32,000 nt of DNA from Rickettsiales bacterium (lineage in GTDB: Bacteria > Pseudomonadota > Alphaproteobacteria > Rs-D84). The stretch is from positions 1-32,000 of the forward strand of contig JAIRUP010000005.1 of assembly GCA_031254335.1 (NCBI GenBank). The letters are read 5' to 3'. The notes below the pieces were generated by a model. The model made no database searches. It saw only the letters and a list, made by a program, of their open reading frames with translations, and was not told where the DNA came from. The translations under genes and the position numbers were made by a program. Below, piece after piece: positions 1 through 32,000 of the stretch. Each line of letters begins with the position of its first letter. Positions within the stretch are counted from its first letter, which is position 1.

Positions 1-904
1 ATTTTTCGTCCACATTATTGGTGGCAATTTTAAGGATTTCTATAAGCTGCTGCCGCTGCATGAGATTCGTGAAAAAGATTGTAAGGCTCCCCGCCCCCCC
101 GGCCTTGACGCTCGCCCGGGTTTTTAACCCCGTCATGCGGCTCACCTTGCTTTCGATTTCCTTTGCGGCCTGCAAATCGAACGCGCTGGTCCGGCTTGTA
201 TTGCCTGATTTTTTCCGCGCGCCGTCCTGGCGCATCATGTCTTCAAGGGCGCGGACATTCAGCTTCTCGTCGACGGCTTTTTGGGCCATACGGCCGGGAT
301 TGTCGGACATTATTATGGCTCTCGCCTGGGACGCGGACAGCTTGCCGGAATTGACCAGCTCCTGCACATCCTTGGGCAGGTCAAGCAGCCTTTGGATATT
401 GCGGAGATAGCTTTCGCTTTTCCCCATAAGGCGGACAAGGTCCTGAACGCTGTATTGGAATTTGCTGATTAGATTCCTATACCCGGTCGCTTCTTCGATT
501 GGGGAAAGGTCTTCGCGCTGAATATTTTCAATCAGGGCGACCTCGGCCGAGTTTTCCTCGGTCATGGGCTTTATAAGGGCGGGTATTTCGGTAAGCCCGG
601 CCAGCTGGGCGGCGCGCCAGCGGCGTTCGCCGGCTACGATTTCGTATAAATGCTCTTCGCCGAATACGGGGCGGATAAGGATGGGTTGAAGAACCCCGCG
701 CTCTTTGACGGATGAAGCCAGGTCAAGCAGGGCCTCCTCGTCGAAAACCGTTCTTGGCTGGTTATGATTTGCCGCAATCTGGGATACGGGAATGGGCTTT
801 ACTACGACGCGTTCGACGCCGGATAAAACCGCGCTCTGGCCAAGATTTCCCATCTCGGCCTTCAAATCCGCCAATCCCCGCCCAAGTCCCTTCTTCTGTT
901 GCAT
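1..904 (-). CDS. parB: Chromosome partitioning protein ParB; C-terminal end runs off the window start
   Basis: Absent from the ORF track because there is no stop codon in the window. My minus-strand translation from the ATG at 904-902 reads MQQKKGLGRGLADLK...YEIVAGERRWRAAQLAGL...LIENIQREDLSPIEEA. This contains the ParB N-terminal box, the GERRxRA motif and the HTH region. A GAAGGAG SD lies 7 nt upstream and an in-frame stop at 929-931 bounds the start. The gene is downstream of parA. Confidence 0.9.
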   Translation of the reverse strand, partial: MQQKKGLGRGLADLKAEMGNLGQSAVLSGVERVVVKPIPVSQIAANHNQPRTVFDEEALLDLASSVKERGVLQPILIRPVFGEEHLYEIVAGERRWRAAQLAGLTEIPALIKPMTEENSAEVALIENIQREDLSPIEEATGYRNLISKFQYSVQDLVRLMGKSESYLRNIQRLLDLPKDVQELVNSGKLSASQARAIIMSDNPGRMAQKAVDEKLNVRALEDMMRQDGARKKSGNTSRTSAFDLQAAKEIESKVSRMTGLKTRASVKAGGAGSLTIFFTNLMQRQQLIEILKIATNNVDEK

Positions 905-925
905 CGCGCCGCTCCTTCTTTTTCT

Positions 926-960
926 TTGTCATGCCGACGGCGGTCGGCATCTCAAATTGT
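926..960 (+). repeat. H-hairpin repeat copy H1
   Basis: TTGTCAT-GCCGAC-GGCG-GTCGGC-ATCTCAAATTGT. It shares its flanks with H3 (rc of 17098-17133) but has a different, self-complementary stem. Confidence 0.6.
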
Positions 961-993
961 AAAATTCCATAAAGCGTGCGGGAACCGCCGCTC

Positions 994-1158
994 AATAACT
1001 CAAAAAATATTAGTCCGCTCGCGTTTTCAAGGATAGAACGCCCGAGGAACAAGGGAAACCGGCGCGCGCTAGGCTTAGCCGCTCCTGCGAAGCCGGTTTC
1101 CCGCCGTTAATCGGCGTTATGGACCGAAAACGAAAAAGTGGACTTATATTTTTTGTCC
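994..1158 (+). repeat. E-repeat copy E1 (structured intergenic element, about 165 bp)
   Basis: Starts AATAACTCAAAAAATATTAG and ends GGACTTATATTTTTTGTCC. Nested stems: CGTTTTC/GAAAACG, GGGAAACCGGC/GCCGGTTTCCC and AACGCC/GGCGTT. It fills most of the 257-bp parA-parB gap. Confidence 0.8.
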
Positions 1159-1161
1159 TTA

Positions 1162-1938
1162 TCATTTCGTATCCCCCACGGCTTCGACGATTTCGGTGGC
1201 AAGACGCAAATACGCCTGCGACCCCGGCGACTGGAAATCGTAGAACAATGCCGGCTGTCCATAGCTTGGTGCTTCGGACAGTTTGACCGAACGCGGGATA
1301 ATGGTCTTGAACACCTTGTCGCCGAAGACTCCTCGGACATCGTCCTCGATAAGTTTGGAAAGGTTGTTCCGCTTGTCATACATGGTAAGGACGACGCCAA
1401 GGATATTAAGCTCGGGGTTCCATTTGTCCTTGATTTTGGATATGGCGTTCATAAGGTGCTGGATTCCTTCCAAAGCGAAGAATTCGCATTGAAGGGGAAC
1501 CAGAAGGTCGGTCGTGGCCGACAGGGCGTTTAGCGTCAAAAAGCCGAGGGCAGGGGGGCAATCGAGCAGGATATAGTCGTAATGCCCGGCTATCTCCGCC
1601 AGGGCCTCTTTCAGGCGGTATTCGCGCCGGTCCATATCAAGAAGCTCGACCTCGGCCCCGGCCAGCTCCGCGCTGGACGGCAGTATATGAAGGTTGTCCA
1701 CGGCGGTGGATAGGATGTTTTTCCCAATGGGGGCATACCCCATAAGGACATTGTAGACCGATTCCTTATGGTTGGCGCGATTGAATCCCAGGCCGGTTCC
1801 GGCGTTTCCCTGGGGGTCCAAATCGACTATTAAAACGCGTTTTTTGATTGCGGCAAGGCTGGCGCCGATATTGATTGCGGTGGTGGTTTTTCCAACCCCG
1901 CCCTTCTGGTTTGCAAATGAAATTATCCGTGTGGTCAT
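1162..1938 (-). CDS. parA: ParA/Soj chromosome partitioning ATPase
   Basis: MTTRIISFANQKGGVGKTTT carries the deviant Walker A motif. I chose the ATG at 1938 with a GAGGGAAG SD. The longer track ORF (to 2043) runs through repeat H2. Confidence 0.93.
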   Translation of the reverse strand: MTTRIISFANQKGGVGKTTTAINIGASLAAIKKRVLIVDLDPQGNAGTGLGFNRANHKESVYNVLMGYAPIGKNILSTAVDNLHILPSSAELAGAEVELLDMDRREYRLKEALAEIAGHYDYILLDCPPALGFLTLNALSATTDLLVPLQCEFFALEGIQHLMNAISKIKDKWNPELNILGVVLTMYDKRNNLSKLIEDDVRGVFGDKVFKTIIPRSVKLSEAPSYGQPALFYDFQSPGSQAYLRLATEIVEAVGDTK

Positions 1939-1947
1939 CTTCCCTCT

Positions 1948-1989
1948 ATTGTCATTCTCGGGCTTGACCCGAGAATCCAGGTAATAAAC
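1948..1989 (+). repeat. H-hairpin repeat copy H2
   Basis: ATTGTCAT-TCTCGGG-CTTGA-CCCGAGA-ATCCAGGTAATAAAC. It has the same flanks and loop as H4 (rc 22121-22157), but the stem is TCTCGGG/CCCGAGA instead of GGTCGGG/CCCGACC. Confidence 0.65.
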
Positions 1990-2128
1990 TGTCGGCTTCG
2001 CCGACTCAACTTGAAGATACAAATTTCCCCGGCGTTCGGTCAAGAATAATATCCAAAACCCCGGTAGAAAAATTCCCCTCCAAGGGAGGGGTGGTGGCGA
2101 AGCCGACGGGGTGGGAATAAAATCCCGA

Positions 2129-2171
2129 ATCAGCTAAAATCAAACACTTATTTGACATTTCATGTGAAATG
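2129..2171 (-). repeat. 43-nt module, copy 1 (inverted partner of 3373-3415), upstream of parA
   Basis: ATCAGCTAAAATCAAACACTTATTTGACATTTCATGTGAAATG matches the reverse complement of 3373-3415 at 39 of 43 positions by my alignment. Confidence 0.75.
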
Positions 2172-2202
2172 CCCCCTTTCAGGGGGCATTTCACATGAAT
2201 AA
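2156..2202. promoter_or_regulatory. Two parS-like sites (A 2156-2171, B 2187-2202) forming the arms of a perfect 18-bp-stem palindrome (2159-2199)
   Basis: Site A is CATTTCATGTGAAATG and site B is CATTTCACATGAATAA. The arms TTCATGTGAAATGCCCCC / GGGGGCATTTCACATGAA are exact reverse complements around the loop TTTCA. The TTTCAC/TGAAA core resembles the parS consensus TGTTTCACGTGAAACA. The structure lies immediately 3' of mreB and upstream of parA. Confidence 0.45.
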
Positions 2203-2218
2203 CAAACCTCAAAAAATA

Positions 2219-3313
<1,095 letters not shown>

Positions 3314-3372
3314 CTAAGACTTGCGAAAAATCAAGTGGGAATTTTGGACTATTTTCAAGCGTTTTATAAAAA

Positions 3373-3415
3373 CATTTCACATGAAATGGACAATAAGTGC
3401 TTGATTTTAGCTGAT
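3373..3415 (+). repeat. 43-nt module, copy 2, including parS-like site C (3373-3388), upstream of rsmG
   Basis: CATTTCACATGAAATG is a 7-2-7 palindrome and the exact reverse complement of site A. It is followed by GACAATAAGTGCTTGATTTTAGCTGAT and ends 13 nt before the rsmG ATG. Confidence 0.75.
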
Positions 3416-3428
3416 ACAGGAAAAAATA

Positions 3429-3986
3429 ATGAACAAGAAAGAGCTCTATTTGAAAATGGTGCGCGAAGCGTCCGCCCGGATGAATCTTGTGGCGAAATCG
3501 ACCCTGCCGGACTTGGAGAACCGTCATTGGGCCGATTCGGCGCAGCTTGCGGCATATATAGGGGCCGATTCGCTGGTTATGGATTTGGGCAGCGGCGCGG
3601 GCTTTCCGGCGGTCATCCTGGCGATTCTGGGATATAAGGTCGTCGCAATCGAAAGCATAGGAAAAAAGGCCGCCTTTCTGTCCGAGGTAAAATCCCGTTT
3701 GGAATTGGATAATCTGACCGTTTGGAACGACCGAATCGAAAACAAGATGAAAGAAATCCAAGGGAAAAACAATATTGTGTTCGTCGCCCGGGCCTTTGCA
3801 AGTTTGGATAAGATTCTGGACCTGACCGGGCGCGTCCCGGGCGCGCGCTGGGTCCTTCTGAAAGGCCGAACCGCCGAAGACGAAATAAAGGCCGCCAAAA
3901 AACGCTTTTCATTCGATTATAAAACGACGAAATCTTCGTCCGGGGATGGATTTGTCCTCGAAATAAATACCGTAAAAACTAAATAA
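3429..3986 (+). CDS. rsmG: 16S rRNA m7G527 methyltransferase RsmG (GidB)
   Basis: 185 aa. MDLGSGAGFPAVILAI is a SAM-binding motif, and RHWADS and ARAFASL are RsmG-like blocks. Confidence 0.85.
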   Translation: MNKKELYLKMVREASARMNLVAKSTLPDLENRHWADSAQLAAYIGADSLVMDLGSGAGFPAVILAILGYKVVAIESIGKKAAFLSEVKSRLELDNLTVWNDRIENKMKEIQGKNNIVFVARAFASLDKILDLTGRVPGARWVLLKGRTAEDEIKAAKKRFSFDYKTTKSSSGDGFVLEINTVKTK

Positions 3987-4104
3987 ATCTCCCAAAATTA
4001 GCCAATATATACTAGTGATAGTTGATAACATTTTATTATTCTAACAAATGTGCTAGGATTATAATCATAGGCAATTCAGTCTATGAAACAAAAGGGAAAA
4101 CACA

Positions 4105-4440
4105 ATGAATAACACGGAGCATAATTTCAACCGATTCGCGGACGCGGACGCGCTTTGGTTTTGGTTCGTCGCAAGCAAGCGCATAAAGACAGGCTTTATG
4201 GCGAGATACGCCGGCGGGGCGAACCGCCCGTGCGAAATCCTGGACATGGAGGTCTTGATGACAAGGCTGAACCTGTCGGGGAAATTGCCGAACGCGGCCT
4301 TGAATGTCCTGACGCGATACGGGTTCTTGCGGCGCGCGCCGAACAAAAACCTTCGGCACGAGGAAAAGGACGCGGCGGCTTGGGAAGGCGCGATGGAAAC
4401 CATAACGGCGGCGGCCAAAGCGAAAGGATGGTTGGAATGA
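4105..4440 (+). CDS. Hypothetical 111-aa protein on the islet; possible HTH, unverified
   Basis: The ORF has an AAGGGA SD and a perfect TATAAT at 4060-4065 upstream. I recognise no family. The C-terminal half (LSGKLPNAALNVLTRYGF) is HTH-like by eye only. Confidence 0.45.
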   Translation: MNNTEHNFNRFADADALWFWFVASKRIKTGFMARYAGGANRPCEILDMEVLMTRLNLSGKLPNAALNVLTRYGFLRRAPNKNLRHEEKDAAAWEGAMETITAAAKAKGWLE

Positions 4441-4479
4441 TAAAAGTAAGAAGGATGAAGGCAGAGGGAAGAAGGGTTG

Positions 4480-4649
4480 ATAATTATATAAGTCCCGAAA
4501 AATCCAGGCGCAATCGCGTTTTCGAGGACAGATTGTTCAATGCGAAGGAAAACCGCCGCGCGTCTAGGCTGACCGCCTGCGAAGGCGGTTTTCCAAGCAA
4601 GTGGACAATATGGACCGAAAACGAAAAATTGCGCCAAGGATTTTTTGAC
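4480..4649 (+). repeat. E-repeat copy E6 (degenerate; boundaries approximate)
   Basis: The interior aligns with E1. Stems: GCGCAAT...CGTTTTCG / CGAAAACG...ATTGCGC and GGAAAACCGCC/GGCGGTTTTCC, with an apical AGGC-TGACC-GCCT and GCGAAGG. The termini are eroded (ATAATTATATAAG ... GGATTTTTTGAC). Confidence 0.55.
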
Positions 4650-4884
4650 TGTTCGTATTTGATTGGATTCACTCCGAATACAAGGCGCAGACTCGTCCGG
4701 GTTTTTTGTAGAAAATACCGGCATTGCGCGGTTGTTGACTTGGAGAACATGATTCTAATCCAAATCGGAATCGACGGGGTCCGTCTGGTCCGAATAGACG
4801 CGGGCGGGCTGGGCAGGCTTGCCGCGCATGGCTGGGTGTTCGTCTTGGCGAAACCGCGCCGCAGCCCGAAGGGCGGAGGCGGGG

Positions 4885-4908
4885 CGCAGTTCAATATATT
4901 GAACTGCG
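4885..4908. promoter_or_regulatory. 24-bp perfect palindrome, candidate operator or recombination site
   Basis: CGCAGTTCAATA|TATTGAACTGCG has exact 12-bp arms. It lies about 90-140 bp upstream of the two panA-proximal promoters. Confidence 0.4.
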
Positions 4909-4972
4909 TCGGCTTCGCGAAGCGGTGCCTGGGAATCCGCAACCCGTTTATCCTGACGCCGCTGGACTTGTA

Positions 4973-5001
4973 TAGACATCTAGTAAAAAATATGATATAA
5001 T
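4973..5001 (+). promoter_or_regulatory. Sigma70-type promoter P1 with extended -10
   Basis: TAGACA, 17 nt, TGaTATAAT. The TG is at 4993-4994 and the TATAAT at 4996-5001. Confidence 0.55.
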
Positions 5002-5021
5002 CAGAAAAAGGAGAGGGGTTC

Positions 5022-5050
5022 TTGACTTGCAAAAGAACTATTCCTATAAT
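5022..5050 (+). promoter_or_regulatory. Near-consensus sigma70 promoter P2 for the Panacea/toxin operon
   Basis: TTGACT (5022-5027), a 17-nt spacer, then TATAAT (5045-5050). It ends 19 nt before the ATG at 5069. Confidence 0.65.
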
Positions 5051-5068
5051 CGGGTCAGGTAATAAGAA

Positions 5069-5620
5069 ATGTCGATAAGATTCAATACAAACACTCGCAA
5101 AGCCCTTGAAGCTATAATATACTTGGCCAATAAAAAAGCCGATATGACGCAGTATTACTTTATGAAAATGATATTTTTCGCGGAAAAATATCATATAAAC
5201 AAATACGGAATTCCAATCATAGGCGACAGATATATAAAAATGGACAATGGTCCTGTCCCGTCCTTTGTGCTCGACGCAATCCGCCTTGACGGAGCTAAAC
5301 TTACGCACGATATATACGAGGAAATAAACAAGTCTTTGGATTTCAGGAAGGATTCAAAAAAAATCCACACTTCGGCAAAGCGCAAGCCGGACCTGTCTTT
5401 TCTATCGTCCACAAACTTGGAATGCCTGGACAAGGCGTTCAATTTATGCAAGGCCAAATCATTTGATGAATTAAAAAATCTTACGCACGAGGAAACCGCT
5501 TGGAAAAAAGCCGTTCGCAACAGGGATATGGACTACGCGTTGTTCGTTGACGACAACCATCCTGACAAAGAAATCATCGTGGCGGACCTATCGGACAACT
5601 TCGGCACATTGGTTCTGTGA
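5069..5620 (+). CDS. Panacea-domain (DUF4065, SocA/GepA-like) putative antitoxin
   Basis: 183 aa. YFMKMIFFAEKYHINKYGIPIIGDRYIKMDNGPVPSFVLDAI fits my recollection of the DUF4065 core (K-hh-Y-a-..-G.P.. then GPV.P.V). The gene is AT-rich relative to its neighbours. Confidence 0.7.
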   Translation: MSIRFNTNTRKALEAIIYLANKKADMTQYYFMKMIFFAEKYHINKYGIPIIGDRYIKMDNGPVPSFVLDAIRLDGAKLTHDIYEEINKSLDFRKDSKKIHTSAKRKPDLSFLSSTNLECLDKAFNLCKAKSFDELKNLTHEETAWKKAVRNRDMDYALFVDDNHPDKEIIVADLSDNFGTLVL

Positions 5621-5621
5621 T

Positions 5622-6002
5622 ATGCTGTTTAAGACCGGGCGTATTTACCATTTCACGCCCTGTCGGGCTTCCAATCCTGAAAAGAACAAATATGCGATAT
5701 GTGTTTCTGGGAAAAATAACTGGTTTTTCCTTATAAATTCATGTTCTGATACGCCCCCTGTAAGGCCCTATAAGCACGAGACTGATAGGGTGGCTTATCT
5801 AAACAAATTTCAAGTTCAACCTTTAAGCAAACGCTCTTATGTTAATATTTCGATGCTGAAAACCATATACGACTCCGATTATGATTCTTGCAAAGAATAT
5901 GATAAGGTCAGCAATATGGTATGGCTGGATATAAAACAGCTTTGTATTAAGATACTTCCGGCCCAGTCCAGCGAAGTAATATCGGCTGAAAAAGTAGTCT
6001 AA
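5622..6002 (+). CDS. Candidate toxin partner (126 aa); distant MazF/PemK-like pattern, unverified
   Basis: The ATG lies 1 nt after the upstream TGA (TGAtATG). It is in frame within track ORF 5547-6002. GRIYHF..(11)..KYAICVS...WFFLINS...LSKRSYVNISMLKTI...KVSNMVWLDIKQL parallels MazF GDLIWVDF..RPAVVLS...CVPCTT...ADQVKSI...TVAPEELQLIK by eye. Confidence 0.5.
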   Translation: MLFKTGRIYHFTPCRASNPEKNKYAICVSGKNNWFFLINSCSDTPPVRPYKHETDRVAYLNKFQVQPLSKRSYVNISMLKTIYDSDYDSCKEYDKVSNMVWLDIKQLCIKILPAQSSEVISAEKVV

Positions 6003-6165
6003 TAAGCTCAAAAAATATTAGTCAAATCGCAATTTCGAGAATAAAACGCCCAATACCAAGGGAAGGCGACCCAAGTCTGGACATAAGCGTCCGCGAGGGT
6101 CGCCTTCCCGAAGCGTAGTGGGGGTTTTAGGCCGAAATTGAAATATTTGACTTATATTTTTTGTC
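6001..6165 (+). repeat. E-repeat copy E2
   Basis: AATAAGCTCAAAAAATATTAG...TTGACTTATATTTTTTGTC. Stems: TAGTCAAAT/ATTTGACTA, CAATTTCG/CGAAATTG and GGGAAGGCGACCC/GGGTCGCCTTCCC, with an apical GGAC-ATAAGC-GTCC. The left end overlaps the toxin stop codon (6000-6002). Confidence 0.85.
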
Positions 6166-6180
6166 GTATAGTATAACGCG

Positions 6181-7962
6181 ATGAAACATTACGATGTCGT
6201 TATTATAGGCGGGGGGCATGCGGGGGCCGAGGCGGCCGCCGCGGCAAGCCGGCGCGGCGCAAAGGTCGCCCTGATAACCAAATCCCCAGGCGACATCGGC
6301 GCCATGTCGTGCAATCCCTCCATCGGGGGCCTTGGCAAATCCCAGCTTATTGCCGAAATCGATTCCCTTGGCGGCATTATGGGAGCGGCTGCCGACGCAA
6401 GCGGCATTCAGTTCAGAATCCTTAACGCCTCGCACGGGGCGGCGACCCAAGCATTGCGCGCGCAAATCGACAGGCCCCGGTATGCCCGCGCCGTCCTGTC
6501 CGCGCTGGATGGAATCGACATTATTTACGGCGATGTCGCCGGGCTGGATTTGGAAGGGAGAATAGTTGAAGTAATAAATCAGCTCCCCCCATGCGGGGGA
6601 GCCGGCGAGGAACGAGCCGGCGGGGGGTCGAATGCTGAATTCAACCCCCCGCCTGTTCGCGTTCCGCTCACAGACTCCCCCGCAAGGGGGGAGTTGGTTA
6701 AGGCGAAGGCCATTGTAATAAGTGCCGGAACCTTTATGAACGGACTTACCCACATGGGGGCGGACAAAAAACCGTCGGGCCGCATAATGGACAACCTTGA
6801 ATATCAGGACAATGACAAAACCTTGTCCCCGGTTTTGCGGGCCGCGGGATTCGAACTTAAAAGACTTAAAACCGGGACCCCGGCAAGGCTGTTCCGGGAC
6901 TCGATTGACTTCCGGGGCCTGGCCGCCCAGCCGTTGGAACCTTGCGAAGGGGCGCGCTTTTCGAATACGGCAACCCAGCCCAGGGCGGCGAGCGTCGCCA
7001 CCTGTCATATCACCCATACGACCGAAAAAACCGCCGGCATTATCCGCGAAAACATCGGGAAAGCCCCAATGTTCAGCGGCGAAATCGAGGGTATCGGCCC
7101 CCGTTATTGCCCGTCCATCGAGGACAAAATCATGCGCTTCCCGGAGCACCTTTCGCACCATGTCTTCTTGGAGCCGGACGATTTGGAAGGGAGCCTTGTT
7201 TATCCAAACGGCATATCGACTTCGTTCGGGGCCGACATCCAAGACAAGTGGCTTCGGACCATTCCGGGTTTGGAGAATGTCCGCGTCGCCAGATACGGCT
7301 ATGCCGTGGAATACGACGCCATAGACGCGCGGGAACTAAAAACCACCCTGGAATCGAAAAGGATTCCGGGGCTGTTCTTCGCGGGGCAGGTGAACGGCAC
7401 TTCGGGATACGAGGAGGCCGCCGCCCAGGGCCTGGTCGCCGGGGCCAATGCCGCCGCTTTCGCTATTGGCGCGAAGCCCTTGGTCTTGGACCGCGCCAAT
7501 TCCTTTATAGGGGTTTTGATAGACGATATTACGACGCTGGGCGTGGACGAGCCCTACCGGATGTTTTCGTCCCGTTCCGAATACCGCCTGACGCTGCGCT
7601 GCGACAATGCGGTCCAAAGGCTTTGGGGAATTGCGAAGGAATTGGGGCTGCTGACGGCGAAGCAGGGCGAAACGCTTGAAAAAAACATGCCGGGAATCGT
7701 AAAAAAGACAGCTGAAATTGACAAACTGTATTTTGGTTATGTTGGCAAACAATACCAAGACATCGAGAAAATGCGTCAAAATCTGTCGCTGAAAGTGCCA
7801 GTGGCGTTCGATTACATGGATTTGCCCGGCCTGACCCTTGAACTTAGGCAAAAGCTGAACAGGGCGCGCCCGGAGAATATTCATGCTTTGTCCCGAATCC
7901 AGGGCATGACCCCGGCGGGCGTTTTGGTCGTGTTGAGGAAGGTTAAAAGATGCGGTTCATAG
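6181..7962 (+). CDS. mnmG: tRNA U34 5-carboxymethylaminomethyl modification enzyme MnmG (GidA), carrying an internal insertion
   Basis: 593 aa. [16 protein letters not shown] is the FAD-binding motif. [20 protein letters not shown] and [19 protein letters not shown] are MnmG signature blocks. Confidence 0.95.
6580..6696 (+). repeat. 117-bp GC-rich nested palindromic element inserted in frame in mnmG
   Basis: The termini CAGCTCCCCCC and GGGGGGAGTTG are inverted repeats. There are three local hairpins: GCTCCCCC-CATGC-GGGGGAGC, GGCGGGGGG-N17-CCCCCCGCC and ACTCCCCC-GCAAG-GGGGGAGT. The element starts on a codon boundary and encodes [39 protein letters not shown]. Confidence 0.8.
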
Positions 7963-8570
7963 ATTACTATTTTAGCGAGATGCCGAAGCACTTGGATATG
8001 TCCAAACGGTCCGAGCTTTATTCGGTTAATGACTTCACCTTTGCGGTCGCGGTCATCCTGTCCGCTCAGGCTACCGATAAAAAGGTGAATGAAATCGCCC
8101 CGGCCTTGTTCCGCGCCGCGCCGAACCCGGAAAAAATGCTGGAATTGGGGCTGGCGGGTCTTAAAAAACACATAAAGGTCATATCGTTCTTCAACAACAA
8201 GGCCAAAAACATAATGGCCATGTCGCGCATCTTGAAGGGCGGGGCGTTGCCCCGGACCAAAGAGGAATTGATTGCGCTGCCGGGCATTGGCGAAAAGACC
8301 GCGAATGTCATTATGAATGTCCTTTGGGGCGCGCCGCTGATTGGGGTCGATACCCATGTGTTTCGGCTAAGCCGTCGGTTCGGCTGGTCGGACGCGAACA
8401 CTCCCGAAAAGGTCGGCAGGGACTTGGCGCGGGTCGTTCCGAAGAAATATCACGGAATCGTGAATCATGTGATGGTTCTGCACGGAAGGTATATTTGCAG
8501 GGCCCTGCGTCCGAAATGCGCCGAATGCCCCGTCCGTGCGAAATGTCCGTTCAAGGGGAAAACTGTCTAA
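7950..8570 (+). CDS. nth: Endonuclease III (Nth)
   Basis: 206 aa. It has [10 protein letters not shown], the HhH-GPD block [20 protein letters not shown] and the 4Fe-4S motif C-X6-C-X2-C-X5-C ([17 protein letters not shown]). The start overlaps the mnmG end. Confidence 0.92.
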
Positions 8571-10900
8571 GCTACTTTTGACATATACTGCTTGTATATC
8601 GCGTGCATTTCGCGGACTTTCTTCGCGCGCTCTTCCTCGGACAGTTTCTCGTTGTTCGCCTCGACGGTCATTTTTCTAAGCTCGAATGTGGCGGCGTCGA
8701 AATTCTTCTGCGTTTCCACGCGGTCGCGGAATATGCTGTTGTCGTAGCTGGACGCGACCTCGTTTATCTCGATTCCAAGCTGGGCCAGCATGCCGCGCGT
8801 TCCGGCGTTCATTTCGCTTCCGAGCATTTTGGCGTTCGTCCTGTCGGACATCCTCATGCTTTCCTCGCTTATGAGGGAATTCCAGAAATTGACGAGCCTT
8901 GAAACGCTGGCGTCCTTCTTTTCCGGTATGGTTTTCCTGGTTTCAATGATTTCCTTGGCCCTCAGCTGCCGCTCTATCAGCAGTTCCGTGGATTTTTCAA
9001 GGCTGCCCACCAGGCCGTCCAGCTTTTTCAAAAGCTCGCCGTCGCCAAGGCCGTCTATCGCCCGGCCGAGCGCGGTGCGGCCGAGGTCGTCTTTCTTTGC
9101 GCGGGCGGCCTCGGAAAGCATGGCTTCCGTTTTTTGCTCGTCCGCTATTTCCTTTTCAAGCTGGGCGCGCGCGCCGTTGTCGTCGTCGTCGAATATCCCC
9201 GGCTCCGCCTGGGGTCGCGACTTCAATATCTCTATGGCGGTTCGGGACTCCAAGACCTTGTCCAGGGCTTCTTTGAGTTCGTCTATCGCGTCCTGGGTCT
9301 TTCGGAATTCCGCGCGCAGCTCCGCGTCGGGGGCGTTCCAGTCGAAGGCGGCGGATTCCAGGCCTTCTTTAAGGTGCTTGTTTTCTTCCGGCGAGCGCGG
9401 CGGAAGATTGGTGTCGCCAATCGCTATGTCCTTTTCAAGGCCCTTCTCGACATTCCCCTTGGACAGTTTTTTCCTGCGGTTGAATATCAGGTTTTTCGTA
9501 AGGACCGTCGATTCGAAGACCGCGCGCGCGGCGGCGTTCATTCCGAAATCCACGGCCTTGGCGAAGAATTGGAGCGGCGGGGCGGACTGGAACGCGGGAA
9601 GCCCCGACATGATTCCCCAATCGGACTGCTTGAAGGCGTCGCGCCGCGTCGACAGCAGCCTGCTTCCCGCGAGGACCGAAAGGCATTCCAGGACGATTTG
9701 CGGGTATTTGTCGCCCATGATGTGCTCTTTCAGGGCGAACTTTCGGATTAGTTCGCTTACAAGCTCGGTCATTTGCTGGGAATTTTTGAGCGCGCCCGCG
9801 AACACGAAGGGCTTTTCCTTCTTTATATCCTCCAAATGGGACTTCATCCATTCGGCCGCGCCGGTCGAGTATGACGACAGATTCGGGTTCTTTTTCGTGT
9901 TCACATCCCCAAGGGCTTTGATGAATCCGTCCAGCCCGTCCTTTGGCGAGAATCCGTCCCCGAGAACCATGACCTGTTCCATGATTTCGGCGGCGTCGGG
10001 GTCGCGGTATCTGTGCGAAAGATGGCGGTCGAACCGTTTGAGGAGCCTGTTGTCCAGGACTTCCCGCACCTTGGCTTTCGCCCAGTCGAATCCGACCAGG
10101 TTGTCCTTCGGCTCCATCGGGATGTCTTCGGGCTTCCTTTCCTTGGACCGGATTATGTATCCGGCCAGCTCGGGGTCGAACTTGTCTATGAGGCTTCTGT
10201 TCTTTTCGTTGATTGCCAGATACAGGTTGTTCATATAGCCCTGGTATATTTCCGCGAAATTATCCAGCTGGTGCCTTGTGTGGGTGGTGGTTTCGCCGAT
10301 ATAGTCGTCGATTGCCTTCGCGGCCGCGCCAAGGTCCTCGCCGGTCCTATTGACGAACCTGTCGACCTTGGGCATATTTTTGAGTATTTCGCTTATTTCC
10401 GCCAGGACATCGGCGGCGAGCGGCGCGCCGGAATATATCTGCCCGGCGAGGCGGCGGGCGTTGTATCCCATTCCCAGCTGGTAGTATTTGTTGTTGTAGG
10501 CCTGATGGTTGTCCTGCAAGATTCTCGCTATGTTGTTCCTTGACTTTTCTTCCGCGAGCGTTTTGGGATACTTGAATGTGGGGAACGCTTCCGCCCACTT
10601 GTCGTTCCCTATGAGGGCCTTCAAGCCGGGGTCTTGCAGGGGCGTCTCCTCGTTCATGCCGCGAAGCCCGGTCATTATGGTTTTCAGCCTTTCGTAAAGC
10701 AGCTCGAACACTTCATAGCTGGGGACGGGAATCTTTTCGGGTATGAAGCCCCACGCATACAGTTTTCCGCCGTTGCGGTTCTGCTTTTTAAGCTCTTTGT
10801 ATCTGTCCAGCCTTTCCCTGGGAACCATGTTGAAGTTTTCCCAGTTGAAATGCTGTTCGAGAAGCTGGCCTAGATTTTGTATGAACCTGTCGTCCGCCAT
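8567..10900 (-). CDS. Large orphan hypothetical protein (777 aa from MADDRF...)
   Basis: The ORF is long and uninterrupted, with even codon usage. I chose the ATG at 10900 with an AAGGGGG SD (the track start at 10939 is 13 codons upstream). I see no recognisable catalytic or nucleotide-binding motif. The C-terminal quarter or so is E/K/A/L-rich and looks like coiled coil. Confidence 0.7.
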   Translation of the reverse strand: MADDRFIQNLGQLLEQHFNWENFNMVPRERLDRYKELKKQNRNGGKLYAWGFIPEKIPVPSYEVFELLYERLKTIMTGLRGMNEETPLQDPGLKALIGNDKWAEAFPTFKYPKTLAEEKSRNNIARILQDNHQAYNNKYYQLGMGYNARRLAGQIYSGAPLAADVLAEISEILKNMPKVDRFVNRTGEDLGAAAKAIDDYIGETTTHTRHQLDNFAEIYQGYMNNLYLAINEKNRSLIDKFDPELAGYIIRSKERKPEDIPMEPKDNLVGFDWAKAKVREVLDNRLLKRFDRHLSHRYRDPDAAEIMEQVMVLGDGFSPKDGLDGFIKALGDVNTKKNPNLSSYSTGAAEWMKSHLEDIKKEKPFVFAGALKNSQQMTELVSELIRKFALKEHIMGDKYPQIVLECLSVLAGSRLLSTRRDAFKQSDWGIMSGLPAFQSAPPLQFFAKAVDFGMNAAARAVFESTVLTKNLIFNRRKKLSKGNVEKGLEKDIAIGDTNLPPRSPEENKHLKEGLESAAFDWNAPDAELRAEFRKTQDAIDELKEALDKVLESRTAIEILKSRPQAEPGIFDDDDNGARAQLEKEIADEQKTEAMLSEAARAKKDDLGRTALGRAIDGLGDGELLKKLDGLVGSLEKSTELLIERQLRAKEIIETRKTIPEKKDASVSRLVNFWNSLISEESMRMSDRTNAKMLGSEMNAGTRGMLAQLGIEINEVASSYDNSIFRDRVETQKNFDAATFELRKMTVEANNEKLSEEERAKKVREMHAIYKQYMSKVA

Positions 10901-10976
10901 AATCGCCCCCTTGGCTCTTATACCCCAATTATAACCCAAAATGGACGAAATTCAAGGAAAACCGCCGAAAATATTA

Positions 10977-11222
10977 AATAAACTCAAAAAATATTAGAAA
11001 ATCAGAGCCGATAGGAAATCGTCCGATGCGCAGGAAAGCCTCGGCCCGAGTCTGGCCTTATATGGCCGCGAGGGTGAGGGCGGAACCAGAAAACATGCCG
11101 GGTGGCATGTTTTCCCGCCCGAGCAGAATCCCCGAATCTTTGATTCGGTGGATTCGTTGAAGTTTTCCAAGCAAGCGGGCGATTTATTGCGGCGATTGTT
11201 TTATTTGCTTATATTTTTTGTC
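10977..11222 (+). repeat. E-repeat copy E3 (expanded, 246 bp)
   Basis: It has canonical ends (AATAAACTCAAAAAATATTAG ... GCTTATATTTTTTGTC) and the core GTCTGGCC-TTATAT-GGCCGCGAGGG. About 80 extra bp include the hairpins AAAACATGCC-GGGT-GGCATGTTTT (11090-11113) and CCGAATC-TTTG-ATTCGG. Confidence 0.75.
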
Positions 11223-11304
11223 CTTGCTTTTTCAGAAATTTCGGTAATAATCAGCCATCCCCATGGGCGAGGCATTGCCCCAAGGAAACTCAAAAGGATA
11301 AAAC

Positions 11305-11508
11305 ATGCCGAAACTGAAAACAAACTCGTCCGTGAAGAAACGATTCCGGGCGACCGCGACTGGCAAAATAACCGCCCAGGCCGGAAACAGAAACCACTTC
11401 AAATCGAAGCGTTCGTCCCGCGCCCTCGTGGCCTGCCGCCACGGCAAGGAGCTTGGCTCGGCGCACAAGAAGCAGATTAAAAAATTGTCCCCATACGGGC
11501 TTAAATAA
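11305..11508 (+). CDS. rpmI: 50S ribosomal protein L35
   Basis: MPKLKTNSSVKKRFRATATGKI is the typical L35 N-terminus. The protein is 67 aa, an AAGGA SD precedes it, and rplT follows. Confidence 0.9.
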   Translation: MPKLKTNSSVKKRFRATATGKITAQAGNRNHFKSKRSSRALVACRHGKELGSAHKKQIKKLSPYGLK

Positions 11509-11601
11509 TAGAAATTAACAAGCTCGCGCGAAAGCGCGGCAAAACAAACGGGCCCCGCGGGCGAGCAAGCGAAGCGCGGCGGAGACCGTGGGAGAAAAGA
11601 A

Positions 11602-11970
11602 ATGGCAAGAGTCAAAAGAGGGATTCAGACAAAGAAGACCCATAAAAAAGTTCTTGAAAAGGCCAAGGGATACCGCGGCCGCCACCACACCACCGTCCGC
11701 GCCGCGCGCGAAAAGGTGGAGAAGGCCGGCCAATACGCCTATCGCGACAGGAAGGTCAAGAAGCGCGAATTCCGCTCGCTTTGGATTGTCCGCATAAACG
11801 CGGCCGTCCGCGAGGCGGGGATGTCCTATTCCCAGTTCATGAACGCCCTTAAAGGCATGAAGGTCGAGCTTGACCGCAAGGTGCTTGCGGAAATGGCATA
11901 CGACAACGACGCCGCTTTCAAGGCCTTGATAGAGAACGCGAAGCGATTTATAGGCGCGAAGACGAAATAA
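11602..11970 (+). CDS. rplT: 50S ribosomal protein L20
   Basis: [26 protein letters not shown]...[14 protein letters not shown] is the canonical L20 sequence. Confidence 0.95.
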
Positions 11971-11992
11971 CGCGGCTTGTATTTTGCAGACG

Positions 11993-12020
11993 AAAAGCCG
12001 CGCCGCCGCGCGGCTTTTCG
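11993..12020 (+). terminator. Intrinsic terminator/attenuator-like hairpin between rplT and pheS
   Basis: AAAAGCCGCG-CCGCCG-CGCGGCTTTT is a GC-rich stem with a T run. The upstream CGCGGCTT (11971-11978) can alternatively pair with AAGCCGCG (11995-12002). Confidence 0.4.
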
Positions 12021-12058
12021 CATTGCCCGTCGTGCCAGCGAAAAGAAACGAGGAAACC

Positions 12059-13030
12059 ATGCTTGAAAATATAAAAAGTCTTGAAGAATTGCAAAAGGCC
12101 TATTCCGAAATATTCGGAAAGTCGGGAACCATGACCGCGCGCCTGAAAGATATGAAAAATCTTGGCAACGACGCGCGCGCCGCCCTTAACAAAGAGAATT
12201 CCGAACTGCGCGAGGCCTTCCGTGTCCGCCAGGAGGAACTGGAAAACGAAACCGTGCTGGCGATGTTGTCAGAGCAAAGACTTGACGCCGCCGCCCCGTT
12301 TGATTCCAAACCGCAGGGCGGGGGAAAACTTCATGTGATGACCCAGTCGTTCTATGAAATCGCCAAAATTTTCGAGGGAATGGGCTATGCCTTGCGCACC
12401 GGCCCCGAGATTGAGGACGACTGGCACAACTTCACCGCCCTGAACGCGCCCGAATACCATCCGGCGCGCGACATGCAGGACACATTCTTTGTGGAGGGCG
12501 GAAATGTCATGAGGACCCAGACTTCGGCCGTCCAAATCCGCGCGATGGAAAAGGAAGGCGCGCCGATTAAAATCATCGTCCCGGGAACAACCTATCGCAA
12601 AGAGATGGACGCGACCCATTTCCCGATGTTCCATCAGGTCGAAGGCCTGGTAATCGGGGACGGCATAACTATTTCGAACTTGGTCGCGGACATGAAGACA
12701 TTCGTCAAAATCTATTTCGATATAGCGGAATTGCCAGCCATGCAAATCAGGCCGTCCTATTTCCCCTTCACCGAGCCTTCCATCGAAATGGATGTGAAAT
12801 GGAACAAGAAAACCGGCCGCATAGGCCAAGGCGACGACTGGCTGGAAATCTTCCCGGGCGGCATGGTGCATCCGGCGGTCCTGAGAAATGTCGGCCTGGA
12901 CCCTGATAAAAACCAGGGCTTCGCCTTCGGCTTCGGCTGGGACCGGATGGTCATGCTGAAATACGGCCTGCCGGACGGCCGCAAATTCTACGACAACGAT
13001 ATTCGTTGGTTAAAGGCAAAGGGGTTTTGA
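12059..13030 (+). CDS. pheS: Phenylalanine--tRNA ligase alpha subunit
   Basis: HPARDMQDTFF, FRKE-like YRKEMDATHFPMFHQVEG and FGFGWDRMVML are class II aaRS motifs. I chose the ATG at 12059 with a GAGGAA SD rather than the TTG at 11984. Confidence 0.93.
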   Translation: MLENIKSLEELQKAYSEIFGKSGTMTARLKDMKNLGNDARAALNKENSELREAFRVRQEELENETVLAMLSEQRLDAAAPFDSKPQGGGKLHVMTQSFYEIAKIFEGMGYALRTGPEIEDDWHNFTALNAPEYHPARDMQDTFFVEGGNVMRTQTSAVQIRAMEKEGAPIKIIVPGTTYRKEMDATHFPMFHQVEGLVIGDGITISNLVADMKTFVKIYFDIAELPAMQIRPSYFPFTEPSIEMDVKWNKKTGRIGQGDDWLEIFPGGMVHPAVLRNVGLDPDKNQGFAFGFGWDRMVMLKYGLPDGRKFYDNDIRWLKAKGF

Positions 13031-13031
13031 T

Positions 13032-15326
13032 ATGCGCTGGACTTACAACTGGTTGAAGGAATATTTGGACACCGAAGCGGACGCGAAGCAGGTCGCGGAC
13101 GCGCTTACGAAAATCGGCCTTGAAATCGAGGGGCTTGTCTTTCCAGTCGTGCCAATCGCGGCGAAAATCGTCGAATGTTCCGACATACCCGAAACCCATC
13201 TGCATTTATTGAAAGTCGACGATGGCACTGGCGTTTTGCGCCAGGTCGTATGCGGCGCGCCGAACGCCCGGGCGGGGCTTACCGGGGCCCTTGCGCTGCC
13301 TGGATGCAAAGTCGCCGGCGTGGAAATCAAGGCGGGACGCATCCGCGGATTCGAATCGAACGGCATGATGTGCAGCGAAAAGGAATTGGAAATTTCCGAC
13401 AGCCACGACGGAATAATCGAACTTGAAGACACCGCGCCCGGAACCCCTTTGCGCGCCGCGGACGACGCCGTGTTCGAAGCGAAAATACTTCCCAACCGCC
13501 CGGATTATCTGGCCGTGCGCGGCATAGCCTTGGACCTTGTCGCGGCCGGCCTTGGAAAATTCGGGGACTGTGTTCCAACCGCATTGTCCGGCGCGGCCAA
13601 TCGCAAAGCCGTCATTAAAAGCCCGGCGCGCTGCCTGGTTTATCGCTTGGCCGAAATCGACAATATCGAAATCGCGCCGTCGTGCCGCCTTGTCGCGGAC
13701 CGCCTGGCCGCCATCGGAATCACGCCGCGGAACGCACCCATAGACGCGACGAACTATGTCTGCTATGACCTGGGCCAGCCCATGCATTGCTTCGACGCGG
13801 ACGAGATTTCGGGCGACATAATTATCCGCGACGCCGAAGCCGGCGAGAAATTCGCCGACCTTTTCGGAAAAGAGCATATCTTGGCCGAATCGGATTTGGT
13901 AATCGCCGACGCGGCCGGAATCCTTGCGCTGGCGGGTATTGTGGGCGGTAGCCGCGGCATGACGACGGACAAGACCCGGAACATTATCCTTGAATCCGCT
14001 TGTTTCGAGCCGGTCGGCATAAGGAAGACCGCGCGACGCCTGGGCCTTTCCACCGACGCCAGCTTCCGCTACGAGCGCGGCATAGACCCGACCATTACGG
14101 AAAAATCCTTGGCTGCCTGCGCGCGGATTATCGTGAACGCCTGCGGCGGGGAAATCGTCGGCACATTCGCGGCGGGCGAAAACCCGGCGGACAATCGCAT
14201 TGTGGAATATTCCCCCGCGCTTATGAAGCAAAAGACCGGCGTCGATATGCCCGCAAGCGAACAGAAGGCGATTATCGAAAGATTCGGTTTCAAGGTCGAA
14301 ACGAAGGGGGATGTTTGGAAGATAAAGCCGACCCCGGCGCGCATAGACATCACGATTCCCGAAGCCATAGTGAGCGACCTTATAAGAATCTACGGATACG
14401 ACAATATAAGGGTCGGCGGCGTCAAACTTGCCGATGTGAATCCGTCTTTCCAGGAACTGAATATCAAGTCATTCCTGGCGGGGCGCGGCTTGTCCGAAAT
14501 CCGCCCTTATAAATTCGGCGATTCGAAGAAGGAAAAGCTGCTGGGCGGCCGCCCGAGCGTCATGGTGGTGAATCCTATTATAGACACCTTTGACACGGCG
14601 CGGAATTCGCTGGTGCAGGGCATGCTGGACACCGTCGCGGACAACGATAGATGGAAGCGTTCCAACCTTAATTTGTTTGAACTCGGCGTCGTGTTCGACG
14701 GCAACCGACCCGGCGACCAGCACGAGCAGCTGATAATCGCCCGCACCGGTGTTTTCGGCGAAAATATCGGGACGAAACACGGCCGCCTGGTCGAAATCTA
14801 TGATGTCCGCGCGGATTTGCTTGCGCTTTTCCCGGGGGCGTCGGTTCGGAACCATGCCAACCCGCCCGAATGGGCGCATCCGTTCCGCGCCGGGGAAATT
14901 GTTGCCGCAGGCGCGGCGGTCGCCGAATTCGCCGAGCTGCACCCCGCCGTCGCCAAAAAATTCGGTATAAAAACGCGCGTCGTTTTGGGCCTTGTGGACG
15001 ACGCCGCGAAGATTCCCGCCCAGCCGGAAGCGCGGCTTGTCATGAATGCGGAGAACGACCCGTCGAACGAGTTCCCGGACTTCCCGCTGATTACGCGCGA
15101 CTTTGCCTTCATTACGGACGACGAGGCCGGACTGCTCGCCGCCGTGAAGGACTTGGCCTATGAGGCGAATGTCTTCGACACCTTCCTTATGCCGGACGGG
15201 AAAAAATCGGTCGCCATAGAATTGGTTGTCCAGCCGGCCGCCAATATGACGGACGCGGCCCTGGCCGAATTCCAAAACAAGGTTGTCGCGGCGGCGGAAA
15301 AAACCGGGGCCAAGCTCAGGTCGTAG
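13032..15326 (+). CDS. pheT: Phenylalanine--tRNA ligase beta subunit
   Basis: 764 aa. MRWTYNWLKEYLD is the typical N-terminus. It includes the tRNA-binding OB block (VVCGAPNA, GMMCSEKEL) and lies immediately downstream of pheS. Confidence 0.93.
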   Translation: MRWTYNWLKEYLDTEADAKQVADALTKIGLEIEGLVFPVVPIAAKIVECSDIPETHLHLLKVDDGTGVLRQVVCGAPNARAGLTGALALPGCKVAGVEIKAGRIRGFESNGMMCSEKELEISDSHDGIIELEDTAPGTPLRAADDAVFEAKILPNRPDYLAVRGIALDLVAAGLGKFGDCVPTALSGAANRKAVIKSPARCLVYRLAEIDNIEIAPSCRLVADRLAAIGITPRNAPIDATNYVCYDLGQPMHCFDADEISGDIIIRDAEAGEKFADLFGKEHILAESDLVIADAAGILALAGIVGGSRGMTTDKTRNIILESACFEPVGIRKTARRLGLSTDASFRYERGIDPTITEKSLAACARIIVNACGGEIVGTFAAGENPADNRIVEYSPALMKQKTGVDMPASEQKAIIERFGFKVETKGDVWKIKPTPARIDITIPEAIVSDLIRIYGYDNIRVGGVKLADVNPSFQELNIKSFLAGRGLSEIRPYKFGDSKKEKLLGGRPSVMVVNPIIDTFDTARNSLVQGMLDTVADNDRWKRSNLNLFELGVVFDGNRPGDQHEQLIIARTGVFGENIGTKHGRLVEIYDVRADLLALFPGASVRNHANPPEWAHPFRAGEIVAAGAAVAEFAELHPAVAKKFGIKTRVVLGLVDDAAKIPAQPEARLVMNAENDPSNEFPDFPLITRDFAFITDDEAGLLAAVKDLAYEANVFDTFLMPDGKKSVAIELVVQPAANMTDAALAEFQNKVVAAAEKTGAKLRS

Positions 15327-15969
15327 GGAGATGGGAAAACGCGCCGGCGCGGAATGCTTCCCGAAGCGCGGCGTTCGCTTCCCCTGCGTCAAGGCCCTGC
15401 TCTTTTAGAAACAGGATTGCTTGCGCGCCGCCCTTGTCGATTGCCGCCCCGTGCGATGCGGCGGCTTTTTCGCTCGATATGAATTGATTGGGCTGGATTC
15501 TAAGCAGCTTCGCGCTCGGCTCGGCCAAAACGCGGAAATTTATGGAGTTTTTGACGCCCAGCAAGCCCGGCCCGATATTGGCCGAGGCCCGCGCGTCCGT
15601 TTCCGAGCCCGCGCCCGCTTCTATTCTGGCGTCGACCGAGATTTCCGAGGAGCTTCCGAGATGGTTCGCGGTTATCGAAATGTCCGCCGCGTTTTCGTTC
15701 TCTATGAAAATCCCCGCGCGGAAAACCGCGCCCGCTTCGGCGTCGATTTGGACCTTGCCTGAAAAGCCGGAAAGGACGGCGGTCAAATAAACGGTTTCGC
15801 CGGCGCGCGCGGTTATTTTTTCGGGCAGCTTGGCCCCTCCCTGAACCATTATATGAAGCGGCCCCGCGCCCGACTCGTCGGACAAATCCGCACGGTATTC
15901 CCCGTCAAGCCAAACCCGGGTCCGCGCGCGGATTTTCGGAATATCGAACCGCTCCCAAAGATAATTCAT
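15316..15969 (-). CDS. Short SufD/SufB-family (SufBD beta-helix) protein, 217 aa
   Basis: The C-terminal block IQPNQFISSEKAAASHGAAIDKGGAQAILFLKEQGLDAGEANAALREAF parallels SufD P.LEI..D.V.CSHGATVG.LD...LFYL.SRG....A..LL. It is about half the usual SufD length and no sufB or sufC is adjacent. Confidence 0.55.
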   Translation of the reverse strand: MNYLWERFDIPKIRARTRVWLDGEYRADLSDESGAGPLHIMVQGGAKLPEKITARAGETVYLTAVLSGFSGKVQIDAEAGAVFRAGIFIENENAADISITANHLGSSSEISVDARIEAGAGSETDARASANIGPGLLGVKNSINFRVLAEPSAKLLRIQPNQFISSEKAAASHGAAIDKGGAQAILFLKEQGLDAGEANAALREAFRAGAFSHLPTT

Positions 15970-15978
15970 TTGATTTCG

Positions 15979-16011
15979 CCTCTTTTCGGGTTAGTATAAC
16001 CCGAAAAGAGG
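15979..16011. promoter_or_regulatory. 33-nt perfect palindrome containing the SD of both divergent genes
   Basis: CCTCTTTTCGGGTT-AGTAT-AACCCGAAAAGAGG has a 14-bp perfect stem. On the plus strand it is followed by TTTTT. AAGAGG lies 8 nt before the ychF ATG, and its mirror AAGAGG lies 9 nt before the minus-strand ATG at 15969. Confidence 0.6.
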
Positions 16012-16019
16012 TTTTTACA

Positions 16020-17072
16020 ATGGGTTTTAAGTGCGGTATTGTGGGGCTTCCGAATGTCGGAAAATCAACGCTGTTTAATGCGCTTACGGCGACCCTGGGG
16101 GCCGAGGCGGCGAACTATCCGTTCTGCACCATAGAGCCGAATTCGGGCGCGGCGATTGTCCCGGACGATACCTTGGCGCGTCTGGCCGCGGCGGCGAAAT
16201 CGCAGAAAATCATCCCGGCCCAAATAGAATTCATCGACATAGCGGGACTGGTCGAGGGCGCGAGCGCGGGCGAGGGGCTGGGCAACAAGTTCCTTGGGCA
16301 TATCCAGGCGGTGGACGCGATTGTCCATCTGGTCCGCTGCTTCGATGACGACAATATAATCCATGTGGCCAACCGCATCGACCCGCTGGAAGACATCGCC
16401 ACAATCGAATTGGAATTGCAGCTCGCCGATTTGGAATCCATCGAAAAGCAAATCCTTAACCTCTCCAAAAAAGCCAAAGGCCGGGACAAGGACGCGATTA
16501 AATTATTGGCCGGGGCGGAAATAATCCGGGACGGCCTTCGCGCGGGCAAATCGGCGCGGGATACGGGGCGGGGCGGAAACACTTTCAATTTACTCACGGC
16601 CAAACCCGTGCTTTATGTCTGCAATGTGGCCGAAGATATGACGGGCGGCGACGAAGTCATAAATAAATTCGGCGGAATCAAAATCTCGGTCAAAATAGAG
16701 CAGGAAATATCCGCAATATCCGACCCGGCGGAAAAGAAAGAATTCATGGAAGCATTGAATCTCCCCGAAACGGGCCTGGCCAAAATCATAAAGGCGGGCT
16801 ATAAGTTATTGGGTCTACAAACATATTATACTGCGGGTCCAAAAGAGGCGCATGCCTGGACAATCCATGCCGGGGACGGCGCGCCCAAGGCGGCGGGCGT
16901 CATACATACGGATTTCGAGAAGGGCTTTATCCGCGCGGAAGTCATAAAGGCCGAGGATTATATTTCCCTGGGCGGCGAACTGGCGGCCAAAGATGCGGGC
17001 AAAATGCGCACGGTCGGCAAGGATTATATTATGCAGGAAGGTGATGTGTGCCATTTCCTTTTTAATAATTGA
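16020..17072 (+). CDS. ychF: Ribosome-binding ATPase YchF
   Basis: MGFKCGIVGLPNVGKSTLFNALT is the P-loop. It also has NYPFCTIEPN, DIAGLV and the C-terminal TGS-like block YTAGPKEAHAWTI..G..AP.AAG.IH.DFE.GFIRAEV. Confidence 0.93.
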   Translation: MGFKCGIVGLPNVGKSTLFNALTATLGAEAANYPFCTIEPNSGAAIVPDDTLARLAAAAKSQKIIPAQIEFIDIAGLVEGASAGEGLGNKFLGHIQAVDAIVHLVRCFDDDNIIHVANRIDPLEDIATIELELQLADLESIEKQILNLSKKAKGRDKDAIKLLAGAEIIRDGLRAGKSARDTGRGGNTFNLLTAKPVLYVCNVAEDMTGGDEVINKFGGIKISVKIEQEISAISDPAEKKEFMEALNLPETGLAKIIKAGYKLLGLQTYYTAGPKEAHAWTIHAGDGAPKAAGVIHTDFEKGFIRAEVIKAEDYISLGGELAAKDAGKMRTVGKDYIMQEGDVCHFLFNN

Positions 17073-17097
17073 ATCGCGCTCCGCGCGATAGTTTGGA

Positions 17098-17133
17098 ACA
17101 ATCTGAGATTCCCGTCTCCGCGGGAATGACAAT
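17098..17133 (-). repeat. H-hairpin repeat copy H3
   Basis: The reverse complement reads ATTGTCAT-TCCCG-CGGAGA-CGGGA-ATCTCAGATTGT. Confidence 0.65.
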
Positions 17134-17142
17134 TTAATAAAT

Positions 17143-17306
17143 AATAAACTCAAAAAATATAAGCAACGCCGCAAATTCGATGAATAATCGTCCGATACCA
17201 AGGGAAGGCGGCCCGAATGTGGACTTGCCGTCCCTGAGGCGTCGCCTGACCGCCGGTAGCGGACGATTAGGCGCGAATTTGAAAATCGTTGCTTATATTT
17301 TTTGTC
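17143..17306 (+). repeat. E-repeat copy E4
   Basis: AATAAACTCAAAAAATATAAG...GTTGCTTATATTTTTTGTC. Stems: TAAGCAACG/CGTTGCTTA, CAAATTCG/CGAATTTG and AATCGTCCG/CGGACGATT, with an apical GGAC-TTGCC-GTCC. It ends 1 nt from the argS stop codon. Confidence 0.85.
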
Positions 17307-17307
17307 T

Positions 17308-18981
17308 TTACATCTCGCTTGGGATTTGCATGCCGAGCAAGTCAATTGCGACGGTCAGGACGCGGAGGGAAATTGCGACCACCGCCTTCCTGTGCGGGTC
17401 GTCCGACTTCAATATCGGATAATTGTGGTAGTAATTGTTGACGGCCTGCGCCAAGTCATAGGCGTAATTCGCAAGCAGCTCGGTCTGGTATGTTTCCGCC
17501 GCCTTTGACACCGTCCTGTCGAAATCGTTCAGCATCATAATCAGGGCGCGTTCTCCCGCTCCGTCTATTTTGTCCCCGAATTCGCATTTGCTGAAATCCT
17601 CCCCGGCCTTGGCCTGGATTGCAAGAAGGCGCACCGCCGTATAAAGCACCCCCGCGCCGGTCCTTCCCTCGAAGCTGGTTAGCACGGCCGGCTCGAACAC
17701 ATAATTGTCCATCATTCCGTGCGCCAAATCATTGAATTTAAGCGCGGATACGGCGATTTTGCGCATATCCCCCGCCGAAATATCCTTTCCGCTCTCCTGG
17801 ACGCGTTTTTGGACTGCCTGGACGGTCATTTCCACTATCCCCCGGATGGACGGCGTGCCGCCGTCCCTGGTCTTGAAGGGCTTGCCGTCAGAACCGTTCA
17901 CGGTTCCATAGCCCAAATGCGTTAATTTCGCGTCTGAAAGCCCGGCGCGCCGCGCGACGGCGAACAACTGTTTGAAATGAAGGTTCTGCCTGAAATCGGT
18001 TATATAAAGCAGTTCGTCGGGCTTGTCGTCCCGGCTCCGATAGTAAATCGCGCCCAAATCCGTCGCGGCGTATGTGTCCGTCCCGTGCGATGTCTTGAAG
18101 AGAAGCGGCGGGGTGTTTTCGTCTATGCGGACTATTTCCGCGCCCTGGTCCTTTTCCAAAAGGTTTTTCACTCGAAGGATTTTTTCGACATCGGACACGA
18201 AGCCGGACGCGTATTTTTCCCCCTGCCATTTGTCGAACGGTATGACATTCATGCCTTCTATGATTTCCCGGGCGTCCTTCATGGTTATATTCCGGAACCA
18301 TTCGTAGATTTTGGAATATTCGGGATTGCCGCTTTGGAAAAGGGCGGTTATCTTTTGGGCGCGAGCGTTCCAGTCGGGGTCGGCTTTGGACAGCTCGGAC
18401 GCCTCGGGATAAAACTTGTTCAGCTCGTCCGCGGTAAGCGCGTCCGGCATTCCGTTCGGATATTTTTCCATAAGAATCGCTATGACCTTTCCCATCGGCA
18501 GGCCCCAGTCGCCGAGATGGTTGTAGGCGACCGTCTTATGTCCGGCCGCGCGGAGGATTCGGTTTAAGACATCGCCGACGATTAAGGCGCGAAGGTTTCC
18601 CATGTGCGCGCTTTTGGCGATATTGAAGCTGGCGTAATCCATGTCGATTTTTTTGGGCGCGGCGGCTTGGGTGATTTCGTCCGCGCGGCGCGCGGCGTCC
18701 AGCAAAAATTTATCGGTTAAAACGATATTCACGAATCCGGGCTTGGCGATTGACGCGGAGCTTACCTCGGGCATGAGGGTAAGTTCGATTGCGAGTTCCG
18801 CCGCCAAGTCCATGGGATTCGTCCCGAGGGTTTTCGCGGCCGTCATGGCGATATTGGTGGCGTAATCGCCGAAATCGGGATTTTTGGCGGCCTCGAACGC
18901 GATTTTTTGGACGATTTCGGCGGGGTATTTGCAAAGCAGAACTTTTTTCGCCGATTCCGATAAGACAAATGGGATGTTCAT
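17308..18981 (-). CDS. argS: Arginine--tRNA ligase
   Basis: 557 aa. It has an HIGH-type motif (AKSAHMGNLR), an anticodon-binding C-terminus ending in M, and the typical ArgRS blocks DFGDYATN and ITDFRQ..HF. Confidence 0.93.
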   Translation of the reverse strand: MNIPFVLSESAKKVLLCKYPAEIVQKIAFEAAKNPDFGDYATNIAMTAAKTLGTNPMDLAAELAIELTLMPEVSSASIAKPGFVNIVLTDKFLLDAARRADEITQAAAPKKIDMDYASFNIAKSAHMGNLRALIVGDVLNRILRAAGHKTVAYNHLGDWGLPMGKVIAILMEKYPNGMPDALTADELNKFYPEASELSKADPDWNARAQKITALFQSGNPEYSKIYEWFRNITMKDAREIIEGMNVIPFDKWQGEKYASGFVSDVEKILRVKNLLEKDQGAEIVRIDENTPPLLFKTSHGTDTYAATDLGAIYYRSRDDKPDELLYITDFRQNLHFKQLFAVARRAGLSDAKLTHLGYGTVNGSDGKPFKTRDGGTPSIRGIVEMTVQAVQKRVQESGKDISAGDMRKIAVSALKFNDLAHGMMDNYVFEPAVLTSFEGRTGAGVLYTAVRLLAIQAKAGEDFSKCEFGDKIDGAGERALIMMLNDFDRTVSKAAETYQTELLANYAYDLAQAVNNYYHNYPILKSDDPHRKAVVAISLRVLTVAIDLLGMQIPSEM

Positions 18982-19042
18982 TTTTAAGTTCCTGTTTTGG
19001 TGATTAATACTATCAATATATTACCAAAATCGCAAGTTCTTC

Positions 19043-19070
19043 TTGACTTATCGCGTGTCCGCGTCATAAT
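19043..19070 (+). promoter_or_regulatory. Sigma70-type promoter for the tRNA gene
   Basis: TTGACT (19043-19048), a 16-nt spacer, then CATAAT (19065-19070). It ends 12 nt before the tRNA 5' end. Confidence 0.6.
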
Positions 19071-19081
19071 GCCAGACATAT

Positions 19082-19158
<77 letters not shown>

Positions 19159-19159
19159 A

Positions 19160-20074
19160 TTATTCCATAATTTCATAATTTTCTGGGTCTGCGAATAATT
19201 TGCGCAGGACTTCGTTGTTGAGTCCGTGAGAGCCCTTGACCGATTCGACGCGGCCTACGATTTCTCCTCCGCTTGTGAACATGTCGCCGACCAAATCCAC
19301 GATTTTATGGCGCACGAATTCGTCCTTGAAATGCAGCTTGTTGAGAGTCCCGGTGCCGTCCTGATTCAGCACTATGACATTGTTCTCGGAGGCTCCCCGG
19401 CCCATTCCGCGCCGCTTCAAATATTCCCATTCCGAAATCCGGCCGAATGTCCGCGCCGTCGCTATGTCTTTTATGAACGCCGCGGCGTCGCCTTTCCAAT
19501 CGAATGCCTGTCGTCCTATGGCCTTGTCGGGATAGTCCAGGACCGCATGGATTTCTAGGCCGCGCGCGGGGGACAATTTCACGAATCCGTCCTCTTTGCG
19601 CCCCGTTTTAAGGTTGTGGAGCAAAAGCATGGCGCGCCGCGCGAACGGCAGTTTTTTTATAAGGTCTTTGCGGTATGCGACGACGGTTTTTTTGACCTTG
19701 ATTTTTTTGAGCGCGGGCGCGCCGGCGGTTCCCGCGGCCCTTATCAGTTTTATGAATTCGGCCGCGCTGCCGTCCATAATCGGCGTCTCCGGCCCGTCTA
19801 TTTCCACAATCGCGCCGTCTATTCCCATGATGAAAAGCGCGGCCATCAAATGCTCTATCGTTTGGACCGAATTTTCGCCGCGGCCGATGGTCGTGTTCAT
19901 GCGCGTGGCGTCGGATACGCCGTCCCAGGTTGCGGGTATAAGCGGCGCGCCCTTGATGTCCGTGCGGCGGAAGAATATTCCGGGCGTTTCGCTTGGCAGT
20001 ATCCGAACATTGACCGGTGCGCCGGAATGGATTCCGACGCCTTTTATTTTGACCGTATTTTTGACCGAAGCCAT
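19160..20074 (-). CDS. lpxC: UDP-3-O-acyl-N-acetylglucosamine deacetylase LpxC
   Basis: 304 aa. GVGIHSG, TIEHLMAAL, PIMDGSA and the HKIVDLVGD blocks are characteristic of LpxC. Confidence 0.92.
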   Translation of the reverse strand: MASVKNTVKIKGVGIHSGAPVNVRILPSETPGIFFRRTDIKGAPLIPATWDGVSDATRMNTTIGRGENSVQTIEHLMAALFIMGIDGAIVEIDGPETPIMDGSAAEFIKLIRAAGTAGAPALKKIKVKKTVVAYRKDLIKKLPFARRAMLLLHNLKTGRKEDGFVKLSPARGLEIHAVLDYPDKAIGRQAFDWKGDAAAFIKDIATARTFGRISEWEYLKRRGMGRGASENNVIVLNQDGTGTLNKLHFKDEFVRHKIVDLVGDMFTSGGEIVGRVESVKGSHGLNNEVLRKLFADPENYEIME

Positions 20075-20970
20075 TTGTAGAACTCCTTCTCTATTTCCGT
20101 CGTCATTTTAAGGACCTTGACCTTTTTGACGAACCAGTCCGGCAGGCGCGCCGCGTCTTTTTCGGTCGTCCAAAGCTCCGCCCGTATGGCGGCCAGCTTG
20201 GACAGTTCCGATTCTGTGAATTCGTGGTGGTCCGGGAACGAAAGCTCTACCGCCGTTTCCCTGCCGGAAAGCTCCCTTAGCGAGCGGAAGAATTTCTCGG
20301 GGTATCCTATGCCAGAGAACGCGGCGATTCTTTTTCCGAATTTTATGCTTTGGAATTTCCGCGCGGCCGAAAACACCGGGATGTTCTTTATCATATTTTT
20401 AAGGCCGGTCTTGTCCTCGCCTACTATGATGACGGCGTCCGCGCGGGCGAGGCCGGATTTCAGGGATTCCCTAAGCGGCCCGGCGGGAAGGATATATCCG
20501 TTTCCTATTCCGAGGTTGCCGTCGAAAACCAAAATCGAGACCGTCTTTTTAATCGTGGGATTCTGGAATCCGTCGTCCATTATTATGCAGTCGTATTTCT
20601 GCATTTTGGAAAGGTTCGCGCGGCGGTTCTTGCCGACGAATACATCCGCGTGCTTGGAAAGCATTTTAGCCTCGTCGCCGATGTCGCGCACTGTGTCGGT
20701 TTTGACGGCTTTGCCGGTTTTTCCGCCGCCGTATCCGCGCATGAGTATTGCCGAGTTCGGAGTGTTTTGGGCGATTTCCATGACGATTGGCGTTTTCCCG
20801 ACGCCGCCCGCGAATATGTTCCCGACGCAGATTACGGGCTTTTTGGATGCGGCCGCGCCGAAGGAACGGACGATGAAATGCGCCTTGGCCGCCGCGTTAT
20901 ACAGGAACGCCAAAGGCGAGAGGGCGCGCGCCGCAAAATTCCTTTTCAAGAACCAGGATGGAGTGTTCAT
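20044..20970 (-). CDS. lpxK: Tetraacyldisaccharide 4'-kinase LpxK
   Basis: 308 aa. VICVGNIFAGGVGKTP is the P-loop, and MDDGFQN and RGYGG blocks are present. The 3' end overlaps the lpxC start by 31 nt. Confidence 0.88.
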   Translation of the reverse strand: MNTPSWFLKRNFAARALSPLAFLYNAAAKAHFIVRSFGAAASKKPVICVGNIFAGGVGKTPIVMEIAQNTPNSAILMRGYGGGKTGKAVKTDTVRDIGDEAKMLSKHADVFVGKNRRANLSKMQKYDCIIMDDGFQNPTIKKTVSILVFDGNLGIGNGYILPAGPLRESLKSGLARADAVIIVGEDKTGLKNMIKNIPVFSAARKFQSIKFGKRIAAFSGIGYPEKFFRSLRELSGRETAVELSFPDHHEFTESELSKLAAIRAELWTTEKDAARLPDWFVKKVKVLKMTTEIEKEFYKWLRSKIRSK

Positions 20971-21671
20971 TGCGATTTCTTCGAGTCGGCCGGTTGTATT
21001 TTTTCTATGCCGAATTCGGCGTCCAAGTTCTGCATTTGCTCCACCATTGTTTGCTCCAACCCGGCCTTGACTGTTTTAAGCTCGTCCTCGGAAATACTCC
21101 GCGGGACATAGACCGGGATTCCGACATCGACCTTTATGCGGCCGAAGGGCTTGCAAATCATATATCTGTCCCAGCTGCGCTTTATGGCGCGCCGCGAGCA
21201 CGAATAGCATACGGGGATGACGGGCGCGCCGGTTATTTTGGCGAGATAGAATATTCCGTCCTCCTTTATTCTCATGCGCGGGCCGCGGGGGCCGTCGGGC
21301 GTCATGCAAATCATGCCTCCGCGGCGAAGGACCCTTATGCCCTCGCGCAGGACCGAGGCTCCGTTCTTGCTGGTGCTTCCGAATATGGGCCTTAAACCGA
21401 ATATGCGCTGAATCTTGGCCATAAGCCTTCCGTCCCTGTGCATGGACGATATGGCGTATCCCGACAGCCCGCGAGTGCGGACCAAGGGGGAAAGCATCAT
21501 GCTTCGCCCGTGCCAGAACGCGAACAGGGCGGGTTTCTTTTTGTATTCCTTGAAAATTCTCCTGTTTTCGACGGCGACCCGGTTGGATAAGAATATGAGC
21601 CATATGACGCCGGATACGATTCCGGCGACAAGCCATTGGACGGGGGCGATTCCGAGTATTTTCTTCATCAT
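20967..21671 (-). CDS. DUF374-type lysophospholipid acyltransferase-family protein
   Basis: 234 aa with an N-terminal TM segment. FWHGR, S.S.DG and TPDGPRGP blocks match my recollection of DUF374 proteins, which accompany lpxK/waaA in alphaproteobacteria. ATGA overlap with lpxK. Confidence 0.65.
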   Translation of the reverse strand: MMKKILGIAPVQWLVAGIVSGVIWLIFLSNRVAVENRRIFKEYKKKPALFAFWHGRSMMLSPLVRTRGLSGYAISSMHRDGRLMAKIQRIFGLRPIFGSTSKNGASVLREGIRVLRRGGMICMTPDGPRGPRMRIKEDGIFYLAKITGAPVIPVCYSCSRRAIKRSWDRYMICKPFGRIKVDVGIPVYVPRSISEDELKTVKAGLEQTMVEQMQNLDAEFGIEKIQPADSKKSQ

Positions 21672-21702
21672 AAATGAATTTTAGCAAGGGCGGCAAAGGA
21701 AT

Positions 21703-22107
21703 TCAAGGAATTACCGTAATCTCCCGCGCGTCGCCAATCGGGTTTTCAATAAGGATTTTTATCCCGTTTTTGACAAGCCCCGCGGCCTTCTCGGGCCATT
21801 CTATGAATACGATGGAATTGGCGAGATAATCGGCCAAGCCAAGCTCGGCCAGTTCGTCGGAAGATTCCACGCGGTATAAATCGAAATGGGCTATGCGGCC
21901 GCGCGGGGAATCGTAGGTCTGGACTATATTGAAAGTCGGGCTTGGGACAATCGTGTCCGCGCCGCATAATTCGCGGATTGCGAAGCGGACGAATTCGGTC
22001 TTGCCCGCGCCGAGCGGCCCGGATAGAAGAACGGCCTGCGGCGCGCGAAGCGCGGCCGCGAATTCCCGCGCGAAACTTTCAAGTTCGGACAACGAATTGA
22101 TTTTCAT
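21703..22107 (-). CDS. tsaE: tRNA t6A37 biosynthesis ATPase TsaE (YjeE)
   Basis: 134 aa. It has the LSGPLGAGKTEFVR P-loop, SPTFNIVQTY, HFDLYR and the IEWPE blocks. Confidence 0.85.
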   Translation of the reverse strand: MKINSLSELESFAREFAAALRAPQAVLLSGPLGAGKTEFVRFAIRELCGADTIVPSPTFNIVQTYDSPRGRIAHFDLYRVESSDELAELGLADYLANSIVFIEWPEKAAGLVKNGIKILIENPIGDAREITVIP

Positions 22108-22120
22108 ATATTGATTATAA

Positions 22121-22157
22121 TAACCTGGATGGTCGGGTCAAGCCCGACCATGACAAT
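22121..22157 (-). repeat. H-hairpin repeat copy H4
   Basis: The reverse complement reads ATTGTCAT-GGTCGGG-CTTGA-CCCGACC-ATCCAGGTTA. Confidence 0.65.
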
Positions 22158-22169
22158 TTAATTGATATT

Positions 22170-22334
22170 AATAAACTCAAAAAATATTAGGCCAATCGCA
22201 ATTTCGAGGATAGATTTTCGAGAAACAAGAAAACCCGGCCGCCGTCTGGACATCGGCGTCCGCGGCGCGTCGGGTTTTCGCAGTTAATCGGAAATATAGA
22301 CCGAAATTGAAATATTGGCCTTATATTTTTTGTC
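22170..22334 (+). repeat. E-repeat copy E5
   Basis: AATAAACTCAAAAAATATTAG...TTGGCCTTATATTTTTTGTC. Stems: TAGGCCAAT/ATTGGCCTA, CAATTTCG/CGAAATTG and GAAAACCCG/CGGGTTTTC, with an apical GGAC-ATCGGC-GTCC. The right end overlaps the stop codon at 22333-22335. Confidence 0.85.
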
Positions 22335-22914
22335 ATTTGCAATTCGACATATAGTCGAAATAGTCGAAGCCGTCGATGTGGCGGTTGCGCAAATCGGCTT
22401 CCATCTCCATCTCGCGCAGGACTATTTGCAGTTCCGGCGAAAGTTCTATTTGCATCGCCATATCGTCCACCGCGTCGCCGGACAGGGGCGCGTGCGGGAC
22501 GGTTTTCGCCGCCGCCGTCAAGGCCTTTTCCAGTTTGTCCTTGAAATCGAACAGTATGGATTGATAGGTTTCGACATGGTCGCTTTCATGCCCCAGGACC
22601 GCGTCCCATTCGCAGGAACCCTTCCTGAACCGCTTGTCGATTCTGATAAGGAAATCGTATTTGATTTCGGCGGCGACGGCGGTCAGGACGACGCATTCCG
22701 CGTTCTGCCCGGTTTCCAGGGTCAGTTTCTTTTGGAATGTCGCAATGACTTCCCCGTATCTGTTGGGTATGGCCTCCGAATTCTTTATTTCCGTTTTGGA
22801 ATCGGGGATTGATACCGAAACCGAAACGGGTCCCTTCGAGCAGAAAGTGCGCTTGGCCTCCGCCGGAATAACATTCATTATCGCAAACAAAATCATAATT
22901 ATTCTAACAATCAT
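22333..22914 (-). CDS. Secreted hypothetical protein with HExxH motif (possibly DUF922-like Zn protease)
   Basis: 193 aa. The N-terminal signal-like segment is MIVRIIMILFAIMNVIPAEA. CEWDAVLGHESDHV contains HESDH. The layout (Cys..W..HExxH) recalls DUF922/COG5661, from memory only. Confidence 0.5.
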   Translation of the reverse strand: MIVRIIMILFAIMNVIPAEAKRTFCSKGPVSVSVSIPDSKTEIKNSEAIPNRYGEVIATFQKKLTLETGQNAECVVLTAVAAEIKYDFLIRIDKRFRKGSCEWDAVLGHESDHVETYQSILFDFKDKLEKALTAAAKTVPHAPLSGDAVDDMAMQIELSPELQIVLREMEMEADLRNRHIDGFDYFDYMSNCK

Positions 22915-22930
22915 ATTTATATGCTAAATT

Positions 22931-22967
22931 ACCTGGATGGTCTTAGTCAACCCCGACTATTGACAAT
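22931..22967 (-). repeat. H-hairpin repeat copy H5 (degenerate)
   Basis: The reverse complement reads ATTGTCAAT-AGTCGGGG-TTGAC-TAAGACC-ATCCAGGT. The flanks are conserved but the stem is decayed. Confidence 0.45.
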
Positions 22968-23020
22968 AATAAATAGGCTCGAAAATTTTTAACGAAATAT
23001 TGAGGTTAAAATTTTTGTCA
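22967..23020 (+). repeat. Possible minimal or decayed E-repeat (termini only)
   Basis: AATAAATAGGCTCGAAAATTTTTAAC-GAAATATTGAG-GTTAAAATTTTTGTCA has E-like ends around a short AT-rich hairpin. The terminal TCA is the virB4 stop codon, the same geometry as E5. Confidence 0.3.
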
Positions 23021-25423
23021 GCTTGATTGTTTAAGGTATTCCCAAACAAAATTGCTTCCCTGCGATTTGTATATTTCTTCGGCGAGCAGGACGCTTTTGC
23101 GGCCGCTCTCGAAAAGCCTGAGATATGGCCCAAGGCCGCCGAGTTCCGTATTGAGCACCACCGATTCGTTTGTAATCGGCCTGCGCAGCAGAACCGCCCT
23201 TTTAAGGTTGGGATAGAGCTTCCCTTGTATGAACGCCATCTCCATGGGGCTTAGCCGCCAATTCTCGTAATCCGAGGCGTCCGCCGCCGGATTCCTGAAA
23301 AAGAGAATCGTCTGCGCCTGGCCGCGCACGACATCGCCTATGCCCAGCTTGTCCAGAATATTCGCGCGCTGGAAGGCCGCCATATAGGCCTGCCTGTTTT
23401 TCCGCCCCTCGGAAAGGCCCGTTATGAAATTCTTGCGGAACTGTTCGTTTTCAAGCATGGGCGCGGTTTCGTCTATCATAATCAAACTTGGATTGCCGCC
23501 CGCAAGCGTTATATTGTTGATTCTTTGGAGCAGATAGCTGAGGACGCCGGGGGACAGGGCCGGGTCGTCTATGATATTCGTGAAATCGAATGTGGTGAGG
23601 CGCGAATGCAGGTCTATGCTGTCCTTCCCCTCGTTGAATATGGTTCCGTATTGGTTGTCGTCTATCCATCTTTTCATATTCGCGCGGACGGTTCCCGCGG
23701 ACGAAAAGCACGACGGGACGATGTTTTTAAGCTTCCTGTCGCGGGCGGCGAGATAATCGAAATTCACCGCGACCGCGTTCGATATTTCCTCCAAGCTGGC
23801 GGCGTCCGTCTGACCCGATAAAATGGACATCCACCGTTTAAGGAAATCCCTGTCGGCGTCCGTCCCGTCCATCATAAGGGGGTTCATTTTGCTTTCTATT
23901 CCGATGTCGATTTTGTCGGCGTTCTGCGACCTGTTCTCGAATGTAAGGTATTTTCCGCCGACCGAAAGCGTGAATATTTCCGCCCCGCGGTTCCTGTCGA
24001 AGAAGAACGACTTCAATTTCGGATGCCGCATGGACTGCGATATTAAAAACGAGAAAAGCGTGGTTTTACCCTGGCCCGTGGGTCCGATTACTATGCTGTG
24101 CGCGGCGGCCGCCTGGCCCTGGGACACATGGAATTGGAATTTATAGGGCGTTCCCTCTGCCGTAGGGAATACCGCGATGGGGCCCTGTCCCCAGTCGGAA
24201 TTGTCGAAGCCGCCCGGGACCAGTGCGCATGGAACCGACGCCGCGGCCGCGCTTGAAAGCAATTTATAGCTGCGCGGGAAATCGTCGAAGCCGGGCGTCA
24301 TGGAAAAGAACGCGGGTTTGAGGCCGAAGTTTTCGACCGCGCTTGTAATCCCGAAATTGGCGCATATTTTTTGGAATTCGGCTATGGCGGCCAAGAGTTC
24401 GGACGAACTGTCGGCGCGAAGCATGAAAAGGGGATAATAATCGAATAGATTCTGGGAGCCGGCCGCGTCCTCGTCCATCATGCCGAGCGTTTCCTCGATT
24501 TGTTCGGACACCGTGTTGAAGCTTCGTTCGTTGTCGCTTGAAATCTGCTTTTTATTGAAATGGCTTTCGGCCGCGCGCCGCGACATCGGAATCATTCCGT
24601 TCATGACGACGATTTCCGATTGAAGGGATGAAAGCGATGTGAAGAACTCCTCGTCCATCCAGTCGGGCGCGGTCCTGAAACTGAGGCAGGCCGCGTATTT
24701 CACCCTGTCGCCTGATGAATATTCCAAATGCCCGCCCTGGAACGACACATCGTTCGTCGCGGCCAAATCCGAAAAATTCCCCTGGCTTAGATTTATCCTG
24801 GATTCGGACAGCGGCGACAGGATTTTGGAATAGAACGAGGCGGCGTTGTCCGCCGAATCGTGCTTCAATACGGACACTCCGTATGGGGCGAACACGGACT
24901 CGAACGAATTGGACGCCGCGGACAAATTTTCCATATTTCCGGCAGAAATCACGAGATAATAGCTGTTTTTATAGAGTTTAAGGCCCTGGTTGTTCCATTG
25001 GTCGTGTATGTCCTGCAATATCCTCTCGTCGAACTCGAAATCCGTCCTGGCATAATCCCGCGAGCGCGCCATGAAAAACCTGAGGACCGTGTCCCCGCCC
25101 TGCATCTGCTGCAAAAAGCGGGTGCGTATGTCAAGGAATTGCCTTTGCTTCTCGGGCTCCGTCATATTCGTTTGGATTCCCGATATGGCATACACCCTGA
25201 ATATTCTGCCGTTTTCGAGCAAAACCGTCGTTTTGTCGTCGAGCGGATACTTGAACGGAAGGTATTCCGCATACGACTTGTATCCGAACTTCGGGAACGC
25301 TATTTTTCCGAGAAGCCCCAGATAAATCAGAAACACTATGAAGATTCCGAACGCGGCGGCGGCCATGAGCGCGGCGGTCATGAACGAGCTGTCCTTGGTG
25401 AAGATTATTTCCAACGCTTCCAT
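23018..25423 (-). CDS. virB4: Type IV secretion system ATPase VirB4
   Basis: 801 aa with an N-terminal TM segment. The Walker A is GPTGQGKTT and the Walker B region is PSLIMIDETAPML. It is translationally coupled to virB3 (TGATG overlap). Confidence 0.9.
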   Translation of the reverse strand: MEALEIIFTKDSSFMTAALMAAAAFGIFIVFLIYLGLLGKIAFPKFGYKSYAEYLPFKYPLDDKTTVLLENGRIFRVYAISGIQTNMTEPEKQRQFLDIRTRFLQQMQGGDTVLRFFMARSRDYARTDFEFDERILQDIHDQWNNQGLKLYKNSYYLVISAGNMENLSAASNSFESVFAPYGVSVLKHDSADNAASFYSKILSPLSESRINLSQGNFSDLAATNDVSFQGGHLEYSSGDRVKYAACLSFRTAPDWMDEEFFTSLSSLQSEIVVMNGMIPMSRRAAESHFNKKQISSDNERSFNTVSEQIEETLGMMDEDAAGSQNLFDYYPLFMLRADSSSELLAAIAEFQKICANFGITSAVENFGLKPAFFSMTPGFDDFPRSYKLLSSAAAASVPCALVPGGFDNSDWGQGPIAVFPTAEGTPYKFQFHVSQGQAAAAHSIVIGPTGQGKTTLFSFLISQSMRHPKLKSFFFDRNRGAEIFTLSVGGKYLTFENRSQNADKIDIGIESKMNPLMMDGTDADRDFLKRWMSILSGQTDAASLEEISNAVAVNFDYLAARDRKLKNIVPSCFSSAGTVRANMKRWIDDNQYGTIFNEGKDSIDLHSRLTTFDFTNIIDDPALSPGVLSYLLQRINNITLAGGNPSLIMIDETAPMLENEQFRKNFITGLSEGRKNRQAYMAAFQRANILDKLGIGDVVRGQAQTILFFRNPAADASDYENWRLSPMEMAFIQGKLYPNLKRAVLLRRPITNESVVLNTELGGLGPYLRLFESGRKSVLLAEEIYKSQGSNFVWEYLKQSS

Positions 25424-25701
25424 CAGCTTATAAGGTTCCGGGGGATTTTCATTCTGATTATTTTAAGGTTCGCGGATATTATTCGGCCCATTTGCGGCTC
25501 TTTGCTTGAAATCCGGGCGATTGTATAGTGGGACGCCATGAACGGGACGAGAAAATAGAGCGGGTTTGCGTTTCCTTGGAATACGACCAAAAAAACTATG
25601 AATAATATGAAAAAAACCGCGAAATTCAACATGGCGAGTCCATAAGGCGCGCCAAGGATTCTAAGCGGATTCGTTATTGCTTTTTGGATTGCTATTTTCA
25701 T
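25423..25701 (-). CDS. virB3: Type IV secretion system protein VirB3
   Basis: 92 aa. NPLRILGAPYGLAMLNF is followed by a hydrophobic hairpin, as in the VirB3 family. It lies directly upstream of virB4. Confidence 0.75.
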   Translation of the reverse strand: MKIAIQKAITNPLRILGAPYGLAMLNFAVFFILFIVFLVVFQGNANPLYFLVPFMASHYTIARISSKEPQMGRIISANLKIIRMKIPRNLIS

Positions 25702-25720
25702 CTCTCTTTCCCTGTCCTAA

Positions 25721-25750
25721 ATTATAACATATTCAGCTTGTTATTAACAA
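25721..25750 (-). promoter_or_regulatory. Candidate virB3-virB4 promoter with extended -10
   Basis: The minus strand reads TTGTTA (25750-25745), an 18-nt spacer, then TGtTATAAT (the TATAAT is the rc of 25721-25726). It lies about 20 nt upstream of the virB3 ATG region. Confidence 0.5.
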
Positions 25751-25763
25751 GGCTTAATAAGCC
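25737..25763. promoter_or_regulatory. Two abutting perfect palindromes overlapping the -35 (operator-like)
   Basis: CTTGTTA-T-TAACAAG (25737-25751) and GGCTTA-A-TAAGCC (25751-25763). Confidence 0.4.
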
Positions 25764-25950
25764 ATCGTTGAAACTTGTTTATAAGTTGTTTGTGGTGTTT
25801 GGTGATAATTTATACGCATGATTATTAATAACTTAAAATATTAAGTAAAATCAATATGATTTATTGTTTATAACTTTATGAATTGATTTGGAATTTTATT
25901 TTTAACGGAATTAATAGGATAAATAAAAACAATAAAAAAATCTAAGGGAA

Positions 25951-25974
25951 TTAAAAAATCCCCTTTCGGGGATT
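25951..25974 (-). terminator. Rho-independent terminator of rpmJ
   Basis: The minus strand reads AATCCCC-GAAA-GGGGATT followed by TTTTAATT. It starts 3 nt after the rpmJ stop codon. Confidence 0.6.
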
Positions 25975-25976
25975 CT

Positions 25977-26111
25977 TTATTTTTTCTTATAGCCTTGCTT
26001 GGCCTTGAACTTGGGGTTCTTTGGGTCCAAAAGAAGTACCTGCTTGCCGCGGCGGACCAGTTTAAGGTTTCCGCGTTTCTTCCAGCCTTTGAGGGAGCTT
26101 AGGATTTTCAT
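25977..26111 (-). CDS. rpmJ: 50S ribosomal protein L36 (non-zinc, YkgO-like type)
   Basis: It is below the ORF-track size cut-off. My translation is MKILSSLKGWKKRGNLKLVRRGKQVLLLDPKNPKFKAKQGYKKK (44 aa). This matches the MK..SLK...VRR.G......NP.FKA.QG pattern. A GAGG SD precedes it. Confidence 0.8.
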   Translation of the reverse strand: MKILSSLKGWKKRGNLKLVRRGKQVLLLDPKNPKFKAKQGYKKK

Positions 26112-26158
26112 GATATGCCTCGGTTTCTAAATTTATGAAAGTTTATAATACTTATCCC

Positions 26159-26186
26159 TTGAAAAATCAATAAAAAAAAGTATAAA
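26159..26186 (+). promoter_or_regulatory. Candidate promoter of the mreC-mreD-mrdA-rodA operon
   Basis: TTGAAA (26159-26164), a 16-nt spacer, then TATAAA (26181-26186). It ends 26 nt before the mreC ATG. Confidence 0.5.
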
Positions 26187-26211
26187 TAGATAAACTAAGA
26201 GAAAAGTTATC

Positions 26212-27069
26212 ATGAAATTCTTGAATTTATTCTCACAACTTGGAGTTTTGCTGAAAATCCTCAAAAAATCGGCGATTTATATAATCGCGCCCGTATTTTT
26301 CATTTATATTCTGCTTGATAAGCCCGATTACGCCGTCTTGAACGCCATTCATAAGCCAATCATGGCGGTGGCGCTGCCTTTCGGCCAGATGCTCACATGG
26401 CCGGTCCGCGCGGTCAAAGGCTTTGGAGCTTCTGTTATAGAATACAATTATCTGGCCGAGGACAACGAGAAGCTGCGGAAGACATTGGATGAAAAAATCA
26501 CAATCGAGAACGAGTATAAGTTCCTTAAATCCGAAAACGAGAGGATGGTCGGGCTTCTGAAAATAAAGGAGGAGTCGAAAACGAATGTCATTATAGGGAA
26601 GGTAATCGGCAACAACAACGGCCTTGGCAATACATTCGTGATAAATGTCGGTTCGAACGACGGCGTCAGGGACGGCGAGGTTGTTTTAAGCCATCTTGGA
26701 AACCTTTTGGGCTTTGTCATATCGTCGACGGGCGAATATTCGAAGGTTAGGAATCTGAACGATATAAATTCCAATATAATAGTCCGGGTCGCGGGAACCG
26801 AAGTTTTTGGATTCTTGCAGGGCAACAATGGAAAAAGCCCGTATTTCGAGTATTATTCGGACCCGGACTTCGAGCCCGCGCCCGGAATGCAGCTTGTGAC
26901 CAGCAATATGAACAGCCTTATGCCGTCGAATATTCCAATCGGCGAAATATCGAAGATTTATTCCAAGTCGCGCTCGCAGGTCAGGCTTTACGACGCGTCC
27001 GAAAAGGTTATGTCAATCCGCGTCCTTGAATACGATTTCAGGGAGAAATACAAGGAGGTCTCGGATTGA
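26212..27069 (+). CDS. mreC: Rod-shape-determining protein MreC
   Basis: 285 aa with an N-terminal TM segment. It has a coiled-coil LAEDNEKLRKTL...ENERMVGLL followed by beta-barrel blocks (VINVGSNDGVRDGEVVL). It is the first gene of the mreCD-mrdA-rodA order. Confidence 0.8.
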   Translation: MKFLNLFSQLGVLLKILKKSAIYIIAPVFFIYILLDKPDYAVLNAIHKPIMAVALPFGQMLTWPVRAVKGFGASVIEYNYLAEDNEKLRKTLDEKITIENEYKFLKSENERMVGLLKIKEESKTNVIIGKVIGNNNGLGNTFVINVGSNDGVRDGEVVLSHLGNLLGFVISSTGEYSKVRNLNDINSNIIVRVAGTEVFGFLQGNNGKSPYFEYYSDPDFEPAPGMQLVTSNMNSLMPSNIPIGEISKIYSKSRSQVRLYDASEKVMSIRVLEYDFREKYKEVSD

Positions 27070-27560
27070 TTGGGCTGTTCCGCAAGATATTCGCCTATAT
27101 GCGCGCGGTTGTTCCGGCGCTTCTGGCCGTGCTGCTTTTGTTCCTTCCGCACCCGTCCTTGAATCCCGGCGGAATCCTTGCGCTGGTTCCGATATTCTAT
27201 TTCTTCGTGAAGAATCCCAAATATATGAATTTCACCGTGTCGCTGGTTCTTCTCATGATATTGGATTACGACAACGACACGACATTCATCTGGTCCTTTG
27301 TGTTCGTCCTGTTCTATGTCGTGTCGAACTTCCAAAAAGTCATAATTTTCAAGGAGCAGAAATTCTCGGCCGCTTTCTTCTTCTTTTTGTTCGTCTTCAT
27401 GGGGCTTTTCATCCAATGGTTCGGCATGGTCTGGCCGGGCGTGCTTGGATGGGGCGATTCCCTGCTTATGCTGCTTAAAGTCTTTTGGTCGGCCTTGTTC
27501 ACGGCCGCGGTCTATGTTCCGGCGTCGGTCTTGATGGAAAGGATTGCGGATGATAGATAG
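27066..27560 (+). CDS. mreD: Rod-shape-determining protein MreD (polytopic membrane protein)
   Basis: 164 aa and very hydrophobic. The call rests on its position between mreC and mrdA. The TTG start overlaps the mreC stop (TTGA); an alternative ATG is at 27099. Confidence 0.6.
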   Translation: MIGLFRKIFAYMRAVVPALLAVLLLFLPHPSLNPGGILALVPIFYFFVKNPKYMNFTVSLVLLMILDYDNDTTFIWSFVFVLFYVVSNFQKVIIFKEQKFSAAFFFFLFVFMGLFIQWFGMVWPGVLGWGDSLLMLLKVFWSALFTAAVYVPASVLMERIADDR

Positions 27561-29349
27561 GGAGCTTGGAAATATTTTCAGCCGCCGCGCCTTCATAACC
27601 CTTGCGGCGGGCGGGGCGGCCCTGGGCTTGGTGTTTCTTCGCCTTGTCCAGCTTCAAATATTCGGAGCCGGGCGTTACAGGAAGCTGGCCGAGAACAATT
27701 CGCTTAAAATCCGCCCCATCATGCCGCCGCGCGGAATAATATACGACCGCGGCCGGGATATGCTTGCGACGAACCTTGTTTCATACCGCGCCTATATCGT
27801 CCCGCGCGAGGTCCTGAATATCGAGGAAATAATATCCCTGCTTCATGTCCGGTTCAGACTCTCGAAGCCCAGAATCAACGCGATAGAAAGGCAGTATTCC
27901 AGGAACCGCCGGACATACACGCCGATTTTCGTGAAGGAAAACATATCCTGGAAGGAAATGTCCGAGCTTCGCATAAACAGGAACATCCCGGGATTTTTCA
28001 TAGAGCAGGGGAGTTTCAGGATTTATCCCAATGGCAAAATAGCGGCCCATGTGGTGGGCTATGTCGGCACCGTCAGCGAAAGCGACATCAAGCGCAGGTT
28101 CGACCCGATGATGGGCGTCCAGTATTTCAAAATAGGCAAGGCGGGAATCGAGCGCAGGTTCGACAGTGTCCTTCGCGGAACCGCGGGCCAGAACATCCAG
28201 GTCGTGAACGCCGTCGGAAAAGTCATAAAGGACGAGGAGAAGACCATAGAGCCGGTTCCCGGGGAAAACATCAAATTGAACCTGTCGCTTAAAGTCCAGA
28301 AAATCCTGGAAGAATCCATGGAGGCGTATCCCGTCTGCTCGGGCGTCGTCATGGACATAGAGACGGGAAATGTCCTTGCGATGGCGTCCCACCCGTCGTT
28401 CGAGCCGGGCGCGTTCCAGGAGGACGGAGGCGAATATTTCGAGAAATTGAAGGCCAACCCGCATAAGCCCTTTATGAACAATGCAATCGAGGGCGCGTAT
28501 CCGCCGGGCTCGACATTCAAAATCGTCGTCGCCATGGCCGCGCTTGAAGGCGGCGCGATGACACCGGGCGAGCGGTTCTATTGCGACGGCTCGTGGACTT
28601 ACGGCAACCACAAATACCATTGCTGGGAAAAGAAGGGCCACGGATGGCAGAACATGCTGGACGCAATCGCGCATTCGTGCGATGTGTATTTCTATCAGGT
28701 CGCGCTTAAAATCGGAATCGACGCAATCAAGAATATGGCGACGAAACTGGGCCTGGGCCAGGTCTTGCAGAACGATTTGCTCGGCGAGACCCCGGGCGTA
28801 ATCCCGGACCGCCGCTGGAAGGAGAAGAATGTGGGCGCAAGCTGGGTCCATGGCGACACCATAATTTCCGGCATAGGACAGGGATTCGTCCTTGTGACGC
28901 CGTTGCAGCTTTGCACCATGCTTTGCCGCCTTGTGTCCAATTCGCGCGTGGTTCCCAAAATAGTGGACCATTCGGAAAAGGGCGGCTTCGAGGAATTGGG
29001 CCTGCGCCGCGCCAATATAGGCACCGTCATGAAGGGTTTGGAGAATGTCGTCAAAAAGGGCGGCACGGCGGGATTCGCGGCCATCAATGTGAACGGCCAG
29101 TCGTTCGGCGGCAAGACCGGGACAAGCCAGGTCCGCCGCATCACGGAGCAGGAGCGCGACACCCGCGTCAGGACGAACGACGAATTGCCCTGGCATTTGC
29201 GCAACCACGGCCTTTTCGTGGGCTTTGCCCCGACGGAAAACCCGAGATACGCGATGTCCATGGTGACCGAGCACAGCGGCGGCAGCGGCAACGCGGCGAA
29301 CATAGTTTCCGCCGTGTTCAGGAAGCTTCTTAAAGGGGAGGGCGAATAA
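27550..29349 (+). CDS. mrdA: Penicillin-binding protein 2 (elongasome transpeptidase)
   Basis: It has the STFK motif (PPGSTFKIV), an SxD-like motif SCD (HSCDVYFY, corresponding to the SxN box) and KTGT (GGKTGTSQV). I prefer the ATG at 27550 with an AAGGA SD; the track ORF begins at the TTG at 27544. Confidence 0.92.
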   Translation: MIDRELGNIFSRRAFITLAAGGAALGLVFLRLVQLQIFGAGRYRKLAENNSLKIRPIMPPRGIIYDRGRDMLATNLVSYRAYIVPREVLNIEEIISLLHVRFRLSKPRINAIERQYSRNRRTYTPIFVKENISWKEMSELRINRNIPGFFIEQGSFRIYPNGKIAAHVVGYVGTVSESDIKRRFDPMMGVQYFKIGKAGIERRFDSVLRGTAGQNIQVVNAVGKVIKDEEKTIEPVPGENIKLNLSLKVQKILEESMEAYPVCSGVVMDIETGNVLAMASHPSFEPGAFQEDGGEYFEKLKANPHKPFMNNAIEGAYPPGSTFKIVVAMAALEGGAMTPGERFYCDGSWTYGNHKYHCWEKKGHGWQNMLDAIAHSCDVYFYQVALKIGIDAIKNMATKLGLGQVLQNDLLGETPGVIPDRRWKEKNVGASWVHGDTIISGIGQGFVLVTPLQLCTMLCRLVSNSRVVPKIVDHSEKGGFEELGLRRANIGTVMKGLENVVKKGGTAGFAAINVNGQSFGGKTGTSQVRRITEQERDTRVRTNDELPWHLRNHGLFVGFAPTENPRYAMSMVTEHSGGSGNAANIVSAVFRKLLKGEGE

Positions 29350-30536
29350 TGGCGAATTCCGTCCGGGTCCAAAGGGCCGAGAATCTTTCCATCGCGGAAA
29401 AGCTGTCCCGCATTAGCTGGGGCCTGTTCCTTCTTATGTCGCTTGTCTTGGTCGCGTCCGTCATAACGCTTTATTCCATAGGCAACGCGCCATGCGCGGA
29501 CCAGGCGAAATGCGTCTATGAATTCGGCTCTTGGCGGCCCTGGGCGCTGCCCCAGCTGCTTAGAATCGGCCTTGGAATGTGCGTTTTCTTCGTGGCCGCG
29601 CTCGCGAACATCAAGTTCCTGATAAGGTTCAGCTATTTCATATTCGCGGTCGTCATCGTCATGATACTGTTCGTCGCCCTTTGGGGCCACACCGGCATGG
29701 GCGCGCAGAGATGGATTAATATGTTTTTCTTCAATGTCCAGCCGAGCGAGCTTATAAAAATCGCGCTGATTATGACGCTTGCGCGGTATTTCTCGTGGCT
29801 GAACTCGGTCGAGGTTTCCCAATTCAAGAACTATATCCTGTCCTTCCTTATGGTCCTGGTCCCCTTCGTTCTGGTCGTCATGCAGCCGGACTTGGGAACC
29901 GCGCTTGCGATGGTCATCATCGCGGTCTTCATGTTCTATATAATCGGGATGCCGCGCATATGGTTCGCGGTCGCCGTAGTCGTTTCCCTTGTCGCCGCGC
30001 CGGTCTTGTGGAATACGGCCCTGCGCGACTATCAAAAGGACAGGATTCTGACCATGCTCAATCCCGGCAAGGACTTGAAGGGGAAGGGCTATCAAATCAA
30101 CCAGTCCAAAATAACAATCGGCTCGGGCGGCTTTCTGGGCAAGGGCCTTGGCAGAAGCGATTCGCAGGCGAACCTTAACTTCCTTCCCGAAAAGCACACC
30201 GACTTCATATTCGCCGTCTATGCCGAAAAGTTCGGCTTTCTGGGCGCGCTGGTCCTGATTGTAATCTATCTGTCCATGACGCTTATGATTTACGGCATAT
30301 CGAAGAATTCCCGGAACAGGTTCGGCCAGCTTTTCTGCTTCGGCTTCATGACCAGCTTTTTCGTGTATTACTTCATAAATCTCGCGATGGTCATGGGAAT
30401 CATGCCCATCGTCGGGATGCCGCTTCCGCTCATGAGCTATGGCGGAAGCTCTCTTATCGCTTTACTTTTCGGCTTCGGTCTGGTACAAAATGCCAATATC
30501 CATAAAGACATGCAGCTGTCAAGCAAGGGAAACTAG
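29349..30536 (+). CDS. rodA: SEDS-family peptidoglycan glycosyltransferase RodA
   Basis: 395 aa and polytopic. QPSELIKI, PDLGTA, LPEKHTDFIF and PLPLMSYGGSS are FtsW/RodA/SpoVE signature blocks. TAATG overlap with mrdA. Confidence 0.92.
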   Translation: MANSVRVQRAENLSIAEKLSRISWGLFLLMSLVLVASVITLYSIGNAPCADQAKCVYEFGSWRPWALPQLLRIGLGMCVFFVAALANIKFLIRFSYFIFAVVIVMILFVALWGHTGMGAQRWINMFFFNVQPSELIKIALIMTLARYFSWLNSVEVSQFKNYILSFLMVLVPFVLVVMQPDLGTALAMVIIAVFMFYIIGMPRIWFAVAVVVSLVAAPVLWNTALRDYQKDRILTMLNPGKDLKGKGYQINQSKITIGSGGFLGKGLGRSDSQANLNFLPEKHTDFIFAVYAEKFGFLGALVLIVIYLSMTLMIYGISKNSRNRFGQLFCFGFMTSFFVYYFINLAMVMGIMPIVGMPLPLMSYGGSSLIALLFGFGLVQNANIHKDMQLSSKGN

Positions 30537-30538
30537 AA

Positions 30539-32000
30539 ATGAACCTTCTTATAGTCGAATCTCCGGCGAAATCAAAGACAATCGAGAAATACCTGGGGCC
30601 GGACTTCCATGTCCTTGCCAGCATCGGCCATGTCCGGGACCTTGCGCCCGAGGACGGCTCGGTCGACACGGCCAGGAATTTCAAGATGAAATGGCAGATT
30701 ATGCCGGACAAGGAAAAGCAGCTGAAACTTATCGGCGCGGCCCTTAAAAAAGCCGATGCCTTGTATCTTGCGACCGACCAGGACCGCGAAGGGGAAGCCA
30801 TCGCATGGCACCTTTACGAGATTCTGGATTCCCGCGGCGCATTGGCGGGGAAAAAGGTCTATCGCATCACATTCAATGAAATAACCAAGAAGGCGGTCCA
30901 GGCCGCCTTGGAAAAGCCGCGCGAAATCGACCGGAACCTTGTGAACGCGTATTTGGGCCGCCGCGCCTTGGATTACCTTATGGGATTCAATCTGTCGCCG
31001 ATTCTTTGGCGCAAGCTCCCCGGCGCGAAATCGGCGGGCCGCGTCCAATCCGTTGCGCTGGCTTTGATTGTCCAGCGCGAAAAGGAGATTGAGGAATTTA
31101 AGGCGGCCGAATATTGGTCCGTCGATTCGCTTGTCGCGGCGAAAGGCGGCAAATTCAAGGCGCGCCTTAACGAAAACGCCGGGAAGAAAATCGAGAAGAT
31201 GACCCTTGAAAACAAGGCCATGGTGGACGCCGTCCTGAAAAGCCTTGCGCCCGGGGACGCCGCGAAAGTGAAATCGGTCGAGAAAAAGCAGACATCCCGC
31301 CGCCCCGCCGCGCCCTTCACGACTTCGACCTTGCAGCAGGAAGCGTCCAGGAAGCTCCATTTCGGGGCCCAGCGCGCCATGCGTTCCGCCCAAAAGCTCT
31401 ATGAAAAGGGATTCATAACCTATATGCGAACCGACGCCGTCGCCCTTTCCGCCGACGCGGTTTCGGGAATCCGCGATTATATTAAAGGCTCCATCGGTCC
31501 GGCCTATCTGCCTGAAAAGCCGGTCTTTTACGCGAACAAGTCCAAGAACGCCCAGGAGGCGCACGAGGCAATCCGCCCGACCGATTTCGCCCGCAGCTCG
31601 GTCTTGGGGCTGGTCGAGCATTCGGACGAGGAGAAACTCTACGAGCTTATATGGAAGCGCGCGGTGTCTTCCCAAATGGAAAACGCCCGCTTCGATTCCG
31701 TTGTCGTGGATATAGAGCCGGTCAAAAACCCGGGGACCGTATTCCACGCCGTCGGCACGACTCAGACATTCGACGGATTCCTGAAACTCTATCAAGAGGG
31801 CCAGGACGACGCGGAAGATGAAAAAGAAGCGAAATTGCCCGTTCTGGCCGAGGGCGACGCGGTTGTATTGGAGGAATTCCTGCCGGAACAGCATTTTACC
31901 CTGCCGCCGCCCCGGTTTTCCGAGGCTTCATTGGTCAAAAGGCTGGAAGAACTGGGTATCGGCCGCCCTTCGACCTATGCCGCCATCCTTTCGGTCATAG
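30539..32000 (+). CDS. topA: DNA topoisomerase I; 3' end beyond window
   Basis: Absent from the ORF track because there is no stop codon in the window. My translation reads MNLLIVESPAKSKTIEKYLG...ATDQDREGEAIAWH...ITYMRTD...GIGRPSTYA. It shows the Toprim DxD(R)EGE motif and the active-site YMRTD. Confidence 0.93.
   Translation, partial: MNLLIVESPAKSKTIEKYLGPDFHVLASIGHVRDLAPEDGSVDTARNFKMKWQIMPDKEKQLKLIGAALKKADALYLATDQDREGEAIAWHLYEILDSRGALAGKKVYRITFNEITKKAVQAALEKPREIDRNLVNAYLGRRALDYLMGFNLSPILWRKLPGAKSAGRVQSVALALIVQREKEIEEFKAAEYWSVDSLVAAKGGKFKARLNENAGKKIEKMTLENKAMVDAVLKSLAPGDAAKVKSVEKKQTSRRPAAPFTTSTLQQEASRKLHFGAQRAMRSAQKLYEKGFITYMRTDAVALSADAVSGIRDYIKGSIGPAYLPEKPVFYANKSKNAQEAHEAIRPTDFARSSVLGLVEHSDEEKLYELIWKRAVSSQMENARFDSVVVDIEPVKNPGTVFHAVGTTQTFDGFLKLYQEGQDDAEDEKEAKLPVLAEGDAVVLEEFLPEQHFTLPPPRFSEASLVKRLEELGIGRPSTYAAILSVI

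Follow-up and report, generated by a model that had tools for sequence, protein, structure and literature searches.

ERIC/IRU and Correia (NEMIS) elements are imperfect palindromes of 100–160 bp that lie between genes or are co-transcribed with them and have orientation-dependent effects on RNA, as is partly recounted in the background of the SPRITE study cited below. Correia elements have an IHF site and duplicate TA, and A6/T6 ends are not found in ERIC elements; to our knowledge, polarity toward stop codons is not a described feature of either, and a strict form of it has not been described for REPINs. Integron attC sites keep structure over sequence, present the fold of one strand as the substrate, and are co-oriented at the 3' ends of genes. 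REPINs are non-coding, multi-copy, long hairpins of two inverted arms, for which a single-strand model has been proposed; their ends are conserved in sequence, their middle keeps its length and pairing through common compensatory changes, and they are extragenic, often lying just after genes (PMC3116915). SPRITEs have an AAAA/TTTT terminal repeat and a long duplex with a T-rich tract, and are found near the 3' ends of coding sequences (CDSs) and between convergent genes, with no clear target duplication (PMC3049150). Within the Rickettsiales, RPEs are palindromic repeats of ~100–150 bp that can become coding sequence (PMC10969869).

Here, we report mobile repeats of ~165 bp that fold into hairpins in uncultured Rickettsiales-like bacteria and make up a family not described before. 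Though new as a family, they belong with known miniature repeats (REPIN-, SPRITE- or RPE-like) and do not amount to a novel type of RNA gene. The window, a stretch of 32,000 nucleotides from a Rickettsiales bacterium (contig JAIRUP010000005.1, positions 1 to 32,000), contains five clear copies, one diverged copy (E6), and one doubtful minimal copy (Table 1); the covariance model places the window copies all in the same orientation. Our full sample comprised 23 copies in ~150 kb of four related metagenome-assembled genomes, with loci picked partly through pattern match. The hosts are uncultured bacteria labeled as Rickettsiales or Alphaproteobacteria. In this sample the repeat is multi-copy and non-coding, with copies of 160–246 bp; ORFs crossing copies appear spurious, and sub-families of the repeat are genome-specific. 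Matches to AATAAACTCAAAAAATATTAG with up to three mismatches occur in the window at 993, 6001, 10977, 17143, and 22170, all on the plus strand (expected number, 0), and exact matches to CTTATATTTTTTGTC at 1143, 6151, 11208, 17292, and 22320. The ends form a terminal inverted repeat, with (TA)AACTCAAAAAATAT on the left facing (TA)AGGACAAAAAATAT, the reverse complement of the right end.

Table 1. Copies of the repeat in the window, with covariance model (CM) scores and predicted folding energies.
Feature	Coordinates	Strand	CM score (bits)	Fold (kcal/mol)	Context and remarks
E1	994..1157	+	151	-72.6	between parA (stop codon 1162-1164, minus strand) and parB
E6	4488..4649	+	152		diverged termini CCCGAAAAATCC ... 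GGATTTTTTGAC; ~1-kb stretch without a credible gene
E2	6001..6165	+	171	-80.4	16 nt upstream of mnmG start (6181)
E3, expanded	10977..11222	+	111	-108	
Insert within E3	11070..11160	+		-50.5 (z -5.2)	~85 bp extra; two added hairpins near apex
E4	17143..17306	+	163		between convergent ychF (ends 17072) and argS (stop codon 17308-17310)
E5	22170..22334	+	170		between tsaE (start 22107, minus strand) and 193-aa ORF
Possible internally deleted or decayed copy	22967..23020	+			family-like termini; right end overlaps virB4 stop codon

A sequence-only reading of this DNA had proposed a multi-copy family at these positions, which the terminus matches and the covariance model bear out, and had described E3 as expanded, its extra sequence consisting of two added hairpins. 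The inserted region is an alignment gap in every other copy, and no second copy of it was found among the clade loci; E3 itself occupies the divergent spacer between a 777/790-aa gene (minus strand) and rpmI-rplT-pheST (plus strand). E6 had been called a decayed copy beginning at 4480: its termini are indeed diverged, but it starts near 4488, and the ORFs over it have no Pfam match and look spurious. Likewise, the conserved GTCT and GCGAGG said to bracket the apical hairpin are found in most window copies but are not a conserved feature in the other genomes. The minimal copy suggested at 22967–23020 fared worse, as the covariance model did not detect it at E≤1 and its fold is weak (-11.3 kcal/mol, z -2.7), even though, as in true copies, its right end shares sequence (3 nt) with the stop codon of an 801-aa ORF (VirB4).

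Every copy folds into a single long, imperfect hairpin with a ~20-nt A6/T6 terminal inverted repeat at its base, with minimum free energies of -72 to -108 kcal/mol and z-scores of about -9 to -11 for the copies in the window. Internal loops are conserved in sequence (TCGC/GAAA and GAGGATAGA/TATAGAC), whereas the stems are conserved in pairing only. Across 17 copies from the four genomes, double compensatory changes are present at 43 of 53 pairs, and 95.4% of the cells at these pairs are paired, compared to 75% in shuffled and 38–48% in slid alignments; none of 500 shuffles reached the observed value. Among the window copies alone, 28/55 pairs covaried, and 33/39 did so when 18 copies were aligned with MAFFT on sequence alone. 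The proposal that the stems covary between copies thus held up over a larger set of copies and well above controls, as did the statement that the repeat matches no named RNA family: only a tRNA passed the gathering threshold in an Rfam scan of the window, and a scan at E≤1 of the overlapping Logan contig L001 gave only chance microRNA and viral matches, far below threshold. Comparison to plasmids and phages also returned no match.

The two strands of the repeat are not equivalent. The + sense strand has 34 G·T wobbles against 8 A·C, and in 18 of 22 copies it also gives the more stable fold. Because G·T outnumber A·C on this strand, we conclude that the fold of one strand is maintained, and the earlier wording, "RNA or ssDNA structure," was a fair one. 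The better-maintained fold belongs to the antisense strand relative to the abutting gene, and not to the one that is transcribed along with this gene.

The strongest contextual regularity, missed by the sequence-only reading, is polar: it is the right end that abuts stop codons. In 16 of the 23 copies, the right end and the stop codon of a gene reading into the repeat are separated by 0–4 nt or overlap; the equivalent arrangement occurs at the left end of four, two of them credible. This polarity is a new finding. In the window, CTTA separates the right end of E1 from the parA stop codon (TGA); at E4, ArgS keeps its natural C-terminus (...EM*), with TAA followed by A and then GACAAAAAATAT; and the TGA of the 193-aa ORF overlaps the terminal GTC of E5 by 2 nt. 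The repeat supplies the final codons of rplT, pheS, ftsA, and DUF805. Coding overlap is limited to the last 1–7 codons, copies being otherwise intergenic, and back-to-back pairs of copies sit between convergent genes. On the gene side, copies are often flanked by TAAG or xAAT.

The repeats behave as mobile DNA. At the parA-parB junction, the window genome carries E1, whereas in genome D the two genes overlap (ATGA) with no element between them, and the region upstream of mnmG, where E2 resides, is also without the repeat in genome D. The 3' end of DUF805 is filled in genomes A and B, at different junctions, and empty in genome C; that of argS carries a copy in B but none in A; and presence/absence polymorphism extends to the 3' ends of ABC-transporter and radC genes. 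We saw no copy retained at the same junction between genomes, which are at 79–85% GyrA identity. The DUF805 copy of genome B, a near-identical second copy elsewhere in the window genome, has a 30-nt arm identical to that of E3. Nested or truncated copies occur, with tandem left-end stubs adjoining full copies at three loci (L082, L113, and L004), and short-read contigs break within copies, with L001 starting at 4444, just before E6, and ending at 11221, at E3. The sequence-only reading had contrasted a selected structure with freshly copied MITEs, and this contrast fails because the repeats behave as mobile DNA; compensatory evolution of hairpins is already documented in REPINs, which are mobile (PMC3116915).

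Like REPINs, the repeat consists of two inverted arms in a hairpin with compensatory changes in its middle, but its ends are AT-rich A6/T6 sequences (CAAAAAATAT) without GTAG, in place of a GC-rich REP with GTAG, and it spans 165 nt rather than about 70–110. REPINs are mobilized by RAYT tyrosine transposases, and no RAYT was found in the window or fetched loci. The likeness to SPRITEs is one of kind, without sequence homology: A-run/T-run termini, a long duplex with a T-rich tail, and proximity to CDS 3' ends. SPRITEs come from another phylum, and the hairpin here is much longer and multi-helix, with conserved internal loops and demonstrable covariation, and abuts or overwrites stop codons. 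The repeat is unrelated in sequence to ERIC/IRU and Correia elements. With attC sites it shares conservation of structure over sequence, a single-strand fold, co-orientation, and location at gene 3' ends; we rejected an attC assignment, as its termini (CAAAAAATAT/ATATTTTTTG) hold no R''/R' core sites (RYYYAAC/GTTRRRY) and the neighbors are housekeeping genes, with neither a nearby integrase or attI nor a cassette array. IS200/IS605-derived PATEs lack a terminal inverted repeat, carry a sub-terminal hairpin at either end, and insert strand-specifically 3' of a fixed tetra- or pentanucleotide. Insertion here is polar and one strand is favored, but the repeat has true terminal inverted repeats and a single hairpin.

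We favor, with moderate confidence, a non-autonomous, REPIN-like mobile palindrome that spreads via a single-stranded hairpin and is tolerated, or used, as a terminator-like gene end. New copies would arise by whole-element copying, and propagation would continue only in lineages whose + sense strand still folds, which would account both for the compensatory changes and for G·T, unlike A·C, being tolerated on that strand. We infer both a single-stranded DNA substrate and the kind of enzyme: the folded strand would be acted on as in REPIN/RAYT or IS200/IS605-type single-strand transposition. Insertion would be polar, into A-rich sequence at the extreme 3' end of genes, leaving the right end flush with, or supplying, the stop codon. 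Once inserted, the hairpin and T-run would probably form a terminator-like, possibly bidirectional, gene-end structure, a function predicted from these two features, and this would explain why repeats are tolerated at gene ends. Telling against the favored reading, the termini lack the REP GTAG motif expected of a REPIN, and, in contrast to the ends of IS200/IS605, true terminal inverted repeats close the entire element into a single hairpin. No transposase was present in the window or among the Pfam calls listed for genes of the fetched clade loci; in particular, no Y1_Tnp domain appeared among the Pfam matches of the window or the calls listed for the fetched loci, which cover a few percent of each genome. 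Neither a helper enzyme (RAYT, Y1 or other) nor a transposase-encoding parent IS with matching ends turned up in the window or fetched loci, which is compatible with a helper that is rare or single-copy and acts in trans. A bolder version, which we offer as speculation and would not expect to hold, has an enzyme newly linked to such repeats integrate the folded single strand in a strand-specific manner at A-rich CDS ends, thereby adding at once a stop codon, a terminator and, in some cases, the last codons; such a self-propagating "gene-end cassette" might also promote in-place inversion of gene blocks between copies.

An unlikely alternative is a conventional MITE, moved as double-stranded DNA by an IS630/Tc1-mariner type DDE transposase with TA insertion and duplication, such that palindromy stems from its origin and pairing is kept by selection on transcripts, e.g. 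for harmlessness or terminator activity. Generic MITE features are present: the repeat is <300 bp, non-coding, multi-copy, and polymorphic for presence or absence at orthologous sites, with AT-rich ends and a terminal inverted repeat of about 14–20 nt. In most copies, both flanks carry TA at 4–5 nt beyond the A-run or T-run (TA|AACTC... ...GTCCT|TA), and this fixed distance, which also counts against our preferred reading, fits IS630-type cut-and-paste. However, as a candidate target-site duplication, TA flanks most copies on both sides but not several, the gene-side TA being absent in E3, E5, E6, and D-type copies. At ychF, genome D reads TGA AT|GAC where genome B reads TGA ATcgcg, which indicates that the flank is target-derived and that GAAT in genome D is ancestral sequence. 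Double-strand cut-and-paste would also not be expected to yield the stop-codon polarity (16 vs 4) or the one-strand G·T bias, and no DDE transposase was seen in the window or fetched loci.

Somewhat less probable again is a cis-acting RNA maintained by the host, i.e. a portable, possibly bidirectional Rho-independent terminator or 3'-end stabilizer whose covariation reflects RNA function. SPRITEs offer a precedent (PMC3049150), a T6 run follows the long hairpin on both strands, and copies take up gene 3'-end positions, even filling the gap between convergent genes exactly (4378–4543 in L004 and 12694–12856 in L133). But the better-kept fold is antisense to the abutting gene, stubs and nested copies exist, and no copy was seen to share a junction between genomes at 79–85% GyrA identity; copies also lie inside operons (parA-parB and rplT-pheS-pheT) and upstream of genes (E2 and E3), positions at which strong termination would do harm. 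Small RNA genes transcribed on their own from the + strand, each with its hairpin and U-run as its own terminator, seem very improbable, for although the co-oriented window copies and the G·U tolerance and greater stability of the + strand fold would suit them, we looked for a conserved promoter in the copies and found none, Rfam yielded no relative, and high copy number, rapid turnover, truncated copies, and overwritten coding 3' ends speak against them.

The family is a clean, strongly covarying addition to the few bacterial miniature repeats that inherit fold over sequence. It also carries a practical warning: covariation of the R-scape type cannot by itself tell a host RNA gene from a mobile hairpin, and therefore context and turnover need checking too. 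The stop-codon polarity, together with the opposite-strand fold, provides a concrete, testable clue to how the repeat integrates. In this reduced-genome, uncultured Rickettsiales-like lineage, the repeats reshape gene ends, split parA-parB, and fragment assemblies. Their encoding of the last codons of rplT, pheS, ftsA, and DUF805 is reminiscent of RPEs, but RPEs are typically in-frame inside genes with a conserved peptide and the repeat here is intergenic or terminal; the two-termini pattern had no match in any Rickettsia genome in a scan of species representatives. A separate GC-rich palindrome within the window's mnmG is more RPE-like than the repeat family.

Both ends of the element recur across the window. 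The left-end 21-mer, allowing up to 3 mismatches, matched five times, all on the + strand, where 0 matches were expected, and the right-end 15-mer had five exact matches; the termini read CAAAAAATAT. When the six claimed copies (E1 to E6) were aligned with MAFFT, the ends proved conserved and the interiors only loosely so, and each copy folded into a single long imperfect hairpin (MFE -72 to -108 kcal/mol, z roughly -9 to -11). The reverse complements of the copies fold too, as expected of a DNA palindrome. The terminal matches, the alignment and the folds bear out the sequence-only reading's proposal of a multi-copy family of structured elements. A contig from an independent short-read assembly (Logan SRR14710927), 100% identical to window 4444-11221, begins just ahead of E6 and stops at the final base of E3, indicating that the elements are natural and repetitive enough to break assemblies. 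No conserved outward promoter was found at the element ends, where promoter-like matches are copy-specific. An extra motif, ATGACAATTTAAT, lies 5-10 nt left of both E4 and E5. It may mark a left extension of some copies, or E4 and E5 may have been duplicated along with flanking sequence.

As had been supposed, the family matches none known to Rfam, which returned nothing relevant at the gathering threshold (window) or at E<=1 (L001, the Logan contig). Scanning species representatives (one genome per species) with both termini turned up a Rickettsiales MAG (L004) as the single true relative, besides three hits due to chance. A metagenome scan returned 120 loci; the true relatives were four contigs, all from sample Ga0123356, and the other loci were chance A-run/T-run pairs. 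With further loci fetched through MnmG and GyrA homologues, we defined four genomes that carry the family: the window genome (B); genome A, from Ga0123356, with GyrA 85% identical to that of B; genome D, comprising loci L126 and L133 on one 142-kb contig, with GyrA 79% and MnmG 65% identical to those of B; and genome E (L004). No copy was present in 20 kb of a relative, genome C (L131), or in 22 kb of a more distant MAG (L128), and E5 had no blastn match among PLSDB plasmids or INPHARED phages.

Paired positions do change together between copies, as the first reading had claimed. RNAalifold predicted 55 pairs for the six window copies, and compensatory double changes affect 28 of these. With a covariance model of the window copies we recovered 17 strong copies from genomes A, B, D and E. 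In the alignment of these 17, standard pairs made up 95.4% of pair cells, compared to 75% with partners shuffled and 38-48% with partners slid; both sides had changed in 43 of 53 pairs, and none of 500 shuffles matched any observed covariation measure. Because this alignment was fitted to the structure, the test was repeated on 18 copies aligned by MAFFT from sequence alone; of 39 predicted pairs, 33 showed compensatory changes. The 4-6 pairs just inside the terminal repeat are near-random in sequence, yet are paired in 16 of the 17 copies, and some internal loops, several in number, have the same conserved sequence in every genome (TCGC opposite GAAA; GAGGATAGA opposite TATAGAC). Thus, the palindrome is not simply remade by fold-back copying of one arm. 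At paired positions on the + sense strand, G·T outnumbers A·C by 34 to 8, and the + sense RNA fold is the more stable one in 18 of 22 copies. We conclude that the fold of one strand is what is maintained. Conserved loops, stems conserved only in pairing and the one-strand G·T bias together indicate that selection acts on a single-stranded fold, as the proposal of a selected RNA or ssDNA structure had it.

The copies also have a polar relationship to genes, which is a new observation. We measured, for 23 copies, the distance from each element end to the nearest stop codon of an in-reading ORF of at least 80 aa. In 16 of 23 copies the right end (…ATATTTTTTGTC) overlaps such a stop codon or lies within 5 nt of it; for the left end this holds in 4, with credible genes in only 2. 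Natural C-termini are mostly intact (ArgS ...EM*, YchF ...FNN*, an ABC protein ...G*), and in these genes the element begins 0-4 nt past the stop codon. At ychF the filled junction in genome D reads TGA-AT|GAC and the empty end in B is likewise TGA-AT, so the flank belongs to the target and the element's last bases are GAC. We ruled out TAAG as an invariant component of the element: B's copy at the DUF805 gene lacks it, and the flank at ychF in D is ancestral sequence. Some reading frames end inside the element: rplT in D ends GCC AAA AAA TCC TAA, which is the element end, replacing GCG AAG ACG AAA TAA, and the same applies to pheS and ftsA in D and to DUF805 in B. Between convergent genes we saw either a single copy that exactly fills the gap or back-to-back copies with left ends facing and each right end on its own stop codon. 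One partner, at L135, is a 64-nt remnant starting GGACAAAAAT directly after an ABC-transporter stop TAA, and appears to be a decayed second copy. The other copies (E2, E3, E6 and three from L126) are situated either upstream of a gene or within non-coding DNA. The only recombinase seen adjoining a copy is an XerC/XerD-like tyrosine recombinase (301 aa) at L113, whose stop codon is 1 nt from an element right end; this gene is probably housekeeping.

Comparing junctions between genomes revealed high turnover. The parA and parB genes overlap (ATGA) in D, and the window junction between them contains E1 and ~90 nt. The 3' end of the DUF805 gene, which adjoins gyrA, is empty in C, filled after TAG-TAAG in A, and filled 5 nt ahead of the old stop codon in B, where the protein now ends ...YRQKI* instead of ...YRK*. 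One 30-nt arm of B's DUF805 copy is identical to E3; arms otherwise usually differ among copies, and this identity points to recent copying inside genome B. At the argS 3' end, B has a copy and A has none, and an ABC-transporter 3' end is filled in D, empty in C and occupied by a remnant in A. In no case did we see two genomes with a copy at the same junction, and sub-families are genome-specific. Tandem left-end stubs of ~45 nt, all ending at an internal GGATAA motif, precede full or shortened copies; nested insertion into an internal hotspot followed by deletion would be expected to leave them, as would one-ended events. Turnover, nesting and recent copies mark a mobile element, and the contrast originally drawn, a selected structure rather than MITEs, therefore fails.

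Table. Coordinates of element copies and associated features.
Feature	Locus	Position	Remark
E1	window	994-1157	
E6	window	4488-4649	
E2	window	6001-6165	
E3	window	10977-11222	expanded
E4	window	17143-17306	
E5	window	22170-22334	
Minimal copy	window	22967-23020	doubtful; right end at virB4 stop codon
Motif left of E4	window	17126-17138	
Motif left of E5	window	22150-22162	
Left-end stubs	L082	2055-2142	two stubs
Left-end stub	L113	3753-3795	
Left-end stub	L004	6150-6201	
Copy filling convergent gap	L004	4378-4543	
Copy filling convergent gap	L133	12694-12856	
Back-to-back pair	L133	20572-20736 and 20747-20832	
Back-to-back full copy	L135	13330-13493	
Back-to-back remnant	L135	13494-13556	
XerC/XerD-like gene	L113	2682-3587	
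Inverted blocks, genome B	window	8567-17072	
Inverted blocks, genome D	L126	6692-15485	
Stretch past gidB	window	3987-5068	holds E6
AT-rich stretch	window	5001-6000	40% GC
SocA/Panacea antitoxin-like gene	window	5069-5620	
mnmG	window	6181-7962	+ strand
mnmG insertion	window	6577-6699	
Short hairpin of mnmG palindrome	L004	1172-1190	one occurrence
Start region of 790-aa ORF	window	10900-10939	start at ~10900

A fold requirement for propagation is established for IS200/IS605 ends and attC sites, and the most economical reading is that the hairpin fold would likewise be needed for the element to propagate, with its polarity reflecting strand-specific integration into A-rich gene ends. Fold-dependent propagation has been proposed for REPINs, in which compensatory hairpin changes are common (PMC3116915). 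A conventional TA-duplicating MITE is possible, given that TA flanks most copies, but would not predict the polarity or the strand bias. Conservation of individual copies at the host level is disfavored by the high turnover, and selection on the mRNA of the abutted gene cannot explain the fold, since the maintained fold lies antisense to the gene whose stop codon adjoins the right end. With T6 on either strand, the hairpin is similar to a bidirectional intrinsic terminator, which could explain why gene-end positions are tolerated or favored. The element is in this respect like SPRITE, a repeat of pneumococci whose termini are AAAA/TTTT and which is enriched at the 3' ends of CDSs (PMC3049150). 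Rather than founding a new class of RNA gene, the new family adds to a known kind, palindromic miniature mobile repeats, and shares traits with REPINs, SPRITE and RPEs. Its stop-codon polarity and its fold on the opposite strand merit most attention.

One orientation is common to all 7 window copies and to 9 of 10 on the D contig, those that adjoin no stop codon among them. Element orientation agrees with replication, judged by GC skew per locus, at four loci and disagrees at three, and L133 has oppositely oriented copies ~10 nt apart. Start-to-start spacings from E1 through E5 are 5007, 4976, 6166 and 5027 nt; those of E1-E2, E2-E3 and E4-E5 differ by no more than 51 nt (nominal P of ~2-4e-4, a posteriori and ignoring E6 and the minimal copy). 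A real 5-kb periodicity is unsupported, as E6 and the minimal copy break it and L126 has none. Three adjacent gene blocks, [777/790-aa gene], [rpmI-rplT-pheS-pheT] and [sufBD-like, ychF], each show an in-place inversion between B and D; mnmG-nth is unchanged, and elements at block borders keep their polarity. We conjecture that recombination between inverted arms of neighboring palindromes produced these inversions.

The window encodes parB, parA, mreB, gidB, a SocA-like gene, mnmG, nth, a 777/790-aa gene of no known function, rpmI-rplT-pheST, a sufBD-like gene, ychF, argS, tRNA-Met, lpxC, lpxK, tsaE, virB4, virB3, mreC, PBP2 and rodA, with no transposase. A homologue search with the 790-aa protein matched only itself; it is homologous to a 791-aa protein of D (29% identity, E 3e-42), and alignment with this orthologue and a 777-aa database entry indicates that the ORF truly starts at a Met 13 codons downstream. 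The ~1 kb past gidB has no credible gene; after it comes the AT-rich stretch with the SocA-like gene, which looks like a degraded or acquired island. E6 as an RPE-like in-frame insertion was ruled out, the overlapping ORFs being low-complexity and without a family match. MnmG carries a ~40-aa insertion missing from all homologues, encoded by a separate GC-rich palindrome of ~123 bp (-92 kcal/mol) in which two inverted CTCCCCC-N5-GGGGGAG hairpins flank a central hairpin; like an RPE, it is a palindrome inserted in frame. Its short hairpin occurs once in L004, and MnmG of another MAG (P0012) carries a different insertion, of 41 aa, at another position.

Follow-up and report, generated by a model that had tools for sequence, protein, structure and literature searches.

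The panA-panT pair between rsmG and mnmG

Two small genes, which we call panA and panT, lie in tandem on the plus strand of the window (the whole stretch of 32,000 nt that was analysed). They are flanked by rsmG/gidB and mnmG/gidA. The DNA belongs to the MAG of a gut alphaproteobacterium, labelled 'Rickettsiales bacterium'. Both ORFs begin with ATG. The junction between them reads ...CTGTGAtATG, with 1 nt between the stop of panA and the start of panT. The genes and features of the region are as follows:

3429-3986: rsmG/gidB (Pfam GidB, E 3.6e-37)
4973-5001, plus strand: P1, promoter-like site TAGACA-17 nt-TATAAT with a TG extended -10, 11/12 of the sigma-70 consensus, putative function
5022-5050, plus strand: P2, promoter-like site TTGACT-17 nt-TATAAT, 11/12 of the sigma-70 consensus, ending 19 nt before the panA ATG
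5069-5620, plus strand: panA, predicted standalone Panacea-domain antitoxin of 183 aa (PF13274, E 3.7e-21; PHROG 1281, E 6e-21)
5622-6002, plus strand: panT, candidate toxin of 126 aa with a MazF/PemK-like predicted fold (AlphaFold model and Foldseek)
about 6000-6168, no strand assigned: dispersed palindromic intergenic element ('E-repeat') of about 170 nt, which fills the panT-mnmG spacer and starts at the panT TAA stop (6000)
6181-7962: mnmG/gidA (Pfam GIDA, E 2.6e-132)

The panA product matches the Pfam profile PF13274 (SocA_Panacea) with 76.6 bits over residues 32-146, which corresponds to profile positions 2-113 of 113. The gathering cut-off of this profile is 25.7 bits, and PanA is thus a Panacea family member by profile score. 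No extra N-terminal domain is detected in it. Judged by its sequence, PanA is a standalone Panacea protein. The C-terminal tail comprises 37 residues, ends in ADLSDNFGTLVL and is nearly invariant among close orthologues. Orthologues of PanA with 65-74% identity adjoin homologues of the toxin.

The pair has a GC content of 0.405, compared with 0.532 for the window, 0.505 for rsmG and 0.575 for mnmG, and ranks as the 19th lowest among 622 windows of equal size. Comparison of the two copies in Ca. Enterousia gives dN/dS of 0.07 for panA and 0.13 for panT. Both genes are under purifying selection and are hence real. The annotation of panT varies: NCBI (PGAP) has only a 49-aa C-terminal fragment (MDR0319392.1), IMG has the full 126 aa, and in a second assembly from the same organism the gene is left uncalled altogether. 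A start at TTG 5547, which gives 151 aa, was rejected, since every homologue begins at the Met equivalent to position 5622. The preliminary description had assigned the 183-aa product to DUF4065/Panacea, had placed the second ORF 1 nt past the first stop (TGAtATG) and had called the pair more AT-rich than the flanking core genes. The profile score, the junction and the GC values bear this out.

The near-consensus promoters, claimed for the pair in the same description, are found upstream of panA as the sites P1 and P2. The region contains 8 promoter-like sites in total, versus 3.5 +/- 2.0 in shuffled sequences. The extended -10 of P1 (TGnTAtAAT) is kept upstream of panA in four homologous loci (L001, L002, L017 and L018), and the P2 pattern CTTGAC...TAtAAT in two of them (L001 and L002). 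A 6-bp inverted repeat, GTTCTT-N9-AAGAAC, spans the -35 box of P2 (5018-5038) and could be due to chance. A perfect 22-bp palindrome is located further upstream, at 4886-4907. No canonical intrinsic terminator was found 3' of panT.

The palindromic element begins exactly at the TAA stop of panT, where the preliminary description had put an 'E-repeat'. The window contains six copies of it (999-1160, 4494-4648, 6000-6168, 10976-11225, 17142-17310 and 22169-22337), the fourth being longer. For five of the six, a neighbouring ORF of 90 aa or more has its stop codon within 7 nt of an end of the copy. The copy between panT and mnmG folds as a single 171-nt hairpin (-81 kcal/mol, z -11.9). At the right end of this copy, 6147-6174 is a promoter-like site for mnmG. 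In the comparison of five copies compensatory double changes occur in 29 of 61 stem pairs. The element has no family match in Rfam. It belongs to the host genome and not to the PanA-PanT cassette. A composite element bounded by the repeats at 4494-4648 and 6000-6168 is not supported, because the GC drop begins at about 4975, the stretch 4649-4972 has host-like GC and the repeats occupy many intergenic spacers. Elsewhere in the window, a pair of inverted repeats of 49 nt, 88% complementary to each other, encloses mreB (2219-3268, minus strand).

Distribution of the PanT family and its pairing with Panacea

The 126-aa PanT has no match in Pfam, NCBIfam, PADLOC or PHROGs, and a search of all 49 family members against Pfam at E <= 10 returned scattered noise only. 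A word-indexed search of 5.8 billion proteins yielded 5 relatives with 53-69% identity. When 1.84 billion representatives were searched exhaustively by HMM, 13 matches were obtained, including two long multi-stretch proteins (P0014 and P0016). P0016, a cadherin-like repeat protein that matches the 'GQAYSFTPTASDPDGN' motif, was rejected as spurious. With a profile of 15 sequences the family was raised to about 46 clusters. None of them carries a Pfam domain or a descriptive name, so none can be linked to a named RefSeq genus; the only label on these clusters is the 'hypothetical protein' of JGI. No match for the family was obtained with tblastn against phage and plasmid records. The PanT family is very rare, with about 46 clusters among 5.8 billion proteins.

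The loci read comprise those of the five close relatives and of P0010, P0017, P0033, P0044, P0047 and P0053, two Ca. Enterousia MAGs and a phage contig from IMG/VR. In each of the 12 family branches examined, over a range of toxin identity from 69% to about 20%, the gene immediately 5' of the toxin homologue encodes a Panacea protein. The downstream ORF, proposed as a toxin partner in the preliminary description, is thus a conserved partner of Panacea when the pair is sought in other genomes. From the stop of the Panacea gene to the start of the toxin gene the distance is -1 to +6 nt in 12 loci; it widens to 22 nt at the locus of P0053, the most distant member of the family. PanA identity to the window copy drops from 68% to 26% while that of the toxin drops from about 64% to about 20%. 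The two identities fall in step, from which we conclude that the genes travel and diverge together, i.e. are co-inherited.

The flanks of the pair differ at every locus read, and the contexts are unrelated to each other. By locus, the neighbours include mutS/truB, IS1595 with P63C, lexA, a HEPN/NTase pair, a terminase, an integrase, rpsF/rplI and a GmrSD-HNH endonuclease. In the IMG/VR contig, which belongs to a myovirus-type phage, the pair lies among the tail genes: the tape measure borders it on one side, and the tail sheath, a structural (tube-like) protein and a small ORF are found on the opposite side. The moving unit is about 1 kb long and consists of the promoter, panA and panT.

Predicted fold of PanT and candidate active site

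The first AlphaFold model of PanT, built from 6 sequences, had a pLDDT of 66, and Foldseek already placed MazF structures first. ToxN (2xd0) and AbiQ (4glk) were weaker matches of this model than MazF, and CcdB was weaker still (3tcj_B, E 1.3). The AF2 model from the alignment of 49 sequences reaches a pLDDT of 94.6 and a pTM of 0.88. It has the same strand order and topology as the earlier one, and two C-terminal helices. With this model the best 50 matches in PDB are all MazF, with E of 7.4e-5 to 5e-3, TM of 0.51-0.74 and rmsd of 2.8-6 Å. They include MazF-mt3, MazF-mt1 and the MazFs of S. aureus, B. subtilis and E. coli. The best E of 7.4e-5 is accompanied by TM of 0.65/0.71, and 9ikd_B is matched with TMt of 0.74 and rmsd of 2.8. 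CcdB, ToxN and AbiQ fall outside the best 50 and were weak matches of the 6-sequence model only. Among the viral structures of BFVD, the best 12 matches, except for one unnamed, are called 'PemK-like protein' or 'endoribonuclease'.

The assignment of PanT to the MazF/PemK structural fold, an SH3-like beta-barrel with a C-terminal helix, is thus supported by the predicted structure. The preliminary description had compared the 126-aa product with the MazF/PemK barrel by eye. This suggestion holds at the level of the fold, since the matches of the confident model in both PDB and the viral database are MazF/PemK-like. CcdB as the closest relative was rejected, as it was matched at E 1.3 with the first model only and lies outside the best 50 with the good one.

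At the sequence level a link of PanT to MazF/PemK is not demonstrable. PF02452 (PemK_toxin) matches 0 of the 49 family members even at E <= 10, and the family is placed outside it. Profile searches against PDB sequences returned chance matches only (Rifin, MafA) and no MazF. When aligned by hhalign with a MazF/Kid profile, which is thin (four sequences), the family scores a probability of 5-7%. A database search for deepening the MazF profile returned only near-identical NdoA proteins of Bacillus.

Only five residues are invariant across the 49-member family, namely K23, N39, S40, L68 and S72. C14 and C27 are near-invariant and have no counterpart in MazF. The extended alignment from hhalign runs collinearly through about 105 columns, and separate local alignments by hmmsearch share its register; statistically, they are weak. 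In these weak alignments K23 corresponds to R29 of E. coli MazF and I38-N39-S40 to C51-T52-T53, to about one position, and the 'HDSYI' of PanT to 'RDGVAL' of E. coli MazF (RDSVIL in B. subtilis MazF). Residue correspondences are of low confidence, because there is no significant sequence link to MazF/PemK (only 5-7% by hhalign). R29 and T52 are invariant in the MazF/Kid alignment made here and are equivalent to R25 and T48 of B. subtilis MazF. Arg25 and Thr48 of the B. subtilis protein are essential and widely conserved (PMC10893535). The PanT family thus appears to have Lys for the catalytic Arg of MazF and Asn or Ser for the Thr, which are chemically similar but non-identical. The G-x-E-Q-x-G-x-R-P loop of MazF is absent from the family. 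We consider an active-site equivalence of K23 and N39-S40 with the Arg and Thr of MazF plausible, within about one position.

Proposed mechanism, known systems and alternatives

Panacea antitoxins are paired with at least 88 toxin domains, including PemK as assigned by CDD, and some PanT clusters without a CDD match resemble EndoA/PemK/MazF by HHpred (Kurata et al. 2022, PMC8832971). For two such cryptic MazF-like PanTs, those of P. moraviensis and B. ruminantium, inhibition of translation and neutralisation by PanA were validated (PMC8832971). MazF/PemK is also among the most recurrent folds over sequence-distinct TA nodes (Ernits et al. 2023). Since the combination of PanA with cryptic MazF-like toxins is already validated, the present pair would work as a known kind of system. 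It is similar to these PanATs (P. moraviensis, B. ruminantium; clusters T5, T6 and T25; PMC8832971) in that a standalone Panacea gene comes first and a small toxin gene is tightly coupled downstream. The toxin likewise has no or weak matches in domain databases and a MazF-like structure, and the pair is mobile and patchy and occurs also in phages. However, unlike in the published PanT clusters, which have 99.5% HHpred probability to EndoA, the family described here scores only 5-7% in the thin hhalign test. Judged by names and searches, our PanT appears to be a separate sequence family from the published PanTs.

We consider it likely that PanA and PanT form a type II module with a MazF-fold endoribonuclease as the toxin, and that the module was acquired horizontally as a bicistronic cassette of about 1 kb between rsmG and mnmG. 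The strong promoter or promoters of the cassette would drive a bicistronic panA-panT mRNA. panT is presumably translated by coupling to panA, as the 1-nt gap and its conservation suggest. PanT would be a divergent member of the MazF/Kid/PemK superfamily, most likely a ribosome-independent, sequence-specific endoribonuclease, and would block translation. Three things favour such a translation-arresting endoribonuclease: the predicted fold, the residues that are invariant in the family and the way in which the two validated cryptic MazF-like PanTs behave. K23 and the N39-S40 pair, all invariant, may stand in for the catalytic Arg and Thr, respectively.

PanA most likely neutralises PanT through direct binding (type II), either via the globular domain or via the conserved C-terminal tail. 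We infer this from the published complexes of PanAs with their toxins and from neutralisation by standalone Panacea (PMC8832971, PMC10440598). The pair probably serves in addiction, in anti-phage or inter-phage competition, or in both, because a phage tail-gene module contains the same pair. The phage-borne copy together with the neighbouring defence and mobile-element genes suggests addiction, superinfection exclusion or abortive infection.

A further-reaching version of this model, which we regard as rather unlikely, takes the 126-aa family as a distinct catalytic branch of MazF/Kid/ToxN. The branch would be defined by the Lys and Asn-Ser residues, the short beta1-beta2 loop and the two near-invariant Cys, and would exist only with one co-evolving lineage of standalone Panacea. 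It might have a new RNA target, a new cleavage chemistry or a non-RNase activity. The tail of PanA would then bind in a groove as MazE does, the globular Panacea domain would be the sensor for a cue from the phage, and the phage-borne pair would be an anti-phage module.

In comparison with MazEF and PemIK (Kis-Kid) of type II, the pair shares the predicted toxin fold (TM up to 0.74), the antitoxin-first order of the operon and, by the weak alignments, invariant basic and hydroxyl residues where MazF has its catalytic Arg and Thr. Unlike in these systems, the toxin does not match PF02452, and the antitoxin is Panacea at every locus examined and not an AbrB or RHH protein such as MazE or PemI. 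The toxin also appears to have Lys and Asn-Ser for Arg and Thr, and it has a short beta1-beta2 loop without GxEQxGxRP, two C-terminal helices and the near-invariant C14 and C27. ToxIN/AbiQ of type III and CcdAB belong to the same broad structural superfamily as PanT and give far weaker matches than MazF. A ToxIN-like type III system was rejected, because there is no tandem array of RNA repeats: in 4000-6400 TRF detects just three repeats, all of them trivial (16-29 nt). The element upstream of panT is a protein-coding gene and not a set of RNA antitoxin repeats.

The fold alone does not fix the target of PanT, since the gyrase poison CcdB has the same one. The pair could be a TA module in which PanT, with a MazF/CcdB fold, is not an RNase and poisons another target, e.g. 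a translation factor or, like CcdB, DNA gyrase. The weaker Foldseek match of the first model (3tcj_B) is in line with this, as are the lack of conservation of the MazF catalytic Arg, Thr and GxEQxGxRP loop and the absence of a MazF signal at the sequence level. We find it improbable: the best 50 PDB matches of the high-confidence model are all MazF RNases, with no CcdB among them, and the viral structures matched are PemK-like. The invariant residues of the family coincide with MazF active-site positions in the weak alignments, and both cryptic MazF-like PanTs that were validated are translation inhibitors. The 126-aa protein could also be non-toxic, a MazF-fold partner or regulator of the Panacea protein that binds RNA or DNA, encoded in a conserved two-gene operon other than a TA system. 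Many predicted PanTs, a sizeable share of those tested, were 'not toxic' in E. coli (Kurata et al., SI of PMC8832971), and Panacea was proposed to be perhaps mainly a sensor domain (Ernits et al., PMC10440598). Such an operon has little probability, since the pair is a minimal unit of about 1 kb that moves with a promoter of its own, is patchy and very rare, and occurs in unrelated contexts, which include phage, IS and defence neighbourhoods. The antitoxin-first order, the tight coupling and the putative active-site residues, invariant under purifying selection, argue in the same direction.

As for neutralisation, PanA might act as SocA does in the type VI system SocAB of Caulobacter, i.e. as a proteolytic adaptor that hands the toxin over to ClpXP and not as a stoichiometric inhibitor. 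The two antitoxins share PF13274, the Pfam family is named for SocA, and the Panacea domain of SocA works in this way in Caulobacter (PMC8832971). PanT, however, has no relation to SocB, and standalone PanAs are not expected to work as adaptors. Direct neutralisation is suggested by the complexes that the PanAs tested by Kurata et al. formed with their toxins, and it was shown for standalone Panacea (PMC10440598). PanA and the toxin also co-vary over their whole length, as a binding interface would. An adaptor mechanism is hence very improbable, and direct binding by PanA is preferred.

The current picture of TA biology is unchanged by the pair. What it contributes is a rare sequence family without annotation, which would join the toxins that the hyperpromiscuous Panacea antitoxin neutralises. 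PanT is one more MazF fold concealed below sequence detectability, and its gene is easily missed. The strict pairing with PanA, which includes the copy in the phage tail module, makes the pair a clean small system for the neutralisation of a MazF fold by standalone Panacea. It also suits the question of whether Lys and Ser can replace the Arg and Thr in the chemistry of MazF.

Sites and reading frames upstream of the cassette

The region between the host gene rsmG and the cassette, formed by the Panacea antitoxin gene panA and the candidate toxin gene panT, contains the following features:

4105-4440, plus strand: 111-aa ORF between rsmG and the cassette
4755-4979, minus strand: 74-aa ORF
4886-4907: perfect 22-bp palindrome GCAGTTCAATATATTGAACTGC, within the spacer of normal GC content, about 65 nt upstream of the promoter-like site P1
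5018-5038: inverted repeat GTTCTT-N9-AAGAAC with 6-bp arms and a central TTGCAA palindrome, overlapping the -35 box of the second promoter-like site, P2

The 22-bp palindrome could be a protein-binding site; it falls within the 74-aa ORF, which is unsupported and has no Pfam match. The inverted repeat at P2 is possibly an operator, a putative assignment for which the short length of the repeat also allows a chance occurrence. The 111-aa ORF has a host-like GC3 of 0.75, and nothing matched it in Pfam, NCBIfam or PHROGs.

Dispersed palindromic element

The spacer between panT and mnmG is filled by one of the six copies of a palindromic element, about 170 nt long, that is dispersed over intergenic sites and has the termini CTCAAAAAATATnAG...CTTATATTTTTTGTC. 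The copies in the window are located at:

999-1160
4494-4648
6000-6168
10976-11225
17142-17310
22169-22337

A single long hairpin is predicted for the copy next to panT (6000-6170; -81 kcal/mol, z -11.9), and comparison of five copies reveals compensatory changes in 29 of the 61 stem pairs. For five of the six copies, the ends are no more than 7 nt away from a flanking ORF's stop codon. The right end of the element carries a promoter-like TTGACT-16-TAGTAT ahead of mnmG. The element resembles REP, ERIC, RPE or MITE-type repeats, and no Rfam family matched it.

Other genes of the window

Three further regions of the window are described here:

2123-2171 and 3373-3421: two 49-nt repeats in inverted orientation, complementary at 88% of positions, bracketing a 1.2-kb segment
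2219-3268, minus strand: candidate mreB-like gene inside this segment, identified by eye
about 6570-6685: Gly/Pro-rich insertion in MnmG (residues about 130-168)
23018-25701, minus strand, and 25400-26300: an ORF of 801 aa that contains the Walker A motif GPTGQGKT, a membrane ORF of 92 aa, and a stretch of low GC content beyond them

The segment with the mreB-like gene separates parA (1162-2043, minus strand) from rsmG. The repeats around it could have been left behind by an inversion or an insertion, or they could be regulatory regions that were duplicated. In MnmG, the Pfam GIDA match comes in two stretches, broken by the insertion of about 35 residues. By eye, the two ORFs of the last region resemble type IV secretion genes of the VirB4/VirB3 type; the lowest GC content of the window (0.35) is found just past these putative genes.

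Toxin gene records, phage-borne copy and possible defence or mobile islands

The toxin gene (5622-6002; 1179-1559 of L020, the same locus in another assembly) is under-annotated in public records. Of its product, NCBI PGAP lists just the C-terminal 49 aa, under the accession MDR0319392.1 ('Rickettsiales bacterium' MAG), and the gene is wholly missing from the Logan gene call of the same locus; the full 126-aa toxin is called by IMG.

PanA (180 aa) paired with a toxin-family protein is also found in the IMG/VR sequence UViG_3300045988_178632 (L021, 3457-4381) and in L022. The toxin-family protein of the L021 pair has 38% identity to the window toxin. The pair is located within a myovirus-type tail module. 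On one side it is bordered by genes for the tail sheath and a structural (tube-like) protein and by a small ORF, and on the opposite side by the tape measure gene, which is a classic moron position.

In a Ca. Enterousia MAG (L018, 4412-5611, minus strand) the cassette adjoins a GmrSD_N + HNH restriction-type endonuclease. A HEPN/nucleotidyltransferase pair is close to the cassette in L011, and IS1595, P63C and a PLD/SNF2 helicase are close to it in L006. These neighbours suggest that the cassette resides in defence or mobile islands.

Follow-up and report, generated by a model that had tools for sequence, protein, structure and literature searches.

The GC-rich segment lying in frame within mnmG, an essential gene for tRNA modification, in an uncultured Rickettsiales MAG (~53% GC) is, in our assessment, very probably a non-autonomous palindromic repeat, i.e., a REP dimer of REPIN-like and RPE-like design, which inserted into the gene and was retained. 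The gene is located in the 32-kb stretch of DNA analyzed here (hereafter "the window"), and its identity as mnmG, already proposed in the preliminary description of this sequence, was confirmed by a profile search (TIGR00136, 612.8 bits for a cut-off of 524.85) and by a search of solved-structure chains, in which PDB MnmG chains matched the ORF with E = 5e-143. The insert stands out from its host gene by its composition (70% GC vs. 57% in the remaining mnmG sequence, an excess of 13 points), and the identical gene and element are present in an independent assembly (Logan contig of SRR14710927). The element and its parts are organized as follows.

6181..7962, + strand: mnmG (gidA), a 593-aa ORF in which the insert represents residues 134-172.
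6577..6699, unstranded: complete palindrome of 123 bp, in which two REP-like hairpins of opposite orientation flank a structured spacer; its 117-bp core occupies 6580-6696.
6582..6602, unstranded: left terminal REP-like hairpin GCTCCCCC-CATGC-GGGGGAGC, whose 8-bp stem closes a 5-nt loop; TCA stands directly before it (repeat I5).
6601..6621, unstranded: spacer stem-loop GCCGGC-GAGGAACGA-GCCGGC adjoining the left hairpin, delineated by sequence inspection (direct repeat D2).
6613..6659, unstranded: central stem-loop, core GGCGGGGGGT ... ACCCCCCGCC, with 21-nt arms at 6613-6633 and 6639-6659 separated by a 5-nt gap (repeat I2, 86% complementary).
6653..6673, unstranded: degenerate right spacer stem-loop (CTGT ... 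ACAG), delineated by sequence inspection and partly paired in the MFE structure.
6674..6694, unstranded: right terminal REP-like hairpin ACTCCCCC-GCAAG-GGGGGAGT, whose 8-bp stem closes a 5-nt loop; TGG stands directly after it and reads CCA on the complementary strand (repeat I6).

The insert had originally been placed at 6580-6696, and both the sequence and the ORF bear this out for its coding core, which begins with the first base of a codon (6580-6181 = 399, i.e., 133 codons) and whose 117 nt correspond to 39 stop-free codons. As a palindrome with inverted termini, the segment was likewise correctly recognized, but its extent had been drawn 3 nt short on each side: the complete element spans 6577-6699, and this 123-bp length is also divisible by three. 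Its open frame is unremarkable in itself, because reading the element in all six frames gives three or four that are open (a stop in one of them is terminal only). The outermost inverted repeat (I1) consists of 33-nt arms (6577-6609 and 6667-6699) which are 82% complementary, and the palindrome, although imperfect, covers nearly the full length of the segment. When folded as RNA, the core 6580-6696 forms one long hairpin of -87.4 kcal/mol, compared to -50.5 +/- 4.0 kcal/mol for shuffled sequences (z = -9.3), and none of 200 shuffles folded as well; the corresponding DNA fold reaches -44.5 kcal/mol (z = -7.0). The three hairpins initially noticed were all found, namely the two terminal hairpins and the central one. 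The inner stem of the latter (GGGGGGT/ACCCCCC) is common to members of the repeat family described below, and a small hairpin equivalent to the left spacer stem-loop is present in five relatives (L244, L205, L032, L122, and L099). The right spacer stem-loop would be the weaker partner of the left one, and is the weakest of the assigned parts. Altogether, the spacer measures 71 nt if counted from one terminal stem to the other (6603-6673), and 73 nt if counted from the CTCCCCC/GGGGGAG cores. No direct repeat abutting the ends of the element, i.e., no target-site duplication, was detected, and the sole direct repeat nearby, GTAATAA (D4), has its two copies 144 nt apart and off the junctions.

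An orthologue alignment and an AlphaFold model, both of which had been suggested as checks in the preliminary description, agree with its account of the protein. Across 68 aligned homologues, the 39 insert columns contain residues only in the MnmG studied here (P0001), and the closest homologue (P0002, 543 aa, 65% identity) is without the insert. The excess over its own clade amounts to 39-41 residues, and residues 111-172 align with chain residues 134-165 of E. coli MnmG, consistent with the earlier estimate of about 30 extra residues relative to that protein. At the DNA level, alignment to the mnmG genes of two relatives yields a single clean gap of 120-123 nt with alignable flanks. In the AF2 model, which matches solved MnmG structures (TM 0.80), residues 135-168 have a pLDDT below 50 while the flanking strands (128-133 and 171-180) are at ~95, and the insert is predicted to form a low-confidence, disordered loop at the tip of a confidently modeled surface beta-hairpin of the FAD-binding domain, a position compatible with the fold. 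The 39-aa insert peptide, rich in Gly, Pro, Ala, and Arg, had no match at E <= 0.001 in a search of 1.84 billion protein representatives. A concatenate of six-frame peptides yielded zero matches across 5.8 billion proteins, an outcome that carries no information, as even the source protein was not retrieved, probably because low-complexity sequence was masked. Another Rickettsiales MnmG (P0012) includes a different nested palindrome (MFE -102.9 kcal/mol), again in frame, ~15 residues upstream.

The search for further copies yielded none in the window, where blastn-short (word size 7) returned self and arm-to-arm matches only, but revealed a family that is abundant in other Alphaproteobacteria. 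A collection of genomes was scanned for the double end-hairpin CTCCCCC-N5-GGGGGAG and metagenomes for RCTCCCCCCWTGYGGGGGAGY, with at least 120 matches in each scan. The double end-hairpin elements from the genome collection (at least 120, 96-126 bp, mostly from Hyphomicrobiales among the matches listed) all end in CTCCCCC-N5-GGGGGAG, as does the mnmG element, and relatives were partly found in unidentified GC-rich contigs besides Hyphomicrobiales (among the matches listed). A subset of the listed elements also has in common the GGGGGGT/ACCCCCC stem and a small hairpin in the spacer, the common modular order being end hairpin, small spacer hairpin, G6T/AC6 stem, small hairpin, and end hairpin. 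Nine sequences including the mnmG element fold into one consensus long hairpin in which 10 pairs are kept via two-sided changes, i.e., the two REPs of a dimer covary. Outside of the end hairpins, the likeness to family members is modest (about 70-88% over the arms), with the nearest metagenome arms displaying 84-88% identity over ~50 nt among the matches listed. At least six sampled copies are in frame within real genes, as judged from flanking Pfam domains that belong to a single protein; these genes encode DnaE2 (twice), PolA, UvrA, a hydantoinase, and a Type ISP enzyme. The length of the sampled elements leaves a remainder of 0 modulo 3 in 59 of 123 cases, a figure that refers to spans without flanks, is dominated by one 108-nt subfamily, and was not used here. 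Taken together, the original reading of the insert as a selfish palindrome of the RPE type, which an essential protein tolerates as an in-frame surface loop, appears right in kind, because the insert is absent in homologues with clean bounds, is modeled as a disordered loop at the tip of a beta-hairpin, has the layout of an abundant family, and belongs to a family found in frame elsewhere.

Within the window, a scan for C-run/G-run hairpins detected, besides the element, only a solo hairpin at 2075-2091 and a terminator-like hairpin at 2169-2189. The former had been regarded as related to the element; the hairpin does exist, but we rejected this relationship since its similarity to the arms is no better than for shuffled sequences, with alignment scores within the shuffle range. 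No transposase domain, including RAYT (Y1 transposase), was identified in the 20 window ORFs scanned against Pfam.

In its overall architecture, the mnmG element resembles the CGTC REP dimers described by Di Nocera et al. 2013 (PMC3733652). As presented there, RPE-4 and RPE-6 of Rickettsia conorii are CGTC-type REPs, and REP dimers are also found inside genes, adding 20-82 residues to proteins, so that "RPE-like" and "REP dimer" designate the same kind of element; such repeats within genes have thus already been described, and the phenomenon is less novel than initially implied. The same source reports CGTC REPs in every alphaproteobacterial order, obligate intracellular ones included, and notes that REPs within genes occur preferentially in those with functions in replication, repair, and RNA-related processes; it describes no dedicated transposase for the CGTC class, and its main text does not name mnmG as a REP host. 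CGTC REP units have an 8-9 bp stem and a 4-5 nt loop, in line with the two terminal hairpins of the mnmG element (8 bp and 5 nt for both 6582-6602 and 6674-6694). Similarly, CGTC REP dimers comprise inverted units separated by 20-100 bp, many have stem-loops at the borders of this spacer (Agrobacterium tumefaciens CGTC-3 has a small one at each), and they can be folded as one long hairpin, a description that also applies to the mnmG element. CGTC REPs are repeated many times in a genome, and the 32-kb window includes one copy of this element.

The sequence details of this class, in contrast, are mostly degenerate in the mnmG element. Instead of the unpaired CGTC (or TGTC/CCTC) tag, the left unit has CGGC and the right unit CTGT on the complement, with one mismatch each, unlike three relatives that carry GAGATGTC (L008, L050, and L102, among the matches listed). 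CGTC REPs have A-T pairs at stem positions one and two (A-T/T-A), whereas the stems of the mnmG element start with GC and AC (first two pairs G-C/C-G and A-T/C-G, respectively); a large Mesorhizobium-type subfamily has stems beginning with AT (among the matches listed). As for the CCA tail, the right unit displays TGG (+ strand; CCA on the complement), and the left unit TCA.

RPE-1 to RPE-10 (Ogata et al. 2000, 2002, as cited in PMC10969869 and PMC3184786) are in-frame insertions, and like these the mnmG element is a palindrome in the ~100-150 bp range which leaves the ORF undisrupted, here in a housekeeping gene of a Rickettsiales host and, according to the AF2 model, at a surface position compatible with the fold. 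However, RPE hosts belong to the genus Rickettsia and the definition of an RPE includes its presence in many copies in the genome, in coding as well as non-coding DNA, while the mnmG element, 70% GC and hosted by an uncultured Rickettsiales MAG, is represented by one copy in the 32-kb window. The likeness described here is one of design. The palindromic repeats of Wolbachia (WPE; Ogata, Suhre & Claverie 2005, protein-coding as cited in PMC3733652) similarly lie within coding sequences of another Rickettsiales lineage, a likeness by description only. REPINs (Bertels & Rainey 2011, PMC3116915) also consist of two inverted REPs and a spacer forming a long hairpin; they are, however, extragenic, occur as large near-identical populations, and are mobilized by RAYT transposases encoded by a single-copy gene, while the mnmG element is intragenic and single-copy in the window, with no RAYT among the 20 window ORFs scanned. 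Compared to a classical MITE, the mnmG element has the inverted termini but lacks the flanking target-site duplication. We also rejected an intein or self-splicing intron (the segment is too short), translational bypass (unneeded with an open frame), and a structured RNA of a known kind (no Rfam match). A literature search for the literal hairpin sequence returned nothing relevant.

If the segment is indeed a REP dimer, a single insertion into mnmG would have occurred in this Rickettsiales lineage after its split from the nearest sampled relative, possibly by transposition of a folded single strand mobilized in trans. The element would then have persisted because its length is divisible by three, because it landed in a stop-free frame, and because the landing site is the tip of a surface beta-hairpin in the FAD-binding domain, where the 39-41 added residues are predicted to form a disordered loop leaving the MnmG fold intact. 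MnmG is likely still active, and the mnmG copy may now be an immobile, partly decayed fossil, as suggested by arms that are only about 80% complementary.

An origin in place, e.g., as a lineage-specific loop arising from inverted duplication or slippage with a convergent likeness to REP dimers, seems unlikely to us. The single copy in the window, the unmatched 39-aa peptide, the lack of a transposase among scanned window ORFs, and the absence of a visible target-site duplication would all be compatible with it, and, C-run/G-run hairpins being very common (at least 120 matches in both scans), some convergence of these hairpins is conceivable. Yet a local event would have to reproduce the full modular order of elements from many genomes, with arm identities to the family of up to 84-88% (among the matches listed), in a sequence 13 GC points above its gene. 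Moreover, a different element of the same design lies in the MnmG of another MAG, and the same genomes carry several further palindromic repeat families. An error of assembly or binning, by which a repeat from a GC-rich co-resident bacterium was joined into a Rickettsiales gene, is suggested by the metagenomic source, by closest relatives in Hyphomicrobiales and unidentified GC-rich contigs (among the matches listed), and by an insert GC-richer than its host gene, but we consider it extremely improbable: a precise insertion that keeps the frame and restores homologue length on both sides is not what a chimera would produce, and the Logan assembly independently contains the same gene and element.

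Whether the insert is merely tolerated or instead selected is a separate matter. The very stable transcript hairpin could regulate mnmG, through translational pausing or RNase III cleavage, or the loop could have gained a role, e.g., in binding a partner, and this would be consistent with two independent palindromic inserts in one MnmG region and with the bias of intragenic REPs towards replication, repair, and RNA-related genes (as reported in PMC3733652), a bias also apparent in the in-frame copies sampled here. We nonetheless deem such co-option highly improbable, as complementarity between the arms has eroded to about 80%, a disordered conformation is predicted for the peptide, and the insert is conserved in no other protein (68 aligned homologues and 1.84 billion representatives). 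A broader scenario, which we regard as very unlikely, would make the beta-meander of MnmG a preferred site of REP-dimer landing or retention in these intracellular bacteria: the GC-rich element would derive from free-living Alphaproteobacteria, the two inserts ~15 residues apart would reflect selection or targeting, and the inserts would be used, either in the mRNA, with the hairpin tuning how mnmG is expressed, or in the protein, by giving the MnmE-MnmG tRNA-modification complex a new flexible loop.

As a retained REP dimer, the mnmG insert would represent a clean case of a small palindromic repeat lengthening an essential protein, according to the model without breaking its fold, with precise bounds, a position mapped on a structural model, and a host outside of the genus Rickettsia. 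It links the Rickettsia palindromic element phenomenon to a far broader family of GC-rich REP dimers in Alphaproteobacteria and introduces no new mechanism. For annotation, inserts of this type account for odd length differences and Gly/Pro-rich low-complexity segments in conserved MAG enzymes. Other palindromic repeat families also occur in the window, whose sole Rfam match at gathering score is one tRNA (19082-19155).

Direct reading of positions 6580-6696 agreed with the sequence quoted in the preliminary description, and an inverted-repeat search combined with folding recovered the nested palindrome, inverted termini and three hairpins reported there. The limits had been drawn too narrowly, the palindrome reaching 3 nt further on each side, for a total of 123 bp, also a multiple of three. 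Its inverted arms (6577-6609 and 6667-6699) are 33 nt each and 82% complementary, and enclose the following hairpins:

6582-6602, left terminal hairpin, GCTCCCCC-CATGC-GGGGGAGC, perfect, 8-bp stem
6613-6633 and 6639-6659, arms of the central hairpin, 21 nt each
6674-6694, right terminal hairpin, ACTCCCCC-GCAAG-GGGGGAGT, perfect, 8-bp stem

Folded single-stranded, the 117-nt segment forms one long hairpin, with an RNA fold of -87.4 kcal/mol against -50.5 +/- 4.0 in dinucleotide shuffles (z = -9.3) and a DNA fold of -44.5 kcal/mol (z = -7.0), and no shuffle was as stable in either fold. Taken together with the arms and hairpins, these energies establish a genuine palindrome, well outside what chance would produce. 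The GC content of the insert is 70%, versus 57% for the remainder of mnmG.

The element lies inside a 593-codon ORF (6181-7962) that clearly encodes MnmG (TIGR00136, 612.8 bits, cut-off 524.85; solved MnmG chains, E = 5e-143), the product being identical to MDR0319393.1 from a Rickettsiales bacterium MAG. As previously described, it starts on a codon boundary and spans 39 codons with no stop. By itself this lack of stops is unremarkable, since 3 or 4 of its six frames can be read through (one with a terminal stop only), and either orientation encodes a QLPPCGG...GEL-type peptide. No similar insert to the 39-aa peptide was found in other proteins (1.84 billion representatives, E <= 0.001).

Comparison with MnmG homologues indicated that, among those aligned, the insert is restricted to this sequence. 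A HMMER alignment placed residues 111-172 opposite E. coli chain residues 134-165, in line with the roughly 30 extra residues first estimated by eye, and across 68 aligned MnmG sequences the 39 insert columns were filled in the window protein only. Its closest homologue, from another Rickettsiales MAG (P0002, 65% identity), is 543 aa long, and most other listed homologues measure 543-552 aa. At the DNA level, mnmG of P0002 and of a second Rickettsiales homologue (P0012) both aligned to the window with a single clean gap of 120-123 nt and alignable flanks; without the 123 bp, the window reads RIVEVI|KAKAIV, equal in length to KIVNGR|RAGAVV in P0002. Separately, this clade's MnmG (543-552 aa) is shorter than the E. 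coli protein by about 63 residues in its C-terminal helical domain, window residues 505-510 standing opposite E. coli chain residues 492-561.

An AlphaFold2 model built from the 68-sequence alignment (mean pLDDT 81, pTM 0.86) matched solved MnmG structures (9HIP, 2ZXH) with a TM of 0.80. Residues 135-168 had pLDDT values below 50 and no secondary structure, and were bracketed by strands 128-133 and 171-180, whose blocks reach a pLDDT of ~95. Based on this low confidence between confident strands and the match to solved MnmG, the insert is predicted to form a flexible loop extending from a beta-hairpin tip in the FAD-binding domain.

A second, different palindrome was found in P0012 (MDR1206939.1), the MnmG of a MAG from the same sequencing project (58% identity to the window protein by BLASTP, 63% across aligned columns). 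Its insert of 41-42 residues, unique to P0012 among the 68 aligned homologues, precedes the window's insertion site by about 15 residues. The corresponding DNA (L002 10334-10455, ~120 bp) is in frame and of like design, with end hairpins CCCCTTCGC-TGG-CGAAGGGG, small spacer hairpins and a central stem; a 162-nt segment spanning it has an MFE of -102.9 kcal/mol. The simplest reading of the two inserts is that this surface region tolerates insertion, although the region may also be targeted. No other full element of this type occurs in the 22 kb of the P0012 locus or in the 32-kb window.

A search for further copies found none within the window itself, and similar elements were recovered from other genomes. 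A scan in which each bacterial species was represented by a single genome, for pairs of CTCCCCC-N5-GGGGGAG hairpins separated by 58-88 nt, yielded at least 120 matching elements of 96-126 bp, which among the matches listed were overwhelmingly from Hyphomicrobiales (including Mesorhizobium, Brucella, Agrobacterium, Bradyrhizobium, Methyloceanibacter, and others), with a few from other phyla. One subfamily (e.g., L008, L050, L054, L102, L106, L122) shares the order of the window element, i.e., end hairpin, small spacer hairpin, G6T...AC6 stem, small hairpin, and end hairpin. Nine sequences of this subfamily, including the window's, share a consensus fold, a long hairpin with 36 pairs, of which ten are preserved by two-sided changes that include the "loop" bases of both end hairpins; the two ends of the dimer therefore covary. 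In metagenomes scanned with the extended end hairpin, the nearest arms among the matches listed (L244, L234, L132, L205) were 84-88% identical to the window arms over ~50 nt and sit on GC-rich contigs, either singly or in tandem arrays. On one metagenomic contig (L220 1-370, Ga0255048_10046682), a unit close to one window-element arm (CCGGCTCGGCTGCGCCTCGCCGACTCCCCCGCAAGGGGGGAGTGACTG) is repeated head-to-tail with a period of ~57 nt, hence the half-unit also exists as tandem arrays in a GC-rich organism.

In the 123 sampled elements, open frames reaching 80 codons or more to each side were sought, and nine elements with such frames were scanned against Pfam. At six loci, mostly from Hyphomicrobiales and other Alphaproteobacteria, the Pfam domains of one protein flank or span the element; the two DnaE2 cases come from different genomes.

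In-frame elements with these end hairpins in other genes
L016, 3411-7376 (-), DnaE2-type polymerase, between finger and HHH domains
L054, 4335-8000 (+), DnaE2-type polymerase, between finger and HHH domains
L099, 1-2691 (+), DNA polymerase I, between 5'-3' and 3'-5' exonuclease domains
L085, 482-3736 (+), UvrA, between interaction and DNA-binding domains
L020, 2619-6731 (-), hydantoinase/oxoprolinase, between N-terminal and A domains
L050, 2456-5875 (-), Type ISP restriction enzyme, within the C-terminal domain

Further in-frame copies are probable in CobN (L101), a DNA ligase (L042), and an FAD-oxidase/Fe-S protein (L118). These cases repeat what Di Nocera et al. reported in 2013 (PMC3733652).

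In the terms of that study, the mnmG element is a REP dimer of CGTC-like kind. It describes CGTC REPs as having 8-9 bp stems, 4-5 nt loops and a CCA tail, as occurring mainly in Alphaproteobacteria (Rickettsia and Wolbachia included), and as forming dimers with spacers of 20-100 bp, those of Agrobacterium having a small stem-loop at each end of the spacer. In the window copy the tags have degenerated to CGGC and CTGT, where the class has CGTC/TGTC, and the A-T first stem pairs are likewise degenerate; we therefore consider that it works like this class and probably derives from it, rather than being a proven member of any of its four families. The study also reports that intragenic REPs and REP dimers encode 20-82 residues, often within genes for replication and repair (DnaE2, UvrA, PolA, and ligase among them), and identifies RPE-4 and RPE-6 of R. 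conorii as CGTC REPs; a review (PMC10969869) recounts frequent in-frame insertions in the original RPE observation. This behavior is thus already known, and the initial comparison with Rickettsia palindromic elements inside essential proteins is supported in kind, as an RPE-like intragenic REP dimer. New here are the host (mnmG), the lineage concerned, and a parallel insertion carried by another genome.

Overall, we find it likely that a non-autonomous REP dimer entered mnmG a single time, would have been kept because its length is 3n, its reading frame here has no stop and it landed at a hairpin tip, and now persists as a partly decayed fossil with arms ~80% complementary. Single-strand transposition of the HUH/Y1 type would fit both the hairpin ends and the missing target-site duplication, none being visible at the element. 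No transposase was found in a Pfam scan of 20 window ORFs, and Di Nocera et al. (PMC3733652) report no transposase associated with CGTC REPs.

A local origin, with the REP-like form arising by convergence, appears unlikely. Somewhat less probable again is co-option as an mRNA hairpin or functional loop, which would be compatible with insertion of a REP dimer. Least plausible is an assembly artefact, as both the gene and the element recur, identical, in a Logan assembly made independently from run SRR14710927, which argues against a chimera.

Other repeats were also detected. The 2075-2091 hairpin (CCCCTCC-AAG-GGAGGGG), initially regarded as a relative of the mnmG element, showed no significant similarity to it; with its GC-rich tail (2075-2113) it is REP-like in form, and stands beside a perfect, terminator-like 19-bp hairpin (TTCATGTGAAATGCCCCCT / AGGGGGCATTTCACATGAA, 2159-2199) directly downstream of mreB. 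Two further families were distinguished:

995-1161, 6003-6169, 17140-17316, 22172-22338, AT-rich ~160-bp repeat, all four intergenic
L004 308-472, AT-rich ~160-bp repeat, one copy in the nearest relative
4498-4644 (inner arms 4529-4557, 4584-4612), third palindromic family, single window copy, intergenic
L004 11054-11205, 12681-12834, 13522-13675, third palindromic family, three intergenic copies

The AT-rich family is separate from the mnmG element, with inverted termini CTCAAAAAATATTAG ... CTTATATTTTTTGTC, a mean column identity of 73% and no match in Rfam; one copy stops 18 nt upstream of the mnmG start codon. In the third family, AAAAATCCAG...ATTGCG / ...GGATTTTT form the outer arms, and the inner hairpin reads ...GGAAA(A/G)CCG(C/G)....

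Between gidB (3429-3986) and mnmG, a SocA_Panacea-family (antitoxin-like) gene (5069-5620) lies in an AT-rich stretch (5001-6000, GC 40%) and may represent an inserted cassette; long ORFs with no Pfam match overlap on both strands at 4065-5308. Downstream of nth, a 790-aa ORF (8567-10939, -) likewise had no Pfam match, and resembles in size and position a Pfam-less 791-aa ORF that the nearest relative carries beside its own nth (L004 6692-9067). Finally, a VirB4/CagE-family type IV secretion ATPase (23018-25701, -), with a small ORF upstream, is set among the housekeeping genes tsaE, mreC, PBP2, and rodA, and fits a Rickettsiales-like organism.

Follow-up and report, generated by a model that had tools for sequence, protein, structure and literature searches.

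Palindromic E-repeats at the 3' ends of genes, a candidate MITE-like family in an uncultured Rickettsiales clade

The window analysed here, a stretch of 32,000 nucleotides from a Rickettsiales bacterium, carries seven copies of a palindromic sequence that we term the E-repeat. At a probability of roughly 0.55, our preferred reading is that E-repeats constitute a new family of non-coding, non-autonomous, palindromic mobile elements of ~158 bp, MITE-like in character, which home to the 3' ends of genes. The family is so far confined to one uncultured Rickettsiales clade. Its placement is non-random and precise to the nucleotide: where a gene converges on the end carrying GTC, that end always faces the gene, and the stop codon, at times along with the last codons, often comes from the element itself. 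Like MITEs, E-repeats are small, non-coding, dispersed, bounded by terminal inverted repeats and present or absent at orthologous sites. With SPRITEs they share A-run/T-run ends, a long duplex, a U-rich tail and enrichment at the 3' ends of coding sequences, and with intrinsic terminators one feature, an A-tract 5' and a T-tract 3' of a hairpin.

Copies, anatomy and occurrence

The seven copies range from 42 to 240 nt, all lie on the + strand and none contains an ORF. Full-length copies are E1 (999..1157), E2 (6007..6165), E4 (17149..17306) and E5 (22176..22334). E4 is a hairpin core of 158 nt, CTCAAAAAATAT...ATATTTTTTGTC, which with its conserved flanks extends from about 17141 to 17310. E3 (10983..11222) is a long variant of 240 nt with extra internal hairpins, Ex (4494..4648) is a degenerate full-length copy, and an internal deletion has left a minimal copy (22978..23019) that comprises the termini only. 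In addition, a solo fragment of the left end, CCTCAAAAAATATTA, is found at 2207..2221 on the + strand, and its last bases form the mreB stop codon (2219-2221). A sequence-only reading of this DNA had described a hairpin with an A6 run on its left and a T6 run on its right, and this layout is borne out in E1 to E5, the runs being A5/T6 in Ex and A4/T5 in the minimal copy. The names parA, ychF, argS and virB4 that it had given to neighbouring genes agree with Pfam. ORF 5547-6002, called a toxin earlier, gives no Pfam match; it comes after a SocA/Panacea antitoxin gene. The neighbours of the copies in the window are housekeeping genes.

The terminal inverted repeats read (A)ATAA-R-CTC-A6-TAT and, at the opposite end, ATA-T6-GTC-CTTA; an inward-reading TAA is present in both. 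The flank on the CTC side (AATAA / TAATATCG) is conserved and the one on the GTC side is variable. Each copy forms a single long imperfect hairpin in which both ends pair together and the stem of ~60 bp is interrupted by conserved, asymmetric internal loops; E4 folds at -82.7 kcal/mol on the + strand (z = -9.2) and at -76.4 kcal/mol on the - strand (z = -8.9). The A6:T6 pairs are unchanged throughout (13/13 copies), and the 7 bp of stem next to the T-run are AU-rich. Helix sequences vary freely provided that pairing is kept. In an alignment built with a covariance model, 88.7% of the cells are paired, compared with 72.3% in shuffles, 46 of 61 stem pairs have changed on both sides, and 122 cells are changed on both sides, compared with 36.8 in shuffles (0/500) and 16-29 in slid controls, one-sided (G-U) intermediates being rare. 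RNAalifold on a MAFFT alignment was dropped in favour of this procedure because MAFFT misaligned the arms, so that the hypervariable helix was missed. The covariation could partly reflect quasipalindrome correction by template switching rather than selection.

Three related lineages contribute fourteen further copies (L002, four Ga0123356 contigs and Ga0466718_089853). Scanning 185,579 species genomes for the exact termini returned true copies from one Rickettsiales MAG only, and a termini-pattern scan of metagenomes returned 120 loci, of which 4 are true copies and the remainder chance matches in AT-rich DNA; these two collection-wide scans yielded no copies beyond the window and the three related lineages. 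The termini are absent from Rickettsia species genomes in the exact-pattern scan, which covers termini only. In a plasmid collection, the core of a second hairpin repeat of the window, termed H, finds matches and the E-repeat does not. Rfam contains no matching family, a microRNA at 20 bits being a chance hit. Over the 118 kb that comprise all copies, neither a transposase nor an autonomous partner with matching ends was seen, and the gene tables list no transposase Pfam domain. Since the copies are merely ~60-80% alike, recent mobility is not demonstrated.

Placement at stop codons and insertion at gene 3' ends

The two ends of the element differ sharply in their relation to genes. In 15 of the 21 copies, the GTC end (end A) lies between -22 and +4 nt from the stop codon of a converging gene, and these are 15/15 of the copies on whose GTC end a gene converges; the CTC end (end B) adjoins a stop codon in 3/8 (Fisher p = 0.0017). 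Within the narrower interval of -2 to +4 nt from the stop of a converging ORF are 13/21 copies (P = 3e-16, for 21 copies in 118 kb, ORFs of >=60 codons and a null expectation of 2.5% per end). The sequence-only reading had supposed placement at gene 3' ends with nucleotide precision and had proposed a genome-wide survey of element-to-stop distances against random expectation; over the 118 kb, such a comparison reveals strong enrichment at stop codons and upholds the supposition. The rule also held out of sample: six copies on contig L132 were found after the end-A rule had been stated, and the three of them with a converging gene all conform, at offsets of +2 (ychF), -15 (rplT) and -22 nt (pheS).

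In the window, the GTC end of E4 ends 1 nt from the argS stop codon TAA (17308..17310, - strand), in agreement with the earlier coordinates, and ArgS has its canonical C-terminus ...IPSEM*, as in three relatives; on the CTC side, 17 nt separate E4 from an H hairpin and 76 nt separate it from the ychF stop codon. At E5, TC of the GTC end together with the next A constitutes the stop codon of Orf193 (22333-22335), and the virB4 stop codon (23018-23020) shares bases with the GTC of the minimal copy, both as previously read. The GTC end of E1 is followed by CTTA and then by TCA, the complement of the parA stop TGA (1162-1164), after which an in-frame, element-borne TAA follows on the gene's strand; adjacency had been recognised correctly here, but the distance is 4 nt, this TAA included, and not 3. 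E2 is the sole copy of the window with its CTC end against a stop codon: the terminus of ORF 5547-6002 reads TAA TAA G|CTC, so that the stop at 6000-6002 lies inside the conserved TAATAAG flank, as the overlap described earlier implies, and is followed by a second in-frame TAA. The GTC end of E2 is situated 15 nt before the mnmG ATG. The generalisation that E-repeats abut stop codons therefore stands for E1, E2, E4, E5 and the minimal copy but fails for E3 and Ex, which it had omitted. E3 is flanked by the orf790 start and rpmI in a divergent 5' region, Ex is located in a stretch of ~1.1 kb without a convincing gene, and these two are the only copies facing no gene end. Together with E2 they count among the 6/21 copies in which no converging gene has its stop codon against the GTC end. 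Of the three non-abutting copies of L132, at least two (L132-2 and L132-3) sit downstream of a co-directional gene, their CTC end being 57-284 nt from its stop codon.

Five copies lie between convergent genes (E4, L128, L130a, L130b and L002a), and where such spacers are 36-77 nt long (E4, L128 and L130a), the element always touches the stop of one gene. E5, the minimal copy, E2, E3 and L132-1 to L132-3 are found inside former operons or ahead of gene starts. C-terminal codons are supplied by the element in only 2/21 copies, L132-4 and L132-5: ribosomal protein L20 of L132 ends in AKKS*, read from the element as GCC AAA AAA TCC TAA with protein length unchanged, and in PheS of L132 the last 6 residues are replaced by 9 element-encoded ones.

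Relatives with 51-64% ArgS identity possess overlapping virB4, orf and tsaE genes without any spacer, where the window contains the minimal copy plus H and E5 plus H. At the E5 site the relatives have an ATGA stop/start overlap, which in the window is duplicated around the E5+H composite. The relatives' genes overlap at these sites, and ArgS, VirB4 and Orf193 keep their ancestral C-termini, with the final residue placed as in the orthologs; the elements were therefore inserted at the stop codon. L126, L128 and L130 have empty sites where the window carries E4, E5 and the minimal copy. In L126, the argS TAA is followed directly by an H hairpin without an E copy, L130 has an independent copy after argS that adjoins radC instead, and operon sites filled in L132 are compact in L133 and in the window. 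Judged from these orthologous loci, insertion at the extreme 3' end of genes is shown, either right at the ancestral stop or a few codons upstream of it; because all relatives are distant, the comparison does not extend to an exact empty site at nucleotide resolution. TA is found on both flanks in about 10/15 copies and there is no consistent target-site duplication. Models with a TA, TNA/TWA or TCA duplication or with none were tried under several boundary definitions, and none of them fits all copies. A TA duplication at E4 would leave the ancestral ArgS without a stop codon, which conflicts with the conserved ArgS stop.

Strand, transcript boundaries and competing explanations

Copies of one contig share one strand (7/7, 8/8 and 2/2; P = 6e-5) and their orientation is independent of gene strand. 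That orientation follows the abutting gene had been suggested by the first 15 copies and was disproved by L132, whose six copies have a common strand, with genes on either strand around them. In 13/13 copies it is the model strand that has the better fold, and its helices contain 36 G.T compared with 13 A.C mismatches. In the window (GC skew +0.028, 14/16 sub-windows) and in L132 (+0.129), the contigs with the best sampling, this strand is G-rich; skew and orientation are discordant in three short Ga0123356 loci, whose skew is judged unreliable because over 4-7 kb the local gene strand dominates it. The uniform strand and its better folding suggest, with less confidence than the transcript-boundary role considered below, that E-repeats are recognised or moved as folded single-stranded DNA during replication, and they appear, again with less weight, to land beside existing hairpins just past stop codons.

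An explanation that goes further along this line, possible but on balance not probable, would make the E-repeat a single-stranded element mobilised by an HUH/Y1-type enzyme (IS200/IS605- or RAYT-like) and folding on the lagging-strand template. The same odds apply to its further proposals, namely that such insertions produce no duplication and occur next to hairpins or short AT-rich motifs directly following stop codons, and that the likeness to a terminator is incidental. The fixed orientation regardless of gene strand, the G-rich and better-folding model strand with its G.T excess, the contrast between the conserved CTC-side and the variable GTC-side flank and the lack of a clean duplication are all in line with it, as is the fact that in about 12/21 copies a hairpin or partial E arm lies 5-20 nt away from the CTC end, a count without a control set. 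On the other hand, the two ends of the E-repeat are complementary and join in a single long hairpin, whereas IS200/IS605 elements have subterminal hairpins that are separate; neither a Y1 nor a RAYT gene turned up in the 118 kb; the three short loci are discordant in skew; and the G.T excess could be mutational.

Rather unlikely, in our view, is a purely selfish double-stranded MITE with terminal inverted repeats that depends on a DDE transposase (for example IS630/Tc1-like with a TA target) and has no host function. The stop-adjacent copies would then be survivors of purifying selection, as TAA-bearing ends rebuild a stop codon and spacers are scarce. Terminal inverted repeats, small size, many copies, absence of an ORF and the frequent flanking TA would fit such an element; permissive sites would be few because the relatives' genes overlap, and QMITEs of Coxiella likewise overlap only the 3' ends of functional genes (PMC5896051). 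A DDE-dependent MITE, however, is expected in both orientations and not in runs of 7/7 and 8/8, nor would it always touch one stop codon in short convergent spacers. The TA duplication clashes with the conserved stop at E4, and hypervariable complementary helices with conserved asymmetric loops are unexpected for duplex ends bound by a transposase.

Our preferred reading of mobile elements homing to gene 3' ends leaves room for an effect on transcription, and a terminator role for E-repeats is plausible. Once inserted, an E-repeat may possibly act as a one-directional transcript-end module, its hairpin and U-run terminating, insulating or being processed, a step to which we give somewhat less than even odds. 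Where the neighbouring genes are co-oriented or overlap, an insertion would persist only if the gene downstream acquired a promoter of its own just past the element, and this promoter would derive from an H hairpin repeat or from the element's own arm, often giving a leaderless mRNA. Three H hairpins, all on the - strand, accompany copies in the window. One (17094..17140) lies between the ychF stop and the CTC end of E4. A second (22116..22163) adjoins the CTC end of E5 and forms with its flank the predicted promoter TTGACC-16-TATAAT (11/12), and a third (22924..22972) adjoins the CTC end of the minimal copy with TTGACT-18-TAGCAT; the ATG codons of tsaE and orf193, respectively, are located 6 nt past the predicted -10 boxes. 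At E2, a promoter-like site, TTGACT-16-TAGTAT (6147..6174, + strand), spans the right arm and the flank, and again the mnmG ATG follows the -10 box after 6 nt, a leaderless geometry. Such a sigma-70-like promoter with ATG 6 nt past the -10 box is predicted for 3/3 co-oriented genes directly downstream of an E-repeat, compared with 1/22 others (p = 0.0017), and in L132 the sequence TTGAAA-16-TATAAT ahead of orf791 begins 10 nt past an E copy. A directional boundary or insulator role is plausible in view of these predicted promoters. Against it weigh the antisense position of the better-folding strand relative to the mRNA of the abutting gene, the AU-rich stem beside the U-run, the absence of E copies from the calls of a terminator scan unable to detect 60-bp stems, and the overlapping convergent pairs that have no hairpin. 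H and E as a single composite were considered and rejected, as relatives carry E without H and L126 carries H without E.

A broader version, which we regard as doubtful, would unite strand and boundary: the E-repeat would be a strand-specific mobile boundary module that folds on the lagging-strand template and divides operons of a reduced genome, whose genes overlap and are coupled in translation, into individual units. With the same reserve, one end would close the upstream gene, contributing the stop or last codons together with a hairpin and its U-run, and the opposite end, combined with H or with an arm of the element, might restart the next gene as a leaderless mRNA. The element would home to gene ends beside hairpins that follow stop codons; for the restart and the homing we are no more confident.

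The sequence-only reading had favoured domesticated bidirectional intrinsic terminators, with the host keeping A6-hairpin-T6 to halt transcription both ways, especially between convergent genes; we find this decidedly unlikely. An invariant A-run and T-run around a very stable hairpin, five copies between convergent genes and stems maintained through compensatory change speak for it, but the placement is one-ended (15/15 compared with 3/8) and fixed to one strand per contig, and seven copies are found inside former operons or before gene starts. Two other convergent pairs of the window, nth/orf790 and pheT/sufBD-like, overlap without any hairpin. The better-folding strand with the G.T excess is antisense to the mRNA of the abutting gene, contrary to what selection on an mRNA 3' hairpin predicts; a C-to-T bias on the leading strand could account for it. 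A stem of ~60 bp over 158 nt with an AU-rich base also departs from the short G+C-rich form (stem up to about 20 bp, loop of 3-8) of intrinsic terminators. A consensus terminator scan, which by design cannot detect a 60-bp stem, called no E copy and disclosed no enrichment of terminator-like sites in this genome. Since relatives lack the element at these sites, the genes are able to function in its absence.

That the E-repeat is a structured small RNA gene in model orientation, convergent or antisense to the 3' end of the abutting gene, is hardly credible: conserved loops with variable helices resemble a functional RNA, the better-folding strand is antisense to the gene and a conserved -10-like TAAACT stands just ahead of the A-run, with ATGACA 16 nt upstream in E5, but a -35 is not consistent, its spacing being wrong at E4 and the minimal copy, an RNA gene would not appear as seven divergent copies in 32 kb, there are few G-U intermediates and Rfam has no match. 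A self-promoter in model orientation was also discarded, as its spacing differs between copies.

Relation to known small repeats

Small palindromic repeats are common in bacteria, and their targeting of gene ends and their function as terminators are largely conjecture so far; a review of 2024 still calls MITE-borne terminators "conceivable" (PMC10969869). The E family is an unusually clean case, with a defined end at the stop codon, fixed orientation, covarying helices and predicted leaderless promoters, and through it the questions of whether such elements are targeted or retained, and whether they are terminators or not, become directly testable.

Among terminator-like repeats, SPRITEs seem by analogy to be the closest to E-repeats in behaviour. 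They are ~105 bp long with an 18-bp duplex, occur in a Firmicute host and lie to 63% on the leading strand (PMC3049150). Both are small interspersed repeats with A-run/T-run inverted ends, a long duplex and a U-rich tail (SPRITE by its description), both are enriched near the 3' ends of coding sequences and between convergent genes, and for both neither a duplication nor a transposase is established and a terminator role is proposed but unproven (PMC3049150). Compared by the SPRITE description, E-repeats differ in length (~158 bp), in their interrupted stem of ~60 bp, in being 100% strand-uniform per contig, in touching or supplying the stop codon with one specific end and in heavy compensatory change.

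To our knowledge, sequence similarity is not to be expected between E-repeats and QMITE1 and QMITE2 of Coxiella burnetii. Where QMITEs have entered functional genes, the site is always the 3' end, with 1-50 bp of C-terminal overlap and little change in protein size (PMC5896051). Both are MITEs of a reduced intracellular bacterium that form stable hairpins, those of QMITE type being proposed RNase III substrates; QMITEs differ from E-repeats in their gammaproteobacterial host, in that neither end-specific nor strand-uniform placement has been reported for them, and in encoding peptides or sRNAs in some cases (PMC5896051). Correia/NEMIS elements of Neisseria and ERIC/YPAL elements of enterobacteria are, like E-repeats, imperfect palindromes of 100-170 bp over their full length, and share transcripts with adjacent genes; RNase III cleaves Correia hairpins, and promoters can occur within Correia elements (PMC2229807, PMC3184786), just as E-repeats, with H or by their own arm, adjoin promoter-like sites. 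Correia elements have clear 26-bp terminal inverted repeats, a TA duplication, an IHF site and both orientations, in contrast to the fixed orientation and inconsistent TA duplication of E-repeats.

Rickettsia palindromic elements (RPE), repeats of 100-150 bp in Rickettsiales, resemble E-repeats in being palindromic and able to contribute codons, but their usual site is in frame within an ORF, whereas E-repeats lie at or after the stop codon and contribute C-terminal codons in two copies only. IS200/IS605, REP/RAYT and integron attC sites are recognised as folded single strands, with structure conserved over sequence, and resemble E-repeats in strand bias, in an absent or unclear duplication and, for attC and REP, in a frequent position right after gene ends. 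E-repeats are far longer than REP, and their ends pair together, unlike those of IS200/IS605. attC sites are defined by R''/R' core sites (RYYYAAC / GTTRRRY), whereas E-repeat ends read CTCAAAAAATAT / ATATTTTTTGTC, without attC core sites or a nearby integrase.

Assemblies break at E-repeats, as seen from Logan contigs that end at E copies, and gene callers will misplace stop codons and C-termini there, for example in L20 and PheS of L132.

Anatomy and distribution of the E repeat

Searches by repeat finding, profile HMM, and covariance model identified seven copies of the E repeat in the window, all on the + strand: the full-length E1 (999-1157), E2 (6007-6165), E4 (core 17149-17306, inside 17143-17310, with ends CTCAAAAAATAT...ATATTTTTTGTC) and E5 (22176-22334), the degenerate Ex (4494-4648), E3 (10983-11222; 240 nt, with extra internal hairpins) and a minimal copy of 42 nt (22978-23019). 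Either strand of E4 folds into one long hairpin (+, -82.7 kcal/mol, z = -9.2; -, -76.4 kcal/mol, z = -8.9). An Rfam search with the repeat matches no family. Neighbouring genes confirmed by Pfam are parA, mreB, gidB, a SocA/Panacea antitoxin gene, mnmG, nth, pheS, pheT, ychF, argS, lpxC, lpxK, tsaE, virB4, virB3, mreC, PBP2, and rodA. Because the inverted ends extend, with their flanks, to (A)ATAA-R-CTC-A6 on one side (CTC end) and T6-GTC-CTTA on the other (GTC end), TAA reads inward at both ends. A sub-family in the relatives' loci L130 and L132 has TAATATCGTGC-A6...T6-G(G/T)C.

One architecture is common to all full copies, consisting of a terminal A:T helix, an 8-bp helix, conserved asymmetric internal loops, and further helices. 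The 8-bp helix has a wholly different sequence in each copy and keeps its complementarity (GTCCGCT/AGTGGAC, GTCAAAT/ATTTGAC, GCAACG/CGTTGC, GGCCAAT/ATTGGCC). In a covariance-model alignment of 13 copies, paired cells amount to 88.7% versus 72.3% in shuffles, and 46 of 61 pairs are changed on both sides. Cells changed on both sides number 122, versus 36.8 for shuffled data (0/500) and 16-29 when partners are slid; fit to the model favours pairing, a bias that the slid controls carry as well. One-sided (G-U) intermediates are rare in this alignment.

A scan for exact termini in one genome per species yielded one true match, the Rickettsiales MAG L002, and a metagenome scan yielded four true E copies among about 120 chance matches, all four from sample Ga0123356. 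Contigs encoding ArgS/MnmG homologs supplied syntenic loci from three relatives (L126, L128, and L130) and also L132, L133, and L134. The ArgS of the window has a 100% identical counterpart in a MAG labelled Rickettsiales bacterium; ArgS identities of the nearest relatives are 64, 55, and 51%. The total data set comprises 21 distinct E copies in 118 kb.

Placement and insertion at stop codons

The sequence-only reading had described a precise placement at stop codons. By coordinates, the contacts claimed for four copies are real: the GTC end of E4 lies 1 nt from the argS stop, those of E5 and the minimal copy are overlapped by the stops of orf193 and virB4, and the conserved TAATAAG flank of E2 contains the end of ORF 5547-6002, giving an in-frame TAA TAA. 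The contact of E1 with parA is also real, at 4 nt instead of the 3 nt reported, with an in-frame TAA within those four bases. Precise placement holds for five window copies but not for E3, located in a divergent 5' region, or Ex, located in about 1.1 kb without a convincing gene (3987-5068), both of which that reading had left unmentioned.

Contacts with stops are enriched against random expectation, the GTC end of 13 of all 21 copies in the 118 kb lying within -2..+4 nt of a converging stop (P = 3e-16). Among the first 15 copies, tested against converging ORFs of at least 100 codons with a null of 1.06% per end, the GTC end falls within this range of a converging stop in 11 (P = 2e-19); L103 provides a further case, a 61-aa gene at 3 nt. 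Where a converging gene is present, the GTC end abuts its stop in 15 of 15 cases and the CTC end in 3 of 8 (Fisher p = 0.0017). L132, found after the placement rule was set, contains six new copies. All three with a converging gene on the GTC end obey the rule (ychF +2, rplT -15, pheS -22), and the other three, among co-directional genes, abut no stop. At rplT (L132 12824-12838), the L20 end A-K-K-S-stop is read from the element (GCC AAA AAA TCC TAA), the A-run serving as Lys-Lys with protein length unchanged, and at pheS (L132 11187-11208) the last six canonical residues are swapped for nine element-encoded ones, HKRIKNEEQ*.

Comparison with syntenic sequences indicates that E elements were inserted at the stop codon. 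No spacer separates virB4, an ORF of about 190 aa, and tsaE in L126, L128, and L130, where these genes overlap; in the window, the virB4/orf193 junction holds the minimal copy and the orf193/tsaE junction E5, each together with H, a second hairpin repeat. VirB4 (...EYLKQSS*), Orf193 (...NCK*), and ArgS (...IPSEM*) each terminate at the residue where their orthologs terminate, and the ATGA stop/start overlap of orf and tsaE in L126 and L130 is found on both sides of the E5 plus H insert. Since L126 carries H-type hairpins directly after argS (5353-5463), one of them within 5 nt of its TAA, and no E copy there, E4 seems to have been inserted between the argS stop and a pre-existing hairpin. In L130 an independent copy follows argS, and its GTC end overlaps the radC stop instead.

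Selection alone is insufficient to explain this placement, because E always touches one stop in convergent spacers of 36-77 nt (E4, L128, L130a). Each target-site duplication model leaves some copies unexplained, and with a TA duplication at E4 ArgS would lose its stop. The CTC end is often 5-20 nt from an H hairpin (E4, E5, minimal copy), a terminator-type hairpin (L130a, L132-2, L132-3, L132-5) or a partial E left arm (L082, L113, L002b, L132-1), which suggests insertion beside structures just past stop codons, the frequency of such hairpins being known for E copies, the only sites surveyed. The partial arms, approximately the first 37-39 nt, stand in tandem just before full copies (L082 2062-2142, L113 3753-3789, L002 6156-6194, L132 ~270-303) and each breaks after a GATAA-like motif; none of the insertion and slippage models tried fits them. 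H itself, with the layout ATTGTCAT-stem-GGGCTTGACCC-stem-ATCCAGGTAAT, has only four copies in the window (1943-1988, + strand; 17094-17140, 22116-22163, and 22924-22972, - strand), three of them at 12-20 nt from an E copy, on its CTC side. As multi-copy unannotated sites in Sinorhizobium, Shinella, and Neorhizobium replicons match its 29-31-nt core at 100% identity, H looks like a widespread, CGTC/TGTC-tagged alphaproteobacterial REP-like hairpin.

Strand, possible terminator function and affiliation

E is polar (about 130-180 bits forward versus 15-55 bits reverse) and keeps one strand per contig (window 7/7; Ga0466718_089853, which holds L130 and L132, 8/8; L002 2/2; P = 6e-5) despite adjacent genes on both strands. 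This model strand is the better-folding one in 13 of 13 copies, and its helices contain 36 G.T versus 13 A.C mismatches (p = 0.0014), an excess that C-to-T mutation on the leading strand could account for. The model strand is G-rich in the window (14/16 sub-windows) and L132 (GC skew +0.129), and would therefore be the lagging-strand template; skew does not match orientation in three short Ga0123356 loci, skew over 4-7 kb being unreliable.

What stands of the earlier interpretation is targeting and retention at gene ends; a symmetric, host-required bidirectional terminator is not supported. A consensus terminator scan, which is blind to 60-bp stems, calls none of the copies, terminator-like sites are unenriched in this genome (14 versus 21 expected; 29 versus 23), and the 7 bp adjoining the U-run are AU-rich. 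In two further convergent pairs, nth/orf790 (8567-8570) and pheT/sufBD-like (15316-15326), the 3' ends overlap with neither spacer nor hairpin. Moreover, the relation of E to genes is one-ended, and the strand that folds better runs antisense to the gene that E abuts. A directional boundary role is plausible from predicted promoters: all three co-directional genes after E (mnmG, tsaE, and orf193) have sigma-70-like -35/-10 boxes with ATG 6 nt past the -10 box, versus 1 of 22 other genes (p = 0.0017), two of these promoters lying in an H repeat and one in an arm of E2. Similar predicted promoters directly follow a copy at L002b and L132 orf791.

E is a new family of the general kind of SPRITE, QMITE, Correia, and ERIC elements. 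In S. pneumoniae, SPRITE combines AAAA/TTTT ends with a long duplex and a U-rich tail and shows enrichment at convergent-CDS 3' ends (PMC3049150); Coxiella QMITEs, among functional genes, overlap 3' ends only, by 1-50 bp (PMC5896051); Correia and ERIC are co-transcribed palindromes cleaved by RNases (PMC2229807). A 2024 review still calls MITE-borne terminators "conceivable" (PMC10969869). Although its fixed strand, end-specific stop contact and compensated hypervariable helices resemble single-strand-recognised sites (IS200/IS605 ends, REP, attC), E fails the defining features of each, among those testable. E is best read as one of the palindromic mobile repeats, capping gene 3' ends and perhaps acting there as a directional boundary.

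Observations around the copies

E1 follows parA with no parB downstream (999-2043), and L132 512-2184 has the usual overlapping parA-parB. Inverted repeats of 49 nt (2123-2171/3373-3421; 88% complementary) containing CATTTCACATGAAATG palindromes flank the mreB gene (2219-3268, - strand), whose stop shares bases with a solo E left-end fragment, CCTCAAAAAATATTA (2207-2221); its distance of 23 kb from mreC-PBP2-rodA suggests relocation. In the 1.1-kb stretch that holds Ex, two 11/12 sigma-70-like sites (4973-5001 and 5022-5050) immediately precede the SocA/Panacea antitoxin gene, which has a 151-aa partner. MnmG (6181-7962) is 593 aa long, as it is in two relatives, versus about 547-550 aa in most homologs, and Pfam splits its GIDA domain in two stretches, suggesting a lineage-specific insertion. 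ORF 30572-31894 (- strand, 440 aa) has no Pfam match and is probably spurious. On the + strand, a topA-like N-terminus, MNLLIVESPAKSKTIEKYLG..., starts at 30540 and continues past the window end. The Logan SRR14710927 contigs L004 and L005, from the same organism, terminate at E copies, with L004 spanning tsaE to rplT, i.e., E5 to E3; E repeats break short-read assemblies.
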